Shown: piece after piece, positions 1-64,000 of the stretch | Layout: each line of letters opens with the position of its first letter | How positions within the stretch are numbered: the stretch's first letter is position 1 | NCBI GenBank assembly: GCA_963706325.1 | Contig: CAVPLT010000007.1 | Location: 96,001-160,000 of the forward strand | Direction of reading: 5' to 3' | DNA: 64,000 nucleotides | Source: an uncultured Nitrospiraceae bacterium | GTDB taxonomy: Bacteria; Nitrospirota; Nitrospiria; Nitrospirales; Nitrospiraceae | Notes under the pieces: model-generated | What the model saw: the letters and a program-made list of their open reading frames with translations, nothing else | Told to the model about the DNA's origin: nothing | Databases searched by the model: none | Made by a program: the position numbers and the translations under genes

Positions 1-181
1 TCTACCGCACGGGTTTGGGTTGCGCGGCTCAAGCAAAGACCTGTGCATGACATGCCGCATCGGGCAGCAGCATGCGCCCGCCGATCGGAGAGGTCAAGCG
101 AGCAGACCTCTCCGCTTGCCTCGTCCCATCGAGAAGGGTAAGATCGGCCATACCGCCCGAACCCCACATAGAGGAGGTGTG

Positions 182-952
182 ATGTCTACGACACGCGCGA
201 CTCCCAAACGAGCCCGGATTTCCCTCGACCGCAGTATAGAACGTCTGCGCAAGCAACTCTCCGACTTGGCCACCTACTTAGGTAGAGGCCGTCCCAAGCG
301 TGACCTGGAAGAGTTCGATCAGGAGACCGAAGACCTGCTTGCGGACGTGCTTGGAGACACGTCCGAACTGTTGGACGCCTATGAGTATGCCGAATTCGGC
401 GAAGCGGCCGGCTTGGTGAACATGACGGACGAAGCGCCGGAGAACGCCGGTGTCGAGAGTCAGCGGCAACGGCTGCTGCAACGCAGCCGCGTGTTGGAGA
501 GCTGTATTGCAGAATTGGAAGCTCGACGAGCCGCTGAGCCGAAACCAACTCAGGCCAGCCGGCAGGCGCTGATCGGTCCTCAGGTCGCCGAACACATGTC
601 TGCCGATATCCGCAGCCTGTCGCAGGAGGCCAGTCTGCGTGAGGCAGGCCGGCTGATGGAGCAGCACAAGCTGGGGTCGCTGCTTCTGACGGACAATCAC
701 GCTTATGTGGGATTCATCACCGATGCCATCCTTGCGCGCGCCGTCGTTGCCAATGGGTTGAATGCCGATACCGCCGTCAAGGTCTGTATGCGCAAGCCGG
801 TGGTGGCGATCGCCGGCGATCGGCCCATCATCGAGGCGGTGCGCATGATGAAGGACGAAGCGACCCGGCACCTGGCCGTGACGCAAGATGGCTCGATCAT
901 CGGGGTGATTTCGGTGTCCAATATTTTGCGGTACTACTCCGGAGTGGTCTAG
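182..952 (+). CDS. CBS-pair protein with N-terminal helical domain of unknown function
   Basis: GAGGAGG RBS before ATG 182; C-terminal tandem CBS motifs (GSLLLTD..YVGFITDA; RHLAVTQDGSIIGVISVSNIL); N-terminal part resembles ORF 6277-6669. Confidence 0.85.
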   Translation: MSTTRATPKRARISLDRSIERLRKQLSDLATYLGRGRPKRDLEEFDQETEDLLADVLGDTSELLDAYEYAEFGEAAGLVNMTDEAPENAGVESQRQRLLQRSRVLESCIAELEARRAAEPKPTQASRQALIGPQVAEHMSADIRSLSQEASLREAGRLMEQHKLGSLLLTDNHAYVGFITDAILARAVVANGLNADTAVKVCMRKPVVAIAGDRPIIEAVRMMKDEATRHLAVTQDGSIIGVISVSNILRYYSGVV

Positions 953-987
953 CCGAATAGTGCGAATGTCACCATGAGATGCTCAAA

Positions 988-1108
988 GGGATGCTCAAAG
1001 AGGCCGTTCAGCAAGGCCGCATTGACCGAGGGACTGAAGCGTACCCGTTGGGGACGTTGATGGTCCGAGCGCTGCTAGAACGACGCTGGCGGGCTTTTTC
1101 AGCATTCC
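988..1108. mobile_element. MITE-like repeat, short copy A
   Basis: Ends GGATGCTCAAAGAGGCCGTTCAGC / GCTGGCGGGCTTTTTCAGCATTCC are imperfect inverted repeats matching the copies at 16422 and 40866. Confidence 0.75.
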
Positions 1109-1127
1109 ATACAAGAGGAGGTTGCCC

Positions 1128-1487
1128 ATGGGTCCGACAAAAGCCATCGTTAAGGGACTGGCACTCTATGACGCCGTCAGCGATAAACTGATACAGGATG
1201 GATTTGCGAACCGTCAGGCGCTGGATGAACACGTGAAGCATCACTATATCGCCGTGCCCGTGCTCGACAACGCCGGCATAGCATGGCAGCTTGATGGGAG
1301 GCCGGTCTATTGTCTGCATGGCGTGCGATATGAGACGGTCGACAATCAGAAGGTCCATCTCGCCCGTTGCCCGGATTGCGGCGGCATGGGTATTCGCGCG
1401 GACGAACTCACGGTCGAATCGGATTGCATTCGATGCACCGCCTGCGGTCACGAATTCGATGCGCGGTTAGAGATGATGGAGACGTAG
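1128..1487 (+). CDS. Small zinc-ribbon protein
   Basis: AGAGGAGG RBS; CPDC...CTAC motifs. Confidence 0.8.
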   Translation: MGPTKAIVKGLALYDAVSDKLIQDGFANRQALDEHVKHHYIAVPVLDNAGIAWQLDGRPVYCLHGVRYETVDNQKVHLARCPDCGGMGIRADELTVESDCIRCTACGHEFDARLEMMET

Positions 1488-1827
1488 AAGAAGGGGCCTG
1501 CTAGGTCAAGTAGACACGGCGGTCTCACCATCTCGTCGGCGCGTGCAAACATGCCCTGTGTATTCATCGTGGTCGCGATCGGTCCAACGCGCTCAAGGTT
1601 CTGGAAGACCTAGGCCGAGCAAGAACCAAACGTCTTTGAAACAGCCTGCCACTGGGCATTCTTGTTGCTCGCCTCCTACGTGAGGAAACCAAGAAGAAGT
1701 ACACAAGCCAGGCTTGTAACGAGGTATACTCCGTTTCCGGACGGAGAGGGCTGATCGTGCGCTTCCTTCAAGCAGAGATATAGTCCGTCAGGCGGTGAAA
1801 TCGAAGAATTGGATGAGGGAGGCAGGC

Positions 1828-2373
1828 ATGGCAGGGACAGCAGTTCGTCGACGGAAAGCTCCGGTGAAGCAGAAAAAAACGACGTCCGCGCGTCGAAGGA
1901 CCAAGGCCGGATCCACCGGGCCATCCGGCGCGGTCATCGTACTGTCCGGGGCCACCGCGCTGCGCCGACAAAAGGCCGCCGAAGTGCTGGCTGCGGAGAT
2001 GCAATTGGACCTGGCCAGCGTGGATCTGTCCGCGGTCGTCAGCAAACACATCGGTGAAACCGAGAAAAATTTGACCCGCGTCTTCGACATGGCCAACCGG
2101 CATGGATCGATCCTTTTCTTTGATGAAGCGGATGCGTTATTTGGGAAACGCACCCATGTCCACGATGCCCATGGCCGTTACGCGAATGCTGAGGCGCCCT
2201 ATCTTCTGCAATGCATTGAGGATCACCAGGGACTCGTCATCCTGACGACCAATGGGAAGAGCCGCATCGAAGATGCCTTCTCGCCAGAAAAGCCGGTGAT
2301 CGTGCTGGGAGGGACAGGGAAGAAAAAGTCCAAAGTAAAAAAAAGGTCGTCGAGAAGACTTGAGAGGCGATGA
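1828..2373 (+). CDS. AAA+ domain protein with degenerate Walker A and K/R-rich tails (copy 1)
   Basis: GGGAGG RBS; DLSAVVSKHIGETEKNL, FFDEADALFGKR, ILTTN motifs; no GKT. Confidence 0.85.
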   Translation: MAGTAVRRRKAPVKQKKTTSARRRTKAGSTGPSGAVIVLSGATALRRQKAAEVLAAEMQLDLASVDLSAVVSKHIGETEKNLTRVFDMANRHGSILFFDEADALFGKRTHVHDAHGRYANAEAPYLLQCIEDHQGLVILTTNGKSRIEDAFSPEKPVIVLGGTGKKKSKVKKRSSRRLERR

Positions 2374-2496
2374 AGCGGTTGCTGCAGGGTCTCTCGTTGC
2401 GATGCAAACCGTCGCCGTCAGATACTATCCGAAAGAATCTGTCACATTTAGGGGACGTGAAACGAAAAGGTCAGGCCAATGGGGCTTCCAGGTTTC

Positions 2497-2745
2497 CTAT
2501 GAACCTGTGGAGATGAGCGATATTTTCGAGGATCGGTCCAGTGATTTGATCGCAGCTTCCCGTTGTAATGCGGCACTCTTGTTGTCGTGATGTTCGGCGT
2601 ACCGTATCGTGAAAGGCCCACGGTGTTTGGTGTATTTCGCCCCTTTGCCGGTCGTATGAGCTTTCATCCGACGCTCTAAATCATTCGTGATCCCCGTGTA
2701 GAGACTGCCGTCAGTGCATTCCAGGATATAAACGATCCAAGTCAT
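2497..2745 (-). CDS. GIY-YIG nuclease superfamily protein (UPF0213)
   Basis: VYILECTDGSLYTGITNDLERR...GAKYT...REAAIK. Confidence 0.92.
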   Translation of the reverse strand: MTWIVYILECTDGSLYTGITNDLERRMKAHTTGKGAKYTKHRGPFTIRYAEHHDNKSAALQREAAIKSLDRSSKISLISTGS

Positions 2746-2964
2746 ATGGTGCGAGGCCGATGTTTCCTGGTGCGCTCTTGCGCGCTCACATTACTTTGTG
2801 TCGACGGGCTGGGGCGATGATAGCGTAAGCATGGCAGGGGAACAATGGTCTACGATGAGGATGGTAAGGGGGGCCTCTGGCATAAGCCATTCTGCTGCAG
2901 TCAGAAGTAAATGTCGCGCGCGCCCCTTTGATGTTCTCCCGCGGGGTCTGCTCACGCTCCGTTG

Positions 2965-2994
2965 TTGACAGGCCTGACCGAACCCACGTAGCGT
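2965..2994 (+). promoter_or_regulatory. Sigma70-like promoter of the 3004 gene
   Basis: TTGACA-N18-TAGCGT, 9 nt before the ATG. Confidence 0.5.
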
Positions 2995-3003
2995 ATTTCT
3001 TTC

Positions 3004-3357
3004 ATGTCTTGTAACGCATTGGTTGATCAGGAACTCCGCGCGGCAGAAGTGGCCTGGAAAGCCGGCAATGAGGGCAAGGCGAGGGTGTGCGCTCGGCGCG
3101 CGGTCGCCAGAGCCGCCGAATCGTGGCTGGTGCGCCTAGCCAAGCCACCTGGGCGGGGGGATGTCATGGACCAGCTTCGGCGGATTCTGCAGAACACAAC
3201 CTTCCCTCTTTCCGTTCGGCAGGCGGCAGAACGACTGAGTACGGCCGTGACCAAACGGCAGGCCGAGCCGTTTACGGTCGATCCCATCAGTGACGCGAAT
3301 ATCGTCATTGCGCATCTGGCGAACGAGACGAGGCCCAAAGGCTTTCGTGAGGATTGA
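3004..3357 (+). CDS. Hypothetical protein
   Basis: Helical ORF with AGNEGKARVCARRA motif behind a promoter-like element. Confidence 0.75.
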   Translation: MSCNALVDQELRAAEVAWKAGNEGKARVCARRAVARAAESWLVRLAKPPGRGDVMDQLRRILQNTTFPLSVRQAAERLSTAVTKRQAEPFTVDPISDANIVIAHLANETRPKGFRED

Positions 3358-3421
3358 CGTGGAGGGAATACTGTCATCAGAGTCCTTGCGATCGCCGGCA
3401 GAGCTTCAGAATCGGAGCATT

Positions 3422-3910
3422 GTGGTCATTCTGGTCATGGGCGTAGCCGGAGCGGGGAAAACGACGATCGGTCGTTGCTTGGCGGACGAATTAGGTTGGC
3501 AGTTCTCAGATGGGGATGACTTTCATCCGGCGGCAAATATCGAAAAGATGCGACAAGGGCAGGCGCTCACCGATGCCGATCGCCAGCCGTGGCTCGAGCG
3601 GATGCATTCCGCCATTGTCGATCGGATCACCAGAAATCAACCGGCGGTCCTGGCTTGCTCGATCTTAAAGGCGCGGTACCGAGAGATCATCGAGGCCGGT
3701 TGTAACCATCACATACGATTGGTCTATCTCAAGGGCACCATGAATGTCTTTCGTGAGCGCCTCGCTCATCGCGTCGAACACTTTATGCCACAGGAACTCT
3801 TGGCCAGCCAATTCGCTATCCTAGAGGAACCGGCCGATGCGCTCGTCGTCAATGCGGCGCTTCCGCCGCATGAAATCGTCCGGCAAATTCGCGACCAACT
3901 CGGGTTGTGA
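3422..3910 (+). CDS. gntK: Gluconokinase (GntK/IdnK type)
   Basis: MGVAGAGKTT P-loop, DGDDFHPAANIEKM, LTDADRQPWL, HFMP..LLASQF; GTG start inferred. Confidence 0.92.
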   Translation: MVILVMGVAGAGKTTIGRCLADELGWQFSDGDDFHPAANIEKMRQGQALTDADRQPWLERMHSAIVDRITRNQPAVLACSILKARYREIIEAGCNHHIRLVYLKGTMNVFRERLAHRVEHFMPQELLASQFAILEEPADALVVNAALPPHEIVRQIRDQLGL

Positions 3911-4027
3911 GTCCACGTCAAACACCCGAGACATTCAGAGAGGGTGCCCCTTTCCCTCTTCCCTCTAAAAGCTCGACCGAGGCAGCCGTTTCCAAGGCAC
4001 ACCGGCCACGTCCTCTTACGGTCATGG

Positions 4028-4387
4028 TCACTCCTTCACATAGTGTACGCGCACGGAATCGATCAGGCCGTCGTCATCGACGGTCATCATCTCCGCCGCC
4101 AGCAGCCCGTTGACACTGCGATAATACAGCAGCATGCTATCGATGCCGAGGAGGATACGTATCAGCTCGAATCGCAGATGGGGGTAGGCTTGGAGTCCGT
4201 TCTGGAAATACTCTTTCAATGCCTCGCGTCCATGGATCGTTCCGGACGATTCTCCGGCGAGAGCCTGTACGAACGGGCTGGTAAACTTCACATTCGTCGC
4301 ATAATGTTGCACGATCGCGTCGAGGTCATGCCGGTTCCAAGCTGTGATCCAAGCCTGGGCCAGACCGATCGCTTGTTCTTCGTTCAT
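4028..4387 (-). CDS. SnoaL-like / NTF2-fold protein
   Basis: WITAWNRHDLDAIVQHY..F.SP pattern. Confidence 0.88.
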   Translation of the reverse strand: MNEEQAIGLAQAWITAWNRHDLDAIVQHYATNVKFTSPFVQALAGESSGTIHGREALKEYFQNGLQAYPHLRFELIRILLGIDSMLLYYRSVNGLLAAEMMTVDDDGLIDSVRVHYVKE

Positions 4388-4535
4388 CTCCCGGGCCTTT
4401 CGACAGCAGACTATTGGATGTTGTTGAGAGTACGGCAGACGATGGATGGCGAGCAAGGCCTTCTACGCATGAATTGCAGATCGTGACGTATCTTTTGGCC
4501 CGGCTACCATTGCGGAATATGCTCCCATCTCTCTA

Positions 4536-5021
4536 ATGATCAAGCCTTCTTCTCACAGCGGTATTCCCGTCATCGCCCTGGTCACATTATGGAAGGCGTT
4601 CGTCCTATTGTTCGTGGGGGCAGGGCTGCTTCGGCTGCTGGATGCCGAGATCGCAACGTTTTTAGATCCTGTCATGGATATTTTTCATCTCCAGGTTCAT
4701 ACACGGCTCATCCATTCATTCCTCTTGAAGCTCACGGCATTGTCGCCTCATCACGTGGTTCTGATGGCGGAGGTGAGCCTGCTGTATGCGGCATGGTTAT
4801 GTGTCGAAGGATTCGGTCTGTGGGTCGAGGCTCCCTGGGCGGCATACATGACCGTGATTTCCACCAGCCTTTTTCTGCCCGTTGAATTTCACGACGTGAT
4901 TCGGCATCTCACGGCGCTGCGTGTGGCGGTATTTTCCCTCAACGTAGCGATCGTGGTCTACCTCGTTGCTCTGTTGGGTGGCGAGCGATCCAGTACCCGT
5001 GAAAACTTCTTCCCAGGCTGA
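4536..5021 (+). CDS. DUF2127-like membrane protein
   Basis: About 4 TM segments; EGFGLW...WA.Y..VI.T..FLP.E motif. Confidence 0.82.
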   Translation: MIKPSSHSGIPVIALVTLWKAFVLLFVGAGLLRLLDAEIATFLDPVMDIFHLQVHTRLIHSFLLKLTALSPHHVVLMAEVSLLYAAWLCVEGFGLWVEAPWAAYMTVISTSLFLPVEFHDVIRHLTALRVAVFSLNVAIVVYLVALLGGERSSTRENFFPG

Positions 5022-5104
5022 TCCCTAGTTGCGTCCGCGTGGTTCGAGCGGCAGAGTGTCGTCATACTCTTTGGGGGTGTCCACCTTGAGGAAGGAGCGG
5101 AGCG

Positions 5105-6175
5105 ATGGATGGGACAAGACAACCGGGACGTATCTGGTCCAGGACACTCGATCGTCGGCAACTGTTGAAAACTCTTGGCGTGGTCGGCTCGGTACTGGCT
5201 CTGGACGGCCCCGCCAGGGTGGCTCGAGCCTGGGCCGGCGGGCAGATGCAGCCGGCGCCCGCAGGTAGCCAACCGGGCGCCCTACCTCGGCGCATGCTCG
5301 GAAGAACCGGAGTGGAAGTCTCCGCACTGTGCTTTGGGGGTGCTCATCTCGGTCGGATCGACGGGGAGGCTGAGGCCATTCGCGTGTTACACGAAGCCAT
5401 CGATGCGGGCATGACCTTTCTCGACAATGCCTGGGAATACAACCATGGCGTCTCCGAGGAACGGATGGGGAAAGCGCTGCAGGGCCGACGACAGCAGGTG
5501 TTCTTGATGACAAAGGTATGTTCACACGGACGAAGCAAGCAGGTTGCGATGCAACAACTTGAAGAGTCGCTCCAACGATTGCGAACCGATCACATTGATC
5601 TTTGGCAGATTCACGAAGTGATTTACGCCAATGACCCCGATCGACATTTCGCCCCCGGCGGTGTGATCGAGGCTATGCTGGACGCGAAGCGGCAAGGCAA
5701 AGTCCGATTTCTCGGGTTCACGGGCCACAAAGACCCTGCGATCCATCTCAAGATGTTGCAGCATGACTTTCCTTTCGACACCTGTCAGTTGCCGTTGAAC
5801 GTATTTGATGGGACCTACCGGAGTTTCGAGCAGGCGGTATTGCCGGTATTGAATGAGCGAGGTATCGCGCCGCTGGCGATGAAATCGTTGAGCGGAAACG
5901 GGGATGCCATCAAACGCGGCGTCGTCACTCTCGATGAAGCTCTGCGGTATGTCTTGAGCCTTCCGGTGGCGACCGTGGTCAGCGGAATCGATTCGCGTGA
6001 AGTCCTCCGGCAGAATCTGGCGATTGCGCGTGCCTTCACCCCGATGACTGTCGCCGAAATGGAAACGTTACGGGCCCGCATGGCGCCGTACGCGAGGGAG
6101 GGCCAATTTGAACTGTTCAAATCTTCCAATCGATTCGACGGACAGCTTGGGCGGGAACAACAGGCGCGTTCTTGA
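5105..6175 (+). CDS. Aldo/keto reductase with Tat-like signal
   Basis: DRRQLLK plus hydrophobic stretch; LGRTGVEVS, FLDNAWEY, LMTK, LRTDHIDLWQIH. Confidence 0.92.
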   Translation: MDGTRQPGRIWSRTLDRRQLLKTLGVVGSVLALDGPARVARAWAGGQMQPAPAGSQPGALPRRMLGRTGVEVSALCFGGAHLGRIDGEAEAIRVLHEAIDAGMTFLDNAWEYNHGVSEERMGKALQGRRQQVFLMTKVCSHGRSKQVAMQQLEESLQRLRTDHIDLWQIHEVIYANDPDRHFAPGGVIEAMLDAKRQGKVRFLGFTGHKDPAIHLKMLQHDFPFDTCQLPLNVFDGTYRSFEQAVLPVLNERGIAPLAMKSLSGNGDAIKRGVVTLDEALRYVLSLPVATVVSGIDSREVLRQNLAIARAFTPMTVAEMETLRARMAPYAREGQFELFKSSNRFDGQLGREQQARS

Positions 6176-6276
6176 ATGTCATCGCACGCTCATCAGTCAC
6201 CCCGGCCAGGGGAATCCCTAGCTGCCCAACTTGGAAGAGAGGGATATACAGAGATTAACAGTGGAGGAGATACGCC

Positions 6277-6669
6277 ATGACTGAAGTCAATTCAATGTAT
6301 CACGCCCGGATGCGGAGCGATGACCTCAAAGCTCAGATCGACAGGCTCGAAGGCCTAGCACACCATACCGTGGTGAATCCGACATTCGATGAGTTTGACA
6401 CGGAAACGGAAGAGATCCTGATCAAAATTTACGGCGCAGACCACAAGTACATCGAATCCTATAAATACGCCACCCTGGGCGAAGCCGAAGCGATGGTGAA
6501 TTTGCCGGAATCCGCGCAGGAACCCCTGACGCGGGACATTCCGAAAAAAGGGCTACAGCAGCGCCGGCAGGTATTGCAGGGCATTTTGGGCGATCTGCAG
6601 GGCCTTGAAACACAAGAGGCTGAGCTGCTCACCGGAGAAGATCGCGAAGATCCTCCTGGACCAAGCTGA
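6277..6669 (+). CDS. Hypothetical acidic helical protein, homologous to the N-terminal domain of 182-952
   Basis: GGAGGAG RBS; shared EFD.ETE..L...Y.YA..GEA...VN motif. Confidence 0.8.
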   Translation: MTEVNSMYHARMRSDDLKAQIDRLEGLAHHTVVNPTFDEFDTETEEILIKIYGADHKYIESYKYATLGEAEAMVNLPESAQEPLTRDIPKKGLQQRRQVLQGILGDLQGLETQEAELLTGEDREDPPGPS

Positions 6670-6859
6670 ATTGATTGCGCCGAATAACCGGGCATGGAGG
6701 TGGTGACCGCCGGGTTGTCGTGTTCAACGCGGTCACTGCCTTCGCGAGCCTGCGTTTTACAAAACTTCATCTCATCTATTCCCCCCCGGCGATCCCACAC
6801 TAGCTAACGCATACTACTAGGGGTCTGCGTTATCTTTCCTGACAGAAAATAGGCGCCTC

Positions 6860-8092
6860 CTACGGGGTCAGTAGACTCTTGAGCGGTATGGTCGGATCCT
6901 GCAATGAGGTCTCTCGGCCTGTGAGATCAGTTTTATTCCTGATGAACTTTTGCAGAGGCGGAAGGTCTTTGTTGTTTGCGTTGATAGCAAAGTAAGCCAT
7001 GAGCCGGTGTTGCTTGAGGTAGAGGATGATGCATGACAGGTCATCCAACTTTCCACGGAGCAGCATCTCGTCATGCTCCTTTTCGTCGCCGGCGAATTCG
7101 AGATGCAGGTCGAAGATGTCGGACCAGACATAGGTCAGGAGATCATAGGGGCGGCGCGCGCCGGTCATATTCTGGGCCGCGAGCTGGCCGCTGTATTCGG
7201 CGTGGCCCCAATGTTCAACTCGACGGCGCTTGCCGAACAGGGGATCGACATAGTTCGCGACATCCCCGGCCGCATAAATGCCCGACTGGGAGGATTCTAG
7301 ATACTCATCGACCACGATGCCATTGTCCACAGTAAGTCCCGCCTGTCGCGCCAATTCTACGTTGGGCGCGATCCCGATGCCGATGCAGACGAAGTGACAG
7401 GGCAAGACGGCGCCTGACTTGAGGCGGACCGAAAACCTCTCGTTTTGCCGCTGGATCTCCGTCACGGACTCGGCGGTGCGAAAGGCGATACCTTTGGCGG
7501 CGCAATGTTCCTGGATCGCGCGGGCGAGTGATTCGTCGGCAAAGCGTGGCCAAATGTGCGGGCCTGTTTCGACGACCGTCACCTGCACCCCGCGTTGAGC
7601 CAGCGACGCCGCAACTTCCAATCCAATGAATCCGGCGCCGATGAGTACCGCGAACGAACCCGGCGTCGCTGCGGCGGCAAGTGCCACGGAATCGTTCAGC
7701 GTTCGAAGGTAGTGAACCCCGGGAAGGTCGGCGCCCGGTATCTTGAGCTGCACCGGTCGGCCGCCCGTAGCGACCAACGCTTTGTCGAAGCGCAGTTGGT
7801 CGCCATTGTCGAGCGTCGCCGTTTTGGCGGCAGGATCGAGCGTCGTGACCGCTGTGCCTAGTTTTAGCTCGATCTTCTGCTCGTCGTAAAAGGAGGGCTC
7901 ATCGAAAAAGACTTTTTCCTTCGGCATCTCGCCGCGCAGGAAATCCTTTGAAAGCGGGGGATGATCATAGGGAGGATGCGGATCGTCCGTCGCCAGGGTG
8001 ATGGTTGCCTGCGGATCGAGTTGCCGCAGCCGTTTAGCCGCTTGGCTGGAGGCCAGGCCTCCGCCGATAAGCAGATATTTCATAGGATCCAT
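6860..8092 (-). CDS. FAD/NAD(P)H-dependent oxidoreductase (ferredoxin reductase type)
   Basis: IGGGLAS, PYDHPPLSK, ATGG, GAGFIGLE, AAGD, RVEHW, WSD motifs. Confidence 0.92.
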   Translation of the reverse strand: MDPMKYLLIGGGLASSQAAKRLRQLDPQATITLATDDPHPPYDHPPLSKDFLRGEMPKEKVFFDEPSFYDEQKIELKLGTAVTTLDPAAKTATLDNGDQLRFDKALVATGGRPVQLKIPGADLPGVHYLRTLNDSVALAAAATPGSFAVLIGAGFIGLEVAASLAQRGVQVTVVETGPHIWPRFADESLARAIQEHCAAKGIAFRTAESVTEIQRQNERFSVRLKSGAVLPCHFVCIGIGIAPNVELARQAGLTVDNGIVVDEYLESSQSGIYAAGDVANYVDPLFGKRRRVEHWGHAEYSGQLAAQNMTGARRPYDLLTYVWSDIFDLHLEFAGDEKEHDEMLLRGKLDDLSCIILYLKQHRLMAYFAINANNKDLPPLQKFIRNKTDLTGRETSLQDPTIPLKSLLTP

Positions 8093-8348
8093 AACAACAT
8101 CACCTCTTGACTAGGGCAAAGTCGCAGCATACTCCCTTGAGCGATGAAATTCCGCTGAGTGGTCCTTGGGCAGGCGCTTCGTGAGATCCTGCTGTTTTCC
8201 TTCTGTCGCAATGTGTTATACACTACCTGTTTCTCCAGCCCGTAATTCTTGTTTCACGTTCGGTTTTTCGTACCATTTCAAACTTTGCCGGATTGCACGA
8301 TCGCCCGACGATCAGCTCCGACTAGCTCAATAGGGAGAATGTCATAGG

Positions 8349-9032
8349 ATGAGTAAGAAGGAAATCGACGCGGCGCAGCGATTGATGAGCCTCATGTTCA
8401 AGGCGCATCCTTGGCACGGGGTGTCCATGGGCGACCATGCGCCTGACGTCGTGACAGCGTACATTGAAATTGTGCCCACCGACACGGTGAAGTATGAAGT
8501 CGACAAGGCCAGCGGATTTCTCAAGGTGGACCGTCCGCAACGATTCTCGAATTTCTGCCCGGTGTATTACGGCCTTATTCCGCAAACCTACTGCGGTGAG
8601 GGTGTCGCCAGGCTCTTTGCAACACGCGCCAACCGGCCGGACATGATCGGCGACGGCGATCCATTGGACATCTGCGTGCTGACTGAGAAAACCATTCCCC
8701 ATAGCGATATTTTGTTGACGGCCCTGCCGATCGGCGGGCTGAGCATGGCGGATAACGGCGAGGCGGACGACAAGATCATCGCAGTCATGCGAGACGATGC
8801 CGTGTATGGCAGGTATACCGATCTCAAGGACTGCCCGATGACGCTCCTCGATCGGCTACAGCATTATTTTCTGACCTATAAACATGCGCCCGGATCGACG
8901 CAGCACAAGGTCGAAATCACGAGCATGTATGGGCGAGAAGAGGCGCTGAACGTCATTCGCACGAGTCACGAAGATTACAAGAAAAAATTTCCCGAGCTGG
9001 AATCCATGTGGCCAGCCGCCATGAAATCCTAA
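8349..9032 (+). CDS. ppa: Inorganic pyrophosphatase, family I
   Basis: HPWHG, KYEVDK, YGLIPQT, DGDPLD, DDKIIAV. Confidence 0.95.
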   Translation: MSKKEIDAAQRLMSLMFKAHPWHGVSMGDHAPDVVTAYIEIVPTDTVKYEVDKASGFLKVDRPQRFSNFCPVYYGLIPQTYCGEGVARLFATRANRPDMIGDGDPLDICVLTEKTIPHSDILLTALPIGGLSMADNGEADDKIIAVMRDDAVYGRYTDLKDCPMTLLDRLQHYFLTYKHAPGSTQHKVEITSMYGREEALNVIRTSHEDYKKKFPELESMWPAAMKS

Positions 9033-9100
9033 CCGCATAGAGAAGATGTCGCAGATCTTGAACGGCCGCTAGCACCACCAAGAAAGGTTTATCCCACCTC

Positions 9101-10831
9101 ATGAAACACACCACGACGCATCCCCAGACGGAACCAGCAGCCAAAGGGTTCTCCCCCGGTTTTGCCGCGCTCGGGTTGGAGGCCTCGCTCCTCGCGACCC
9201 TTGAAGCCTTGGGCTATGAGGAGCCGACCCCGATTCAACGTGAAGCCATCCCCCCGCTGTTGGAAGGACGTGATCTGCTGGGCCAGGCCGCGACGGGAAC
9301 CGGCAAAACCGCCGCGTTCGCTCTGCCGTTGCTGCAGCGCATCGCCCATGGTCCGCGAAATCGTCCCACCGCGCTCGTGCTCGTGCCGACCAGGGAATTG
9401 GCCGTGCAGGTGAGTGAGGCAGTGCAACGCTACGGCAAGGAACTGCGGATCAGCGTGCTGGCGTTGTACGGCGGACAGGCGATGGGACCACAACTGCAGG
9501 CGCTCCGTCGCGGAGTGGAGGTCATCGTGGCGACCCCGGGGCGAGCCTTGGACCATCTGCGTCGCAAGACATTGAAATTGGCTGATCTCCAGGTCGTCGT
9601 GCTCGATGAGGCCGATGAAATGCTCGACATGGGTTTCGCGGACGACCTCGATGCCATTCTCGAACAAACTCCGGCGACCAAACAGACCGCGCTTTTTTCG
9701 GCGACTATGCCGCCGCGTATTGCCTCCATTGCCCGCCGACATTTGAAGAATCCGGTGGACGTGACGATTGCCCGCGAACCGGTCAAGGCGGGCGCGGCGC
9801 CGCGCGTGCAGCAGGTCGCCTATGTAGTGGCGCGGCAACATAAGGTGTCGGCCCTGGCCCGCGTGTTGGATATCGCGACGCCTAAGTCCGCCCTCGTCTT
9901 CTGCCGAACGCGTTTGGAAGTCGATGAAGTCACCGCGGCGCTGAATAGCCGTGGGTATCGCGCCGAAGCCATTCACGGCGGTATGAGCCAGGTGCAGCGA
10001 GATCGCGTCATGCAAGCCTTTCGATCCGGGCAAACCGAGCTGCTGGTGGCAACCGATGTGGCGGCGCGAGGGTTGGATATCCCTTCCGTTTCCCATGTGA
10101 TCAATTACGATCTTCCCTCCTCACTGGAGGTCTACGTCCACCGTATCGGGCGGACGGGACGGGCGGGACGAGAGGGCGCCGCGATGACGATCATCGAGCC
10201 GCGTGAACAACGGTTCTTGAGAAGCGTCGAGCAACATACCAAAGCAAAGATCACAGTTTCCCCCGTGCCGTCTCTCGGTGATTTGCTGGCCAAACGTCTG
10301 GAGCGCACCAAAACCGCCATCCAAGAAACTCTGCAGGCCGGTGAGCTGGAGGATTTTCGCCGGGTCGTACAGGCTCTGGCAGGATCGGCCGACCCGGCGG
10401 ACATCGCTGCTGCCGCGGTCAAGTTGGTCTACCGGTCGCATGGTGGAGAGCGCGAGGAGGAAGAGATTCCCGATGGATCGTTACGGACGCCGGAACCCTA
10501 TCGCTCTTCGCGTCCTTCCTACGGATCGGCGGGCCAGCAGGGGGATCGTGGGCGTGCGCCACGAGGGGGGCCTAGTCGTGGTGGCCGGGCAGCCGGTACC
10601 GTGCGGGTGTATGTGGGCGCCGGGCGAGCCGCCGGCATCCGGCCAGGCGATCTGGTCGGCGCCATTGCCAATGAAGCAGGCGTGCCTTCGCGCATGATCG
10701 GTGCGATCGAGGTCGAGGATCGATTTTCCTTGGTAGATGTGCAGGAAGCGGCGGCTCGACAAATCATTGAAGCGCTCGGGCGGACGCGCATCAAAGGACA
10801 GAAGGTCGCGGTGCGACTGTTTACGGATTGA
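9101..10831 (+). CDS. deaD: DEAD-box RNA helicase with C-terminal DbpA RNA-binding domain
   Basis: Q motif, ATGTGKT, PTRELA, DEAD, SAT, HRIGRTGRAG; IRPGDLVGAIANE. Confidence 0.93.
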   Translation: MKHTTTHPQTEPAAKGFSPGFAALGLEASLLATLEALGYEEPTPIQREAIPPLLEGRDLLGQAATGTGKTAAFALPLLQRIAHGPRNRPTALVLVPTRELAVQVSEAVQRYGKELRISVLALYGGQAMGPQLQALRRGVEVIVATPGRALDHLRRKTLKLADLQVVVLDEADEMLDMGFADDLDAILEQTPATKQTALFSATMPPRIASIARRHLKNPVDVTIAREPVKAGAAPRVQQVAYVVARQHKVSALARVLDIATPKSALVFCRTRLEVDEVTAALNSRGYRAEAIHGGMSQVQRDRVMQAFRSGQTELLVATDVAARGLDIPSVSHVINYDLPSSLEVYVHRIGRTGRAGREGAAMTIIEPREQRFLRSVEQHTKAKITVSPVPSLGDLLAKRLERTKTAIQETLQAGELEDFRRVVQALAGSADPADIAAAAVKLVYRSHGGEREEEEIPDGSLRTPEPYRSSRPSYGSAGQQGDRGRAPRGGPSRGGRAAGTVRVYVGAGRAAGIRPGDLVGAIANEAGVPSRMIGAIEVEDRFSLVDVQEAAARQIIEALGRTRIKGQKVAVRLFTD

Positions 10832-10990
10832 GAGCAGGAGTGAGGACCGCAAAGGAGGGACATCGTGCCGCATCATGGGGGCGAGCCTGTTGTTCTAGGT
10901 TTCCCTACTCCTAGGGAGAAAGCGAGATGTCCGTGAAGCCAGGGTGGTTCCTAGTTTCCTAGGTTTGAAGTATCCGGCTAGTATCACGAC

Positions 10991-11326
10991 ATGTTGCCTC
11001 GATTCCTCAAAGCTCTTCTTCAGACCCCCGCCTGTGTAGCATGCAGTGAACATGGAGCGACGCGAGGTTTATTGTGTGCCGATTGCCACCTCGGCGAACC
11101 GTTTTCGGCCGCGACTCAGTTACTATCCCGCGAAGTGGATTGCGTATGTGCACACGATTACCAGCTTGAGACTGTGGGCGGCGTGTTTCTTACCGGCGCA
11201 TATGTATGCCGCCTTTGTAGTGACAGAATAGGAATGTCCCAAGAGCAGTTTCATCGCCACGCTGACTATCCACGGCATTACCAGGAGGGCGGACACATCG
11301 CGTACCCGGAGCGCGACCGCCATTAA
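10991..11326 (+). CDS. Cys-rich putative zinc-finger protein
   Basis: CVAC, CADC, CVCAH, CRLC; TAGTAT 6 nt before the ATG. Confidence 0.6.
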   Translation: MLPRFLKALLQTPACVACSEHGATRGLLCADCHLGEPFSAATQLLSREVDCVCAHDYQLETVGGVFLTGAYVCRLCSDRIGMSQEQFHRHADYPRHYQEGGHIAYPERDRH

Positions 11327-11539
11327 CAGGGAACAATCCACACGAGGTCCTGCAACTGTGGGGGGATCCGATTCTTACATCTCTCGATCCAGGCAAACCG
11401 GAAGTGCGTTCACCAGCTATACCGGCGGTACCGTATCTCGCCCCTCAATGTAAGGATTGCGTTTACGCTCCGGCTTAAGCGCGAAGTCTGCTACTCTGCT
11501 ACCTAACGTGCGATGGTGACTCCGCGGTGACGGCGAACC

Positions 11540-12292
11540 ATGACCCTGCTTATGGAGGGGACTCCTGAGAAATCGACTGGGGAAGCTGCACTGCACGGCC
11601 CTGTAGACGTTCCAGCCACGAGAGTTAGAGTCTTCACGGGTTCGGCTGGCTCAGCAGTCGACGAACGACCCTTTATGCCACCCACAGACACTTCAGAGGA
11701 AAGGCCCGCATATCGCGCTGCTGGACTAACGCTTCTGTTTCGCAGTCATTTACTTCTCATCATCTTAAACATCGGCCTTGTCTTAGCTATCTTTTTTCTC
11801 GATGTCTCTATCGCCACTGACATCGCGATTGGCATGCTCTATGTCGCGCCTGTGGCCTGGATGGCGCTGTGGTCTTCTAAACATGATACGCCTCTCATGG
11901 TGACCACGGCGGTCGGATGTACCGTCCTCAGCATCGTGGCGTTCCTGCTTCATCCGGCAGACAATCTTTGGATCGGGTTCATCAACCGTATTATGGCTTG
12001 TTTCATGATCTGGTTAACGACTGTCCTCTCGATTACACGGAAACGCGCAGAGGAGGAAACGAAGACTCTTCGCGGCTTTCTGCCGATTTGCTCCTATTGC
12101 AAAAAAATCCGGGACAACACTGGCTATTGGGAACGCATGGAGGTCTACATTTCCGCCAATTCACAGGCCCACTTCAGTCACGGCATCTGTCCTGAATGCG
12201 GAGAAGAACACTTCCCGGCGATCTACCGGGCGGACCACACCGAAGGCTCAGGCGGACAAGGTGCGAGGGATCTCAAGAGTTCTGCGCCATAG
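11540..12292 (+). CDS. Membrane protein with C-terminal CxxC...HGxCxxC zinc-binding output domain (start may be 11675)
   Basis: About 4 TM helices, then LPICSYCKKIRD...SHGICPEC. Confidence 0.82.
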   Translation: MTLLMEGTPEKSTGEAALHGPVDVPATRVRVFTGSAGSAVDERPFMPPTDTSEERPAYRAAGLTLLFRSHLLLIILNIGLVLAIFFLDVSIATDIAIGMLYVAPVAWMALWSSKHDTPLMVTTAVGCTVLSIVAFLLHPADNLWIGFINRIMACFMIWLTTVLSITRKRAEEETKTLRGFLPICSYCKKIRDNTGYWERMEVYISANSQAHFSHGICPECGEEHFPAIYRADHTEGSGGQGARDLKSSAP

Positions 12293-12529
12293 TATTCATT
12301 TCCAACTTCCAGGCCTCAAAGCTGTACCGGTTTCCCAGTCGAGTACACCGCAACATTGCGCAAGTTCCTCTTTCCTCACCAGAGACGTACTCCGGCGTAC
12401 CCAAGCGTTGCCGAGCCCCTGCATCCAAGCGTGCTACAAATCTGTTGCCATGCCATGCTGCATATTTTTTTCGCTCGGCTTCCGCTGACAGGCGTTCCAT
12501 GCCGTCATTTGATAATGATAGGATGACAA

Positions 12530-13987
12530 ATGTCCGCATCCCATACCACCGTCACGACAAGTATTCCCCAACGCATGGATCGCTTGCCGTGGTCGCGCTG
12601 GCATTGGCTGGTAGTGACCGCTCTTGGAGTTACCTGGATCCTGGATGGGCTCGAGGTCTCCATTGTCGCCGCCCTCGGTCCGGTGCTCACGCTGAGCACC
12701 ACGCTGAATCTCACCGCTTCCGAAGTGGGACTCACCGCATCTGCCTATTTAACCGGATCGGTATTGGGAGCCATTGTCTTTTCGTATCTCACTGATCGTC
12801 AGGGACGAAAGAAATGGTTCATGATCACCCTTCTGCTTTATTTGGCCGCAACGGTTCTGACCGCCTTCTCCTGGAACCTGTGGAGTTTCATGTTTTTTCG
12901 TTTGCTCACCGGCGCGGGGATCGGGGGCGAATATGCGGCGATCAATTCCGCCATAGACGAGTTGATTCCGGCGCGCACTCGTGGACACACGGATCTGGCG
13001 ATCAACGGGAGTTGGTGGCTCGGTAGCGCCGCCGGTGCCGTGCTGGCGATTGTATTGTTGAATCCGCTGTTAATTCCGGAATATTTGGGATGGCGGCTGT
13101 GCTTCGGGTTTGGCGCGGTGCTCGGCGTGAGCATCCTTCTCGTCCGGCGCGTGATTCCGGAAAGCCCTCGTTGGCTCATGACCCACGGGAAAATGAAGGA
13201 AGCTGACGAGATTGTCGCTGGAATCGAAACCCGGATTCTGCAGGACAGCAGCCACACGTCGTTGCCGCAGGTTGAGGGCTCGATTACTGTCCATGCCCGC
13301 CCGCATGCGACGCTCGCCACTGTTGCGCGGGAGTTGTTCTCCACGTATCCTCGTCGCACGACATTGGGAATCGTGCTGATGGTGACGCAATCATTCATGT
13401 ACAACGCGATCTCGTTCACCTATCCCTTCGTGCTCACGAAATTTTACGCGGTCCCCAGCCATGACATCGGCTACTACATTCTCCCGTTTGCCTTCGGTAA
13501 CTTTCTGGGCCCCTTGTTGCTGGGCCGCTTTTTCGATACCATCGGCCGCAAGCAAATGATCAGCTTCACCTATGCCGTGGCGGGGTGCTTGCTGGCGGCC
13601 ACCGGCTATTTCTTTTGGCAGGGCGCCTTTACCTCCGTCACTCAGATGATGGCCTGGTCATCCGTATTCTTTTTCGCGTCCGCCGGCGCCAGCGCCGCCT
13701 ATCTGACCGTCAGCGAGATTTTTCCGATGGAGATCCGCGCGATGGCGATCGCGTTCTTCTTTGTCGTGGCGCAGGGAGCGGGGATTCTGGCTCCCTGGCT
13801 GTACGGCAAGCTGATCGAAACGTCCGCCGAAAGCGTCTTTTACGGATACTTGTTGGGAGCCGGAATGATGCTCGTGGGCGCGGTCGTGGAATTGTGGTTA
13901 GGAGTCAAAGCAGAGGGCCGATCGCTCGAACATATCGCAACGCCGCTGTCCGCACAGCCTCTCACGGAGGATGCGCCGCGCGCCTGA
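12530..13987 (+). CDS. MFS transporter (sugar/aromatic-acid porter-like)
   Basis: DRQGRK, GIGGEY, PESPRWL motifs; about 12 TM. Confidence 0.93.
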   Translation: MSASHTTVTTSIPQRMDRLPWSRWHWLVVTALGVTWILDGLEVSIVAALGPVLTLSTTLNLTASEVGLTASAYLTGSVLGAIVFSYLTDRQGRKKWFMITLLLYLAATVLTAFSWNLWSFMFFRLLTGAGIGGEYAAINSAIDELIPARTRGHTDLAINGSWWLGSAAGAVLAIVLLNPLLIPEYLGWRLCFGFGAVLGVSILLVRRVIPESPRWLMTHGKMKEADEIVAGIETRILQDSSHTSLPQVEGSITVHARPHATLATVARELFSTYPRRTTLGIVLMVTQSFMYNAISFTYPFVLTKFYAVPSHDIGYYILPFAFGNFLGPLLLGRFFDTIGRKQMISFTYAVAGCLLAATGYFFWQGAFTSVTQMMAWSSVFFFASAGASAAYLTVSEIFPMEIRAMAIAFFFVVAQGAGILAPWLYGKLIETSAESVFYGYLLGAGMMLVGAVVELWLGVKAEGRSLEHIATPLSAQPLTEDAPRA

Positions 13988-14156
13988 TCGTTGTTCCCAT
14001 TGGATACCGACGCTCACCAATATCACCCAGGATTGTGCCGGGGGAGATCCCCTTTCGGCCTGTGCGAGGGCCAGCTGTCATTGGCTATCGGGACACCGGA
14101 GAAAACTACCATGTTCACCTGTCCACGGTACGGCGAATAGGTGAGATGAGGAGCGC

Positions 14157-15710
14157 GTGACCTTTCGTCCTTGGACCGCCAGCTTGCGCGACTGGCAGAC
14201 CCGCGCCGTCGCGGACGTGTTGGCACAGCCACGTGTGGACTATCTCGTGACGGCAACGCCCGCGGCGGGGAAGACCCGCTTTGCGCTGCGCATCGCCCAT
14301 CAGTATTTGACCGATCGGGCGGCCGGTCGGGTACTCGTGATCTGCCCGACGAACCATTTGCGGACACAGTGGGCGTCAGCCGCGGGACAAGTGGGCATTC
14401 AATTGGATCCGGCGCTGTCGAATGAACAGGCCTGTGAGGCGCGCGACTATCACGGCGCGGTCGTGACGTATCAGCAGGTCTGCCTGGCGCCGGAAGTATT
14501 CCGGCGAGCCTGCCGCAACCGAAAAACCCTGGTCATTCTCGATGAGTTGCACCACGCCGGTGACGGCAAGGATTGGGGTAAGGCTCTGCGAGAATCCTTT
14601 GCTGAAGCGGTGTTTCGTCTGGCCCTCTCGGGCACGCCTTTCCGTTCGGACAATAATCCGATCCCCTATGTGCGATACGTAGATGGGGAAAGCCAGGCGG
14701 ATTTCACGTACGGCTATTCGCACTCGATCAAGGACGGGGTCTGTCGACCGATTCTCTTTCCAAGTTACGAAGGCGAACTGACATGGCTGTCGGACGGGCG
14801 TGAGCATCGTGCCACGTTTGAAGACGGATTGACCTTTGAACGCCAGCGGGAGCGGCTCAAAACGGCGCTGCTACAGGAAACCTGGCTCGATCCGGTGCTG
14901 CGCGATGCCCATACGGAGTTGCAGCGATTGCGCAAGCAGGAGCAATCGGATGCGGGCGGGCTCATTGTGACTATGAATCAGGACCATGCGCGGCAGGTGG
15001 CGGAGCTCGTCACGAAGATTACGGGGACGCGGGCCCTGGTGGCGGTGTCCGACGATCCTTCCGCCTCCAAGACCATCGAGACCTTTGCCCACCACAAAAC
15101 GCAGCAGTGGCTGGTGGCGGTGAATATGGTGAGCGAAGGGGTGGATATTCCGCGTCTCCGCGTCGGTGTGTATGCGACCAATGTGTTGACGGAGATGTAT
15201 TTTCGCCAGGTGGTCGGGCGGTTTGTGCGGGTGCAGGATAAGGTGCCGAAGCCGCAACGGGCCTGGCTCTATCTGCCCAAGGATGCGACGCTGGTGCATT
15301 TTGCCAAGCGCATCAAGGTCGAGCGGGACCATGTCCTTGAAGACATTATGCCCGCGGTGCAGCGAACGTTGTTCGGCACGGCCGCGACCTCGCTCAAGGA
15401 ATATATCCCCTTGAACGGCGTGGCCCGGCTGGATACGTTGATCGGTGTGGATGAGGGTGATCCGGCGGAAGGAATGGGACAAGCAGCAGTCGCGGAGGCG
15501 CTCCATGATCAGAAGGACAAACTGCGAGATAAGCACCGAAATCTCGTGGCCGCTGTGGCACGGAAGACAGGAGCGGATCATCGGCAGCTCAATGCGGAGT
15601 TGATTAAACGGACTGGTGGCCGCGTCGATCAGGCGACGATTCCACAATTGGAGCGGCGCATTGCCTTGTTGGAAAAGTGGCGGGAATCCGGTTTCGACCG
15701 GAAACGGTGA
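14157..15710 (+). CDS. SF2 DEAD/DEAH-type helicase (ResIII/SSL2-like)
   Basis: LRDWQ, TPAAGKT, DELHH, LSGTPFRSD, SEGVDIP, QVVGRFVR; GTG start with GAGGAG RBS. Confidence 0.9.
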   Translation: MTFRPWTASLRDWQTRAVADVLAQPRVDYLVTATPAAGKTRFALRIAHQYLTDRAAGRVLVICPTNHLRTQWASAAGQVGIQLDPALSNEQACEARDYHGAVVTYQQVCLAPEVFRRACRNRKTLVILDELHHAGDGKDWGKALRESFAEAVFRLALSGTPFRSDNNPIPYVRYVDGESQADFTYGYSHSIKDGVCRPILFPSYEGELTWLSDGREHRATFEDGLTFERQRERLKTALLQETWLDPVLRDAHTELQRLRKQEQSDAGGLIVTMNQDHARQVAELVTKITGTRALVAVSDDPSASKTIETFAHHKTQQWLVAVNMVSEGVDIPRLRVGVYATNVLTEMYFRQVVGRFVRVQDKVPKPQRAWLYLPKDATLVHFAKRIKVERDHVLEDIMPAVQRTLFGTAATSLKEYIPLNGVARLDTLIGVDEGDPAEGMGQAAVAEALHDQKDKLRDKHRNLVAAVARKTGADHRQLNAELIKRTGGRVDQATIPQLERRIALLEKWRESGFDRKR

Positions 15711-15796
15711 GCAATCGAAAGAAGGCTGAGCAAGGCCCACCGCGAAGAGCCGTCGCACGAACTCGATAAAAAGCCGATTACATAAGGGAGAGAAGC

Positions 15797-16375
15797 ATGG
15801 CTGGCAGGAAGCTGAAGAGAAAAAGTGGCGCATCGGTGAAGACAGTTGCGAAGAAGAGGATGGAGACAGTTGCGAAGAAAGGCAAGAAGAAGACCGCCAC
15901 GAAACGATCGGCTCCGGCGCAGCGGTCACGAACGACTCGCGCGAAAAAGCCCTCGGTAGCGGTCGTGGTGCTGTCCGGGTCCACCCCGCTTCGCCGCAGC
16001 AAGGCGGCTGAGTTAGTGGCCGAGGAGCTGCAGCTGGACTTGGCGAAGGTGAATCTATCCTCAGTGGTGAGCCGGTACGTCGGAGAAACCGAAAAGAACA
16101 TCAATCGGATTTTTGACGAGGCTGAACGCAGCGGGTCGATTCTGTTCTTTGATGGAGCGGATGCGCTGTTCGGCCCACATCGCGCAGGCAAGGGTGACAC
16201 GGGCCACTATGCCGATGCGGGGGCAGCCCATTTGTTGCAACGCATCGAGGCCCACAAAGGGTTGGTCATTGTAACGACCAATGGGAAAAGCAGGATCGAC
16301 CAAGCGCTGTCTCGGCAAGCAGAGGTGTCCGTGATGGTGGGCATGAAGAAGAAGCGGAAGAAAAAAACCGCCTGA
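15797..16375 (+). CDS. AAA+ domain protein with degenerate Walker A and B and K/R-rich tails (copy 2)
   Basis: Paralog of 1828-2373; VVSRYVGETEKNI, FFDGADALFG, VTTNGKSRI. Confidence 0.85.
   Translation: MAGRKLKRKSGASVKTVAKKRMETVAKKGKKKTATKRSAPAQRSRTTRAKKPSVAVVVLSGSTPLRRSKAAELVAEELQLDLAKVNLSSVVSRYVGETEKNINRIFDEAERSGSILFFDGADALFGPHRAGKGDTGHYADAGAAHLLQRIEAHKGLVIVTTNGKSRIDQALSRQAEVSVMVGMKKKRKKKTA
15840..15879 (+). repeat. 24-bp-period direct repeat encoding TVAKK twice
   Basis: AGACAGTTGCGAAGAA occurs twice. Confidence 0.7.
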
Positions 16376-16421
16376 CGAACCGTTGGCATGCAGGGTGGCT
16401 CGACAAGCGATGGCACGAGCA

Positions 16422-16569
16422 CAGGATGGTCCAAAAGGCTGTTCAGCGAGGCCGCAGCAAGGTCTGCGGCGCGAAGCACAATGAGCGCCACGCCTGTGCA
16501 CGCCGCCGAGAGGATGAGAGGGAGCAGTGTCTTGCGAGAACGATGCTGGGGCCCTGTTTCAGCGTCCTG
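16422..16569. mobile_element. MITE-like repeat, copy B
   Basis: CAGGATGGTCCAAAAGGCTGTTCAGC ... GAGAACGATGCTGGGGCCCTGTTTCAGCGTCCTG; internal module shared with the 40866 copy. Confidence 0.75.
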
Positions 16570-16575
16570 CGGAGG

Positions 16576-16746
16576 CTACTCGGTCTCTTCGCTGGCCTCG
16601 AGGCACTTGGTGCACTGTTCCAGGTCGGGAACGCCATGGGCGCTGCAGAAATGCCGGTGGCACAGGCCGCACAGCATGAAGCTCATTTTGATTCGATCCT
16701 CTGCCTCGCAGCAGTAACAATTTTTTGCGGTTCGTGCCTTCGGCAT
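16576..16746 (-). CDS. 56-aa zinc-finger protein (B-box/AN1-like), below the ORF-track cutoff
   Basis: Hand translation MPKARTAKNCYCCEAEDRIKMSFMLCGLCHRHFCSAHGVPDLEQCTKCLEASEETE; AAGGAGAAGG RBS. Confidence 0.85.
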   Translation of the reverse strand: MPKARTAKNCYCCEAEDRIKMSFMLCGLCHRHFCSAHGVPDLEQCTKCLEASEETE

Positions 16747-17085
16747 GGTCCTTCTCCTTTAAATGTTCGTCGTTTCGACCGATCGGCGTCGGTTGCCGAG
16801 CACGTAGAGCCAGGGGCTTTGTACCTCGCGACCGGTCTCGTTATTCACTGTCGCCGCAGTGCGAGAAGCCTGGACGGTTACGGCTTCGTGCCACCCGCCA
16901 GCCTATCCGCAACCGGTAGGACCGCAGGCCGGACCTCAATTCATGAAAGAAATCAGGCAAGGCACCTAGGCCGGGTTAGCCTACGGCGCTTAAGACAGCG
17001 AGAGGTGTACTCGTCGTTTGTTTCCGGTCACAAGCCAGGATGACGCTCTGCGGCATACGACTGCTTATATCATACATGGGTAAAG

Positions 17086-17094
17086 ATTATAGCA
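17086..17094 (-). promoter_or_regulatory. Extended -10 promoter (TGcTATAAT)
   Basis: Consensus TGnTATAAT on the minus strand, about 340 nt upstream of the zinc-finger gene. Confidence 0.6.
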
Positions 17095-17272
17095 GCCGAC
17101 GTATGCTTGTCTTCAGCGGATTGGCTCACTGTCCTCGCGAAAACGCCGATGCGGTCTGACACCATAGCCGTATCATCGGCGGGCATCCGGCTCGATCTGC
17201 ATACGGAAATCGGCTCATGACATGGAATGTACGTCTTTTATCGGCGGGGCGCTCAATTCCCAATCCTGCCGG

Positions 17273-17974
17273 TTATACCTGCAGCGAAGTCTCCATTCCT
17301 TCTAATGTCGCCCAGACCCCATGTCCGAGATGGTTGGCCGATTGATAACTATGTCGGGCCAGCCGCGCGGCCAACGGCCACGTCTGAGGCTTCACGAGGA
17401 CCCACATGGCGATTCGAGGAATATTGATGATATCGAACCCGCCGAGAATAGGGGAGAGATCGTCGTCGATCCCGTCGGATACTCCCTTCATCGCCAGGCA
17501 GGGAATATTTCGCTGTTTGCAGAGCTTCGCAATAGTCTGGCTTTCCATGTCCACAGCAATCGCCTGGGTGGTGGCGGCCAATGCGCGCCGCGCGTCGGGC
17601 GTGAGAACGGGCTGACTGACCGTCACCAACGGGCCGACATGGAAGGGAATGTTTCGGTGCTTCAATGCCCGTTCCGCCACGGCAATCAAGCGCGGATCTT
17701 CGGATTGAACGATCAGTTCGCCGATGTGCACATGCGATCTCAGTGCCCCGGCGAGGCCTGAGCAAATCATGAGATCCAGTTTCTGAGAGTCCAGAAATCG
17801 AGTTACGCGATCTTTGGCCACAGCGGGCACCATCCCGGACAGGCAGAGCCGTATGGTATGCCCGTTGTGGGTCGCTCCCCATATCTCGTCGTGCGCATCG
17901 AGCAATTCGAGTTTCAGTCGCCGGCAGACTTCCCGCACTTCCCATTTCACCTCAGCGACGAGTCCTATTTTCAT
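17273..17974 (-). CDS. Nucleoside phosphorylase family protein (hopanoid-associated HpnG-like)
   Basis: SGLAGAL, AVDMES, KGVSD; ATGA overlap with upstream hpnA. Confidence 0.85.
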   Translation of the reverse strand: MKIGLVAEVKWEVREVCRRLKLELLDAHDEIWGATHNGHTIRLCLSGMVPAVAKDRVTRFLDSQKLDLMICSGLAGALRSHVHIGELIVQSEDPRLIAVAERALKHRNIPFHVGPLVTVSQPVLTPDARRALAATTQAIAVDMESQTIAKLCKQRNIPCLAMKGVSDGIDDDLSPILGGFDIINIPRIAMWVLVKPQTWPLAARLARHSYQSANHLGHGVWATLEGMETSLQV

Positions 17975-18969
17975 GTCTTCCTCCGGATTTTGACATAACC
18001 TTGCTCGGTGAACCAATGCACGGCCTGCTCAAGCGCGTCTTGCAGCGAGGTCTGCGGCAAACGTAATTCTGTAACGGCTTTGCGACTGTCATACCGCATC
18101 GGTTGCTTCGCCATTCGTACCCCGTCCAGGGATGCGCGCGGGACATGTCCCGTGACCTTGGCCACAAGTTCTCCGCCGGCGCCGGCACAAAGGGCGACGA
18201 GGTAAGGGATCTTGATGCGAGGAGCGGGACGCTGACTCACCTGTCCAAGCAATCCGAGGAAGTCGCTGAAAGGCAGGTTTTGGTGCCCGAGAATGTACCG
18301 CTCGCCAACGCGTCCCTGGGTTGCTGCCAGCCAATGACCGATCGCGACATCCTTCACGGCAATCCAATTAAACGCGGCCTCCAGAAACGCGGGGAGGCGG
18401 CCGTTGAGAAAGTCCACGATGAATTGGCCGGTCGGGGTCGGGCGCCGGTCCAGGGCGCCGATCGGAGTCGACGGATTCACGATGGTGACCGGGGCGCCCT
18501 CTCGGATAAGCTTCCAGACAGCCTGCTCCGCGAGAATTTTTGTGCGTTGGTACGTACTGCGAGCGGCCTCGGGCGCGAGGAAATCGTTTTCTGTCCCAAG
18601 TCGGTCGGCCGAACATTGTACCGTCACGGCGCTCGATGTATACACGATCCGTTTCACTCCAGCCTGACAGGCTGCTTCCAAAAGCCGCCGAGTGCCGCCA
18701 ACATTGACATCATGCATGGCTTGAGGATCAGGCACCCAAAGGCGGTAGTCTGCCGCCACATGGAACAGTAGATCCATGCCCTGTACCGCGCGATCTACCG
18801 ATGAACGATCAGTGAGATCTCCCGGAATAGTCTTAATCCGAAGATCAGACAAGGCGCCGAGAGCGCTTGTCGACCGGACCAGCGCGGACACGTCCTGCTT
18901 TTGCTCTACCAAGACCCGCGCAACGTGGGCGCCGACAAACCCCGTTGCTCCAGTTACCAATATCCGCAC
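17971..18969 (-). CDS. hpnA: Hopanoid-associated NAD-dependent epimerase/dehydratase
   Basis: TGATGFVG, HVAADYRLWVPD, YxxxK, NPSTPIG..D.RPTPTG. Confidence 0.88.
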   Translation of the reverse strand: MRILVTGATGFVGAHVARVLVEQKQDVSALVRSTSALGALSDLRIKTIPGDLTDRSSVDRAVQGMDLLFHVAADYRLWVPDPQAMHDVNVGGTRRLLEAACQAGVKRIVYTSSAVTVQCSADRLGTENDFLAPEAARSTYQRTKILAEQAVWKLIREGAPVTIVNPSTPIGALDRRPTPTGQFIVDFLNGRLPAFLEAAFNWIAVKDVAIGHWLAATQGRVGERYILGHQNLPFSDFLGLLGQVSQRPAPRIKIPYLVALCAGAGGELVAKVTGHVPRASLDGVRMAKQPMRYDSRKAVTELRLPQTSLQDALEQAVHWFTEQGYVKIRRKT

Positions 18970-19034
18970 CGTGCGCCTCTTCTCTTTTACTAGGATGCTG
19001 ATCCGAATGACTGCTGAACTCTTCCCAAAGCGGG

Positions 19035-20660
19035 CTAGCTTCCTGCACGGTCCACTTCTTCACGCTGAACAAACTGTATGGACGGATTGGATTTGATGCA
19101 ATAGGCCAGGAGATGTTCGGTGTTGAAGAGCATCACGGACCGGCCTTGCTGATCGACGAGCCGCAGGGTATCCGAGGGCCAGTAGACGGCCGCAATCGTG
19201 GCGGGATCACCGACGATCCATCGGGCCAGGACATGGGGCAGGCGGTCGGCCGTGGTCTTGACCCCGTATTCATTTTCCAGACGAGACATGACCACATCGA
19301 ACTGCAGTTCGCCCACCGCAGCCAAGACCGGTTCCCGACGCACGTGATCGGGTGAATAAAAAATCTGCATGACCCCTTCCTCTTCCAGCTGCTTGAGTCC
19401 CTTCTGGAACTGCTTGTGCTTGGCAATGTCTTGCGTGTGTAGGCGCGCGAAACATTCCGGAGCGAAGTGCGGGATGGGATCGAAGGTCAGGGAAGGGTCT
19501 GAAGTCAGGGTATCGCCGATGGTGAAGAGGCCGGGGTTGACCAGTCCCACCACGTCGCCGGGGTAGGCTTCGTCGATCGTCTCGCGGTCGCGACCGAAGA
19601 GCCGGTGCGGACGGGTCATTCTGATCTTGCGTCCCAACCGGGCGTGATAGACCATCATGTCCTTCTCGAAGCGGCCTGAGCAGATGCGGAGAAAAGCCAT
19701 GCGGTCGCGATGTTGAGGGTCCATGTTCGCCTGGATTTTGAAGACAAAACCGGAGAAGGTCTCATCCGTCGGCTGAACCAATCCCTGAGCGGTCTGGCGT
19801 GGACCGGGCGGAGGGGCCAGTTTGGTGAAGGCATCCAGAAACGGGCCGACTCCGAAGTTGGTCAATGCGCTGCCGAAGAACACCGGGGTCAGTTCCCCTG
19901 CGAGAAATCGGGCCCGATCGAATGACGTGCCCGCGCCGGTCAACAGTCCGATCTCTTCCTGCAGCGGACCATAGGTGTCGCCCAGCGTCTCCGCGAGTTT
20001 CGGATCGGGAAAGGCTCCTACCGTCATCGGAGCGCGGCGTTGGTTGTGCGCCGTTCGCTGGAAGAACAGCACCTGCCGGTTCTGAAAATCGTAGACGCCT
20101 TGAAAACCGGATCCCTCACCGATCGGCCAATTGAAGGGCACCGCCGTCATGCCCAACGTGCGCTCGATTTCATCAAGCAGGTCGAATGGGTGACGTCCGG
20201 GCTGGTCCATCTTGTTGATGAAGGTCAGGATGGGGATTCCGCGCTTACGGCAGACGGCAAAGAGTTTTTTCGTTTGCGGCTCGATGCCCTTGGCGCCGTC
20301 CAGCACCATGACGGCACTATCCACGGCCATGAGGGTGCGGTAGGTGTCTTCGCTGAAATCCTGGTGTCCCGGCGTGTCGAGGAGATTGACGCGCGCGCCT
20401 TGATAGTCGAACTGGAGCATGGTGGAGGTGATGGAAATCCCACGTGCCTGCTCGAGCTCCATCCAGTCGGACTTGGCTTGGCGTTGACTGGACCGGGCCT
20501 GGACGGCTCCCGCCAGGTGCACGGCTCCCGCATAAAGCAACAGCTTTTCAGTCAGTGTGGTCTTCCCGGCGTCCGGGTGTGAAATGATGGCAAAGGTGCG
20601 CCGCCGCAGCACCTCTCGCCTCAGCTCGTCGGACGCAGATTTCTCAGCCGGCAAGGACAT
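19035..20660 (-). CDS. prfC: Peptide chain release factor 3
   Basis: RRTFAIISHPDAGKTTLTEK, DTPGHQDFSEDTYR, FKIQANMDP.HRDR. Confidence 0.97.
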   Translation of the reverse strand: MSLPAEKSASDELRREVLRRRTFAIISHPDAGKTTLTEKLLLYAGAVHLAGAVQARSSQRQAKSDWMELEQARGISITSTMLQFDYQGARVNLLDTPGHQDFSEDTYRTLMAVDSAVMVLDGAKGIEPQTKKLFAVCRKRGIPILTFINKMDQPGRHPFDLLDEIERTLGMTAVPFNWPIGEGSGFQGVYDFQNRQVLFFQRTAHNQRRAPMTVGAFPDPKLAETLGDTYGPLQEEIGLLTGAGTSFDRARFLAGELTPVFFGSALTNFGVGPFLDAFTKLAPPPGPRQTAQGLVQPTDETFSGFVFKIQANMDPQHRDRMAFLRICSGRFEKDMMVYHARLGRKIRMTRPHRLFGRDRETIDEAYPGDVVGLVNPGLFTIGDTLTSDPSLTFDPIPHFAPECFARLHTQDIAKHKQFQKGLKQLEEEGVMQIFYSPDHVRREPVLAAVGELQFDVVMSRLENEYGVKTTADRLPHVLARWIVGDPATIAAVYWPSDTLRLVDQQGRSVMLFNTEHLLAYCIKSNPSIQFVQREEVDRAGS

Positions 20661-20790
20661 AGCATCTCTCTTGGTTGTTTGCTGCTAACGAAACCGGGGA
20701 CTAGGATGTCGCCAGGGGTCGCTGCAGGGGAACTCATTCTTTTATCAGTCAAAGTGGGGTCGCGGCAAGAAGGATGGGCGGGAGGAGGGA

Positions 20791-20897
20791 GCCTTTCCAA
20801 GACCCGGCCGGCTCACCGTCTCGCCGGCGTGCGCAGACGTGACGCTCGTTACTCCTCGCGTCGCGCACCTCGCGCCACGCGCGGCTTAGGAAAGCCG
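20791..20897 (-). repeat. Palindromic repeat carrying the MITE internal module inside different outer inverted repeats
   Basis: 20808-20873 is the reverse complement of the GCGAGGT...GGTGAGCCGG module at about 40901-40965; flanked by GCCTTTCCAAG / CTTAGGAAAGCC. Confidence 0.65.
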
Positions 20898-21147
20898 TCG
20901 TTGGAGGCGCGCAGTGTGGGGACCACCGATTGTTGTGGCTCCGTGCACATCCATTGAGCCAAGGGTTCTCACCAGTTAAGGACGAGGTGGCGCCGCGCTA
21001 TGGTGATTGAATATAAGGCGAAGTCACAGTGTCGGTACTATCCGCCAGCTCAAAGGCCGAGAAAGGAGCGGTTTTTTACCGTAATCTCCCAGAAGCACGG
21101 CAGGATATTAGTCACAATATTGAACAACTGAATGAAGGAAAAAAATC

Positions 21148-21939
21148 ATGGCTCACAATGTTCTCTGGAGGTTGGCTGCTTTCACCCTGTGGGTCGCCTC
21201 AATGGCGGCAGGCGCTGAAGTTCTGGCTGAAACCGCAGGAACTGATCCACAACATTTTCCGGGTAACCGAGTACTGTTGGGCACGGTACAAGAGATCCGA
21301 AGCGACCAGGCGCAGATCGATATCGGTGAGGGCCAGCCTCGCTTCGTTCCTATGAAAGTACGAAAAGATAAGGGATTACCGGATCTCAAAAAAGGAGATC
21401 TCGTCGAGATCACAGTGAATGATCAAAATCTATTGGTTGATGTACACATAGCCGGCGAGTCCAGCGATCACCATGTCGTCAAGGGGCAGCTCGCCGGGCC
21501 CCTGGAGACAGGGCACGACAAGGCCGTGATTCGCACGTCGGACGGCAAAGAGCAATCTCACTTTGTGCGGCCGGTAGCGAGGAGCAAAGTGGCCTCCGTG
21601 CCTGTGGGCGCGGAAGTCCTCTTCCTTATCGACGAGTTGGACAAGATTGTGGACGTGACCTTCGGCAGCAAGGAAGCGGCGGCTCGTTCCTCGGAACAAT
21701 CGCTTAAGATGAGTCCCCTTAAGGGCAATCTCGCCCAGGTTCGAGGGAAGATTGTAAAGCCTTTGCATGACAATACGATCGTGATTCAAACGCAAGACGG
21801 TAAGGAGCGATCCTACGAGGTGCGTCCGCTCATTCAGCCAAGGTTGAGCGAGTTGTCTAAAGGCGATGCAGCGGTGCTCCTGGTGGATAACGAACAGAAG
21901 GTGACGGACGTCGCATTCGAGCCGCCCTCAAATAAATAA
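21148..21939 (+). CDS. Exported protein with three OB-fold-like repeats
   Basis: Signal peptide; three ~60-aa units ending G...V...VDV/TDV. Confidence 0.8.
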   Translation: MAHNVLWRLAAFTLWVASMAAGAEVLAETAGTDPQHFPGNRVLLGTVQEIRSDQAQIDIGEGQPRFVPMKVRKDKGLPDLKKGDLVEITVNDQNLLVDVHIAGESSDHHVVKGQLAGPLETGHDKAVIRTSDGKEQSHFVRPVARSKVASVPVGAEVLFLIDELDKIVDVTFGSKEAAARSSEQSLKMSPLKGNLAQVRGKIVKPLHDNTIVIQTQDGKERSYEVRPLIQPRLSELSKGDAAVLLVDNEQKVTDVAFEPPSNK

Positions 21940-22138
21940 CACGGCCAAGCCGAGCGAAACATAACCGTCTCGCCTGGTCAGTCGGTGATGCTTCCGCGTT
22001 CACGGGTTCGTTGTTATTGTTCAACGTCCCGCGAGCGCGGCGGCATGCATGTCTCACTGGCCAGGTCTCCGGCATTCAACAGCACCCTGTTGTCGGCTGC
22101 CTCTCCTTGCTTAGTAAAGATCCTGAGACAAACCCGCT

Positions 22139-23473
22139 TCACGCTGTACGAGATGCGTGTTCATCGATGAGCGCCTGCAATGTGATCCCCGTGAGCGCCG
22201 TGGCCACCGCATCGTCGCGGCGGCGAAGCACCTCACGGACGGAATCGTCGCCGTCTGCCAAGTCTGTCGCGTCAGCGACACGCCCTTTGTGCACGGCATT
22301 GAGCACCTCCATCACGGAGATGAGTTCGATTGGCTTGGTGAGGCTGATGCCCTCCGGTTTGGCCATGAGGCCAAGCAGTCCGGCTTCGACCAGGTGCTGC
22401 GCCTGTTCCTCTACCAGCGATACGGGCAAGTGAAGATGGATGGCAAGTTCGTCGATGCCCAACGGGCCGTCCCCCTTCAAATACCGCCGCGCCAGAACCA
22501 GCAGCAGGCTCAAGGCCAGTCGTTCCCGAAACGCATGCGTTCCCTGTTGCCAAAGGAGGCGTGACAGGTAGGCGGTGGGATGTTGATAAAAGAACGAGAG
22601 CTGCGCTCCGATGAGCACAATCAGCCAACCGGCATAGAGCCACAAAAGAAACAAGATCAGGACGGCAAAGCCGGAATAAATTGCGCTGTAGTTGGCAGAC
22701 TCGGCCACAAATCTGGCAAACGCCTCTCCCGCGATGCCCCACAAAACGGCCGCGGTGACCCCGCCGACCAGGGCAGAATCGAATCGGACGTGCGTGTGAG
22801 GAATGAATTTGAAGAGAAACGTGAAGAGCGCGCTGAGGATGACGAACGGGAGCAATTGGCCGGCCCACAGCATCAGGAAGCCGAACGGTTGAATCTCCAG
22901 CACACGCTGTACCAGGGCGTTGCTATGCACTGAGGCCAGCAAGCCGAATGCCGTCACGACGAGTAATGGACCAACCAACACGGCGCTCAAATAGTCCGCG
23001 AACTTCCGCCCCCACGTGCGCCCTTCCCGCACCAGCCAAATCGCATTCAACGCCTGTTCGATTTTATCGATCAAGGAATAGGTGGTGTAGAAAAGCCCCG
23101 CGACGCCGACGACTCCCAGCACTCCGATTTTGAGATTGTCCACAAAGCCGATGATCGTGGCCGTGATTTCCTGCCCCTTCGAACCCAGAGGTTCGAGCGC
23201 CTGGGCCAAGACCGGTTCGATCTGCTGGTGCACACCGAACGCCTTCAGCACCGAAAACATCACGGCGAGAAAGGGGACGAGTGAGAGGAGCGTGGTATAG
23301 ACGAGACCGGCGGCCCGGGCATCGAGGAGACGGTGACGAAACTCCATTGCGACTGCAATGGCCAGCCGTAGCGCCTGGATGCCGAATCGGCCGGGGACGG
23401 AGAGCGAAGTCAGGTCGATGGTCCAGATGTCCTGCGTGAGAAACTGAGGAACGTGCGCCAGTCTATTCATCAT
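22139..23473 (-). CDS. YihY/BrkB family membrane protein with C-terminal Rrf2-like winged helix
   Basis: AAGLVYTTLLSLVP, IEQALNAIW, YSAIYSGFA..LLWLY; C-terminal HTH. Confidence 0.9.
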   Translation of the reverse strand: MMNRLAHVPQFLTQDIWTIDLTSLSVPGRFGIQALRLAIAVAMEFRHRLLDARAAGLVYTTLLSLVPFLAVMFSVLKAFGVHQQIEPVLAQALEPLGSKGQEITATIIGFVDNLKIGVLGVVGVAGLFYTTYSLIDKIEQALNAIWLVREGRTWGRKFADYLSAVLVGPLLVVTAFGLLASVHSNALVQRVLEIQPFGFLMLWAGQLLPFVILSALFTFLFKFIPHTHVRFDSALVGGVTAAVLWGIAGEAFARFVAESANYSAIYSGFAVLILFLLWLYAGWLIVLIGAQLSFFYQHPTAYLSRLLWQQGTHAFRERLALSLLLVLARRYLKGDGPLGIDELAIHLHLPVSLVEEQAQHLVEAGLLGLMAKPEGISLTKPIELISVMEVLNAVHKGRVADATDLADGDDSVREVLRRRDDAVATALTGITLQALIDEHASRTA

Positions 23474-23702
23474 CGATCATACACCTGGGCCTGTTATTCG
23501 ATGCAGTAAGCGCCACTATAACAGTCCTGCGGCGCCAATGTTGCCCTTCGACATCACGATCCGGAGCAGAGGCCGTTTTCATCCATGTAACTGTCCAGGC
23601 TTACGACGTGTTTCGACGCGTGGAGTGGCACGTTCCCACTCACCGGCAGCGCTCGCTGGGCCTGCTATACTTTTGGTTGCCGACGAATCCACAGGAGCTT
23701 CC

Positions 23703-24248
23703 TTGCATATCCCCACTCATTTGATGCTGTCATGGGTAGTCGGCCACCGATTGAAAGCCAGGTCGGATCGGCGAGCGGTCGCATGGGCAGGGGTCGCGGC
23801 GGATCTGGATGGTTTGTCGATTCTCGCGGGCGTTGACGCCTATGGCCGGTGGCACCATGTGCTGACCCACGGCTTAATGGCCGGCCTATTGATCGCCCTT
23901 GTGGCTGCTTCTTGCGCCAGGAATCGCCTCCAGGTATGGTGGCTCAGCTTGGGTGCATTTCACCTGCATCTCCTCTGCGATTTTCTTGGCAGCGGACTCG
24001 ATTGGCCGATCCAATATTTCTGGCCATTCAGCGACACGTTCTATCACACGCCCTATGGCTGGGAATTGGACGCCTGGCAGAATTGGGCCGCCGCCATCCC
24101 GTTGCTGCTTGTCTGCGGACGTATCGCGATTCGCTCCGGCCATTCCTTTGCCGAAACCGTCCTTCCCGCAGCCGCTGATCAAGCGGTGGTGGCGACGCTC
24201 CGAGCGCGGTTTGCCTCAGCTGCGTTTTCCTCCGTCGTTCGGCCATGA
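23703..24248 (+). CDS. Membrane-bound metal-dependent hydrolase (YdjM-like)
   Basis: PTH, ADLDG, HHVLTHG, HLHLLCD; TTG start after AGGAG. Confidence 0.85.
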   Translation: MHIPTHLMLSWVVGHRLKARSDRRAVAWAGVAADLDGLSILAGVDAYGRWHHVLTHGLMAGLLIALVAASCARNRLQVWWLSLGAFHLHLLCDFLGSGLDWPIQYFWPFSDTFYHTPYGWELDAWQNWAAAIPLLLVCGRIAIRSGHSFAETVLPAAADQAVVATLRARFASAAFSSVVRP

Positions 24249-24456
24249 TTCGGAAACGGATGAGCCATCAGCTTTCAGGTAATAGGCGGCCTGCAGGTCC
24301 GGAGGCTCACAGCAAGAAGTCACCTCGCTTGTCTCGTTCGTTGCAGTAACTTTCGGTCACTACTGCGAACACCGATATGCCTCGTTAAGTGTGTACATCA
24401 AATAGGGACATGGCTATTATTTCGCTTTGTACCGGCCTTCTCCACAAAGTCAGCGC

Positions 24457-25257
24457 ATGAATGAACCCTGGACCCGCGATCAACTCCTTGTTGCTTTTAA
24501 TCTGTATCGTAGAATTCCTTTCTCAAAAACCAAGTCCAGCAACCCGTTGGTAGCTGAGGTTGCTCAGCGGATAGGACGATCCTCAGCATCTGTGGCGATG
24601 AAACTAGGCAACTTCGGCTCTTTTGATACGGCATTACATTCTAAAGGGATTAAAGGGCTTTCGGGAACAAGTAAAGCAGACCGTGGAATTTGGGACGAAT
24701 TCAATCAGGACTGGGCGAAACTTTCGCTTGAGAGCGAACTAGCTACAGAACGGCTTCAAGTCAGTTCGTCAACAATGCCTCTGGAGCGAGAGGAATCCAC
24801 ACCGCGCATCGACTCTTATTCTTGGAGGCTCCAAGAGGCCCTGAGCGGACCAAGCGAAAAAATCGGCGAGGTTAAAGTTAGACTGCACCAGAAATTTTTC
24901 AGAGCGGCTGTCCTTGCCTCGTATGGAAGCGCTTGCTGCGTTTGTTCCAATCCCATTCCTCAGCTGCTCACGGCCGGACATATCATTCCTTGGTCGAATA
25001 GAGAGGATCTTCGTGCTAATCCCAGGAATGGCCTGTGTCTGTGTTCACTTCATCATGCCGCGTTTGATTGTGGACTGTGGACCATCGAAGATTCCTACGA
25101 GATTAGATTGTCCCCTGAGCTAATGGCGTACCTTCCTAACAAGACCGTCGAATCAGGTTTCATCAATTATTCGAAAGCCCAGATCCGCATGCCTGATAAA
25201 TTTTGGCCTGACAAAACATATCTCGCTTTTCACCGCTCAAATCTATTTCGAGAGTAA
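24457..25257 (+). CDS. HNH endonuclease (putative restriction endonuclease)
   Basis: FRAAVL..Y...CCVC, AGHIIPWS, NGLCLCSLHHAAFD; visibly more AT-rich than its flanks. Confidence 0.9.
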   Translation: MNEPWTRDQLLVAFNLYRRIPFSKTKSSNPLVAEVAQRIGRSSASVAMKLGNFGSFDTALHSKGIKGLSGTSKADRGIWDEFNQDWAKLSLESELATERLQVSSSTMPLEREESTPRIDSYSWRLQEALSGPSEKIGEVKVRLHQKFFRAAVLASYGSACCVCSNPIPQLLTAGHIIPWSNREDLRANPRNGLCLCSLHHAAFDCGLWTIEDSYEIRLSPELMAYLPNKTVESGFINYSKAQIRMPDKFWPDKTYLAFHRSNLFRE

Positions 25258-25294
25258 TTGTAAAATTATGTATATGAATAAAACGGAGGAATTC

Positions 25295-25519
25295 ATGCCA
25301 ACTAACGACGAAAGGGCAGAACGTGCCAGGGAAGTTCTCGAAATGTATGCTGTGCAATTTGGTGACCGTTATGATCCACGCGGTACCTTGATCGATGTGT
25401 TGACGGATCTTATGCATCTGGCAGCCAGAGCGCCTGAATTAGGCCTGGAATTTGACAGCAGCTTAAAAATGGCCCAATTTCATTTTGAGGCTGAGGCCGA
25501 GGAATGCCTGGATAGTTGA
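25295..25519 (+). CDS. Small acidic hypothetical protein, phage/MGE-type
   Basis: GGAGG RBS; RAERA...DVLTDLMH...A..HFEAE. Confidence 0.75.
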   Translation: MPTNDERAERAREVLEMYAVQFGDRYDPRGTLIDVLTDLMHLAARAPELGLEFDSSLKMAQFHFEAEAEECLDS

Positions 25520-25601
25520 CGAGCTGAAAGCAGAGGAGGAAATCCTATCCACACAGAAATGCTATCGACCCTCATCTTCTAAGGTTGTCAATCATACGCT
25601 C

Positions 25602-25820
25602 ATGACTATCCCCCATCCCCGCGATCCATTACACGGTGTCACGCTGGAGACCATTGTCACGGAATTAGTCGAACGGCATGGCTGGACTGAACTGGGCCGT
25701 CGCCTGCCGGTGCGCTGCTTCCTCAACAATCCGAGCGTCAAATCCAGCCTTACCTTCCTCCGCAAAACGCCTTGGGCGCGCGAACGGGTGAAGGGAATGT
25801 ATATCGCGGAGCTTGAGTAA
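25602..25820 (+). CDS. VF530/DUF2132 family DNA-binding protein
   Basis: DPLHGVTLE..V..L...GW..L...CF..NPSVKSSL.FLRKTPWAR. Confidence 0.92.
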   Translation: MTIPHPRDPLHGVTLETIVTELVERHGWTELGRRLPVRCFLNNPSVKSSLTFLRKTPWARERVKGMYIAELE

Positions 25821-26053
25821 TGGGTTCATCGGATGTATCGATATAGGCGCATCAAGCGACGTTCGCTCTGACTGCAAGCCAGATTGCTCCGTCTGAATCC
25901 TTCTTCAGCGCGGGACATGTGTTCCCGTCCAGGTCCTGCCGATTAGGGTGATCTGCTCTTGGTTCAGCTCTGCCCGGCTTGTACAATCACCAGCAGCTCT
26001 GTAGATATAAAGCCAGGATGTTCCACTTGACCGAGAGGTGTACGCTTGTGCGC

Positions 26054-28357
26054 ATGAAGCTTGTTCTCATCGTTGCGCTCTTCCTGATCGGACTATCCCA
26101 GCCTCCAGCTCTCCTCATGGAGGTTTCGGCTGCCTCCCCCGAGAAGGAGACGCAATCCAACTCCAATGGTCCCTCACCCAAGGGCTCCGCCGATGAATCG
26201 GAACCTTCCTCCCTGGTGAGCGATTTGCAAAGCAAACGGACGGCTGCCGAAAAGGAGCTAAGCGAGATCAGTTCGCCGCAGACCTTGCGGAAAGGGGCAC
26301 CTCCCGGCACGACGGATGCTCGGTTGATGGAGCGGAGGTCTTTGTTGCAACAGTTGGTGCAGATCTATGAGCAACATCTCGATGCCCTGAGGAAGCTCGA
26401 CCTATTGCGCCTGCGTGTGCGAGAGATCGAACGCCAGAATAAAGTGTGGGACGGATTCCCCACTTCTCCGCCCTATTCGGTGCTGATGATCGACGAATTG
26501 CGTGATGCGGCGCGGTCGATGGCCCTCACGGAGCAAGGGATTCAAACCAGACTGACCATGACGGAGAGTCTCGCGGACAGTACGCGGCGCAATTTGAAAG
26601 CCGCGCAAGAACAGGCTCGTCAAGTGTCTGAGAAACTTGAAGGCGTCGAGGATCCGGTGAAGCGAGAGGTCCTGATCTGGGAGCGTGACATGGCTCAGCT
26701 GCGTGAGCGAGTGGAGTCGGCTCGCACGGGGATGTTGAATGCCGATAAAACGCAGGTTCAGGAAGAGCTGACTGAAGCGCAGCAACGCATCGCGCTCCTG
26801 ACTCGTCAACGCACGGTGGCGGCTGAGCAGGCTGTCTTCACCAAGGAGGATTACGACAAAATAAAAAAGCGGTTGGACGCGGATCATCAGTCGATGATGT
26901 CGGAGCTGGATCGAGCCGTGCTGGAGCAAGCCGCGCAACGGCAGACTGTGGCGGCGAGCGAGGCAAAGTTGGCGGCGGCCGATGGCGCGCTTTCCCCCAA
27001 GACCTCTTCTCGCCGTCTGAAGGGGGAGAGGAGCACGCACCTGACCGAGGCGGTCGAACTGGCGCGCCTACAATTCGACAATGATAGCTTACACGTGGAT
27101 CTCCTTCGCCAGATGGTGAGTGGATTGGAGCATGAACGGAAGATCTGGGACATTCGGTTCGCCACAGCGCAGGGCACTCTCTCAGTTGTCGAAGAGCGGG
27201 ACGCCTCAAAGAAGCTGGTTGCTGCCGCCAAACAGATTCAGAGTTGGAAGGAATATGGATTGCAGCAGCTCGGCATGGTGGGCAGCCAGATCAGCGACGT
27301 GGAAAATCGGCTCGAAGAAAATTCCTCCTCGGCCACCGCTCGATATCTGAATGATATGCTTCGAGGGTATCGCCACCGTGAAGATTTGTACCGTCGCCTG
27401 CTTCAGCGTACGGATTCCTTGTTGGGATTGATAGAACACCGGCAAACCGAGTTCGCGCAGCGGGAGCAGGCGCGCTCGCTCGTCACCCGCTTGGAGGACT
27501 GGGGTACTTCGTCTGCGGCGGTGTTCGGGAACATCTGGAATGTCGAGTTGTTCACCGCCGAGGATACGATCGAAGTGGATGGGAAGAGCGTGACGGGCCG
27601 CCGCAGTGTCACGGTTGGAAAAGTTCTGACCGCGTTGGCCATCCTGATTGTCGGTTATTGGTGTGCGGTCGTCTTGGCACGTTTCGCCGAAAAACAAGCC
27701 ATCACGCGGCTGCAAGTCGATCCCAATGTCGCCAACATCATCCGCCAATGGGCCTTGGCCTTTCTCTTTCTGGTACTCGTGAGCATTACGCTGACATACG
27801 TCAAGATTCCGATCACCGCCTTTGCCTTTCTCGGCGGGGCGCTGGCGATCGGCGTCGGGTTCGGCACTCAAAATCTCTTGAAGAACGTCATCAGCGGGTT
27901 GTTGCTGCTGATGGAGCGGCCGTTGCGCGTCGGCGACGTCATTGAAGTCGATGCGATCAGGGGTATGGTCACCACCATCGGGCTGCGTTCGTCGACCATT
28001 CGGGACAGCAATGGTGTGGAAACGCTCATTCCCAACAGTAATTTGCTCGAGCGAAATCTGACCAATTGGACGTACTCAAGCTTTCGAAAGCGATACTCGC
28101 TGCGGATTGCCGTGGCGACCGGCTCGGATGCGCGACGCGTAAAGGAGAAGCTCTGTGACCTGGCCGGTCAGCACGGGCAAATTCTCAAGGAGCCCGAGCC
28201 ATACGTCCTCTTTGAAGACTTCAGCGAACATGCGTTGGTGTTCGTCCTTCATTTCTGGATCGAGATCGGCCCAGGTATCGATCCGGCTCATGTCGCTAGC
28301 GATTTACGCTTTATGATCGAAAATACTTTTGCCGAAGAGAAGATTGTCAGGAAATGA
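26054..28357 (+). CDS. Large MscS-family mechanosensitive channel (MscK-like) with periplasmic coiled coil
   Basis: Signal peptide, long helical region, GALAIGVGFGTQNLLKNVISG, ERPLRVGD, LIPNS. Confidence 0.92.
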   Translation: MKLVLIVALFLIGLSQPPALLMEVSAASPEKETQSNSNGPSPKGSADESEPSSLVSDLQSKRTAAEKELSEISSPQTLRKGAPPGTTDARLMERRSLLQQLVQIYEQHLDALRKLDLLRLRVREIERQNKVWDGFPTSPPYSVLMIDELRDAARSMALTEQGIQTRLTMTESLADSTRRNLKAAQEQARQVSEKLEGVEDPVKREVLIWERDMAQLRERVESARTGMLNADKTQVQEELTEAQQRIALLTRQRTVAAEQAVFTKEDYDKIKKRLDADHQSMMSELDRAVLEQAAQRQTVAASEAKLAAADGALSPKTSSRRLKGERSTHLTEAVELARLQFDNDSLHVDLLRQMVSGLEHERKIWDIRFATAQGTLSVVEERDASKKLVAAAKQIQSWKEYGLQQLGMVGSQISDVENRLEENSSSATARYLNDMLRGYRHREDLYRRLLQRTDSLLGLIEHRQTEFAQREQARSLVTRLEDWGTSSAAVFGNIWNVELFTAEDTIEVDGKSVTGRRSVTVGKVLTALAILIVGYWCAVVLARFAEKQAITRLQVDPNVANIIRQWALAFLFLVLVSITLTYVKIPITAFAFLGGALAIGVGFGTQNLLKNVISGLLLLMERPLRVGDVIEVDAIRGMVTTIGLRSSTIRDSNGVETLIPNSNLLERNLTNWTYSSFRKRYSLRIAVATGSDARRVKEKLCDLAGQHGQILKEPEPYVLFEDFSEHALVFVLHFWIEIGPGIDPAHVASDLRFMIENTFAEEKIVRK

Positions 28358-28410
28358 CATGAAACGGCGATCTGGCTGTTTGAAGATTCACCATCAGGAA
28401 TTCTGAAGCA

Positions 28411-28980
28411 ATGGCGCCGAATGCCACAATCTTCAAAGCGCTCCTCCACATCGCCGACGTGGATCGCCAGTACTATCAGGACCATGCCGTCACCCTGGCG
28501 CGTCACCCGTCCGAAACCGATGAACGCATGATGGTGCGGCTGCTGGCCTTTGTGCGACATGCGGACGAGGCCTTGGCGTTCGGCCGGGGCTTGAGTACCG
28601 ACGATGAGCCGGCGCTGTGGCGCAAGGATCTGACGGGCGTGATCGAGTACTGGATCGAAGTCGGCCTTCCGGACGAAAAGGCCATTCGACAGGCTTGCGG
28701 CCGCGCCGGTCAGGTCTGCATCTATACCTACGGAGGTCGCGCGGCAGACGAATGGTGGAAACTGAGTGACTCCGCGCTTGGGCGATACCATAACTTGACG
28801 GTCCTGAATCTGCCGCTGGAACAGGGCCGTGGTTTGACGCAGCTCGCGCAACGCCAGATGGAGTTGCACTGCACCATGCAAGAGGGGCAGGTCTTGATCG
28901 GCGATGGCACGACTGCCTTGCACATTGAATTGACGACGTTGAAGGAGCCTTCAACGGTCAAGCGTGGGCGTGGCTCCTGA
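28411..28980 (+). CDS. yaeQ: YaeQ family protein
   Basis: ARHPSETDERMMVRLLAF, GLSTDDEPALW. Confidence 0.93.
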   Translation: MAPNATIFKALLHIADVDRQYYQDHAVTLARHPSETDERMMVRLLAFVRHADEALAFGRGLSTDDEPALWRKDLTGVIEYWIEVGLPDEKAIRQACGRAGQVCIYTYGGRAADEWWKLSDSALGRYHNLTVLNLPLEQGRGLTQLAQRQMELHCTMQEGQVLIGDGTTALHIELTTLKEPSTVKRGRGS

Positions 28981-29010
28981 TTTGTCTAAGCGTAGGCCGA
29001 GCGTGACGAT

Positions 29011-29418
29011 ATGAAGGAGCGTAAACGCATTCCCACGGAAGGTGAACCGGCGGCTTGGAAGAGTCCGTTTGCCGCGCTCCAGCAGGTGGAGCTGCCGCCT
29101 GCCGTTCAATCAAACCTGGCAGCATCTGACAAGCCGCCTGCGTCGGCTGCGAGTGCCGTACGAAAGCCGTCGCAGCGGGGGCGGGTAGACATTCTCCGGC
29201 AGACGGCGCATCGGGGCGGCAAAACGGTGACCGTGGTCACGGGATTTGTGGGCATCAGTCAGGCGGAGAAAGAACAGTTGGCCAAGGCCATGCAGAAAGC
29301 CTGCGGCACCGGCGGCACGGTGAAAGAGGGACGGATCGAAATTCAGGGCGACAGGCGCGCGGACGTCGCCCGCATCCTGACGGAGGCGGGGTACCGACCG
29401 GTGTTTGCCGGTGGGTAA
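29011..29418 (+). CDS. yciH: Translation initiation factor SUI1/YciH
   Basis: RGGKTVTVV, CGTGGTVKEGRIEIQGD. Confidence 0.9.
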   Translation: MKERKRIPTEGEPAAWKSPFAALQQVELPPAVQSNLAASDKPPASAASAVRKPSQRGRVDILRQTAHRGGKTVTVVTGFVGISQAEKEQLAKAMQKACGTGGTVKEGRIEIQGDRRADVARILTEAGYRPVFAGG

Positions 29419-29468
29419 TGGCCGACGGATGGCTGGCGCTGCTGGCACCACTTGGCTGGTGACCGGAC

Positions 29469-30584
29469 ATGGCTGAACCGCTCAAGAATCAGTTCGGCCC
29501 TGCGATTCCGCGCACGATCGGACGGATGATTGCCGCCGTCTTTCCTGCCTTCGATGAAAAAGCCTTCGTCAAGCGCGCGTTGAAGGGCTATGACGCGCTC
29601 GAGTTGATGGCGCGTGGCCGGAAAATCGCCGAGGCGCTCAGGCAGCACCTTCCCGCTGATTATCCAAGGGCGGCGGAGATGCTCATCGCGTCGCTCGATC
29701 AGAGACCGGTGAAAACCGCCGGTCAGAGCATGACGTCTTTTTTGTTTCTCCCCCACGTGTTGTTCGTGGCCGAATATGGGTTGGACCATTTCGACGTTTC
29801 CATGCGCGCCCAGCACGCACTCACGAAATTATTCACAGCGGAGTTCAGCATTCGCCGCTATTTGGAGCGGCATCAAGCAGCCACGCTGGCCAGGCTCAAG
29901 GAGTGGGCTGCCGATCCTAGCGCCGATGTGCGCCGTCTCGTTTCCGAAGGTACGCGTCCTCGATTGCCCTGGGCGATAAGACTCCGCGCCTTTCAGGCTG
30001 ATCCGAGTCCGGTCCTTGCCTTGCTTGAGCTGCTCAAGGACGACCCGGATTTGTATGTGCGGCGAAGCGTGGCGAACAATCTCAGTGACATCGGGAAAGA
30101 TCACCCGGCGGTGCTCATCACCACGGCCAGGAAATGGATGGTAGGGGCGACGGAGGAGCGGCGCTGGATCGTTCGGCATGCGTTGCGATCGGCGGTCAAA
30201 CGCGCCGAGTCGGGAGCGCTGGATCTGCTGGGTTTCGGACATTCAGCGGAGATCGTGGTGCAGAAGGTGCGGATCGCTCCTCGGCGCGCGGCCATCGGAT
30301 CGTCCGTTACGCTTGCCTGCGAGCTTCGGAGTAAGGCCGCGACGGTCCAACGGCTCCTGGTGGATTTGCGCGTGCGCTACATCAAAGCCAATGGCACGCA
30401 TCGACCGAAAGTGTTCAAGCTGAAGACGGTCGAGTTGGCTTCCCGAGAATCGTTGCCGCTCAACAAGACCCTCTCGCTGATGCAATTGACCACTCGCAAG
30501 CACTATCCGGGAACGCATCATCTGGAACTCATGGTCAACGGCCGAGCGTATCCGCTGGGCAGCTTTGAGCTCTGGCAGCGATAG
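29469..30584 (+). CDS. DNA alkylation repair glycosylase (AlkC-like HEAT repeats plus Ig-like domain)
   Basis: TAEFSIR, RRLVSEGTRPRLPW, YVRRSVANNL.DI.KD, TTRKHYPG. Confidence 0.9.
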   Translation: MAEPLKNQFGPAIPRTIGRMIAAVFPAFDEKAFVKRALKGYDALELMARGRKIAEALRQHLPADYPRAAEMLIASLDQRPVKTAGQSMTSFLFLPHVLFVAEYGLDHFDVSMRAQHALTKLFTAEFSIRRYLERHQAATLARLKEWAADPSADVRRLVSEGTRPRLPWAIRLRAFQADPSPVLALLELLKDDPDLYVRRSVANNLSDIGKDHPAVLITTARKWMVGATEERRWIVRHALRSAVKRAESGALDLLGFGHSAEIVVQKVRIAPRRAAIGSSVTLACELRSKAATVQRLLVDLRVRYIKANGTHRPKVFKLKTVELASRESLPLNKTLSLMQLTTRKHYPGTHHLELMVNGRAYPLGSFELWQR

Positions 30585-30658
30585 GCGATGCGGAGATACG
30601 AGAGAATCGCGTAGGCTTCAATCGACCCTTTGACCGTAAGACGTACGGCACTGCAGCC

Positions 30659-31267
30659 TTAGGCAGCGGCGATTTTCCTTGGATCAATCACCTGTCCGGT
30701 CATCGTGCCCTCTACGCTGGCGAGATAGGCGCGCGCGACCCTGTCGGCCGGGAGCCCGATCGATGGATCCATGCCTCTGGCAATCAGCGTTTCCGTGACC
30801 CAGGGTGGGCTGACGACATTCACGCGGAGACCTCGCGGCAGGTCGATTGCGGCGGCGCGGACGAAGCCTTCCAGCCCTGCGTTCACCATGCTGATAGAGG
30901 CGCTGCCCTTGATCGGTTCCTGGCTAAGCACTCCGCTGGTGAGGGTGAAGGACCCTTGCTCGGTGATGAACGATTTGCCGATCCGCACCACATTCGCTTG
31001 CCCCATCAACTTATTCTTGAGTCCAACGAAATAGTCCTCATACGTCAGGTCAGCCAAGCTCGCGAATTTGGCGATGCCCGCCGTGCTCACGACCGCATCG
31101 AAGCTGCCGATTGCTGTGAACAATCGCGTGATGGAGTCCGGCGATGCGAGATCTACCTGAAAGGCGCCCTTCTGACGTCCGACCGTCACGACTTCGTGCC
31201 GGACCGACAACGCTTTGACGACCGCGGCTCCGATGGTGCCGGTTCCCCCGATGACGATCACTCGCAT
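30659..31267 (-). CDS. Short-chain dehydrogenase/reductase
   Basis: GGTGTIG, KLMGQ, RVNVVSP. Confidence 0.9.
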   Translation of the reverse strand: MRVIVIGGTGTIGAAVVKALSVRHEVVTVGRQKGAFQVDLASPDSITRLFTAIGSFDAVVSTAGIAKFASLADLTYEDYFVGLKNKLMGQANVVRIGKSFITEQGSFTLTSGVLSQEPIKGSASISMVNAGLEGFVRAAAIDLPRGLRVNVVSPPWVTETLIARGMDPSIGLPADRVARAYLASVEGTMTGQVIDPRKIAAA

Positions 31268-31341
31268 AATGTTCTCCCTGATTTATATCTGACTTCAATG
31301 TAGGCAGGCGCTCATGCCTCACGCAAGAGTGCCTGCAGACG

Positions 31342-31653
31342 TCAATCCGGACTGTCGATCACATATTGCGAGATGGCGGAGTTTTCTTGAGGCGGGAGAT
31401 GCCGGCAAGGCGGAATGTCCGCCTGTAGGCGTCGTAGGAGCACAGCCATCTTCATAGTGGCCGGTATCTCGCAGACCCATACGTGCATGCCGGATTCCAG
31501 GTCGTCAAAATGTCGTTGGACGGTAAAACCTGGTTTCTCCATGAAGTAGGCGGAGAGGAATCCGTTGATCGCCTGCACTGTCCAGGGATTCGCCTTGATG
31601 TATCGGTAGGTGAGTCGGATTTCTACGGCGTGATTAGCCTGCTCGGGATCCAT
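31342..31653 (-). CDS. Hypothetical protein
   Basis: 3' part of the long antisense ORF, with its own ATG and GAGGAG RBS. Confidence 0.7.
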   Translation of the reverse strand: MDPEQANHAVEIRLTYRYIKANPWTVQAINGFLSAYFMEKPGFTVQRHFDDLESGMHVWVCEIPATMKMAVLLRRLQADIPPCRHLPPQENSAISQYVIDSPD

Positions 31654-31770
31654 GTGGTTCTCTGCTCCTCGCTGAAAGTGACCACGCACTCTAACAACTT
31701 CGCGGACCATTTGGAATATTGAGACTGGCGTGAAGATCTGTGTATGGTACGAGATGGAGGGCTGCAGGCA

Positions 31771-32607
31771 ATGTTGACCGCATATAATCAGGTTCCGATT
31801 CCTTCGTTCATGTATGGCACGGCTTGGAAAAAAGAGGCCACCACGCAGCTGGTGCAGCAGGCGGTGGCCGCCGGGTTCACGGCCATCGATACGGCCAATC
31901 AGTTGATCCACTACGAGGAAGCGTTGGTGGGCGAGGCGCTGTTCGAGTTGGCGAAGCAGGGCACGCCCCGTGACCGCCTCTTTCTGCAAACAAAGTTCAC
32001 GTCGGTCACCGGCCAAGACCACCGAACTCCCTATGACGCGCAGGCCGATCTCACGACTCAGGTGAAACAATCTTTCGACAGCTCGTTGGCCCATCTCCAC
32101 ACCGACCACGTCGACTCCTATGTGCTGCACGGCCCCTATTATCGGCGAGGGCTCGCAGCGGAAGATTGGGAAGTCTGGGCCGCGATCGAGCAGCTGTATG
32201 AATCGGGAAAGACGAAGATGATCGGTATCAGCAACGTGACGGCTGAACAACTCACGCTGCTGTGCCAACGGGCCGCGCACAAACCCATGGTGGTGCAGAA
32301 TCGCTGTTATGCCGCGATGGGCTGGGATCAGGAGGTGCGGGAGATTTGTCGAACGCGCGGAATCATTTACCAAGGGTTCTCGCTCTTGACCGCCAATCGT
32401 GAGGTGTTCGCCGAGCCGGAGGTGCGGGCAATGGCGGCGAAGTATGGCATGGGATTGGCGCAGCTGGTCTTTCGGTTTGCGATGCAGATCGGCATGCTAC
32501 CGCTGACGGGTACGACCAACCCGCAACATATGACAGAGGATCTACAGTCCGACCGGTTCACGATCGGTCCCGAGGACCTGCAGCGGCTGGAGACGATAGG
32601 AATGTAA
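31771..32607 (+). CDS. Aldo/keto reductase
   Basis: YGTAWK, IDTANQ, FLQTKF, SYVLHGP, IGISN. Confidence 0.92.
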   Translation: MLTAYNQVPIPSFMYGTAWKKEATTQLVQQAVAAGFTAIDTANQLIHYEEALVGEALFELAKQGTPRDRLFLQTKFTSVTGQDHRTPYDAQADLTTQVKQSFDSSLAHLHTDHVDSYVLHGPYYRRGLAAEDWEVWAAIEQLYESGKTKMIGISNVTAEQLTLLCQRAAHKPMVVQNRCYAAMGWDQEVREICRTRGIIYQGFSLLTANREVFAEPEVRAMAAKYGMGLAQLVFRFAMQIGMLPLTGTTNPQHMTEDLQSDRFTIGPEDLQRLETIGM

Positions 32608-32671
32608 CCCACGGCCTGCATCGATAGTCGTTGGATGATGTGGATCTATGGACTCGACAAAAGTTTGATCA

Positions 32672-34288
32672 ATGGAAAGTCTGCACCAACTCGAAGTAGT
32701 CATCCTATTGCTGACGGTGGTGCTTGCGCTGACGACAATCGCGCAGAAGATCAACATCCCATACCCCATTTTTCTTGTGCTGGGCGGCCTGGTGCTTGGC
32801 GTGGTGCCCGGTCTGCCGCCGGTGACACTTCATCCGGACCTGGTGTTCCTCGTCTTTCTGCCGCCGATCTTATGGGCGGCGGCCTATTTCACGTCATTGC
32901 GTGAATTTCGTCAAAATCTTCGGCCGATCTCACTCCTGGCAGTCGGGCTCGTGCTGGCGACTTCGGCTGGGGTGGCGGCGGTGGCCCATGCCGTCTTGCC
33001 TGGCATGGGATGGGCGGAGGCCATTGCGCTGGGAGCCATTGTCTCGCCGCCTGATGCCGTCTCCGCGACGGCGATCGGCAAACGGCTGGGAATTCCGCGT
33101 CGAGTGGTGACGATCCTTGAGGGCGAAAGCCTGGTTAATGATGCGACGGCGCTGGTGTTATATCGGGCCGCGGTTGGCGCGGTCGTCAGCGGCTCGTTTG
33201 CGCTCGGCTGGACTCTCCTCGATTTTTTGTTTGCCGCGCTGGTCGGCGTCGCCATCGGGATTGGGCTAGCTTGGCTCACCCGTTGGGCGATCTGCGCAAC
33301 GGAAGACGGGTTCACTCAGATCGGTATCACGTTGCTGGCGCCCTATATTGCGTGGGTGGTGGCTGAGTTGGTGCATGCGTCGGCAGTCCTGGCTTGTGTG
33401 GCGGGCGGTGTATATCTCCGTCAGTATTTCAGCGGCGCCGTGGCCCCGGCCACCAGAATACAAGCTCGCGCGGTGTGGGAGCTGCTCATCTTTATTTTGA
33501 ACGGCGTGATTTTTATTCTGATCGGTTTTCAGCTGGGCGCGTTGCGTGATGCGGCGCCCGCCGGACAGTTTGGCACAATTTTGTTGGCGGGAATGTGGGT
33601 CAGCGTGACCGCTATCGTGGTGCGGTTCGTGTGGGTGCCGCTGGCTGCCCTCATTCCCCGGTGGCTGAGCGCGACCCTGCGGGCGCGCGATCCGATGCCT
33701 CCGTGGTCGGGCTTGTTTCTCATTTCGTGGACCGGCATGCGCGGGATCGTCACACTCGCCGCGGCATTGGCCCTCCCGATGACGACGAGCACCGGCGTAC
33801 CGTTTCCGTTCCGATCTGAAATTATTTTGATCAGCTTTACGGTCATTCTCGTCACCCTGGTTCTGCAAGGGCTCTCGCTGCCGCCGATCATCCGGCTGCT
33901 CCGTCCGGAAGAAGATCACGGCTTGGATCAGGAAGAAACCATGGCGCGAGAACATGCGACGACGGCAGCGCTGAACCGGTTGGATCAAGTGGTGGGAGAG
34001 AACTGGGCCACGTCGGAGCAGGTGGAGCGAGTGCGACTTCAGTACAGCCGGCGGTTGGAGCGGTTCGCCCGATCCAATCTTATGGAGAAAACGGCTATTG
34101 ATGGGGTTACCGAGGTCGTTCAGCGTCTGCGGCATGAGACATTGACGGCTGAGCGGATTGCCCTCATCGGGCTTCGCAATGACGGCACGATCAGCGACGA
34201 AGTCCTGCATCATCTGGAGCAGGAACTCGATGTCGCCGCGCTTCACCTTGGCATCGGTGATCGACGCCTGGGCAGAAGCCGGAGCTAG
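32672..34288 (+). CDS. Na+/H+ antiporter, CPA1 family
   Basis: FLPPIL, SPPDAV, EGESLVNDA, GMRGIVTLAAAL. Confidence 0.93.
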   Translation: MESLHQLEVVILLLTVVLALTTIAQKINIPYPIFLVLGGLVLGVVPGLPPVTLHPDLVFLVFLPPILWAAAYFTSLREFRQNLRPISLLAVGLVLATSAGVAAVAHAVLPGMGWAEAIALGAIVSPPDAVSATAIGKRLGIPRRVVTILEGESLVNDATALVLYRAAVGAVVSGSFALGWTLLDFLFAALVGVAIGIGLAWLTRWAICATEDGFTQIGITLLAPYIAWVVAELVHASAVLACVAGGVYLRQYFSGAVAPATRIQARAVWELLIFILNGVIFILIGFQLGALRDAAPAGQFGTILLAGMWVSVTAIVVRFVWVPLAALIPRWLSATLRARDPMPPWSGLFLISWTGMRGIVTLAAALALPMTTSTGVPFPFRSEIILISFTVILVTLVLQGLSLPPIIRLLRPEEDHGLDQEETMAREHATTAALNRLDQVVGENWATSEQVERVRLQYSRRLERFARSNLMEKTAIDGVTEVVQRLRHETLTAERIALIGLRNDGTISDEVLHHLEQELDVAALHLGIGDRRLGRSRS

Positions 34289-34406
34289 AGGATCGTAAGA
34301 TAGTTCCGCATGCGAGAAGATCCTCACTGGTCGGTAGTCTGGGTAGTGCCATCTCAGGGCCATGACAGTCGCGCCCCGGCAAGAAGCAGCGTAAAACGCT
34401 GCCTCG

Positions 34407-35714
34407 TCAGAAATATTGCGTGATTCCCACCTGAATAAGCGAATTGGGACTGGGGGACAACAACTGCGCGAAATCCACACGCAGTAACGTGTTGGCGAGA
34501 AACGTGGGCACCACTCTGATGCCTGCCCCGACATTGACTGCGCCTATCCAATTCCGTTGGTTGCCTTCTTCGGTAAAAGGTTGAAAGGCGCCAAAATCTG
34601 AGAAGAGCACCCCCTGCAGCGCCCAACGCGGCGCGAGCTGAATCGCGTGACGCAACTCCAGGTTCATATAAGTTTGTGCCCGATTGCGATAGAGATTATC
34701 GGAGAGCCCTCTGACTCCCGCGATACTCCCCATCAGCAAACTGTGATTCGGATTTCGGCTGTTGTTCACCGCCTCGGCGACCGTATTGATCATCAAGACC
34801 GTCATGGGGGCCAATGGAGCTCCTTGGATATACCGTAGCCGCAACTCGTGACGCGGCTGGTTCGCGCCGATGAAGTAACCCGGCCGGAATTCCAACGCGA
34901 GGCGATACCCGGAGGGCACGAGATCGTGCCAATGGTATCGATCCCAGGTCACCTCTGGAATAAGACCCACATAGTAGCCATCCGGTGGCCGCGCGCCTGT
35001 TCCTGTCTGATCCTGAACGAGCTCCCGATACATTTTGGCGACCACTTCGTAACGCAACGGCGATCCATACGCAAACGGCCCCTTGAGCTCGAATTCGCCG
35101 CCGATCCGGTTGCGTGTCCAGTTGGCCGTCGAATCGGCGAAACGGATGCCGTTGCTGCTGTAGGAGCCCTTTACTTCTTTCGCCCAGCGGTCCGGGCGGT
35201 ACGCATGTTCCGAGATCCACACATCCACATTCGGTCCTCGTTGGCTGTAATTGAATTGACCTCCGATCTGTGTGCCGGTACCGCCCAGGTTATATTCCAC
35301 GAGACCGGCAGTGGCATTCAGGTCTTTGACGCTCGTGCCGCTTGTGAAGCTCAAGACGGGAGAGAGCGTGAACTTCTCCTGCACATCCACGGTCATTTTT
35401 TCGCCATGTGTCGCCACGTTCACCCGATCGAAAAGGCTGAGGTTTCGGATGCGTCTCTCAAACTCCTCGACCTCTGTGCGAGTGAATTGTGCGGGGATCG
35501 GCTGCGGAAGCAATCGCTGGATCGTGTCTTCTTTGGTATGCCGCGCGCCACTGATTTCCAGGGTGTGGATAAAAATGCCCCTGTTCTCAGCGACAGTCTC
35601 AGCGGCGACTGCGGGATGTGCCATGACAGCATGGATGGTGATGACCATCGCACAAGAGAGGATGACCGGAAGAAACAATACACGCGTGTTTCGACTGAAA
35701 TGAATAGGATGCAT
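34407..35714 (-). CDS. Omp85/BamA-TamA family outer-membrane protein with a single POTRA domain
   Basis: Signal peptide; ISGARHTKEDTI...IRNLSLF..V...VDVQEK POTRA; VRGL motif; terminal QYF. Confidence 0.82.
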   Translation of the reverse strand: MHPIHFSRNTRVLFLPVILSCAMVITIHAVMAHPAVAAETVAENRGIFIHTLEISGARHTKEDTIQRLLPQPIPAQFTRTEVEEFERRIRNLSLFDRVNVATHGEKMTVDVQEKFTLSPVLSFTSGTSVKDLNATAGLVEYNLGGTGTQIGGQFNYSQRGPNVDVWISEHAYRPDRWAKEVKGSYSSNGIRFADSTANWTRNRIGGEFELKGPFAYGSPLRYEVVAKMYRELVQDQTGTGARPPDGYYVGLIPEVTWDRYHWHDLVPSGYRLALEFRPGYFIGANQPRHELRLRYIQGAPLAPMTVLMINTVAEAVNNSRNPNHSLLMGSIAGVRGLSDNLYRNRAQTYMNLELRHAIQLAPRWALQGVLFSDFGAFQPFTEEGNQRNWIGAVNVGAGIRVVPTFLANTLLRVDFAQLLSPSPNSLIQVGITQYF

Positions 35715-35787
35715 CGCAGACCTCCATGGTAAAAACAGGTCCACCGTGTTGAACGATGGAACCGTCAGTGGAGAGACTGGATGTAAT

Positions 35788-36153
35788 TTAGATTCGAAGC
35801 GGAAGAAGGAGCGGAACAGGACTGCTGCGCGGCGGCCGCTCATGGGCCGGGGCCGCTCGTGTGCTTGGGAGGGACGGCAGGCAGGCGGAAATGAGAATAG
35901 CTTCGAGAGCTATCCAGGCCCAGGCCGGCCATGCCATGCCTGCCGGGCTGTCGGCTTTCTGAGAAGCCATCAGAACATGTTCAGCGGGATTGTCAGGCTC
36001 TTCCGAAATGGGCGCACCATCGACGGATGTGCTGAGATCCGGCTCCTCGAAGGCCAGGTCCATGACCAGATCCCCGGTAATCATGAAAGCGACTACCAGA
36101 GTCAGCCACGCGATGACACCGGTGTGTCGTGTCATTGTTTTCATCCACAGCAT
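35788..36153 (-). CDS. Small membrane-anchored protein with C-terminal RPP motif (DUF2946-like putative leader)
   Basis: N-terminal TM helix; HERPPRSS...LRI end; directly upstream of the Omp85 gene. Confidence 0.65.
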   Translation of the reverse strand: MLWMKTMTRHTGVIAWLTLVVAFMITGDLVMDLAFEEPDLSTSVDGAPISEEPDNPAEHVLMASQKADSPAGMAWPAWAWIALEAILISACLPSLPSTRAAPAHERPPRSSPVPLLLPLRI

Positions 36154-36155
36154 GA

Positions 36156-36190
36156 GTCCCGACTATAAGGTCGGGACGGCGGTCTGTCAA
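36156..36190 (-). promoter_or_regulatory. Sigma70 promoter with an operator-like palindrome over the -10 box
   Basis: TTGACA(36190-36185)-N17-TATAGT(36167-36162); GTCCCGAC-N6-GTCGGGAC at 36156-36177. Confidence 0.75.
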
Positions 36191-36257
36191 TTGATGTCGC
36201 TCAGCGGGACCGCGATGGTTCCGGTACATCTTCGCATTCCGGGTGAGGGGTCCCTGC

Positions 36258-36286
36258 TTGACGCGCGGGCTTGCTGCGGGTAGGTT
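36258..36286 (+). promoter_or_regulatory. Sigma70-like promoter of the GNAT gene
   Basis: TTGACG-N17-TAGGTT, about 6 nt before ATG 36293; no SD. Confidence 0.55.
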
Positions 36287-36292
36287 CACGCC

Positions 36293-36766
36293 ATGTCGAT
36301 TCGTGTCACACAGGCACAGCCGTCCGATGCTCCGATAGTCGCTGAATTAGTCGGCGAGTTGTTGCGCGAGATCATGACGGCAATCGGCACGCAAGCGTTT
36401 GAATTTTCTGAGTCCGCCACCGAAGAGCGAGCCAGACAGTGGACGTTGGATCAGACGTATATCGTTCTGCTGGCTCACGACGAGGATAGCGTCGTGGGCT
36501 GCCTGACCCTCACGGAAAACCGCGCACTGTATGCCGAAGGCGCCTTCGGGATCATTCCTGAAATGTATGTACGCCCGGCCTTTCGGTCGCGCACAGTCGG
36601 TGCGATGCTCCTGGCAGAGGCGAAACAGGTAGCCCGGTTGCGGCGATGGACCAGATTAGAGGTCACGACGCCCCCCTTGCCGCAGTTCGATCGGACTCTC
36701 GCGTTCTACGAGCGGCAGGGATTCAACATGTCCGGTGGGCGGAAGATGAAAGTAGGCCTGCCGTGA
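36293..36766 (+). CDS. GNAT family N-acetyltransferase
   Basis: EMYVRPAFRSRTVGAML, FYERQGF. Confidence 0.9.
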   Translation: MSIRVTQAQPSDAPIVAELVGELLREIMTAIGTQAFEFSESATEERARQWTLDQTYIVLLAHDEDSVVGCLTLTENRALYAEGAFGIIPEMYVRPAFRSRTVGAMLLAEAKQVARLRRWTRLEVTTPPLPQFDRTLAFYERQGFNMSGGRKMKVGLP

Positions 36767-37176
36767 AGCCTATCGTGCAGGAAGAACGAACTGGTTGTGG
36801 CATTGCGGCGGTGGCCGCGATTGCCGGGGTGTCTTACGCGAAGGCAAAGACCGCGGCCGCCTCGTTGGGCATCTCTTCGCAGGACCGAAGACTGTGGTCG
36901 GAGACCATTCATGTGCGGCGATTGCTCGCGCTGTTCGGTGTGCATGCCGCGAGGACGACAAGGCCGTTTCGTGCCTGGTCGAAGCTGCCGGATTGCGCGC
37001 TGCTCGCTATCAAGTGGCGCGTCGAACAGGAGCGGCCATTCTGGCATTGGGTGGTGTTTGTGCGAGCGAAAGATCAGGCATATGTCTTGGATTCCAAGCC
37101 GACGTTGAAGACTGCTCTGCGGACTGATTTCGGACGCATGAAGCCGCGGTGGTTTTTGCCTGTCGCCATAAAATGA
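36763..37176 (+). CDS. Standalone C39-like cysteine peptidase
   Basis: QEERTGCGIAAVA (Q..C), HWVV, VLDS; GTGA overlap with the GNAT stop. Confidence 0.8.
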   Translation: MKPIVQEERTGCGIAAVAAIAGVSYAKAKTAAASLGISSQDRRLWSETIHVRRLLALFGVHAARTTRPFRAWSKLPDCALLAIKWRVEQERPFWHWVVFVRAKDQAYVLDSKPTLKTALRTDFGRMKPRWFLPVAIK

Positions 37177-37228
37177 TGGCCCATGTCTCGCGCCGTCTAG
37201 CTCGGGATTTCGCCAGTAGTCACTCGCG

Positions 37229-38854
37229 ATGAATTCTCCTAGAATCGCGCGCACCACCTCAGATTTCCCGCATGATATGGATCAATCGCTTCGCACGCAC
37301 CATCCATGGAAATATGTCGGTATCGGTGTAGCTATCATCGTGCTGGGAGCGTTGATAGCCATCGTGTTCATCGACGAGCCCCTACGTGGCTTCATCGAAC
37401 GGCGGGTGAACCAACGCCTGGATGGATATCGCCTCACCATCGGATCGCTCGACTTCCATCCGATCGGGTTTTCCATCGATCTTGAAAATGTGGTGCTGGT
37501 GAAGACGCAGCACCCTGATCAACCCATCCTGAAGATCCCTTTATGGAGCGCGAGTGTGCATTGGCGAGACTTGCTGCGAGGCGCGCTGGTCAGCGATCAC
37601 CGATTCGAACGACCGACTCTGCAGATCACGCGGGCGCAGGCCGTGGAGGAAGCCGATGATACTCGCGCGTTGACGGAGCGTGGGTGGCAGAAAGCCGTGT
37701 TGGCCGTCTATCCATTAGATATCAATGAACTGGATATTGTGGACGGCGAGGTCAGCTATGCCGACTCGCCGACCAGTAAACCGCTGCGGTTGCAGGCAGT
37801 TCAATTTCGAGCGGGCAATATTCGGAACATCGAGTCACCGGACAATACCTATCCGTCTCGTATCAGTCTCCAGGCACAGGTATTTGGGTCGGGACGGCTG
37901 ACCGTTGACGGCAAGGCGGATTTTCTCGCCCAACCACATGTCGGTGTCGATGCGCACGTCGAGCTGACCGATATTCCACTCACGGACTTGTTGCCGCTCA
38001 CGGGACGGGCGAATGTCATTCTGCGGGAAGGGCTACTGAAGGCCAAAGGCCACGTCGAGTATTCTCCTTCTGTGAAGAACGTGCAGGTCCAAGATTTTGC
38101 GGTGAACAATCTTCGTATGGACTATGTGCATGCCGCCGGCGCGGCGAAGAAAGAAAAGCCGGTTGTCGAGGCTGCCGTCAAACAAGCCACAGAGGTTCGG
38201 AGGGAGCCGCCTGTCAGCGTGCGCATTGAGCGAGGTCAGATCACCAACAGTGAATTGGGATTCGTGAATAAGGAAACGGTTCCCGGCTATCGGGTCTTCC
38301 TGGCCCAGATCAATATGCAGATTCAAGATCTCTCCAATACCTTCGATCGAGAGACTGCCGGGATCAATCTGGAAGGCCGCTTTATGGGAAATGGAAAGCT
38401 TACAACCCGCATCACTATTCGCCCGCAAAACCCCCTGCCTGACTTCGATCTGAAGGTCAAGATTCTGAAAACCAAGCTCGCGTCGATGAATAACGTTTTG
38501 CGCGCGCATGCGAATGCTGACGTGAAGGAAGGGAGCTTCACATTCTTCAGCGAACTGGCTGTGCAGAACGGGAAGGTGACCGGCTACGTTCGGCCCTTTT
38601 TCAAAGATGTGGATGTGTACGATCCGGAGCAGGACAAAGATAAGGGGTTTCTCCAGCAAGTCTATGAGGGGTTGCTCGAGGATCTGGCGGATGTGTTCAA
38701 GAATGTCCCTCGCGAACAGGTCGCGACGGAGGCCACCGTCACGGGGCCGTTGAGCGATCCGCGAACCAGCACATGGGAAGTTTTCGTCAATCTGGTAAAA
38801 AATGCATTCTTTAAGGCGATCGTTCCGGGTTTCAAAAAAACTATCCAGCCGTAG
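37229..38854 (+). CDS. DUF748/AsmA-like protein
   Basis: N-terminal TM helix; repeated beta-rich units; LVKNAFFKAI.PG end. Confidence 0.85.
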   Translation: MNSPRIARTTSDFPHDMDQSLRTHHPWKYVGIGVAIIVLGALIAIVFIDEPLRGFIERRVNQRLDGYRLTIGSLDFHPIGFSIDLENVVLVKTQHPDQPILKIPLWSASVHWRDLLRGALVSDHRFERPTLQITRAQAVEEADDTRALTERGWQKAVLAVYPLDINELDIVDGEVSYADSPTSKPLRLQAVQFRAGNIRNIESPDNTYPSRISLQAQVFGSGRLTVDGKADFLAQPHVGVDAHVELTDIPLTDLLPLTGRANVILREGLLKAKGHVEYSPSVKNVQVQDFAVNNLRMDYVHAAGAAKKEKPVVEAAVKQATEVRREPPVSVRIERGQITNSELGFVNKETVPGYRVFLAQINMQIQDLSNTFDRETAGINLEGRFMGNGKLTTRITIRPQNPLPDFDLKVKILKTKLASMNNVLRAHANADVKEGSFTFFSELAVQNGKVTGYVRPFFKDVDVYDPEQDKDKGFLQQVYEGLLEDLADVFKNVPREQVATEATVTGPLSDPRTSTWEVFVNLVKNAFFKAIVPGFKKTIQP

Positions 38855-39004
38855 TTCATACTTCCCTCGCGGTACCGTTGAGATACGCATGCCTCGCGCT
38901 TGAGCTTTTACGCCCCATTGAGATAAGGTTCGGCGCCGTTGCGGGATGGCGCTCGGAATCGATTGAAGCGCACTGTGAAAATGTGACTGGGAGATGAGCG
39001 ACGC

Positions 39005-40240
39005 ATGAACATTGCGGTGATCGGTGGTGGACCGGCTGGACTGATGGCTGCAGAGGCGGCGTTGGCGGGCGGCGCGCGGGTGGATCTGTACGACTCCATG
39101 GCCTCCATCGGCAGGAAGTTTTTGTTAGCCGGAAAGGGCGGCCTAAACCTGACCCACTCCGACCCCACCGAGCTCTTTCTGTCACGGTATGGCGACCGTC
39201 GGGAACAGGTGGCCCCCTGGCTGGTGGAGTTTGATCCCGCGGCGCTTCGCGCATGGGCACGGGGGCTCGGGGTGGAAACCTGTGTCGGTTCTTCGGGCCG
39301 GGTGTTTCCCACCGATATGAAATCCGCCCCGCTTCTGCGCGCTTGGTTGCGTCGGCTGCGTCAAACGGGGTTGACCGTTCATGTCCGGCACCGTTGGTGC
39401 GGATGGGATGATGCAGGCGCGCTCCGCTTCGAGACCGCTGGCGGACCGCTGACGGTGCGGGCCGATGCGGTCATCTTCGCGATGGGCGGAGGCAGCTGGC
39501 CACAGCTCGGGTCCGATGGCGCGTGGGTGTCTCATTTCACAGAACGCGCCGTTCCGATCGCTCCGCTACAACCGGCCAATTGCGGTTTCGACGTGTGCTG
39601 GAGCGAACACTTTCGGGCCAAGTTCGCCGGCCATCCGGTCAAAACCGTGGGGGTGGTCGCGAAGTCTCCGTCAGGTTCGGTGATGCGTCGTATGGGAGAG
39701 TTTGTGATTACGGACAGCGGCGTCGAGGGTGGCGTGATCTATGCGGTCGCTCCCTACCTTCGCGATGAGATTCAGGCGACTGGTCGAGGGACGCTCCGGC
39801 TTGACCTCGCGCCCGATCGAGAGCTCCCGCGTCTCATCAAGGACCTGTCTCAACCGCGCGGCAAAAAGACGATGGCGACACATTTGCAACGGCGCGCGCA
39901 TATCGAAGGGGTGAAATCCGGCCTGCTTCGAGAATATGTTTCGAAAGAAGATTTTACAGATCCGACGCGCCTGGCAGCGTCGATCAAATCTCTCACGCTC
40001 ACTCTAGTGGCACCGCGTCCTTTGGCGGAGGCGATCAGCACTGCCGGTGGGGTGGGGTTCGAGGCGCTGGACAGCAGACTGATGGTACGCGCCCTGCCGG
40101 GTCTGTTTTGCGCGGGAGAAATGTTGGATTGGGAGGCGCCAACCGGCGGCTATCTGCTCACCGCCTGTTTCGCCAGCGGCCGCGCCGCCGGCGTGGGGGC
40201 GGTCGCGTGGCTGAGGGAGCGTGCAGGGCGTGCCGGGTAA
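39005..40240 (+). CDS. HI0933/BaiN-like flavoprotein (TIGR03862 type)
   Basis: GGGPAGLMAA, GRKFLLAGKGGLNLT, GSSGRVFP, AISTAGGV, DWEAPTGGYLL. Confidence 0.92.
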   Translation: MNIAVIGGGPAGLMAAEAALAGGARVDLYDSMASIGRKFLLAGKGGLNLTHSDPTELFLSRYGDRREQVAPWLVEFDPAALRAWARGLGVETCVGSSGRVFPTDMKSAPLLRAWLRRLRQTGLTVHVRHRWCGWDDAGALRFETAGGPLTVRADAVIFAMGGGSWPQLGSDGAWVSHFTERAVPIAPLQPANCGFDVCWSEHFRAKFAGHPVKTVGVVAKSPSGSVMRRMGEFVITDSGVEGGVIYAVAPYLRDEIQATGRGTLRLDLAPDRELPRLIKDLSQPRGKKTMATHLQRRAHIEGVKSGLLREYVSKEDFTDPTRLAASIKSLTLTLVAPRPLAEAISTAGGVGFEALDSRLMVRALPGLFCAGEMLDWEAPTGGYLLTACFASGRAAGVGAVAWLRERAGRAG

Positions 40241-40790
40241 TTTAGCAGACGCAGACTCGGTGGTAGGCTTGATCGTGCCCGGAATCGGCAACTCTGGGCC
40301 TGGGCACTGGCAGACCGCGTGGGAGCGACAATATCCTGACTGGCAGCGTGTGCAGCAGCGGGATTGGGATCGTCCCGTCCGAGACGAGTGGTTACGCGCT
40401 CTCGATGACGCGATAGGTCGCCTCTCTGTCCCACCGGTGCTGATCGCCCACAGCATGGGCTGCCTCTTAGTGGCTCATTGGGCACATCGTTCGACCGCGC
40501 CTCTCCGAGGAGCCTTTCTGGTAGCAGTCCCCGATCCCGACGGGCCCCTGTTTCCTCCCACTGCGCAAGGGTTTCAGTCCGTTCCTGCGGGGATGCTTCG
40601 CTGCCCGAGCCTCGTGGTCGCCAGCAGCGATGATCCCTTCGGGTCCGTGGCCTATGCCAGACGATGCGCGGTCGGTTGGGGGAGCCTCTTCGTGGAGGTT
40701 GGTGCCGCAGGCCATATCAATGCGGACAGTGGCTTGGGCGATTGGCCCGCCGGTCTGAAGTTATTCGACGGCTGGATGAAATCGTTGTGA
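40221..40790 (+). CDS. RBBP9/YdeN alpha/beta hydrolase
   Basis: VPGIGNSGPGHWQ, AHSMG, SSDDP, AGHIN. Confidence 0.92.
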   Translation: MQGVPGNLADADSVVGLIVPGIGNSGPGHWQTAWERQYPDWQRVQQRDWDRPVRDEWLRALDDAIGRLSVPPVLIAHSMGCLLVAHWAHRSTAPLRGAFLVAVPDPDGPLFPPTAQGFQSVPAGMLRCPSLVVASSDDPFGSVAYARRCAVGWGSLFVEVGAAGHINADSGLGDWPAGLKLFDGWMKSL

Positions 40791-40865
40791 CAGGCTGCGA
40801 TGAGCACCCATGAAACGAGGAGTGTGCCGTCTGGATTTCGTCGGCTTTAGAGTAACTATTCTAGA

Positions 40866-41103
40866 CAGGATGCTCAAAAAGGCCGTCCAGCCAGGCCGCA
40901 GCGAGGTCCACGGCGCGATGAATAATGAGCGCCACGTTTGTGGACGCCGGCGAGTCGGTGAGCCGGCAGTGTCCGAAAGGCGAAGCGTAGTCATTCTTAC
41001 CCGCCCTCCCTGAGCCTGCCGAGACAGGCTCTATGCCCATGGTCGGTACGTTGAGGGTCTGCACGATGCGAGAACGAAGCTGGCGGACTTTTTCAGCATC
41101 CTG
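40866..41103. mobile_element. MITE-like repeat, long composite copy C
   Basis: TIRs CAGGATGCTCAAAAAGGCCGTCCAGC / GCTGGCGGACTTTTTCAGCATCCTG; CTAG on both flanks; no transposase. Confidence 0.85.
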
Positions 41104-41886
41104 CTAGAGCAGGATGCGTTGATATTCCGAATTGGCCAGCGTTCCGGTCTTTAAGTCCCAGTCAATGACGAAAATGGCGGATCGTTCAGATGAGAGGGAG
41201 AGGAGTCGCCGTCCGTTCTGGGCGACCACTGTCTCGGCCGTCGTGAAATCCAACGTACGGTCCGGCCCCGTACGATTGCAGACGAACAACGGCAAGCCCG
41301 TATCTTTTGTGCAGCGTTCCCACTCACCGTTTGGCCCATGGAGTCCCGGAGCCCAGGCTGCCGAAGAGACCAGCATCTTCGCCCCCTGTGCCTTCAGGCT
41401 GTTGGCGATGCCGGGGCTGTAAGCATCCGCGCAAATCAGGAGGCCGACAGTGCCAAACTGCGCCAGTCGACATGCAGTGGCCTGTGTGCCGGGTGTGGAC
41501 CAGGCTTCTGATCCGACGCGCAATGCATTGATCTTGCGGTGACTGCCTGCCAACCGCCCGTCTGGGCCGATGGCAAAAACTGAGTTATACAGCAGCTCAG
41601 ACTGGGGATCCCGTTCGGGATGCGACAAAAAAATTGTGAGTCGCCGACGGGCGGCAAAGCGACACACTTTGGCCATCCAGTGATCCGGCTGCGGCTTGAT
41701 CCATTGAGTCCCGAGGCTGTCGGCGAACGTGTAGCCGGTGACCGCAAGTTCGGGAGTCAAGATCCAGGTAGCGCCCCTATTCGCGGCTTTCATGAGGGCC
41801 GTGGTGACGAGGTGCCGGTTTCGTGCGAGAGCCCCAGGGATGGGTGCGAGGTGCAAGAATGCGATTCGTAGAATAGATCCAGCCAT
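41104..41886 (-). CDS. Carbon-nitrogen hydrolase (nitrilase superfamily)
   Basis: E-K-C triad: TPELAVTGY, HRKI, LLICAD; start uncertain. Confidence 0.9.
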   Translation of the reverse strand: MAGSILRIAFLHLAPIPGALARNRHLVTTALMKAANRGATWILTPELAVTGYTFADSLGTQWIKPQPDHWMAKVCRFAARRRLTIFLSHPERDPQSELLYNSVFAIGPDGRLAGSHRKINALRVGSEAWSTPGTQATACRLAQFGTVGLLICADAYSPGIANSLKAQGAKMLVSSAAWAPGLHGPNGEWERCTKDTGLPLFVCNRTGPDRTLDFTTAETVVAQNGRRLLSLSSERSAIFVIDWDLKTGTLANSEYQRILL

Positions 41887-42177
41887 GAGTCGCAAGCCGA
41901 AGGGAAGCGCGCGCCTGTCCGCTTTGGGATGTGGCACTGTATCATAGCCAGCGTCCGGGTTCGATCAGGTATAGTCGGGTGGAAGGATCAGGATCCCGTG
42001 AATCGCGGAGGAAGGTAGTCGACTCTGAAAAATGGCGTGGGCTCAAGTTCGGGAGCATCACACATAGTAGGACGACTCCGTCCTACGTGCCGGCCCTCTT
42101 GCCCCGTCCTGCCGGGGTGTCGCTCGTACGATGTCCCCTGTCGTGAATGAATAATCAGGCAGAGTCGGCACATACCA

Positions 42178-42193
42178 CTGTCAATTCTAACAG
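42178..42193. promoter_or_regulatory. Palindromic site copy 1 (CTGTCAATTCTAACAG)
   Basis: One of five related sites; upstream of the SYLF gene. Confidence 0.7.
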
Positions 42194-42395
42194 TAGCCAG
42201 AGGAGGACGGCCCACATACGATTGCCTGCTGAGATTCCACGGTGTCACCGGACATCCTGTCTGGGCCTGAGGCTGATGGAGTTCGTGGTGCCACGCATCG
42301 CAAGACAACGGGAAACGCGCGGGCCTGTCGGCGTGGCCACTCTCTTAAACGGCGGCCAGGAGATAGACCCGATTGTTCAACACAAGGAGGAGTTC

Positions 42396-43115
42396 ATGAT
42401 ACAAGTATGCTCGAAATCCCCATCCGCCACAACCAGGCTCGGGTTGATGACCGCGGTATTGCTTGCAACGATGGCCGCGGTGACCGCCATACCCAGCGTG
42501 GCCGATGCTTTCAGGGAGCAGCAGCAATTGGTGGATAAAGCGAAAATGACGATCGAAGCCTTCGCTGCTGATCCGAGCGCGAGAGCCTGGGGCCGCGAGT
42601 TCAAACACGAGGCTAGGGCCTTGTTCATCGTACCGCAATTCTTACGGGGTGCCTTTGTGTTCGGGGGAGCGGGAGGCAGCGGTGTGCTGGTCGTCCGCGA
42701 CGAGAAGACCAACAAGTGGTCCGAGCCCGCGTTTTACACCATCGGTTCCGCCAGTTTCGGCCTGCAAATCGGAGGAGACGTGTCGGAGATGGTCTTTGTG
42801 GTGCGGACTCAGAAAGGGCTGGAAGAGTTCTATCGGAGCGATTTTAAACTCGGGGCGGACGTCAGCATGGCGGTGGGATCGGCAGGCGAAGGGGGGTCGA
42901 TGAAAGGGATTACGGCGGACATGGTCGCTTATGCGAGAAAAAAGGGGGTGTTTGCGGGGGTTTCAGCGGACGGCTCAATCATTGCGGTGTCGGATGATGC
43001 CAACGCGACCTATTACGGCCAACTCGTACGTCCGACAGACATCATCGTCAAAGCGACTGTCAGCAATCCGAGATCCGCCGACCTGCGCAATGCGGCAGCC
43101 AAGTTGGCGCAGTAA
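42396..43115 (+). CDS. Exported lipid-binding SYLF (Ysc84) domain protein
   Basis: GAFVFGGAGGSGVL, WSEPAF, SFGLQIGG, GVFAGVS, ANATYYG. Confidence 0.9.
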   Translation: MIQVCSKSPSATTRLGLMTAVLLATMAAVTAIPSVADAFREQQQLVDKAKMTIEAFAADPSARAWGREFKHEARALFIVPQFLRGAFVFGGAGGSGVLVVRDEKTNKWSEPAFYTIGSASFGLQIGGDVSEMVFVVRTQKGLEEFYRSDFKLGADVSMAVGSAGEGGSMKGITADMVAYARKKGVFAGVSADGSIIAVSDDANATYYGQLVRPTDIIVKATVSNPRSADLRNAAAKLAQ

Positions 43116-43347
43116 TGCCGGGCTTCTCCGGCACTTCTGTTTGGCGGGTGCGGGCGTCTCCGCGACCGTCGCCATTGCCCTGTTTCGGGCGCAGCCTTCT
43201 TCGATCGGCGAGGAAAAGGAGTCCGGGTTCGTCCTAACAATCACAGGCACCAGGCAAAGGAGGATGCTGATTCAATCATTTTTCATCGACCAGTAAGAGC
43301 ATGGACAGGTTCGTTGTTTTTTGCACATCACACCAAGGAGGATTCTG

Positions 43348-43833
43348 ATGAAATCAGTTGTCAGCGTGATCGCAGCGGGAATGATTCTCTGTGCCGTGCC
43401 GGCGTTCGCCGAAACGGCAGGCAATGCCGACACCAGCATGGGAATCTTGATGGAGAAGATCAAGGCGGACAAGAAGCTGTTGGTCGCCAGCAACATGGAG
43501 TTGACCGAAGCGGAAGGCAAGGCCTTTTGGCCCTTGTACGAGGCGTACCAGAAGAAGCTACACAAATTGAACGATCGGCTAGGCAAAACCATTTCGGAGT
43601 ATGCGGATGCCTATAACCAAGGCAAGGGCACGGTCGCAAACGACACCGCCAAGAAGCTGATCCATGAAGCGATCGCGGTTGAGGAGGACGAGGTGAAGCT
43701 GAAGCACACCTATGCGGATAAGATCGGCAAAGTGCTGCCGGCGGCCAAGATGGCGCGGTACATTCAAATCGAGAATAAAATCCGTACGGTCATCAAGGCC
43801 GAGCTCGCCAAACAGATTCCGTTAGTCTATTAG
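43348..43833 (+). CDS. Exported helical protein (paralog of 49422-49895)
   Basis: Signal peptide; ADKKLLVASNM...FWPLYEAYQ...ARYIQIENKIR. Confidence 0.88.
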   Translation: MKSVVSVIAAGMILCAVPAFAETAGNADTSMGILMEKIKADKKLLVASNMELTEAEGKAFWPLYEAYQKKLHKLNDRLGKTISEYADAYNQGKGTVANDTAKKLIHEAIAVEEDEVKLKHTYADKIGKVLPAAKMARYIQIENKIRTVIKAELAKQIPLVY

Positions 43834-43846
43834 GTGCCGGACCGAG

Positions 43847-43896
43847 CTGGCGGGGTCGCCGAAACAAGGTGCCCCGCCAGGCGGTTGGCCGTTTTT
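43847..43896 (+). terminator. Possible intrinsic terminator
   Basis: CTGGCGGGG...CCCCGCCAG stem after the stop, T-run shortly downstream. Confidence 0.45.
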
Positions 43897-44283
43897 GATC
43901 ATCGAAGAGAGAAACCACGAGCCAACGAATAACCGGCGTGATTCAGGCCAAACACCTGTGGGTCTGGTTGTTTGTGTAGAACCGCTGAACTGGCAGCTAT
44001 TATCGTTCGGACGGGCTCCCTGCCGTGCCCCGGAACTGCGGGCTCAGGCAGAACGTCCTTGCTCCGCACCTGTGAGACAGCAGAAAACCAATCGCGCTGG
44101 ATAATCTCACGAGACGAGCGGAATGGGCGACGGTTCGAGGTTTCGGAGCTTCGAACCCCGAATCGCGGATCGCGCCTTTCTCGAATGTCTCGCGTTCACG
44201 CGAAAGGGTATAGGGCCGCTCGCGTTGGGAGAACACAACATTCGTGGACCTGGGATCAGGTGAAGCATCACAAGGCACAACTC

Positions 44284-45627
44284 ATGACTAGTTGGGGACA
44301 TGTCTTAAGCGGAAAGGATGCCTGTGCGGCCAAGAAGTTGTGCCGGTCATGCGCGCCTCTTGTGTGGGCCTGTGTCTGCGTAGTCCTGGTTGCCTGTGCG
44401 GTGAGTAAAGAGCGGGAGGCGCTCCCGCCCCCGCCGGCGCCGGGACCGCTCGGATGGGAGATTCCTCCTCCATTCTCCGCACAGGCGCTGCTGCCGGCGG
44501 ACTGGCTCAAGGGGCCACACCACCTGGTTCAGGACGAAGTCGTCAACGACGGCGCCCAGCACCATTTTGTCGTGACCTCTGACTTCGGAATATTTCCCGC
44601 GACCGGCGCAGCCGTGCTTCGGACTCGCGTCGGAGAAACTGAGGCGATTGCGGCGCTGAAGGATGCGCGCAAATCGGAGGTGGTCGCCGATGCCCTCAAG
44701 TTTCAGCTTCTCCATCCCTTGCGCGGCGCGAAGATGCTGATCATGGAGCCTGTCCGTGTCGGGAGGAGTGTCGCCGGAGGGCTCTTGGAGTTTCTCGCTA
44801 TGCCGGGGCGCGCGAGCAAGTTTGAATGGAGCGACCGGGAAGATTCTGTCACGAAGTCGACGATCGGGTTTTCGTATATGAAGCGAAACCTCGCGTTTCA
44901 GTTCGGGGTGGACCCCTATTCGTCCAATCCGGAGCTGCAGGATAACCTGAACGAACTGGCCTGGATCGCCTTCACCGCTGATTTGGCCCCTCAGTTCGCG
45001 TATTTCTTTATGCCCGGAGGCGCCGTCCTCTGGGCGACCTTTAGCGGCACCCGCTGGACCTCATACCTCGATGAGCAAGTCCGCGACAAATCAGCCGGGG
45101 ATCTGCGTGCCTACAACCGTGACAAATTGGACAAGATGGGAGTCAGTGAGGAGGACATCCATCAGTTCTTTCTCAATCCGATCTACTCTCCTCGACACTG
45201 GACCATCATCACCACGGCGCTCGATGAGTTAACAGGTGTCGATAACCGTGAGGCCTTCCTCGCAGTGGCGAGGGAAGCACCTTCCGAGGACATGGCTTTG
45301 TTTTACCAGCACGTGGCGGAGATGACGCGTGGCTATCACCTGCATGTCGGCGCCGGTAATCGGCTGCTGGCGATGCCGCGCATCCCGGCACTCTATACCA
45401 AGGATCGGGCGCTCGTCGTGATGCTGCCCGTCGATTACCTGTTCTGGACCTCGCGCGTCGCGCGCGTTGCGCAGGCCCTCACAGCTTCTGTGCCTAGTCA
45501 ACCGCGTATCGCCCGGCGCGAACTCTGGATCGCGGGGAATGTTTCGCCGCGTGCCAGGCAGGAATTCGAAGCGATGGGGTGGACGGTGTATGAGCAGGTA
45601 TCGGCCCAGCTCAATCCACCGGCCTGA
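44284..45627 (+). CDS. Hypothetical lipoprotein (start uncertain)
   Basis: LVAC lipobox; FGVDPYSSNPELQ; 5' ORF extension looks non-coding. Confidence 0.75.
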   Translation: MTSWGHVLSGKDACAAKKLCRSCAPLVWACVCVVLVACAVSKEREALPPPPAPGPLGWEIPPPFSAQALLPADWLKGPHHLVQDEVVNDGAQHHFVVTSDFGIFPATGAAVLRTRVGETEAIAALKDARKSEVVADALKFQLLHPLRGAKMLIMEPVRVGRSVAGGLLEFLAMPGRASKFEWSDREDSVTKSTIGFSYMKRNLAFQFGVDPYSSNPELQDNLNELAWIAFTADLAPQFAYFFMPGGAVLWATFSGTRWTSYLDEQVRDKSAGDLRAYNRDKLDKMGVSEEDIHQFFLNPIYSPRHWTIITTALDELTGVDNREAFLAVAREAPSEDMALFYQHVAEMTRGYHLHVGAGNRLLAMPRIPALYTKDRALVVMLPVDYLFWTSRVARVAQALTASVPSQPRIARRELWIAGNVSPRARQEFEAMGWTVYEQVSAQLNPPA

Positions 45628-45888
45628 GCGCTGCGGCCACGTGATGCGCAACGTGTGCTGTGGTCTTGAATCGGACCCGCAGGAGAGTGGGCGATGTCGA
45701 TCGCGGCTCACGCCATCATCCCGGTCGTACAGAGGGATGAGGGAGCGGCATGAAAGAAGTTGCGAAAACGAGACGTATCGATCCGATCAAGTAACCGTAG
45801 GGAAATCAGGCCGATCATTCGAGCCCTGTACGCAGATGTGAGTAGGTTTTGTCGGGCATCTGCTACGGAAAACCAGTTGCGGTGGGAA

Positions 45889-47058
45889 TTGCCTCTTCTG
45901 AAGGGGTATCTTCGCGCGATCTCGGCTTCGGTTCTCTTCTGGGTGCTGCTGTGTATGGGTATAGCCGCTGCTGACGAGAAGGCTCCTGCTCAGAGCGACT
46001 GGCATTATGGGGCCTACCTCGACGGCAGCTATCTCCTCAACTTCAACTTCCCGGAAAACCATCGGTGGCGGAGTAAGATCACGACGCCTCGAACGAACGA
46101 ATTTGCGCCGAACATGGTCATGGGGTACGTGCGTAAAGATGTGACGCCGGACTCGCGATGGGGCCTTGAAGTGGGGGGGCAGGGAGGCTACGACACCAGT
46201 CTCTTAGTGCCCCAACCTACGCCGCAGGGGGATAAGCCCGTCCCGGGAGCGGATGTTTTACGCCATCTCCACCGGGCCAATGTGTCCTATCTGGCGCCCG
46301 TGGGGAATGGGCTGACGCTCACAGCGGGGCTGTTTAATAGCTTCATCGGGTACGAGTCGTACCTTGCCCGCAATAATTACAACTACACCAGATCTTACAT
46401 GGCCGATAATGCGCCCTATTTCATGACCGGCGTGTCCGCGCAATATGCCGTCGATGAGACCTTAAAGTTTGCCGTGTATGTGATCAACGGATACAACAAT
46501 CTTTCACGACCGAATGTGGTGCCCAGCTATGGCACTCAAGTCATGTGGAAGCCGGCGCCTCCCTGGACGCTCACGCAGAATTTCTATTATGGCCCGGATC
46601 AATTCGACACCGATTTGAGGTTCTGGCGGTTTTTCTCAGACAGCATTGTAGAGTGGAAGGATGGAGACTGGACGCTCGCGTTCGCCTACGATGTCGGCAC
46701 GGAGAACGCCGTTGAGCAGGCCGGTCATCCCAGAGTCTTTTGGACCAGCGCGACAGCGGTTGCACGGTACCATGTTCATGGCCCCTGGAGCATCGCGTTT
46801 CGTCCCGAACTGTACTGGGATCGAAACGGACGGGTGACCGCTGCAGAGCAGTTGCTCACCGCCGTGACAAGCACTCTTGAGTACCGGATCGCCGTTGGCC
46901 GCCAGACGGGTATCCTTCGCCTGGAATATCGCTTCGACCGGTCGACCGGTTCTCAGGGTGGCTATTTCGCGAGAGGGGAGATCGCGCCCGGTGTTATCGG
47001 GTTGACCCCGAACCAGAATCTGATCATCTTGGGATTACTGTGGGCGTTTGACTCATAG
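45889..47058 (+). CDS. Outer-membrane beta-barrel porin (BBP2/DUF1597-like)
   Basis: Signal peptide; SFIGYES....NYNYTRSY, P(Y)FMTG; aromatic beta strands; start uncertain. Confidence 0.85.
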   Translation: MPLLKGYLRAISASVLFWVLLCMGIAAADEKAPAQSDWHYGAYLDGSYLLNFNFPENHRWRSKITTPRTNEFAPNMVMGYVRKDVTPDSRWGLEVGGQGGYDTSLLVPQPTPQGDKPVPGADVLRHLHRANVSYLAPVGNGLTLTAGLFNSFIGYESYLARNNYNYTRSYMADNAPYFMTGVSAQYAVDETLKFAVYVINGYNNLSRPNVVPSYGTQVMWKPAPPWTLTQNFYYGPDQFDTDLRFWRFFSDSIVEWKDGDWTLAFAYDVGTENAVEQAGHPRVFWTSATAVARYHVHGPWSIAFRPELYWDRNGRVTAAEQLLTAVTSTLEYRIAVGRQTGILRLEYRFDRSTGSQGGYFARGEIAPGVIGLTPNQNLIILGLLWAFDS

Positions 47059-47283
47059 TAACGCCCTGTGCAGGGCAGGTGAATCACGGCGAGAGGTAGT
47101 GGGTGCACGGAGGCGTTCCGTTCTTTCGGTCTCCGCCGGAGGAGGCAGCACGAACCATCCGTACTCGATTGAGTAGATGCACTTGTTCGGAGCCGCCTCA
47201 GGATTCGATCAGCGATGAACGTTCGTTGTGCGCAAGACGATTGTCATCGAACCGGCGTATTAATACCTTCGAGTGAAAATCTA

Positions 47284-48255
47284 ATGCTGCAATCGCGCGA
47301 CACCCTCAGCCGGTTATGCGCGGGGGTGCTGGGGGCAATGGCGTTGGTTGCGTCATGCCCTCTGACCGCCGCAGGAGAGGACTCACTCAGGGACTCAGCG
47401 GCGAACATCGATCAGGTGTTGCCGGAGACCGAATTGGATGAGGCGACAGAAGAATCTGAGGCCGCTCCCCGGGAAGGAGGTTTATTCAAAAGGTTGGGCC
47501 GTCAACAGGTGACGCCGGAGGAACAGGCACAGGCTGAGCATCTCCGAAAATTAGCCGCCAAGTATGGGACCGATCCCACTGCCATCGTGGGACGAATACA
47601 GTCATCGTCTGCCTATTACGACCTTCACCAAGGAGGGCACGCCGTCGATGCTACGGCCCGTATCGATTTACCGCTGCAGCGAAACTTCCTGCTTCGCGTG
47701 GATGTGCCATTTCTGAAATGGAGCGAGCCCAATCGTCTCCGCACCTCTGTCTCGAGAGGTCTGAGCGACATGGCTGTCACGGCTGCATGGCGGGTGTACA
47801 ACACCCCCGAATATGCCGTAGCCTTCGGCGTGATTTCGACATGTCCCACTGCCGCCGAGACAGCGTTGGGTCTCGGCAAGTATACAGTCGGACCAACCAT
47901 CGCCACAGTCAGATTCGTCTAGGGATGGGAGTCGTTCTCGATCGGATTATTTACACAACAGATTTCCGTCGGCGGCGATGCAAGCCGGAATTCCGTTAAC
48001 CGTTCGAAATTCCAGGCACAAGTTAATTCGTTCTAGGCTGATCGGTGGTGGAGTATTGTGCAGGCCGTATTCCAAGCCGATTGGGATCGATGCGCGAAAA
48101 CCAGTCTGACGCTGGAATTCGAAGTTGGTCGGAGTCTGGTCGGCCGCTGGGGGGTATATGTGCGTCCGTGCGTCGGGATATTCGAGCGGGATCTGATCGG
48201 AGCTACGACTGGAATGGCGAGGGCGTCGTGCGTTATATGTTCCGGAGTTTCTACC
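47284..48255 (+). pseudogene. Disrupted outer-membrane/transporter-like beta-barrel gene
   Basis: Frame continues through TAGs at 47920 and 48034; the C-terminus YDWN...RYMFRSF lies in a shifted frame. Confidence 0.7.
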
Positions 48256-48359
48256 AGGGGCAGGCTGGGCAACAAACCGTGGCGGAAGAGTCGTCACCGA
48301 TGGATGGAATGGACCGGTCCGGAAGGCCTGGTTCTCTCAGTTGTTTGGGGGGAGGTACA

Positions 48360-48941
48360 ATGATCCCTGATGTTCCGACCGGCGGGCGTGGTCGTTCAGG
48401 CCCCTCGCGTCTGTGGTCGATCGGGCTCCTGCTCTATCTCATGACCGCGACAGGATGTCCCAGAATCGTGTCTCTCGATTATCAGCCGAGCAATCAGCTC
48501 AAAGGAGGAGGCACGATCGGGACGGCACCGTTCCGCTATCAAGCCTCCGATGAGCATCATGTTCGTCCGCGTCAGGTAGAAAGCAACTCGTCAGCCACAA
48601 GTGGCTTATTCCTTACCAAGGAAATCGGCGCCTTCTTTTCGGACGCGCTGCGGCTGGAACTCGGCCGGTCGGGGTACACCGTGAATGATTCGAGCGACCG
48701 CATTGTGTCAGGAACCATTACGCGGTTCTATCTCGACTGGAGAAGCGAAGAGGACCGCTGGTTCGAACTGGCGGCGGACTACTCGGTGCAATCGGAAGAG
48801 CGGACTCTCTTCTCCTGGCACTGTTACGTGGTTGAGAAGGGGCAGAACAGACTGATTCAAGACGGGGTTCTAATTCGCACGGGAATAGCAGACTGCATGA
48901 GTCGATTTATCGAAGCCGCGCAGGGCGCGCGGGTTCTCTGA
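48360..48941 (+). CDS. Lipoprotein (YajG-like)
   Basis: GGAGG RBS; ATGC lipobox; DYQP...FSDALRLEL. Confidence 0.75.
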   Translation: MIPDVPTGGRGRSGPSRLWSIGLLLYLMTATGCPRIVSLDYQPSNQLKGGGTIGTAPFRYQASDEHHVRPRQVESNSSATSGLFLTKEIGAFFSDALRLELGRSGYTVNDSSDRIVSGTITRFYLDWRSEEDRWFELAADYSVQSEERTLFSWHCYVVEKGQNRLIQDGVLIRTGIADCMSRFIEAAQGARVL

Positions 48942-49088
48942 ACGGTATGGCTGGCAGCCTCCTGTTCCCTTTCGGTTCAAGTTCGTATGCTACCCTTCGC
49001 CTTCGGTGACGCCCGTGGCGGAGCGATGGTCTTCAATCTGGAACAAAGAAGAGGCGTATTGTCTGGGGGAGAAGGTTAGGGGGGAAAC

Positions 49089-49104
49089 CTGTCAAAACTA
49101 ACAG
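49089..49104. promoter_or_regulatory. Palindromic site copy 2 (CTGTCAAAACTAACAG)
   Basis: Upstream of the 49422 gene; followed by TAGCC like copy 1. Confidence 0.7.
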
Positions 49105-49421
49105 TAGCCGGCTCGTCTTGTTGGGGCTAGGTTACTACACTCAGCAGAAATAGCCGCATAGTAGAGAGACAAAAGGATTGTCCGATGCATGGGGGCAACA
49201 AATACTCCTCGACGTGATGCATATTTACAAGCATTGTTTCACTGAATATGACGAATATCGAAGGACAGCTAGCAACGTCGGTCACTTTAGCGTCCCCACG
49301 ATCGTGGATAGGAAGTTTGTCTACTCATCGTTTTATTCCTGAGCCTAATCATGTTTTGTTGCCTGGCTGCGATTCTTAATCGGATGTGGTTCTATGGTTT
49401 AAACACAAGGAGAGATTAATC

Positions 49422-49895
49422 ATGCGTTTGTCGACAACATGTATCTTGGCTGCCGTTGTACTCTTTGGCATGGTGGGGAGCGCGCAGAGTGCTGCAGAAA
49501 CCACCATGGAAATTTTGCTACAGAAGGTGAAGGCGGACAAGAAGCTCCTCGTGGCCAGCAACATGGGGATTACTGACGAGGAAGGCACGAAGTTCTGGCC
49601 GCTCTATGAGGAGTATCAGAAAGAACTGGATCAAATGAATCGTACTCTCGGCAAGACTATCAAGGAATACGCCGATGCCTTCAACAAGGGACCTCTGCCG
49701 AACGATCAGGCGAAGAGGCTGATGGATGAGGTCATTGCGGTTGAGGAAAAAGAAGTGAAAACCAAGCGGACCTACGCCGACAAGATCGGTAAGGTCCTTC
49801 CGGCTGCCAAGACTGCCCGCTACATTCAAATCGAAAATAAGATCCGGGCACTGTTGAAGGCAGAACTTGCAAGTGAGATTCCGCTCGCATATTGA
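49422..49895 (+). CDS. Exported helical protein (paralog of 43348-43833)
   Basis: Long identical peptide stretches shared with the paralog. Confidence 0.88.
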   Translation: MRLSTTCILAAVVLFGMVGSAQSAAETTMEILLQKVKADKKLLVASNMGITDEEGTKFWPLYEEYQKELDQMNRTLGKTIKEYADAFNKGPLPNDQAKRLMDEVIAVEEKEVKTKRTYADKIGKVLPAAKTARYIQIENKIRALLKAELASEIPLAY

Positions 49896-50042
49896 AGGAA
49901 CGTGCAGCGGCTACTTGTGGCCGACAAGATCGGGACGAGGGCACGAGTCGAGAATTCGACTGTCGTTTCAGAGGTTTTCGGGTGGCCGCGCGTGGGCAAC
50001 GACGCATGACCTGTAGGGGGATGGCACGCCCACCGGGGTCGA

Positions 50043-50340
50043 GTGGCTTGCGGTGAGAGAATTCGACATGAAGTCGGACGAGCCGATGGTCTGAAACGCA
50101 CCAGGCTATCGGAGGTTGTTGATAGTTTCTGGATCGACGAAACGGAGGTAACGAATGCCGAGTTCGTCAGAGCGACCAGGGTTCTTATTGTGGCCGACCC
50201 GGTCGCGCACGTGAAAGACTATCCAAATGCCAATCCTGGCGTTCTTCGCGGGATCTAATTTCTTCTCACCCCGGGATCATCCGTTTCGCTGTACGAACAG
50301 GTTTAAGCGGTGGTACGAAGCCAAAGGCGCGGACTGGAGT
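50043..50340 (+). pseudogene. Remnant of an FGE-sulfatase (SUMF1) domain gene
   Basis: VDSFWIDETEVTNAEF, DYPNA, then a shifted frame with F.P.DHP...KGADW. Confidence 0.7.
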
Positions 50341-50623
50341 TTTCTCCTGTGGGTCTTGTCAATGTCGTGGCGTGGACGTCTGGCTGGTCCCGGCGTGACT
50401 CTTATACCCCCGCGCGAAGCACGTGAAGAGCCACCCGCAATTCCTAAGAACCATCGTCCCGGAATGCTTCAATCGACTATGCCGGGCATCACCAAGCGCA
50501 TCTGTGGATGGAAGATATTTTCCTCGCTGATCAGCCAGCACACACCAGAGAGACCGGAGAGGCCGGGAACTGGCATCTCCACAATATCCGTAAGGCCGCC
50601 CTGTCGGCAGAAGGAGGCTGACG

Positions 50624-52462
50624 ATGAGGAGCCACGCAACTATCTATCGGCTTGTCCCGATCCTGATGCTATCCCTCAGCATCGGATCGATCACGGGTTG
50701 GAAGGTGCCGTCGGTCCTCGCAGAGGACAACAGGCCGCAGCCGACGCTCAGGGACCTGATCGGCGGAAAGGCCAAGGACGAGCAGGCAACGAAACCAGTC
50801 GATCCTGATAGTCTGCAACTCGGGGTTCCCGAAGATCCTCTCGGTCGAGACGTTCCTCGCTCCAGCGTTCGCGGATTTCTCGCGGCGGTCGACAATCGCG
50901 ACTATGCGCGGGCAGCGGAATATCTCGATCTACGGAACCTGCCGACGGATGTCACTCCTGAGCAAGGACAAAAATTAGCGCGGCAGTTGAAGATCGTGCT
51001 AGATCGGGTCCTCTGGATCGATCTGGAGCTTCTCAGCACCAGCCTGGAAGGTGACCGTACGGACAACCTTCCCGTCGTGCGTGACCGCATCGGACGAATT
51101 ACCACGGATGCAGGGAAAGTGTACGACGTGCTGCTCCAGCGGATCCCACGCGGTGACGGCGCGTATATCTGGAAGTTTTCAGGCGCCACGGTGGCTGACA
51201 TCCCAGATCTTTATAAAGAGTACGGCTATGGCCCGTTCGAACGAGCCTTCCCGGCCTTCTTGTTCGATGTCTCGCTGATGGGCATTCACCTCTGGATGTG
51301 GTTGTTGGCTATCGTCATGGGTATTGCGCTGTACCCCGTCGCCATCCTGATCACGAGGTCGGCCATCTATGTCCTGAGTTACTTCAATTCTGATTTGGCC
51401 CAGAGCATCTCCCGCTTCTTCGCAGGACCAATGCAGCTCCTCCTGTGGACAGTCCTGGGGAGAAGTGCCATCCAGGCGGTCGGGCCGTCAGTTGCGGTAC
51501 GCGCTGTTGGACAGGCCCGCACCTTCCAAGTATTCGCGCTGGCCTGGCTGCTCCTACGGGTTGTAGACTTCGCTGCCCACCGGGCAAGTTCGAACCTTGA
51601 TCGCAAAGGTCTGGCAGGAGCCTTGGTGCTTCTGAAGCCATTGGCCCAACTCCTCAAGGCAGTCGCGGTCACGGCCGCCGTGCTGCTCTGGTTGGACAAT
51701 ATTGGCTTCAAGGTGACCACCCTGCTGGCCGGTCTCAGCATCAGTGGAGTGGCCGTCGCGCTCGCTTCGCAGAAGTCGCTAGAAAACATCTTCGCGGCCT
51801 TCACCCTTTTTGCCGCGCAACCGGTCAAGGTGGGCGACTTCTGCCGGTTCGGCGACAAGATGGGGATTGTAGAAGAAATCGGGCTCCGGGCCACCCGTAT
51901 CCGCACCTTGGAACGCAGCGTCATCACCATCGCCAATGCCGAGTTCGCCGGCATGCATCTCGACAATCTGTCCAAACGCGACCGCTTTTGGTATCACCCG
52001 CGACTGGCGCTGCGGTACGAGACGACGCCCGATCAGATCCGCTACATCCTGGTCGAAGTCCGAAAAATGCTCTATGCCCACCCGAAAGTCTTATCGGACC
52101 CCATGCATGTCCGCTTTTCGGGGTTCGGCGAAAGCGCGCTCAACATAGAGCTCTTCGCCTATATCGGGGTGCCCGACTATACCGAATCTCTCGAGGTCGC
52201 GGAGGATCTGAACCTGCGGATCATGGAAATCATCGCCGCCGCCGGTTCCGATTTCGCGCTCCCCGTGGAGATTCAGTACGAGTTGCCGGGGAAACCGTTT
52301 GATGATCAGCGGGCGCAGGCCATTGCAGCGCAGGTGAAGGAGTGGGAAACGAACCGGGCGCTCTACTTGCCGAACTTTCCGAAGGAAAAGATCGCGGAGA
52401 TCAAGGGGTCCCTGGACTATCCGCCGAAGGGGTCACCTCACTATGCCAACACACCGACCTAA
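50624..52462 (+). CDS. MscS-family mechanosensitive channel with periplasmic N-terminal domain
   Basis: LLAGLSISGVAVALASQKSLEN, PVKVGDFC, VEEIGLRATRIRT. Confidence 0.92.
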   Translation: MRSHATIYRLVPILMLSLSIGSITGWKVPSVLAEDNRPQPTLRDLIGGKAKDEQATKPVDPDSLQLGVPEDPLGRDVPRSSVRGFLAAVDNRDYARAAEYLDLRNLPTDVTPEQGQKLARQLKIVLDRVLWIDLELLSTSLEGDRTDNLPVVRDRIGRITTDAGKVYDVLLQRIPRGDGAYIWKFSGATVADIPDLYKEYGYGPFERAFPAFLFDVSLMGIHLWMWLLAIVMGIALYPVAILITRSAIYVLSYFNSDLAQSISRFFAGPMQLLLWTVLGRSAIQAVGPSVAVRAVGQARTFQVFALAWLLLRVVDFAAHRASSNLDRKGLAGALVLLKPLAQLLKAVAVTAAVLLWLDNIGFKVTTLLAGLSISGVAVALASQKSLENIFAAFTLFAAQPVKVGDFCRFGDKMGIVEEIGLRATRIRTLERSVITIANAEFAGMHLDNLSKRDRFWYHPRLALRYETTPDQIRYILVEVRKMLYAHPKVLSDPMHVRFSGFGESALNIELFAYIGVPDYTESLEVAEDLNLRIMEIIAAAGSDFALPVEIQYELPGKPFDDQRAQAIAAQVKEWETNRALYLPNFPKEKIAEIKGSLDYPPKGSPHYANTPT

Positions 52463-52635
52463 TGGCCTGATGTCACGACTAGTCGGATGGTTGGTTGCCG
52501 GATTCGAGTCGGCGTCAACGTATCAGCGTAACGATGTGACCTGATGCCGCCAAGAAAGCCGGCAGCGCGACCGAGTGCGCGAAAAGTATGAATGAAACAC
52601 GGGGACTGATCGCTGCGAGTAATAAGGAGCTGAGC

Positions 52636-53529
52636 ATGACGACAATGGAACTCATCGACTACCCTCTCTTACAGAATGTGTTTCATCCCTCCGACTTCAG
52701 CGCCGAGAGCGAAACGGCGTTTGCGCATGCCTTGAAGGCCTCGCTGACTGCCAAGGCGGCGCTGACTATCCTTCACGTGTCGCCGCAACGGGAGGGGGAG
52801 TGGATGGAGTTTCCGGGAGTACGTGAAACGCTTGAACGATGGCACCTCCTTCCCAAGAACAGCCTGCGGTCCGATGTTTCCAAGCTGGGTATCGACGTAA
52901 AAAAAGTCAAAACTGTTCATAAAGACCCCGTAGAGTCCGTCACCGAATATCTGTCCACGCATGCCACCGACCTGATCGTTCTTGCCACCGATCAGAGTAA
53001 AGGGTCTGTGCCGTGGTTCAGCAAGTCGGTTGCGGTTCCAATTGCCCGCGCGTCGCGGCAGATGACCCTCTTTGTCCCTAAAGGCGTGGAGGGATTCGTC
53101 TCCCTAGAGGACGGCTCCATTTCGCTGAAGAATATTTTGATCCCCGTGGCGTCGAATCCAGCGGCCCAGCCATCTATCCAGGCTGCGGTTCGGATGGCGT
53201 GCCGGCTTAACTGCACCTCCGGCGTATTTACAGTACTGCACGTGGGTGAGCGCGAAGGTATGCCTGAAATACGCCTTCCTGAGGTGGCCGGATGGCGGTG
53301 GGACAAGGTGACTAGGCAAGGCGATGTCATCGATGTGATCTGCAAGACGGCGTTGGAGACAGAAGCCGGCTTAGTCGTTATGTCCACCGACGGCCGCAAC
53401 GGCTTTCTCGATGCCTTGCGAGGCAGTCATAGCGAGCGGGTGCTTCGGGAGTGCCCATGTGCACTATTGGCCATCCCTGCCGGCGGGTTCATCGCGACAG
53501 GTTCTGGAGAGCGAACTCAAAAGAAGTGA
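52636..53529 (+). CDS. Tandem universal stress protein
   Basis: HPSDFS, DLIVLAT, GSHSERVLRECPCALL. Confidence 0.9.
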   Translation: MTTMELIDYPLLQNVFHPSDFSAESETAFAHALKASLTAKAALTILHVSPQREGEWMEFPGVRETLERWHLLPKNSLRSDVSKLGIDVKKVKTVHKDPVESVTEYLSTHATDLIVLATDQSKGSVPWFSKSVAVPIARASRQMTLFVPKGVEGFVSLEDGSISLKNILIPVASNPAAQPSIQAAVRMACRLNCTSGVFTVLHVGEREGMPEIRLPEVAGWRWDKVTRQGDVIDVICKTALETEAGLVVMSTDGRNGFLDALRGSHSERVLRECPCALLAIPAGGFIATGSGERTQKK

Positions 53530-53664
53530 CGCGCCGTGACGCTACGCCGCGGCGGATCTTCGCTCGGCTCTCCGCGCATGGTCTGGAATTTGGCCGGCCT
53601 GTTCGCTGTATGAGGCAATGATTGTTGACCCCAGCGCCGAAGATCATGCCAGGGCGAGACAGTG

Positions 53665-54240
53665 TTATTTCGGCGGGAAATGCGTCAACATGTCATGGAT
53701 GGCTTCGCGAAGGAGCTCCTGCCTTGCGTGCGGATCGCGGGAAGGGTCCACTTCGGCCTGGGCGATTCCCCGCCAGACAAGGCGATTCGTTTGTCCATTG
53801 ACGACATCGAGAATCAAGGTGCCTTCCTTATAAGACTGGACATCCGTGACCGTTCGACTTCCTGCCGGCCATCCTCCTCCGTATCCCGGGCGTTCTCCCA
53901 CCCCAAAACCATCGTAATGGCTGATACTGGACATATTGAGCAAATCCTTCAGCGAGGCATAATAAGAAACGTAGAAGTCCGGCTTTTCGGCATCAACTCT
54001 TCTATAGCCCTTTAACGTTAACTGGCCCTCCACCGTCCCGCGAACGCGAATATCGGTTAGGGAATTATCAAGCCGCGGGTCACCGGTCGGTTCTTGATGA
54101 CTCGCCACCCAATCAAACGTTCGGAAAGTTGAAAATTCAGCCCCTGGGTCATGGTCATAAGTCACCTTCAGAGAGGAGCAGCCGAATTGTAGAGTGATGA
54201 GTAACAGGAAAGATAAAACACGCTTCATCATTGACACCAT
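53665..54240 (-). CDS. DUF4136 lipoprotein
   Basis: QFGC lipobox; YKEGTLILD...LVWRG...FPP. Confidence 0.88.
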   Translation of the reverse strand: MVSMMKRVLSFLLLITLQFGCSSLKVTYDHDPGAEFSTFRTFDWVASHQEPTGDPRLDNSLTDIRVRGTVEGQLTLKGYRRVDAEKPDFYVSYYASLKDLLNMSSISHYDGFGVGERPGYGGGWPAGSRTVTDVQSYKEGTLILDVVNGQTNRLVWRGIAQAEVDPSRDPHARQELLREAIHDMLTHFPPK

Positions 54241-54446
54241 TGTATCGCTTGAGATATTCCCATCGTCATGCGCATGGGCCTCCTCGAAGATTCAGCCTGT
54301 TGATCCGGTCCGTGCAGGGCGTGGAGACCTTGCATTGCGATATGGCCGACGAGAGCAGGGCCGAGAGGCGCGGACACGATACCTCACTCCTTTCTGAAAG
54401 TAAACGAGTGACGCTCCGCGAGCTCAGTTGCGGCTCCCCCGTGCAC

Positions 54447-54462
54447 CTGTTAGTTTTGACAG
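54447..54462. promoter_or_regulatory. Palindromic site copy 3 (CTGTTAGTTTTGACAG)
   Basis: Lies between the divergent DUF4136 genes. Confidence 0.75.
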
Positions 54463-54538
54463 TCTCTGCATCTGTTTCAAACAGTAAGATTTGCCCCTCT
54501 CACCGATGGGGGGTGACGTGAAGGAGGGAGCGAGGGTT

Positions 54539-55108
54539 ATGTTGTTTGGCTGGCGGACCGGTCTGATTATCTTTATTCTCACTAGTGTCATCGGGTGTAC
54601 GAATATTGATGTCCGGACTGACTTTGATCGAACGGCGGATTTCACCAAATTTCAGACGTTCGCCTTTGAGGGCATGTCCGATCTTAATCAAACCGGTGTA
54701 TTGAGCAATAATCTTACTCGCAAACGCATTGAGACGGCCATCACGCGAGAACTGACGAATAAAGGGTTGAGGCTGGTCGGCTTGGAGCAGAGTCCGGATC
54801 TGCTCGTTCACTATTGGATTGGAATCAAAGAAAAACAAAGACTGGACACGACCGGTCCGTCCATGGGGGCCGCCTATGGCTGGCGCGGCAGGTATGGATA
54901 TGGGGCGGGCTACAGCGGTGTAACCACCTATGAATATAGGGAAGGGACCTTGATCACCGATCTCATCGAATCAACGAAGAAGGAACTGGTTTGGCGAGCC
55001 ACGACAGTGGCGAATTTGGAAGACACCACGGAAGAGAATATCGAGCTGGGCAATAAGGCGATTGCCAAAGCATTTGAAAGTTTTCCGCCCTCCAAAACTC
55101 AGCCATGA
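54539..55108 (+). CDS. DUF4136 lipoprotein
   Basis: VIGC lipobox; YREGTLITD...LVWRA...FPP. Confidence 0.88.
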   Translation: MLFGWRTGLIIFILTSVIGCTNIDVRTDFDRTADFTKFQTFAFEGMSDLNQTGVLSNNLTRKRIETAITRELTNKGLRLVGLEQSPDLLVHYWIGIKEKQRLDTTGPSMGAAYGWRGRYGYGAGYSGVTTYEYREGTLITDLIESTKKELVWRATTVANLEDTTEENIELGNKAIAKAFESFPPSKTQP

Positions 55109-55148
55109 GGAGGGCTTGGACAGAGTCATTTTATTCGAGGAGGACGAG

Positions 55149-55889
55149 ATGAGAAAGTCATTGAAAGAGTGGGGTCAATTTGGTCGCCGTTTACTCATGA
55201 TCGCGGTCGTCATGGGATTCGTGTCCATGGGTACGACGCAATTGGCGTGTGCCGATGATGTGGAAAATATGAAGGAGGCTGAGCTGATTCTTAACAGTGC
55301 CCTGGAGACGTGGCAGAACTTCACGGACGACCCGGCCAATTCCGGTTTCCGTGCCCATGTCAAGGAAGTTAAAGGAGTGTTGATCCTTCCCAAGCTCCTC
55401 AAGGGGGCTTTTCTGTTCGGTCTTGAAGCGGGAAACGGCGTGTTACTTGCTCGGGACGAAAAAACCAACACGTGGAGCGAGCCGGCTTTCTATGAGACCA
55501 CGACCGTCGGCTTCGGTTTGCAAGCGGGTGTAGAGAACACGGAATCGGTACTTCTCATCCAGACGGTGGAAGGAATCGAAAGCTTGATGAGCAATAGTTT
55601 CAAATTCGGCGGAGATGTGTCGGCGGCCCTCGGCTCGCAGGGCACCGGCATGGAGGGCTCTACCTCGGCCAATCTCGGAAAAGATTTCGTCACGTATTCC
55701 AGAACGAGCGGCTTGTTCGCCGGTGTGTCGGTTGAAGGCGCCTCCATAAGAACGCGAGATGATCTGAATAAATCCTATTACGGGTCCGCCGTGAGACCGA
55801 CCGGCATCCTGACCGTTCGGGATGTTAAACCGAATCCCCGATCACAGGCACTTCATGACGCAGTGGTGAACGTTGCCGGTGGAAAGTAG
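55149..55889 (+). CDS. Exported SYLF (Ysc84) domain protein, second copy
   Basis: GAFLFG..AGNGVL, WSEPAF, FGLQAG, GLFAGVSVEG. Confidence 0.9.
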   Translation: MRKSLKEWGQFGRRLLMIAVVMGFVSMGTTQLACADDVENMKEAELILNSALETWQNFTDDPANSGFRAHVKEVKGVLILPKLLKGAFLFGLEAGNGVLLARDEKTNTWSEPAFYETTTVGFGLQAGVENTESVLLIQTVEGIESLMSNSFKFGGDVSAALGSQGTGMEGSTSANLGKDFVTYSRTSGLFAGVSVEGASIRTRDDLNKSYYGSAVRPTGILTVRDVKPNPRSQALHDAVVNVAGGK

Positions 55890-56003
55890 CAGTTGCAAAG
55901 GGACAGCGTTGATTCTTAGGAGAACGACCGATATGGCCGCGGGCAGTAAGCGGAACATGATGCGCGTGGCCGGCATCTGCGCCTCAAGATAAAGGAGACC
56001 GGC

Positions 56004-56447
56004 ATGAAATTCTCGGGCATGATGCAGGGTCTCGTACTGATAGCGGCGATCGGGCAGGCCTTGACGGCTTGCAGCACGGTGGAGCAGGCCCCTGCTTCAC
56101 CGTTAGAGGAGGTCGCAGTGACAGATTTCCACAACGTGGCAGGGAATTGGGAAGGTGTGCTGGTGCAGTCTCCGCCGGCCCGATCACGATATGACGATTG
56201 GGTCCGTCTCACTATTAAGGAAGATGGAGCGTTTCATTTTGAAGCGTACCGCACCATCGGAGTATTCAGCGGAGCGGGTCAGTTCACGCTGGACCAGGGC
56301 GCACTCCTCGCTAAATCAGAGAAAGGCAGGATTTCTGCTCGACTCTACCGGCATGCCGGCCAGCGTGATCGACGCTTGAAGGCTGAAGGGACATCGGGAG
56401 ATGGGATCACCTACTACGCTGACCTGACCCCCGCCCGCCGACGCTAG
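56004..56447 (+). CDS. Hypothetical lipoprotein
   Basis: AAGGAG RBS; LTAC lipobox; AGNWEG beta motif. Confidence 0.8.
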   Translation: MKFSGMMQGLVLIAAIGQALTACSTVEQAPASPLEEVAVTDFHNVAGNWEGVLVQSPPARSRYDDWVRLTIKEDGAFHFEAYRTIGVFSGAGQFTLDQGALLAKSEKGRISARLYRHAGQRDRRLKAEGTSGDGITYYADLTPARRR

Positions 56448-56842
56448 TGGTATGTTCGAGGCAGTGCAGACGGCTGCGGAACGACCGCAAAATATGTTCG
56501 GTGGCGCTCACCTTCGTAAACCCCTTTCAGCATGACGACCTTCTGCTCGCGGACTGCGGAGTAATCCCCTCCCATCCACTATGCGGCGTGGGTCTGACCA
56601 TGTCGCGACTGCTGAATCCGGTCAGGATTCAGGAAATACTTGTTTATGAAGGAACAAGCATGCGAGAGCACCAGTCATGAATGACTGGTCCGAGTAGCAG
56701 TATTAAGCTTCGGTAAAATGCTACCGCGGCCATTGCAAATCGTCCCAGCTTCGCCCTATGCTGGTGCCCACGTCGCGTTCTGGCAGGCTATTTCGTCGGT
56801 AGCGCGGTGCGGAACCACGACTGAGCAAGTTCGCGTGATGCT

Positions 56843-58735
56843 ATGCGACCAAGCCAACCTCAGAAGCGCAAGTTTGCCCTTGTTCTACCACGCTGTGCGT
56901 CTTCCAGCTTGAGCGTGGTGAGAAAACCGCAGCACCTTCAATCAATCATCGATGCCTATCCGGTCTCTGTCGTCGTCATCGACGAACAGAAAGTGATCCG
57001 GTATGTCAACGCGGCCTGGCGCCGGTTTGCCGATCAATACGGCTGTCAGGCTCATTCATTTGGAATTGGACTCCCTTATCTACAGGTCTGCCGGAAGTCT
57101 AAAGGTCGGCTCGGCAGTGCCGGACGGCCAATCGCGAAGGGAATTGAGCGTCTGTTTTCAGGGGCTATCGAAGAATTTTCACATGAATATGCATGTGGCC
57201 CGGCCGCAAAACGCCTACGGTTCATGTCGAATGGACGCTGCTTTGCCGAGGGACGAACCCTCGCCCGCCGCGTCCTGTTGATACATCAATCGGTCGCACC
57301 AGCCAAACGCGCCATCGAGTTAATTAAGAGACGGGAGAGCAGCCTCAAAAAGTTGTTGGAGTCGACTCCGTTTGTCCCGTGGGAGGCAGATGCCAAAACG
57401 TGGCGCTTCACGTATGTTGGCCCTCAAGTCCAGGCGTTGCTGGGATATCCTCGTGCGGAGTGGTACGAGCCGAATTTTTGGATTACTCACCTGTATGCCG
57501 AAGATAGTGAGCGGACAATAAAGGCATACCAGGAGCTGGTGACCAACCGATCGCACTACGAACTCAAGTACCGAATGGTGTCGAAATCCGGACGGCCGGT
57601 ATGGTTGCGCAATTTTGTGATCGTGGATGGAAGGCATGGGAAGTCCAGAGTGTTCCGAGGCTTTTTCTGCGATGTGACCGCAGACGCGCAAGTGCAAGAA
57701 CGCGACACCTTGCTGCGTATGTTATCCGAGTCCATCGACGAAATCTTTTGGTTTGTGGGGCTGAACCCTTTACGCTTTATTTATCTCAGCCCCGCCGTCG
57801 AGCGGATCATGGGACGGGAAGCAGGTCAATTCTATAGCCGTGACGATTTTTGGTTACAGTGCATCCATGAAGAAGATCGCCAGCGGGTGCAGGAAGCCTT
57901 CTCCGGTTGGTTGAATGGAACATTTGCTGAGTACAAGGTTGAATTCAGAATCGTATTGCCCGATGGCCGGATTCGGTGGCTTGCTGACCATGGCGCATTG
58001 GTCTATGACGGCGGTGGACGTACAAGCTTTGCGACCGGCGTCGCCAAGGACATCACCGCAGAAAAGCAGAATAAAGAAAATTCGCGTCGGTTAAGTGGCC
58101 AGTTGATTTCTGCCCAAGAAGAGGAGCGCAAACGGATCGCGCGTGAGTTACATGACAATGTGAGTCAGGGATTGAGCCTGCTGACCGTCGAGTTGGAACA
58201 GTTGTGTCGACATCAGGACGCCACGTCACACCAACAGGATGCCCTGGCTGCCATGAAACGGCAACTGAAAGTTCTGTCGTCGGACGTCCATGCATTGTCG
58301 CATCAATTGCATCCAGAAAAACTCAAGCACCTTGGACTGGTGTCCGCTATGCGGGCCATGTGCCGAGATGTAGATCGGGCCGGGCTGAGGGTACATTTCG
58401 CTGACCATAGAATTCCACGCCAGGTGCACGACGATATATCCCTCACCCTCTATCGCGTCATGCAAGAGGGGTTGCATAACGTGAGAAAACACAGCGGGAC
58501 CAGCGAAGTTGAGGCAGACTTGTCGAAAGTCTCAAACGCTTTGATTCTTCGTCTGCGTGACCATGGTAGAGGGTTTGATCGGAGCAAGGCGGAATCCGCC
58601 GGAGGGCTCGGATTATCGAGCATGCGGGAACGGCTCTCCTCGGTAGGGGGATCGCTGCTCATCCAATCTGCTCCCGGTGAAGGCACCCTGCTTGAAGCCA
58701 GGGTGCCATTGTTCGATGATGGGCTCCTTTCGTAA
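56843..58735 (+). CDS. Cytoplasmic multi-PAS sensor histidine kinase (HisKA_3, NarX/UhpB type; start uncertain)
   Basis: Three PAS/PAC units; EERKRIARELHD, QEGLHNVRKHS, DHGRGF, GLGLSSMRER; no TM segments. Confidence 0.93.
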   Translation: MRPSQPQKRKFALVLPRCASSSLSVVRKPQHLQSIIDAYPVSVVVIDEQKVIRYVNAAWRRFADQYGCQAHSFGIGLPYLQVCRKSKGRLGSAGRPIAKGIERLFSGAIEEFSHEYACGPAAKRLRFMSNGRCFAEGRTLARRVLLIHQSVAPAKRAIELIKRRESSLKKLLESTPFVPWEADAKTWRFTYVGPQVQALLGYPRAEWYEPNFWITHLYAEDSERTIKAYQELVTNRSHYELKYRMVSKSGRPVWLRNFVIVDGRHGKSRVFRGFFCDVTADAQVQERDTLLRMLSESIDEIFWFVGLNPLRFIYLSPAVERIMGREAGQFYSRDDFWLQCIHEEDRQRVQEAFSGWLNGTFAEYKVEFRIVLPDGRIRWLADHGALVYDGGGRTSFATGVAKDITAEKQNKENSRRLSGQLISAQEEERKRIARELHDNVSQGLSLLTVELEQLCRHQDATSHQQDALAAMKRQLKVLSSDVHALSHQLHPEKLKHLGLVSAMRAMCRDVDRAGLRVHFADHRIPRQVHDDISLTLYRVMQEGLHNVRKHSGTSEVEADLSKVSNALILRLRDHGRGFDRSKAESAGGLGLSSMRERLSSVGGSLLIQSAPGEGTLLEARVPLFDDGLLS

Positions 58736-58742
58736 GGATGAC

Positions 58743-59396
58743 ATGAATAATCTCCGGTTGCTTCTTGCCGACGACCACCTCCTGCTCCTCGATGCGTTCA
58801 AGCGTTTACTTGAGGAACGGTATGACGTCATCGGGACGGCGGTCAACGGTCTGGAGCTGGTTACGTCGGCAATTCGTTTGAAGCCGGACATCATTATCGC
58901 CGATGTGGCCATGCCTCTTCAAAACGGATTGGACGCGGTCAAGCGTGTGAAGAGGTTTCTACCGCATGTCAGAATCATTATCTTGACTGCCATCGAAGAT
59001 CCGGACCTCGCCCAGCGCGCGCTCTCTTCCGGTGTTTCCGGGTATCTGCTGAAGAGCTCCGCAGCCGCGGAATTGTTCGAGGCGCTGCAGGCTGTCTGCT
59101 CTGGCCGACTCTATGTGTCGGGGTCTATTGCCAAGATGCTTGAGGATTGCTCCGCAACCGGCCGAAAAAAACAATCCCCGGAACGAACCCTTAGCGCCCG
59201 TCAGCGTCAGGTCCTGCAATTGTTGGCTGAAGGACATACCATGAAGCAGGCGGCGGCGGAGTTGGGGGTCACGCCGCGTACGATCGCGTTTCACAAATAT
59301 CATGTTATGAAGCTGTTTCGAATGAACTCCAACTCCCAGCTGATCCAGTTGGCTCTGACTGAGCGTCTAATCTCAAATCCCCCTCAATCCTGTTAG
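58743..59396 (+). CDS. NarL/FixJ family response regulator
   Basis: LADDH, D.AMP..NG, GYLLK; LuxR HTH LSARQRQVLQLLAEG. Confidence 0.93.
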   Translation: MNNLRLLLADDHLLLLDAFKRLLEERYDVIGTAVNGLELVTSAIRLKPDIIIADVAMPLQNGLDAVKRVKRFLPHVRIIILTAIEDPDLAQRALSSGVSGYLLKSSAAAELFEALQAVCSGRLYVSGSIAKMLEDCSATGRKKQSPERTLSARQRQVLQLLAEGHTMKQAAAELGVTPRTIAFHKYHVMKLFRMNSNSQLIQLALTERLISNPPQSC

Positions 59397-59405
59397 TTTT
59401 GACAG
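59390..59405. promoter_or_regulatory. Palindromic site copy 4 (CTGTTAGTTTTGACAG)
   Basis: Identical to copy 3; overlaps the regulator stop codon. Confidence 0.75.
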
Positions 59406-59470
59406 TTCCACATAGTCGGCATTGTGCGTAATGTGTCAGGACATCCACTGATCACATACAAAGGTGCAAT

Positions 59471-59927
59471 GTGTGCGCTTCGTTCCGGATTCCTGCTACT
59501 CCGGGGCCGGGAAACAAAGAGGTTCGGCCTCGGCCCAGCGTCGTACTGGCCGACGACAATGCTTTGTTGCTGGATCGAGTAGCAAACCTGCTCGCTGAAG
59601 ATTTCGATGTCGTGGGCCTGGTGTCAAATGGCCGCGATTTGCTGGAGTTTGTCGACCGCTGCCATCCGGACCTGATCGTGTCCGATATTACGATGCCGTA
59701 TGTGGACGGGTTAGAAGTGGCACGCCAACTTCATGAGCGCCGGCGCGACCAGCAAAATCATCTTTCTAACCGTACACGACGATTCGGATTATCTACGGGA
59801 GAGCTTCTTAGTCGGGGCGATGGGATACGTCATTAAAGACAGACTTATTCCAGACCTGCTGCAAGCCATGCATGAAGTCCTGGCAGGACGGCCTTATGTG
59901 TCGGCCTCACCGAATCTACGCCTCTAA
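59471..59927 (+). pseudogene. Frameshifted single-domain response regulator receiver
   Basis: VLADDN...SDITMP..DGL in one frame, SKIIFLTVH...GYVIK in another; shift near 59738. Confidence 0.82.
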
Positions 59928-59958
59928 CGGTGCACATTTCTCCTCCGGCGGTACGCAC

Positions 59959-59974
59959 CTGTCACTTTTGACAG
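59959..59974. promoter_or_regulatory. Palindromic site copy 5 (CTGTCACTTTTGACAG)
   Basis: About 90 bp upstream of the Rieske gene. Confidence 0.75.
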
Positions 59975-60063
59975 TATATATCTGCCCTGCGGACTTGTAG
60001 CATTGGCTGCAATTTTCAGGGGGACCACCGTCCTTATCATCCTTAGGGAGACGCAGGTGATCC

Positions 60064-60612
60064 ATGCCAGATACTCATGAGAACGTCACACATCCAGAGG
60101 CAATCTTTACACCCCAAGGCTCACGACGGCGGTTTTTTCAATGGGTCACGAGGGGAGTGATGGGTATCATTGGATTTGCCGTAGGCATTCCGCTGATCGC
60201 GTATGTCGTGTCTCCTGCCCTCACGCGTCGCGAAAAAACCTGGGTTGATGTCGGAGGCGTGAACGAAGTGTCGGTTGACGAACCATCGCAACTTGAGTAC
60301 ATCGCGACCATTCGTGACGGGTATGTGGAAACCAAGACTCAGAAAGCGATATGGGCGATCAAACAGTCGGACGGACAGGTTACCGCCTTTTCTCCAATGT
60401 GCACGCACCTCGGATGCGGGTATACATGGGATAGAGGGGATAAGCATTTCAAGTGTCCCTGCCACGGCAGTGTGTTCGATGCCTCGGGGCATGTCCTAGC
60501 CGGCCCGGCGCCACGGAGCTTGGACCGGCTGCCGTCCAAAGTGGAGAATGGACGGCTCTTGGTTATCTACAAAGATTTCAAATCAGGCGTCCGGGAACAG
60601 ACCGAATTGTAA
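60064..60612 (+). CDS. Rieske 2Fe-2S subunit of a cytochrome bc complex (QcrA/PetC-like)
   Basis: Tat SRRRFF plus TM helix; CTHLGC, CPCHGS, GPAPR. Confidence 0.95.
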   Translation: MPDTHENVTHPEAIFTPQGSRRRFFQWVTRGVMGIIGFAVGIPLIAYVVSPALTRREKTWVDVGGVNEVSVDEPSQLEYIATIRDGYVETKTQKAIWAIKQSDGQVTAFSPMCTHLGCGYTWDRGDKHFKCPCHGSVFDASGHVLAGPAPRSLDRLPSKVENGRLLVIYKDFKSGVREQTEL

Positions 60613-60657
60613 ACAAATGAAATGTTCGAGAGAAAGACAACTCAGGGGGAGGACAAT

Positions 60658-62157
60658 ATGGATGTACGCGCCTTAGAGATCCGGGTCCGGAGGTTCACGG
60701 CAATCCTGGTTGTCGTCTTCGCCGTGGGGATTGGTGATCGATCCGCACTTTCGGCGACGCCCTCTACGAAGGGAGACCAGAAAACCGGAACCACCACGGC
60801 GAAATCCAGCCGTGCTCCCACGTCAATGCTGAAGGCGGTCCTGACCGACGCGCCGCATGTTCCTCCTCCGATCACACGTAAGCAACCTGCGAAGCTCATT
60901 GTGGAATTGGAGGTTACGGAGGTCGATCTTCCCATCTCCGAGGGAGTGGAGTACACGTTCTGGACCTTTGGGGGGAAGGTGCCGGGAAAGTTTATCCGTG
61001 TGCGGCAGGGCGACACGGTGGAGTTTCATCTCATGAACCATCCCGACAGCAGATTTCCGCACAACATTGACCTCCACGCCGTGACCGGTCCGGGAGGTGG
61101 AGCAGCCAGCAGCAATACGGCACCAGGGCGCCAGACGCAGTTCACCTTTCAGGCCCTCAACCCCGGCCTCTATGTCTATCACTGCGCGACCGCACCGGTC
61201 GGTGAACATGTGGCCAATGGAATGTATGGCCTGATTTTAGTCGAACCGACAGCGGGGTTGGCTCCGGTCGACCGGGAATACTATGTGCTCCAAAGCGATT
61301 TCTACACCGCGGGAAATTATCGCGAGCAGGGACACCAGGCCTTTGATATGACCAAAGCCATCGATGAACATGCGACCTATGTCGTATTTAACGGGGCCGA
61401 AGGAGCGTTGCTGGGCGAACATGCGCTCAAGGCCAAGGTTGGAGAGCGTGTACGTCTGTTCGTCGGGAACGGCGGACCGAACCTCGTGTCGAGCTTTCAT
61501 GTGATCGGCGAAATCTTCGATCGCGTATACCCCGAAGCCGGAATGCGTCCTCAGGAACAGGTCCAAACGACGCTTGTTCCAGCGGGCGGCGCTGCCATTG
61601 TCGAGTTCAAGGTTGAGGTTCCCGGCTCCTATAAGCTGGTGGATCACTCTATTTTGCGCGCGTTCAATAAAGGCGCCCTGGGAGAGCTAAAGGTCGAAGG
61701 GCCGGAGAACACATCGGTGTACTCAGGTAAGCAGGTCGAATCTGATTACAATGCGGCGAAATCCCTTGGCGTCCACACGGCGGCATCAATGACCCCTAAA
61801 GCGCCTCCCACGGATGATCCATCTGCACGTCTCGTTGCAGGGGGGACCCTGTACAAGACCTATTGCATGGGGTGTCATCAGGCAGAAGGACAGGGACTGC
61901 AAGGAACGTTTCCGCCGCTAGCGAAGTCGGACTACTTGACGGACAAGTCACGCGCAATCGAAGCGATCGTCAATGGTCTGACCGGGGGCATCGATGTGAA
62001 TGGGCAGCGCTACAACGGAGTCATGCCGCCAATGGGGCATCTGAAGGACGATCAGATCGCCGACATCTTGAGCTACGTTCGCCACTCGTGGGGAAATGAC
62101 GGAGAGGCCGTGTCGGCGGCGGAGGTGGCAGCGGTGCGGGCGAAAACCTCGCATTGA
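60658..62157 (+). CDS. nirK: Copper nitrite reductase fused to a C-terminal cytochrome c
   Basis: HNIDLH, YHC, HVANGM, SSFHVIG, LVDH; CMGCH...MPPM; signal peptide. Confidence 0.96.
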
Positions 62158-62233
62158 GGCGTGGTCTTTTCTCGGGTCATGCTGAGGAGAGTGTTGAGGG
62201 GCGGAGAAACGACCGGCATCCCGGAGGGTCACG

Positions 62234-63559
62234 ATGGCGTCCCGCATATACGAGTGGTTTGACAGCCGCTTGAACTTGAAAGCGATGCAGAAAACGCTGC
62301 TGGACGAAGCGATTCCCGGCGGCGCCAGCTGGATCTATGTGTTCGGGTCTGCCACGCTCTTTATCTTCGGGCTCCAAGCCCTCACCGGGATGTTTCTGGC
62401 CCTCTATTACGCTCCGACGCCAGACCACGCGTATGACAGCGTGCAATTCATCGAAAACCAGGTGACATTCGGCTGGTTCGTGCGCGGCCTGCACCACTGG
62501 GGCGCCTCGGGGATGATCATTGCCGTGGGTCTGCACATGCTGCAAGTTTTCTTGTACGGTGCCTACAAACCGCCGCGCGAACTGATGTGGATGGTGGGCG
62601 TGGTGTTGCTGCTGATCGTCCTGGCCTTTGCGTTCACCGGTTATCTCTTGCCTTGGGACCAGACTGCCTACTGGGCCACGCAGGTCGGGATCAACATGGT
62701 CGGCACGGTGCCCCTGGTGGGTGATGTGCTCATTAAAGTGTTGCGCGGCGGCGAGACGCTGGGGATGCTCACCCTTTCACGGTTTTTTGCCGTGCATGTC
62801 TTGTTTCTTCCGGCGGTGATCGTCACAGGAATTGCGCTCCACCTGATCATACTCCGGCTGGTGGGACCGGCCGGTCCGTGGGATGAACGGAAAGCGGCGT
62901 CGCGCCGTGAAACTTTCTACCCCCGGCAGGTCTATATGGACGCCGTGGTGATGCTCTGTGTCTTTCTTGGGTTGGCGGCATTGGCGACGTGGGCGCCGTT
63001 CCCGCTAGCGGATAGGGCCAATCCGTCCGACACCAGCTTCGTGCCGGTGCCGGAATGGTACTTTCTCTTTTACTATGAGCTACTCAAACACATTCACGGA
63101 CCCTTTGAGCCTTTGGTCACATGGGTCTTGCCGATCGTGTTCGTGCTCATTGTCCTCTTCTGGCCATTGCTCGATTGGAAGAAAACAGTCCGGGCTCCGG
63201 CGTCGCGTCCCATCGGAATGGCGCTCGGCGTTGTGTTTCTGCTGATTGTGTTCTCACTGCTGGGCGTATCCTTGAAAAATCTGTACGCGGTGAAGCGCGT
63301 GGATCCAGGGATAGCGCACGGCAAGGCGCTCTATACCCAGTTCGGCTGTGCGGGGTGCCATCGGATTCATGGGGAGGGCGGGGCCTTGGCGCCGGACTTG
63401 TCCTACGTTGGTGATGTGCGTCCCGATCGCGAATGGCACGTGACACACTTGCGCGATCCCCAGGCTGTTTCACCCGGAAGCATCATGCCGAAGTTTCCTC
63501 TGACAGAGCCGGAATTGAATGACCTGACAAGCTATATGCTGAGTCTTAGACGCTCTTGA
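62234..63559 (+). CDS. Fused cytochrome b / subunit IV / cytochrome c (QcrB-like)
   Basis: LHHWG..LHM and VHV..LHL heme b ligands; TGYLLPWDQ; PEWY; C-terminal CAGCH...SIMP. Confidence 0.95.
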   Translation: MASRIYEWFDSRLNLKAMQKTLLDEAIPGGASWIYVFGSATLFIFGLQALTGMFLALYYAPTPDHAYDSVQFIENQVTFGWFVRGLHHWGASGMIIAVGLHMLQVFLYGAYKPPRELMWMVGVVLLLIVLAFAFTGYLLPWDQTAYWATQVGINMVGTVPLVGDVLIKVLRGGETLGMLTLSRFFAVHVLFLPAVIVTGIALHLIILRLVGPAGPWDERKAASRRETFYPRQVYMDAVVMLCVFLGLAALATWAPFPLADRANPSDTSFVPVPEWYFLFYYELLKHIHGPFEPLVTWVLPIVFVLIVLFWPLLDWKKTVRAPASRPIGMALGVVFLLIVFSLLGVSLKNLYAVKRVDPGIAHGKALYTQFGCAGCHRIHGEGGALAPDLSYVGDVRPDREWHVTHLRDPQAVSPGSIMPKFPLTEPELNDLTSYMLSLRRS

Positions 63560-63665
63560 CTTGATAGCCAATGGAGGACGATTTTTGGAACGAATGCGCC
63601 GGGAGGGTAGGCGAAAAGCAAAGGGCGCTGCATCCAAGCCCGCTCGCGCGCGTGCGCAGACCGGC

Positions 63666-64000
63666 ATGAAAGCGCTGCCTCAGGCGGGACCGTCGGATGC
63701 CCTGGATGAGACGGGCGCAGTTCGAGACGTCGTCCAAAATCATCTCCTGCAGGTCGTGGCATTTCTCGCGATGGAACCCCCGACGACGATGTACCCGGAT
63801 TCCCTTCGTGACGAACGGGTCAAGGTCTTGCGCATGATCCCTCCTCTCACCAGCGGGAACATCGTGCGAGGACAGTTTAAAGGCTATCGTGATGAGCCAG
63901 GAGTGGCCCCGAAGTCGCGCGTTGAGACATACGCCGCAGTTCGATTCAGCATTGACTCATGGCGCTGGGCAGGCGTACCGTTTCTCATCAGGGCAGGGAA
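63666..64000 (+). pseudogene. zwf: Glucose-6-phosphate dehydrogenase lacking its N-terminal NADP-binding domain (runs off the window)
   Basis: Hand translation MKALPQAGPSDAL-DETGAVRDVVQNHLLQVVAFLAMEPP...VRGQF...ETYAA...SWRWAGVPF.IRAG. Confidence 0.8.

What the first reader, a model, noticed from the sequence alone, without database searches (positions are those of the whole stretch)
42178..59974. Five-copy palindrome CTGTYA-N4-TRACAG outlines a putative regulon across the island
Seen: sites at 42178, 49089, 54447, 59390 and 59959. Copies 3 and 4 are identical, and copy 2 is their reverse complement. Each lies upstream of a transcription unit: the SYLF operon, the helical periplasmic protein, the divergent DUF4136 pair, the receiver gene and the Rieske-nirK-cytb cluster. 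I noticed none in the first 42 kb. Established: NarL/LuxR-type regulators bind short dyads as dimers. Inference: this is the operator of the adjacent regulator (58743-59396), co-regulating envelope genes and nitrite reduction.
Basis: partly seen in the sequence, partly recalled or inferred. Interest (0 to 1): 0.82.

Follow-up and report, generated by a model that had tools for sequence, protein, structure and literature searches.

The report
Two-component activator box, Nitrospira accessory regulon
A 16-letter DNA palindrome sits at a fixed distance before promoter-like signals of about twenty gene units in this Nitrospira-type genome and travels with one unstudied family of response regulators across distant bacteria, so it is likely that regulator's docking site and would switch on cell-envelope, sugar-breakdown and (here) an extra nitrite-reductase gene set: a new regulon built on a textbook mechanism.

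Summary
The five copies are real (0 in 100 shuffles). The genome has 14 exact copies against 0.3 expected, 11 within 100 kb that extends beyond the window. A TAnnnT hexamer starts 23-24 nt past the box, placing the dyad near -43.5, as for NarL at yeaR. The box tracks one clade of NarL-family regulators (helix RT[VI]AFHKY), whose only copy here is 58743-59396: 13 of 14 genomes with it have 6-20 boxes; 237 without have 0-3. It is also the top de novo dyad beside 80 metagenomic relatives. The core equals the afe lux box, but LexA, LuxI and AHL-type LuxR were not found here, and LuxR genes do not track the box. Nitrite reduction is a peripheral member; envelope and fermentative genes dominate. The signal is unknown and binding is untested. 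This scan already reported the same system on other DNA (e1-9949556, e1-9957109). Verdict: an undescribed regulon of a known kind.

The parts
42178..42193 (.). Box 1; -10-like TACGAT at 42217-42222 on +, pointing at the SYLF gene
42396..43115 (+). SYLF/Ysc84-domain protein, first gene behind box 1 (start after AAGGAGG)
   Evidence: PF04366; start
43348..43833 (+). Small protein with a signal-peptide-like N-terminus (read by eye), no Pfam/NCBIfam hit; look-alike of 49422-49895
45760..47058 (+). Beta-barrel porin (BBP2); start uncertain
   Evidence: PF07642
49089..49104 (.). Box 2; -10-like TAGGTT at 49128-49133 on +
49422..49895 (+). Small protein with a signal-peptide-like N-terminus, first gene behind box 2
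50624..52462 (+). MscS-family mechanosensitive channel
   Evidence: PF00924/PF21082
52588..53529 (+). Universal stress protein
   Evidence: PF00582
53665..54240 (-). DUF4136 protein, divergent from box 3; no -10 at the fixed distance on this side
54447..54462 (.). Box 3; -10-like TAAGAT at 54485-54490 on +
54539..55108 (+). DUF4136 protein, first gene behind box 3
   Evidence: PF13590
55149..55889 (+). Second SYLF/Ysc84 protein
   Evidence: PF04366; start
56843..58735 (+). Sensor kinase: three PAS domains, HisKA_3, HATPase; no predicted membrane helix (maximum 19-residue hydropathy 1.28); start uncertain
58743..59396 (+). NarL/FixJ-family response regulator; receiver residues D10/D11, D54, T82, K104 kept; recognition helix TPRTIAFHKY; the only such helix in the genome; likely reader of the box
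59390..59405 (.). Box 4, overlapping the regulator's last codon and stop; -10-like TAATGT at 59429-59434 on +
59471..59927 (+). Single-domain receiver; one extra base at 59738 in this assembly, absent in contigs of three studies
59959..59974 (.). Box 5; -10-like TAGCAT at 59998-60003 on +
60064..60612 (+). Rieske iron-sulfur protein, first gene behind box 5
   Evidence: PF00355
60658..62157 (+). Copper nitrite reductase (NirK) with C-terminal cytochrome c; a second, accessory copy, 39% identical to the nirK at G000:C6:126949
   Evidence: TIGR02376 over cut-off
62234..63559 (+). Cytochrome b with C-terminal cytochrome c

Best explanation
The palindrome (A/C)CTGTCA-N4-TGACAG(T) is likely the binding site of the adjacent NarL-family response regulator (58743-59396), which would, once phosphorylated by the neighbouring PAS kinase, bind as a dimer centred near -43.5 and recruit housekeeping RNA polymerase to promoters with a poor -35 element. 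Shown: the copies, their clustering, the TAnnnT hexamer 23-24 nt downstream, and the co-occurrence of box and regulator clade. Inferred: binding, activation rather than repression, kinase pairing, and the single-domain receiver as a box-induced phosphate sink or relay. The targets (SYLF and DUF4136 proteins, porins, MscS, Usp, sulfatases, an RND pump, PPK2-aldolase-phosphoketolase-glycogen phosphorylase, and here an extra Rieske-NirK-cytochrome b unit) point to a stress or energy-limitation programme. My best guess for the cue is low oxygen or acid/energy stress (about 50%); no call identifies it.
For: Geometry in G000: orientation-blind, 12 of 21 sites have a -10-like hexamer of 4 bits or more at offset 23/24, against 0-4 at 34 other offset pairs. 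I saw the offset by eye first; it was then repeated on foreign DNA: 61 of 157 distinct sites at offset 24 and 29 at 25, against 0-12 at the other offsets 10-44. E. coli NarL binds a 16-bp site at -43.5 just upstream of the -35 (PMC10853779, passages and section 22). Co-occurrence: 13 of 14 genomes with the T[VI]A[FY]HKY codons have 6-20 relaxed boxes; all 237 without have 0-3. In the genus, only G046 and G051 of 38 relatives carry clusters, and they give the two best regulator hits, both with TPRTVAFHKY. Beside 85 foreign relatives there are 164 hits in 60 loci, against 0-7 with 30 permuted matrices. CTGTC-N6-GACAG is the top de novo dyad in the 80 metagenome loci (66 seen, 0.47 expected, 36 loci), and a matrix seeded only on those loci ranks the five window sites among the 14 best in G000. 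The regulators form one clade (100/99; 29 rows), and the Nitrospira-type members fall in at least four separate branches. Close homologues end in PCQF/PCQL, the box read as codons. The residues aligned to NarL's base-contacting K188, V189 and K192 are A182, F183 and Y186, invariant or nearly so in 29 homologues (the metagenome loci were selected on this motif, so they are no test of it).
Against: G147 has the variant helix AYHKY and only 1 relaxed box. 25 of 85 foreign loci have no hit, many of them short contigs. 9 of 21 G000 sites lack a strong -10 at the fixed offset. 7 of the 14 positive genomes are one genus, so the Fisher p (8e-21) overstates. 7 of 8 box-rich relatives tested also carry an AHL-type LuxR domain elsewhere. 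The sensory domains of neighbouring kinases vary, so no single cue can be read off.
Confidence: 0.87

Rival explanations
1. The box is a lux box read by a quorum-sensing LuxR (AHL type, or the divergent LuxR-like gene at G000:C7:220370-221221), making this a cell-density regulon.
For: The core equals the afe-box AGCTGTCAA-NN-TTGACAGCT (PMC3759942, passages). A LuxR-like gene lies inside the cluster and has a close homologue in box-rich G267. PF03472 is found in 7 of 8 box-rich relatives tested. A paper title links quorum sensing to nitrogen-oxide fluxes in Nitrobacter (PMC5080386, search listing only).
Against: No PF00765 or PF03472 match in G000 (96% complete; the PF00765 control rang nowhere, so that blank is weak). 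In the genus the divergent LuxR is found in G001 and G007, which have 0 boxes, and not in G046 or G051, which have clusters. PF03472 is present in box-poor G041 and G044 and not found in the complete G238, which has 8 boxes. The tested Nitrospira NspR1 box is different: ACCTGGCGGTTCCGCCAGGT (PMC8553950, passages).
Confidence: 0.04
2. The regulator binds the box but represses (or both activates and represses) by covering the -35 region.
For: Several copies contain TTGACA in their right half, and the dyad directly abuts the -35 position.
Against: That TTGACA would lie 24 nt from the -10, too far to serve as the -35. The true -35 position is degenerate, with only its first T conserved (0.87), which is typical of activator-dependent promoters (established knowledge).
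Confidence: 0.06
3. It is a LexA/SOS box (CTGT-N8-ACAG, recalled consensus), or a repeat or recombination footprint without regulatory meaning.
For: The pattern contains CTGT-N8-ACAG. Satellite copies lie near tRNA genes and integrase or resolvase genes.
Against: No LexA DNA-binding domain in G000, while the control rang in 10 of 14 genomes. CTGT-N8-ACAG as such is not enriched (50, against 26-59 for other spacers). I saw no DNA-repair gene among the Pfam-annotated neighbours. Flanks are unrelated apart from the -10, and Rfam has no match in 40-64 kb.
Confidence: 0.01

Closest known systems
E. coli NarL at the yeaR promoter (PMC10853779; passages and section 22 read)
   Same: NarL/FixJ-family receiver-HTH protein with a HisKA_3 kinase; 16-bp dyad centred at -43.5 abutting the -35; the residue aligned to NarL K174 (alpha-CTD contact) is the invariant K168.
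   Different: Different box sequence; base-contact positions A/F/Y instead of K/V/K; R178 not kept; far below the NarL cut-off (108 against 250 bits); kinase is soluble with PAS domains, not a NarX-type membrane sensor.
afe-box / AfeR of Acidithiobacillus ferrooxidans and lux boxes of AHL quorum sensing (PMC3759942, passages read)
   Same: Identical core CTGTCA-N4-TGACAG, placed at the -35 region of a sigma70-type promoter; same HTH fold.
   Different: The likely reader has a phospho-receiver, not an autoinducer-binding domain; no luxI was found; the box tracks the response-regulator clade, not luxR.
Nitrospira NspR1/NspI quorum sensing (PMC8553950, passages read)
   Same: Same genus group; CT-N12-AG frame.
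   Different: Different inner sequence; tiny regulon (nspI, a GGDEF/EAL gene, one regulator gene); AHL-dependent.
E. coli EvgAS acid-resistance and mycobacterial DosRST regulons (recalled, no call)
   Same: NarL-family regulators that switch on stress sets with Usp, efflux, sulfatase or HdeD/Slp-type genes; DUF308 and Slp genes occur near boxes.
   Different: Sequences are distant (EvgA 56 bits against cut-off 251); a functional likeness only.

Membership tests
NarL/FixJ-family two-component operator | Receiver plus LuxR-type HTH with conserved phosphorylation residues | tested here: met
   PF00072 and PF00196; D11, D54, T82, K104 invariant in 29 homologues
NarL/FixJ-family two-component operator | Adjacent HisKA_3 kinase with intact H-box | tested here: met
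   PF07730 and PF02518; RELHD motif
NarL/FixJ-family two-component operator | Dyad near -43.5 from a sigma70-type -10 | tested here: met
   the start site itself is inferred, not mapped
NarL/FixJ-family two-component operator | Box co-occurs with the regulator | tested here: met
   13 of 14 against 0 of 237; 60 of 85 loci
NarL/FixJ-family two-component operator | Phosphorylation-dependent binding and activation | not testable with these tools
   needs EMSA and reporter assays
NarL (nitrate-responsive NarXL) itself | NarL equivalog score and 7-2-7 box | tested here: not met
   108 bits against cut-off 250; different box
AHL lux box / LuxI-LuxR regulon | Box sequence like a known lux box | tested here: met
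   equals the afe-box core
AHL lux box / LuxI-LuxR regulon | Autoinducer-binding LuxR that tracks the box | tested here: not met
AHL lux box / LuxI-LuxR regulon | Cognate luxI | tested here: inconclusive
   none found in G000, but the control rang in no genome
LexA/SOS regulon | LexA in the genome and boxes at repair genes | tested here: not met
FNR/CRP anaerobic regulon | TTGAT-N4-ATCAA (recalled consensus) at island promoters | tested here: not met
   0 exact and 4 one-mismatch in the 117-kb region, against 9 and 175 genome-wide

The most novel reading that the evidence does not exclude
A cross-phylum clade of phosphorylation-controlled regulators has converged on the quorum-sensing lux/afe box, so pre-wired envelope and fermentation modules move between soil bacteria on tRNA-anchored islets and plug into whichever host carries the regulator. 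In the many Nitrospira that also carry an AHL-type LuxR, the same promoters could be read by both a stress kinase and a quorum signal. The sister clade (helix TVEFHK) reads CTAGG-N6-CCTAG with the same geometry, giving a two-residue recognition code.
Probability: 0.15. Interest if true: 0.72.

Novelty: new member of a known kind. Interest (0 to 1): 0.42.

Why it matters
It gives a precise, testable regulon for Nitrospira-type nitrifiers and other soil bacteria that have almost no genetics: one regulator, one box, about twenty promoters in this genome. It groups many uncharacterised envelope proteins (SYLF/Ysc84, DUF4136, DUF4403, DUF1254/1214) with phosphoketolase, glycogen and PPK2 genes and an extra NirK, hinting at a survival or fermentative mode in a nitrifier. 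It also warns that lux-box scans in these bacteria can return a two-component regulon rather than quorum-sensing targets. The mechanism itself is textbook.

Tried and rejected
LexA box. AHL quorum sensing and the island's divergent LuxR-like gene. Sigma54 enhancer: no TGGC-N8-TGC at any consistent place near the 21 sites, only scattered hits in 4. FNR/CRP boxes in the region are at background level. Structured RNA: no Rfam hit in 40-64 kb. TTGACA inside the box as the -35: it would need a 24-nt spacer. TVEFHKA paralogues as readers: no site of 10 bits or more in 7 of 7 loci around them. Single relaxed matches in regulator-free genomes: of 5 loci fetched, G041 and G168 lie inside long open frames, and the match shared by G011, G044 and G054 lies at the edge of the open frame of one gene; not followed further. 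Viral contigs: 40 single matches, no peak at offset 24 (2 of 39). Plasmids: no tblastn hit at E 1e-40. PDB: no close relative, best E 1.7e-25 VraR. The palindrome at 56672 differs at invariant positions and was not found in any other fetched locus. Literature: no paper held the motif string, and searches listed nothing on this regulator clade; SecR has a different box (PMC13199381, passages); PMC12342949 (passages) does not mention this regulon in the passages seen. The library lacks most subscription papers, and I read no supplements. My gene calls come from a home-made ORF caller, and the -10 weights were recalled approximations of the E. coli consensus.
Full report
Observation. The pattern matches five times, at the stated coordinates, and never in 100 shuffles. 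With two mismatches only two more sites appear, at chance level. The window is G000:C7:96001-160000. Close homologues of its regulator are labelled Nitrospira or Nitrospiraceae by their sources. The genome holds 14 exact copies with a 4-nt spacer and 0-1 with any other spacer from 0 to 11; 0.31 are expected. Eleven lie in C7:138-238 kb. A matrix adds seven near-copies of 17 bits or more; 20 of these 21 lie outside called genes or at a gene end, and the exception overlaps a weak 97-aa call. In 38 relatives of the genus, the 19.9 kb around the sites match only in pieces of about 1 kb or less (only 7 candidates per genome were scored), so this is accessory DNA although its G+C is ordinary.

Promoter anatomy. 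Reading past each box toward the next gene, a TAnnnT hexamer begins 23-24 nt after the last G. Scored blind to orientation, 12 of 21 sites pass 4 bits at offsets 23/24, against 0-4 at the other 34 pairs. I found this offset by eye, so the test that counts is on foreign DNA: 61 of 157 distinct sites at offset 24, 29 at 25, and 0-12 at the other offsets from 10 to 44. The box would span about -51 to -36, centre -43.5, and abut a -35 position where only the first T is kept. E. coli NarL activates yeaR from a 16-bp site at -43.5 just upstream of the -35 (PMC10853779, passages and section 22). Activation is inferred from this geometry. All five window boxes point to + strand genes.

Who reads it. 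G000 has 25 LuxR-type HTH genes, but only the window's regulator has the helix RT[VI]AFHKY. Among 38 genus relatives, clusters of the strict box occur only in G046 (3) and G051 (5). These two give the best regulator hits and share the helix; seven loci around TVEFHKA paralogues have no site. In an even draw of 251 genomes of the class (G000 included), 14 carry the helix codons. Thirteen of them have 6-20 relaxed boxes, G147 (variant AYHKY) has 1, and all 237 others have 0-3; the reversed-pattern control gives 0-4. Seven of the 14 are one genus, but the regulators of these genomes fall in at least four separate branches of a well-supported clade (45 rows, 100/99). Outside the group, 5 gammaproteobacterial loci and the best 80 of 610 metagenome loci give 164 hits in 60 of 85 loci, against 0-7 for 30 permuted matrices. 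Without using G000, CTGTC-N6-GACAG is the top spaced dyad in the 80 loci, and a matrix seeded there puts all 14 exact G000 copies first. Look-alike clusters are mostly Acidobacteriota, also Nitrospirota, Gemmatimonadota and Pseudomonadota (a lead only).

Self-wiring. A box lies between 13 nt before and 106 nt after the regulator's stop in 10 of 14 foreign Nitrospira-type loci. In G267 it is read as the codons for P-C-Q-F-stop, and homologues end in PCQF or PCQL; in the window a one-base difference gives S-C-stop. In the window, G267, G238 and G195 the next gene is a receiver-like ORF; in G046, G051 and G209 a receiver-like ORF lies elsewhere behind its own box. The window's receiver looks frameshifted, but contigs from three studies lack the extra base at 59738. 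A box-induced receiver would act as a phosphate sink or relay (inference). The kinase has three PAS domains and no membrane helix. Its second PAS recurs in many neighbours, but other loci have membrane-anchored kinases, so the cue is not determined.

Targets. In G000 the units behind boxes hold SYLF/Ysc84 proteins, DUF4136, porins and beta-barrels, MscS, Usp, a sulfatase, an RND pump, an MGH1-like glycosidase and an alpha-amylase-family enzyme, and the run PPK2, aldolase, phosphoketolase, glycogen phosphorylase, phosphoglucose isomerase. Pyruvate formate-lyase, acetate kinase and serine dehydratase lie in the same region; operon limits are inferred from gene order. Homologues of many of these recur, reshuffled, near boxes in other Nitrospira-type genomes (output partly cut). 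Across all foreign loci the commonest ORFs directly behind a box are receivers or regulators (34), an outer-membrane beta-barrel (12), and kinases, MscS, OmpA-like and sortase-domain proteins (5 each), sulfatases (4). The NirK is a true copper nitrite reductase with a cytochrome c tail, only 39% identical to the genome's other nirK. No close full-length copy was found in 38 genus relatives; copies occur in G267, G172 and G195 but not G180 or G238. A box lies directly before the unit in G000 and G267, about 0.9 kb before it in G195, and not within the 10 kb fetched in G172. Nitrite reduction is thus an optional member.

Rivals. The core equals the afe-box (PMC3759942, passages), so quorum sensing was the main rival. 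G000 gave no AHL-binding or LuxI match (the LuxI control was silent). Its divergent LuxR-like gene occurs in two box-free relatives and not in the two box-rich ones of the genus, though G267 has it. PF03472 is in 7 of 8 box-rich relatives but also in 2 of 2 box-poor ones, and was not found in the complete, box-rich G238. Cross-reading cannot be excluded, but LuxR does not explain the distribution. LexA was not found, and FNR boxes are at background.

Standing. No paper in the library held the motif string, and eight further searches listed nothing on this clade. Earlier notes of this scan reached the same reading on neighbouring DNA of this genome (e1-9949556) and in another genome (e1-9957109); I had formed and tested the reading before seeing them, and they are not independent support. 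They gave me the sister motif CTAGG-N6-CCTAG, which I checked: 22 exact copies in G000, 12 of 22 with a -10 at offset 24, some beside TVEFHK paralogues, none exact in the 85 AFHKY loci. Verdict: a real, well-supported, apparently undescribed regulon of an ordinary mechanistic kind; interest 0.42.

Noticed in passing
G000:C4:898-921 kb, C7:314-330 kb, C5:52-64 kb: The satellite boxes lie next to tRNA genes (Leu, Lys, Asn) with integrase, integrase-like or resolvase genes. The C4 and C7 islets carry paralogues of island genes (DUF4136, SYLF, sulfatase pieces, beta-barrel, Slp), as if pre-wired modules were inserted at tRNAs.
   Followed up: partly
G000 genome-wide, e.g. C1:15893, C4:793566, C7:696119: Sister palindrome CTAGG-N6-CCTAG, 22 exact copies, same -10 offset, some beside TVEFHK regulators of the sister group; suggests a small recognition code.
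   Followed up: partly
window 59738: One extra base in this assembly splits the receiver gene; contigs of three studies lack it.
   Followed up: yes
window 56670-56689: Perfect palindrome ACCAGTCA-TGAA-TGACTGGT upstream of the kinase gene; unique in the genome and not found in other fetched loci.
   Followed up: partly
L106:1370-2221 (G000:C7:220370-221221); paralogue at C5:338370: Divergent LuxR-like gene flanked by single-domain receivers; found in 3 of 39 genus genomes and in G267.
   Followed up: partly
window 60064-63559: Rieske, NirK-cytochrome c and cytochrome b-c in one unit suggest a dedicated quinol-to-NirK electron path; rare in the genus.
   Followed up: partly
G000:C7:165-183 kb and 229-238 kb: Phosphoketolase, glycogen phosphorylase, pyruvate formate-lyase with its activase, acetate kinase and phosphotransacetylase in a nitrifier-type genome; the two PPK2 genes (165014, 182972) look like identical copies; a lone ATP synthase gamma gene at 163658.
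   Followed up: no
window 63561-64000 and beyond (C7:159666-160397): Glucose-6-phosphate dehydrogenase C-terminal part only, right after cytochrome b; looks truncated.
   Followed up: no
viral loci L144-L183: Several related viral contigs share an 18-bp version of the palindrome with common flanks and a -10-like hexamer at offset 22 (14 of 39); probably a separate phage operator.
   Followed up: no
window 49133-49421 and 42222-42395: Long predicted leaders (about 280 and 165 nt) behind boxes 2 and 1; no Rfam hit and no small ORF with a clear ribosome site.
   Followed up: partly

Follow-up and report, generated by a model that had tools for sequence, protein, structure and literature searches.

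Three-domain copper nitrite reductases (CuNiRs) with a haem c domain are represented by RpNiR (3ZIY) and PhNiR (2ZOO), and in denitrifiers electrons pass from the bc1 complex to NirK through soluble cytochrome c or pseudoazurin, the components being encoded by separate genes and accompanied by an NO reductase (PMC13324648). In Nitrospira, the complex III type CIII_2 is described as a Rieske protein and a fused cytochrome b/c ('QcrBC'), in a published cluster that also holds a di-haem cytochrome c (PMC6606698; supplement row in PMC12342949). Another Nitrospira bc paralog, a Rieske/cytochrome b pair, lies beside a periplasmic octahaem nitrite reductase (ONR) and was proposed as its quinol-linked donor, a precedent for a bc pair linked to nitrite reduction (PMC6606698, PMC12342949). 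The anammox clusters Kuste4569-4574 and Kustd1480-1485 join bc subunits to extra redox partners, and a high-potential electron was proposed to reach nitrite reduction there (PMC12954380). For NirK itself, PMC6606698 states that its role in nitrite-oxidising Nitrospira is undetermined and judges a major denitrifying role unlikely.

Here we analysed a 64,000-nucleotide stretch of DNA (the window) from an uncultured Nitrospiraceae bacterium, in which the gene of a haem c-containing NirK (nirK-c) is embedded in a Rieske/cytochrome b cluster (Table 1). Both the gene order given in the original prediction, Rieske, NirK-c and cytochrome b/subunit IV/cytochrome c, all co-oriented with gaps below 80 bp, and its view that the copper and haem ligand motifs are intact were confirmed: the open reading frames agreed, and Pfam and NCBIfam scans with motif checks found every cofactor site. 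The downstream nirK start was considered likelier than the upstream one because the ortholog at locus L130 begins at the equivalent ATG.

Table 1. Genes and intergenic gaps of the nirK-c cluster, in window coordinates.
Feature	Coordinates	Strand	Length	Remarks
Rieske iron-sulfur subunit gene (QcrA type)	60064-60612	+	182 aa	PF00355, Tat motif, membrane anchor
Gap Rieske-nirK	60613-60657	+	45 bp	GGAGG ribosome-binding-like site; 9 bp if nirK starts at 60622
nirK-c ORF from upstream in-frame ATG	60622-62157	+	511 aa	
NirK-c, likelier start	60658-62157	+	499 aa	ATG behind GGAGG; TIGR02376, best PDB match 3ZIY
Gap nirK-cytochrome b	62158-62233	+	76 bp	
Cytochrome b + subunit IV + cytochrome c, one chain	62234-63559	+	441 aa	Nitrospirales QcrBC / CIII_2 type

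A weak terminator-like match of 5 bp (62147-62159) was found at the nirK stop, and terminator-like matches across the region numbered 8, against 3.9 +/- 2.3 in shuffled sequence. The sigma-70 scan returned one site where 2.2 were expected. Upstream of the cluster in the window, neither FNR-like nor sigma-54-like boxes were seen; among 33 upstream regions, one held an FNR-like box with one mismatch. One RNA run (share 0.06) gave only short contigs, mostly less than 90% alike, which represent scattered fragments of other organisms.

The Rieske subunit has the features of a Tat-exported protein with both cluster boxes: SRRRFF at residues 20-25, a hydrophobic segment at 28-46, CTHLGC at 113 and CPCHGSVF at 131. 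The Phe in the second box had been taken to hint at a lowered potential. As a sign of a potential tuned to NirK it was not supported, and GSVF was rejected as a mark of the module: Phe also occupies this position in 23 of 56 Rieske rows without nirK (GSVF in 20, GSSF in 2 and GSMF in 1), and an anammox Rieske protein with the identical Ser/Phe motif was measured at +335 mV (PMC12954380).

The downstream gene encodes cytochrome b N- and C-terminal domains followed by a cytochrome c domain (Pfam). The four haem-b histidines (H87, H101, H188, H203), PEWY at 273, the fused subunit IV and a haem-c site (CxxCH 372-376, M418) are those of the CIII_2 type, which likewise pairs a Rieske protein with QcrBC; the window differs from the published cluster in having nirK-c between the two genes, often joined in its relatives by a mono-haem cytochrome c, instead of a di-haem cytochrome c (PMC6606698; PMC12342949). 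The chain aligned best to b6 sequences, with a b6-like spacing of 14 residues between the helix-D histidines (H188, H203), and departs from b6f in being a single chain, as opposed to split b6 and subunit IV, and in having V36 at the position of the haem-ci cysteine. That this cysteine is missing (WIYVFGS) had been predicted correctly; the nirK-free paralogs lack it as well, and WIYVFG was rejected as specific to the module. Like the Ser/Phe Rieske motif, it is a widespread, family-wide trait that also occurs where nirK is missing. An AlphaFold model of moderate confidence (mean pLDDT 63.5) contained seven long helices, the predicted membrane helices, ahead of the haem-c domain; taken together with b6f anatomy, this would place that domain in the periplasm. 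The same genome encodes a nirK-free Rieske and cytochrome b/c pair on contig C1, 56% and 74% identical to the respective window proteins, and a further bc pair.

NirK-c exceeded the TIGR02376 cut-off (356 bits versus 296) and comprises Cu-oxidase domains and a cytochrome c domain (Pfam); its best PDB match was 3ZIY (E 1.7e-184, residues 58-496). Alignment to 3ZIY assigned the type-1 copper ligands H147/C188/H196/M201, the type-2 ligands H152/H187/H342, the catalytic pair D150/H293, the haem c site (CMGCH 415-419, M468) and the gate tyrosine Y364, equivalent to Tyr323 of RpNiR; ligands and gate tyrosine were invariant in alignment A1. By family score, ligands, catalytic residues, haem domain and gate tyrosine, the protein belongs to the three-domain RpNiR class, and it shares with RpNiR and PhNiR the domain order and each of these sites (PMC13324648). 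It differs from them in two residues near the type-1 copper and in being encoded within a Rieske/cytochrome b cluster; full bc genes stood beside none of about 66 relatives from other phyla. Class membership predicts a trimer that reduces nitrite to NO, and a predicted cleavable signal peptide is consistent with a soluble, periplasmic enzyme. A Met-to-Glu exchange beside a type-1 histidine was dismissed as a bc-specific adaptation, Glu being common in Nitrospirales nirK genes without bc neighbours.

A synteny search showed that the arrangement, which had been read from a single assembly, is shared. Among 371 family genomes, the NirK-c clade was present in 22 from six genera, a total that includes the genome of the window and a copy that is split. 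No member occurred in the remaining 38 genomes from the window's own genus, whose single match belonged to a second NirK lineage. Twenty of the 21 other clade loci were fetched, and 17 had the order Rieske-nirKc-(cyt c)-cyt b/c; four of these 17 complete sister loci come from frameshifted assemblies. Two more loci ended after Rieske-nirKc, and in one (L133) the NirK-c gene had neither bc gene beside it. Although the flanks varied, the module was kept in 17 of the 18 loci that are fully informative. A small gene for a mono-haem cytochrome c was found between nirK and cytochrome b in 13 of the 17 complete sister loci; it is absent from the window, and a 56% homolog is encoded elsewhere in the genome.

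Comparison loci behaved differently. Forty nirK loci without the haem domain were picked by hand; 33 of them, AniA-like Nitrospirales genes, had no Rieske or cytochrome b neighbour, and seven did. Metagenomes supplied 79 nirK loci, scored where at least 500 bp of upstream or 800 bp of downstream flank was available. At 70% identity or more, a Rieske gene lay upstream in 25/27 and cytochrome b downstream in 30/31, 15 of these 30 also having the small cytochrome c; below 70%, the corresponding counts were 2/35 and 0/29. These counts are not independent, because many of the loci are near-copies. In five genomes assembled into 1-20 contigs (G089, G104, G125, G127 and G152), the nirK-bearing cluster held the only full-length cytochrome b/c match. 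The arrangement is no assembly artefact and represents a conserved link between a bc complex and NirK.

The seven bc-adjacent loci among the 40 formed a second NirK clade, referred to as type B. Five (L171, L174, L175, L177 and L189) have the order Rieske-cyt b/c-nirK and a lipoprotein-like signal, one (L165) retains a cytochrome b remnant only, and in the last (L172) cytochrome b/c and NirK are fused in a single open frame of 557 codons in genome DNA; three further type-B loci, with nirK likewise behind Rieske-cyt b/c, were found in three genomes of another family. In the NirK trees the window's clade nested among haem-c NirKs of other phyla and type B was separate (support 100 and 99), and an AU test against one common clade gave a modest p=0.022 (36 chosen rows, LG+G4). 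By these phylogenies, NirK was recruited by this bc complex on two separate occasions.

A search for longer cytochrome b homologs returned 93 proteins, among which four clusters (P0001-P0004, with 37, 3, 1 and 5 members), represented here by protein sequences, were full-length fusions of cytochrome b, subunit IV, cytochrome c and NirK of 784-817 aa; two partial ones (P0094, P0095) were added to these. The full-length fusions exceeded the TIGR02376 cut-off and kept the copper ligands. They are not read-throughs, as the linkers of 39-67 residues contain no signal peptide; no cysteine was present in them either. The NirK halves were type B and the cytochrome b halves fell in at least two places of the tree. 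Fusion appears to be rare, since only G118 gave a fused match among the 371 family genomes. Candidates from G504, G469 and G465 were rejected as full-length fusions: each turned out to be a pair of genes in the same frame, with a stop as well as a lipoprotein signal.

It is possible rather than probable that Nitrospirales have twice built a dedicated quinol:nitrite oxidoreductase from complex III and a CuNiR, with the one-polypeptide form as its extreme, a class of membrane-integral, tethered CuNiRs. Nitrite would then be an energy-conserving acceptor for nitrite oxidisers, and NO would be released without NO reductase. Since a bc complex is normally dimeric and NirK trimeric, joining them in one chain would require a higher-order assembly of an uncommon kind. 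The fusions add a new type of partner to the tethered copper nitrite reductases, which serve as models of protein electron transfer.

The ONR module resembles the present locus in placing a bc pair beside a nitrite reductase. It involves another bc paralog and an octahaem enzyme forming ammonium, whereas the enzyme here is a copper protein forming NO and is fused to cytochrome b in relatives; no octahaem cytochrome c adjoins the window's bc genes, and the locus has no multihaem gene of any kind. The anammox clusters include NAD(P)-reducing and multihaem components (PMC12954380), none of which is encoded at the window locus. The chemistry of the denitrifier route is the same and its overall electron path likely so; its genes are separate and come with an NO reductase, whereas those here form a cluster or a fusion, and searches revealed no NO reductase. 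No description of the cluster or of the fusion was met in the titles, abstracts and passages of the literature searched, PMC9038741 and PMC5767232 included, and the supplement table of PMC12342949 may conceal such an adjacency. The locus is apparently an undescribed, conserved coupling of known parts. Its conserved, putative operon and the fusions that occur in nature point to one particular electron donor for Nitrospira NirK, and so make the role of this enzyme accessible to direct experiment.

On balance, we favour the reading that the Nitrospirales Rieske/cytochrome b-c complex with NirK-c in its cluster is a quinol-to-nitrite branch in which electrons flow forward and NO is produced. The PEWY site of cytochrome b would take electrons from quinol, and these would pass from the Rieske cluster through the haem c bound to cytochrome b to the haem and coppers of NirK, which would convert nitrite to NO. 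We infer for this scheme a single transcript, a periplasmic location of both haem-c domains, the forward direction and proton pumping by the Q-cycle. The 'hard-wired' chain of the original prediction is seen only in the fused type-B relatives and is not supported for the window enzyme, given the predicted cleavable signal peptide of its NirK and the separate small cytochrome c of most sister loci. For the window enzyme, transient contact, either direct or via a small cytochrome c, is more likely than a fixed complex. Structure prediction of cytochrome b/c with NirK-c scored 0.00 twice and weighs neither way.

A predicted soluble NirK-c and the small cytochrome c, with its homolog elsewhere in the genome, also suit an explanation by co-regulation only, in which nirK-c shares the bc operon since the cell requires the two in the same circumstances. 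NirK-c would then have no special partner, drawing instead on the cytochrome c pool of the periplasm at large, with electrons from nitrite oxidation among its sources, and its NO would act as a redox regulator. The soluble carriers that normally feed NirK from bc1 (PMC13324648), and the regulatory role of NO proposed for Nitrobacter and tentatively for Nitrospira (PMC6606698), agree with it. Direct hand-over is nevertheless indicated by the cytochrome b/c-NirK fusions and the two recruitments, and the genome already carries a distant nirK of the usual Nitrospira kind on contig C6; we regard co-regulation alone as unlikely.

The fate of NO was examined in the whole genome, which is 96% complete. 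The original prediction had noted the lack of an NO reductase in the window; the PF00115 search extended this to the genome, where the sole haem-copper match, frameshifted in the assembly, scored best as ccoN. Similarly, counting strong matches only, the five haem-copper genes in 29 genomes were of ccoN or coxA type and none was an NO reductase. NosZ, Hcp and PF00042 globins were not found either, and one truncated globin was. No haem-copper NO reductase or NosZ that would complete a denitrification chain to N2O or N2 was detected in the genome, and as NO reductase, Hcp and NosZ all went unfound, toxic NO would escape if the flux were sustained. Given the negative search for an NO reductase, the branch is more likely to be a low-oxygen electron outlet or an NO source than part of full denitrification. 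If the forward reading is true, nitrifiers without NO reductase could be sources of NO under low oxygen. Three long alpha genes of the DMSO-reductase family, which score below the family cut-off, look NxrA-like and suggest that the host is a nitrite oxidiser. Searches for amoA, PF13447 and P460 were empty, and their controls were silent too. Menaquinone was rejected as the donor, as MqnA/D were not found in the genome.

The quinone of Nitrospirota has a potential of about +0.1 V and the nitrate/nitrite couple lies at about +420 mV; copper nitrite reductases can act reversibly. Published values place the calculated potential of the Nitrospirota quinone between those of ubiquinone and plastoquinone (PMC11874023), the RpNiR haem, type-1 copper and type-2 copper at +290, +266 and +255 mV (PMC13324648) and the nitrite/NO couple at +380 mV (PMC12954380), and with these potentials the forward path is downhill. 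Reverse use, in which NirK would form nitrite by oxidising NO while the bc complex drove electrons uphill to quinone, removing NO and sustaining reverse electron transport, draws on that reversibility, on the failure to find an NO reductase in the genome, on the three NxrA-like genes of a host that would need reverse electron flow, and on a nitrite/NO couple (PMC12954380) below that of nitrate/nitrite. We find it quite improbable: the characterised RpNiR is presented as an enzyme of nitrite reduction, in which haem reduction enables nitrite binding (PMC13324648), and its copper potentials lie below that of nitrite/NO, so that NO oxidation would be disfavoured.

The quinol-to-nitrite reading also has to accommodate bc relatives without nirK. 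In a quick tree, the window's cytochrome b nested among nirK-free cytochromes b/c, within a well-supported clade of 25 rows. Seven informative members of this clade (L190-L196) have no nirK, and the bc pair therefore does not need it. The original prediction was right that nirK splits the two core bc genes here; such a split is not specific to nirK. Among 60 comparison cytochrome b/c loci, the Rieske gene was directly adjacent in 45, separated by an insert of more than 400 bp in 11 and cut off in 4, the inserts holding a cytochrome c (3), globin-GGDEF (3), a 23S-IVP gene (2) or genes of no identified kind (3). In two pairwise comparisons, dN/dS was 0.05-0.15 for Rieske, nirK-c and cytochrome b/c alike, which shows that purifying selection acts on each of them. 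As a passenger, nirK-c would have entered a permissive gap of a mobile accessory island on a single occasion and then been passed on together with bc genes to which it has no functional connection. The other genes in the same slot (11/56 informative loci), the repeated absence of nirK within the cytochrome b clade and the variable, island-like flanks would fit this reading. It is very improbable in view of the retention of nirK-c in all but one fully informative locus despite those flanks, the purifying selection, and the occurrence, at complexes of this kind, of fusions and of another NirK lineage.

The quick tree grouped the window's cytochrome b with another genus and the C1 copy with its own, which suggests a transferred block. 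The upstream kinase and regulators gave no matches in sister loci and were rejected as parts of the module. Other flanking genes are also common to sister loci, and the three genes may therefore have moved within a larger block.

Comparison with the other loci of the window's NirK-c clade (sister loci) indicated that the kinase and response regulators encoded upstream of the window's Rieske gene have no counterparts adjoining the sister loci compared. The 9-mer TTTGACAGT was found 3' of both upstream regulator genes (window 59398-59406 and 59967-59975). Elsewhere in the window's genome, a cbb3-like ccoN-ccoO-multihaem fusion was frameshifted, whereas the frame of this fusion was unbroken in two family genomes, G088 and G286. 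The small cytochrome c following the fusion in the window's genome was 56% like the small cytochrome c of the sister nirK loci.

Features of the window and of comparison loci (C7, the window's contig; G000, the window's genome; L numbers, comparison loci)
Feature	Position	Remark
PAS/HisKA_3 kinase gene	window 56843-58735	
LuxR-type regulator gene	window 58740-59396	after kinase gene
Second response-regulator gene	window 59471-59927	directly upstream of Rieske gene; frameshift-disrupted
Glucose-6-phosphate dehydrogenase fragment	window 63561-64000, continuing to C7:160397	after cyt b; lacks N-terminal part
ccoN-ccoO-multihaem fusion	G000 C4:978320-981759	frameshifted
Protoglobin-GGDEF gene	L204:6320-7438; L210:3889-4995; L215:3885-4991	between Rieske and cyt b/c

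The slot between Rieske and cyt b/c genes was occupied by a protoglobin-GGDEF gene in three genomes, and its product is possibly a sensor of O2 or NO. Farther downstream of the glucose-6-phosphate dehydrogenase fragment, aldolase-, phosphoketolase- and phosphorylase-like sugar-phosphate genes were recognised by eye; several other cyt b/c loci were also bordered by sugar-phosphate genes like these. Several family genomes (L180-L185) carried AniA-like nirK genes paired in tandem, their copper motifs altered. The protein P0193 was a type-B-related NirK, carrying an N-terminal cytochrome c domain and a lipoprotein-like N-terminus.
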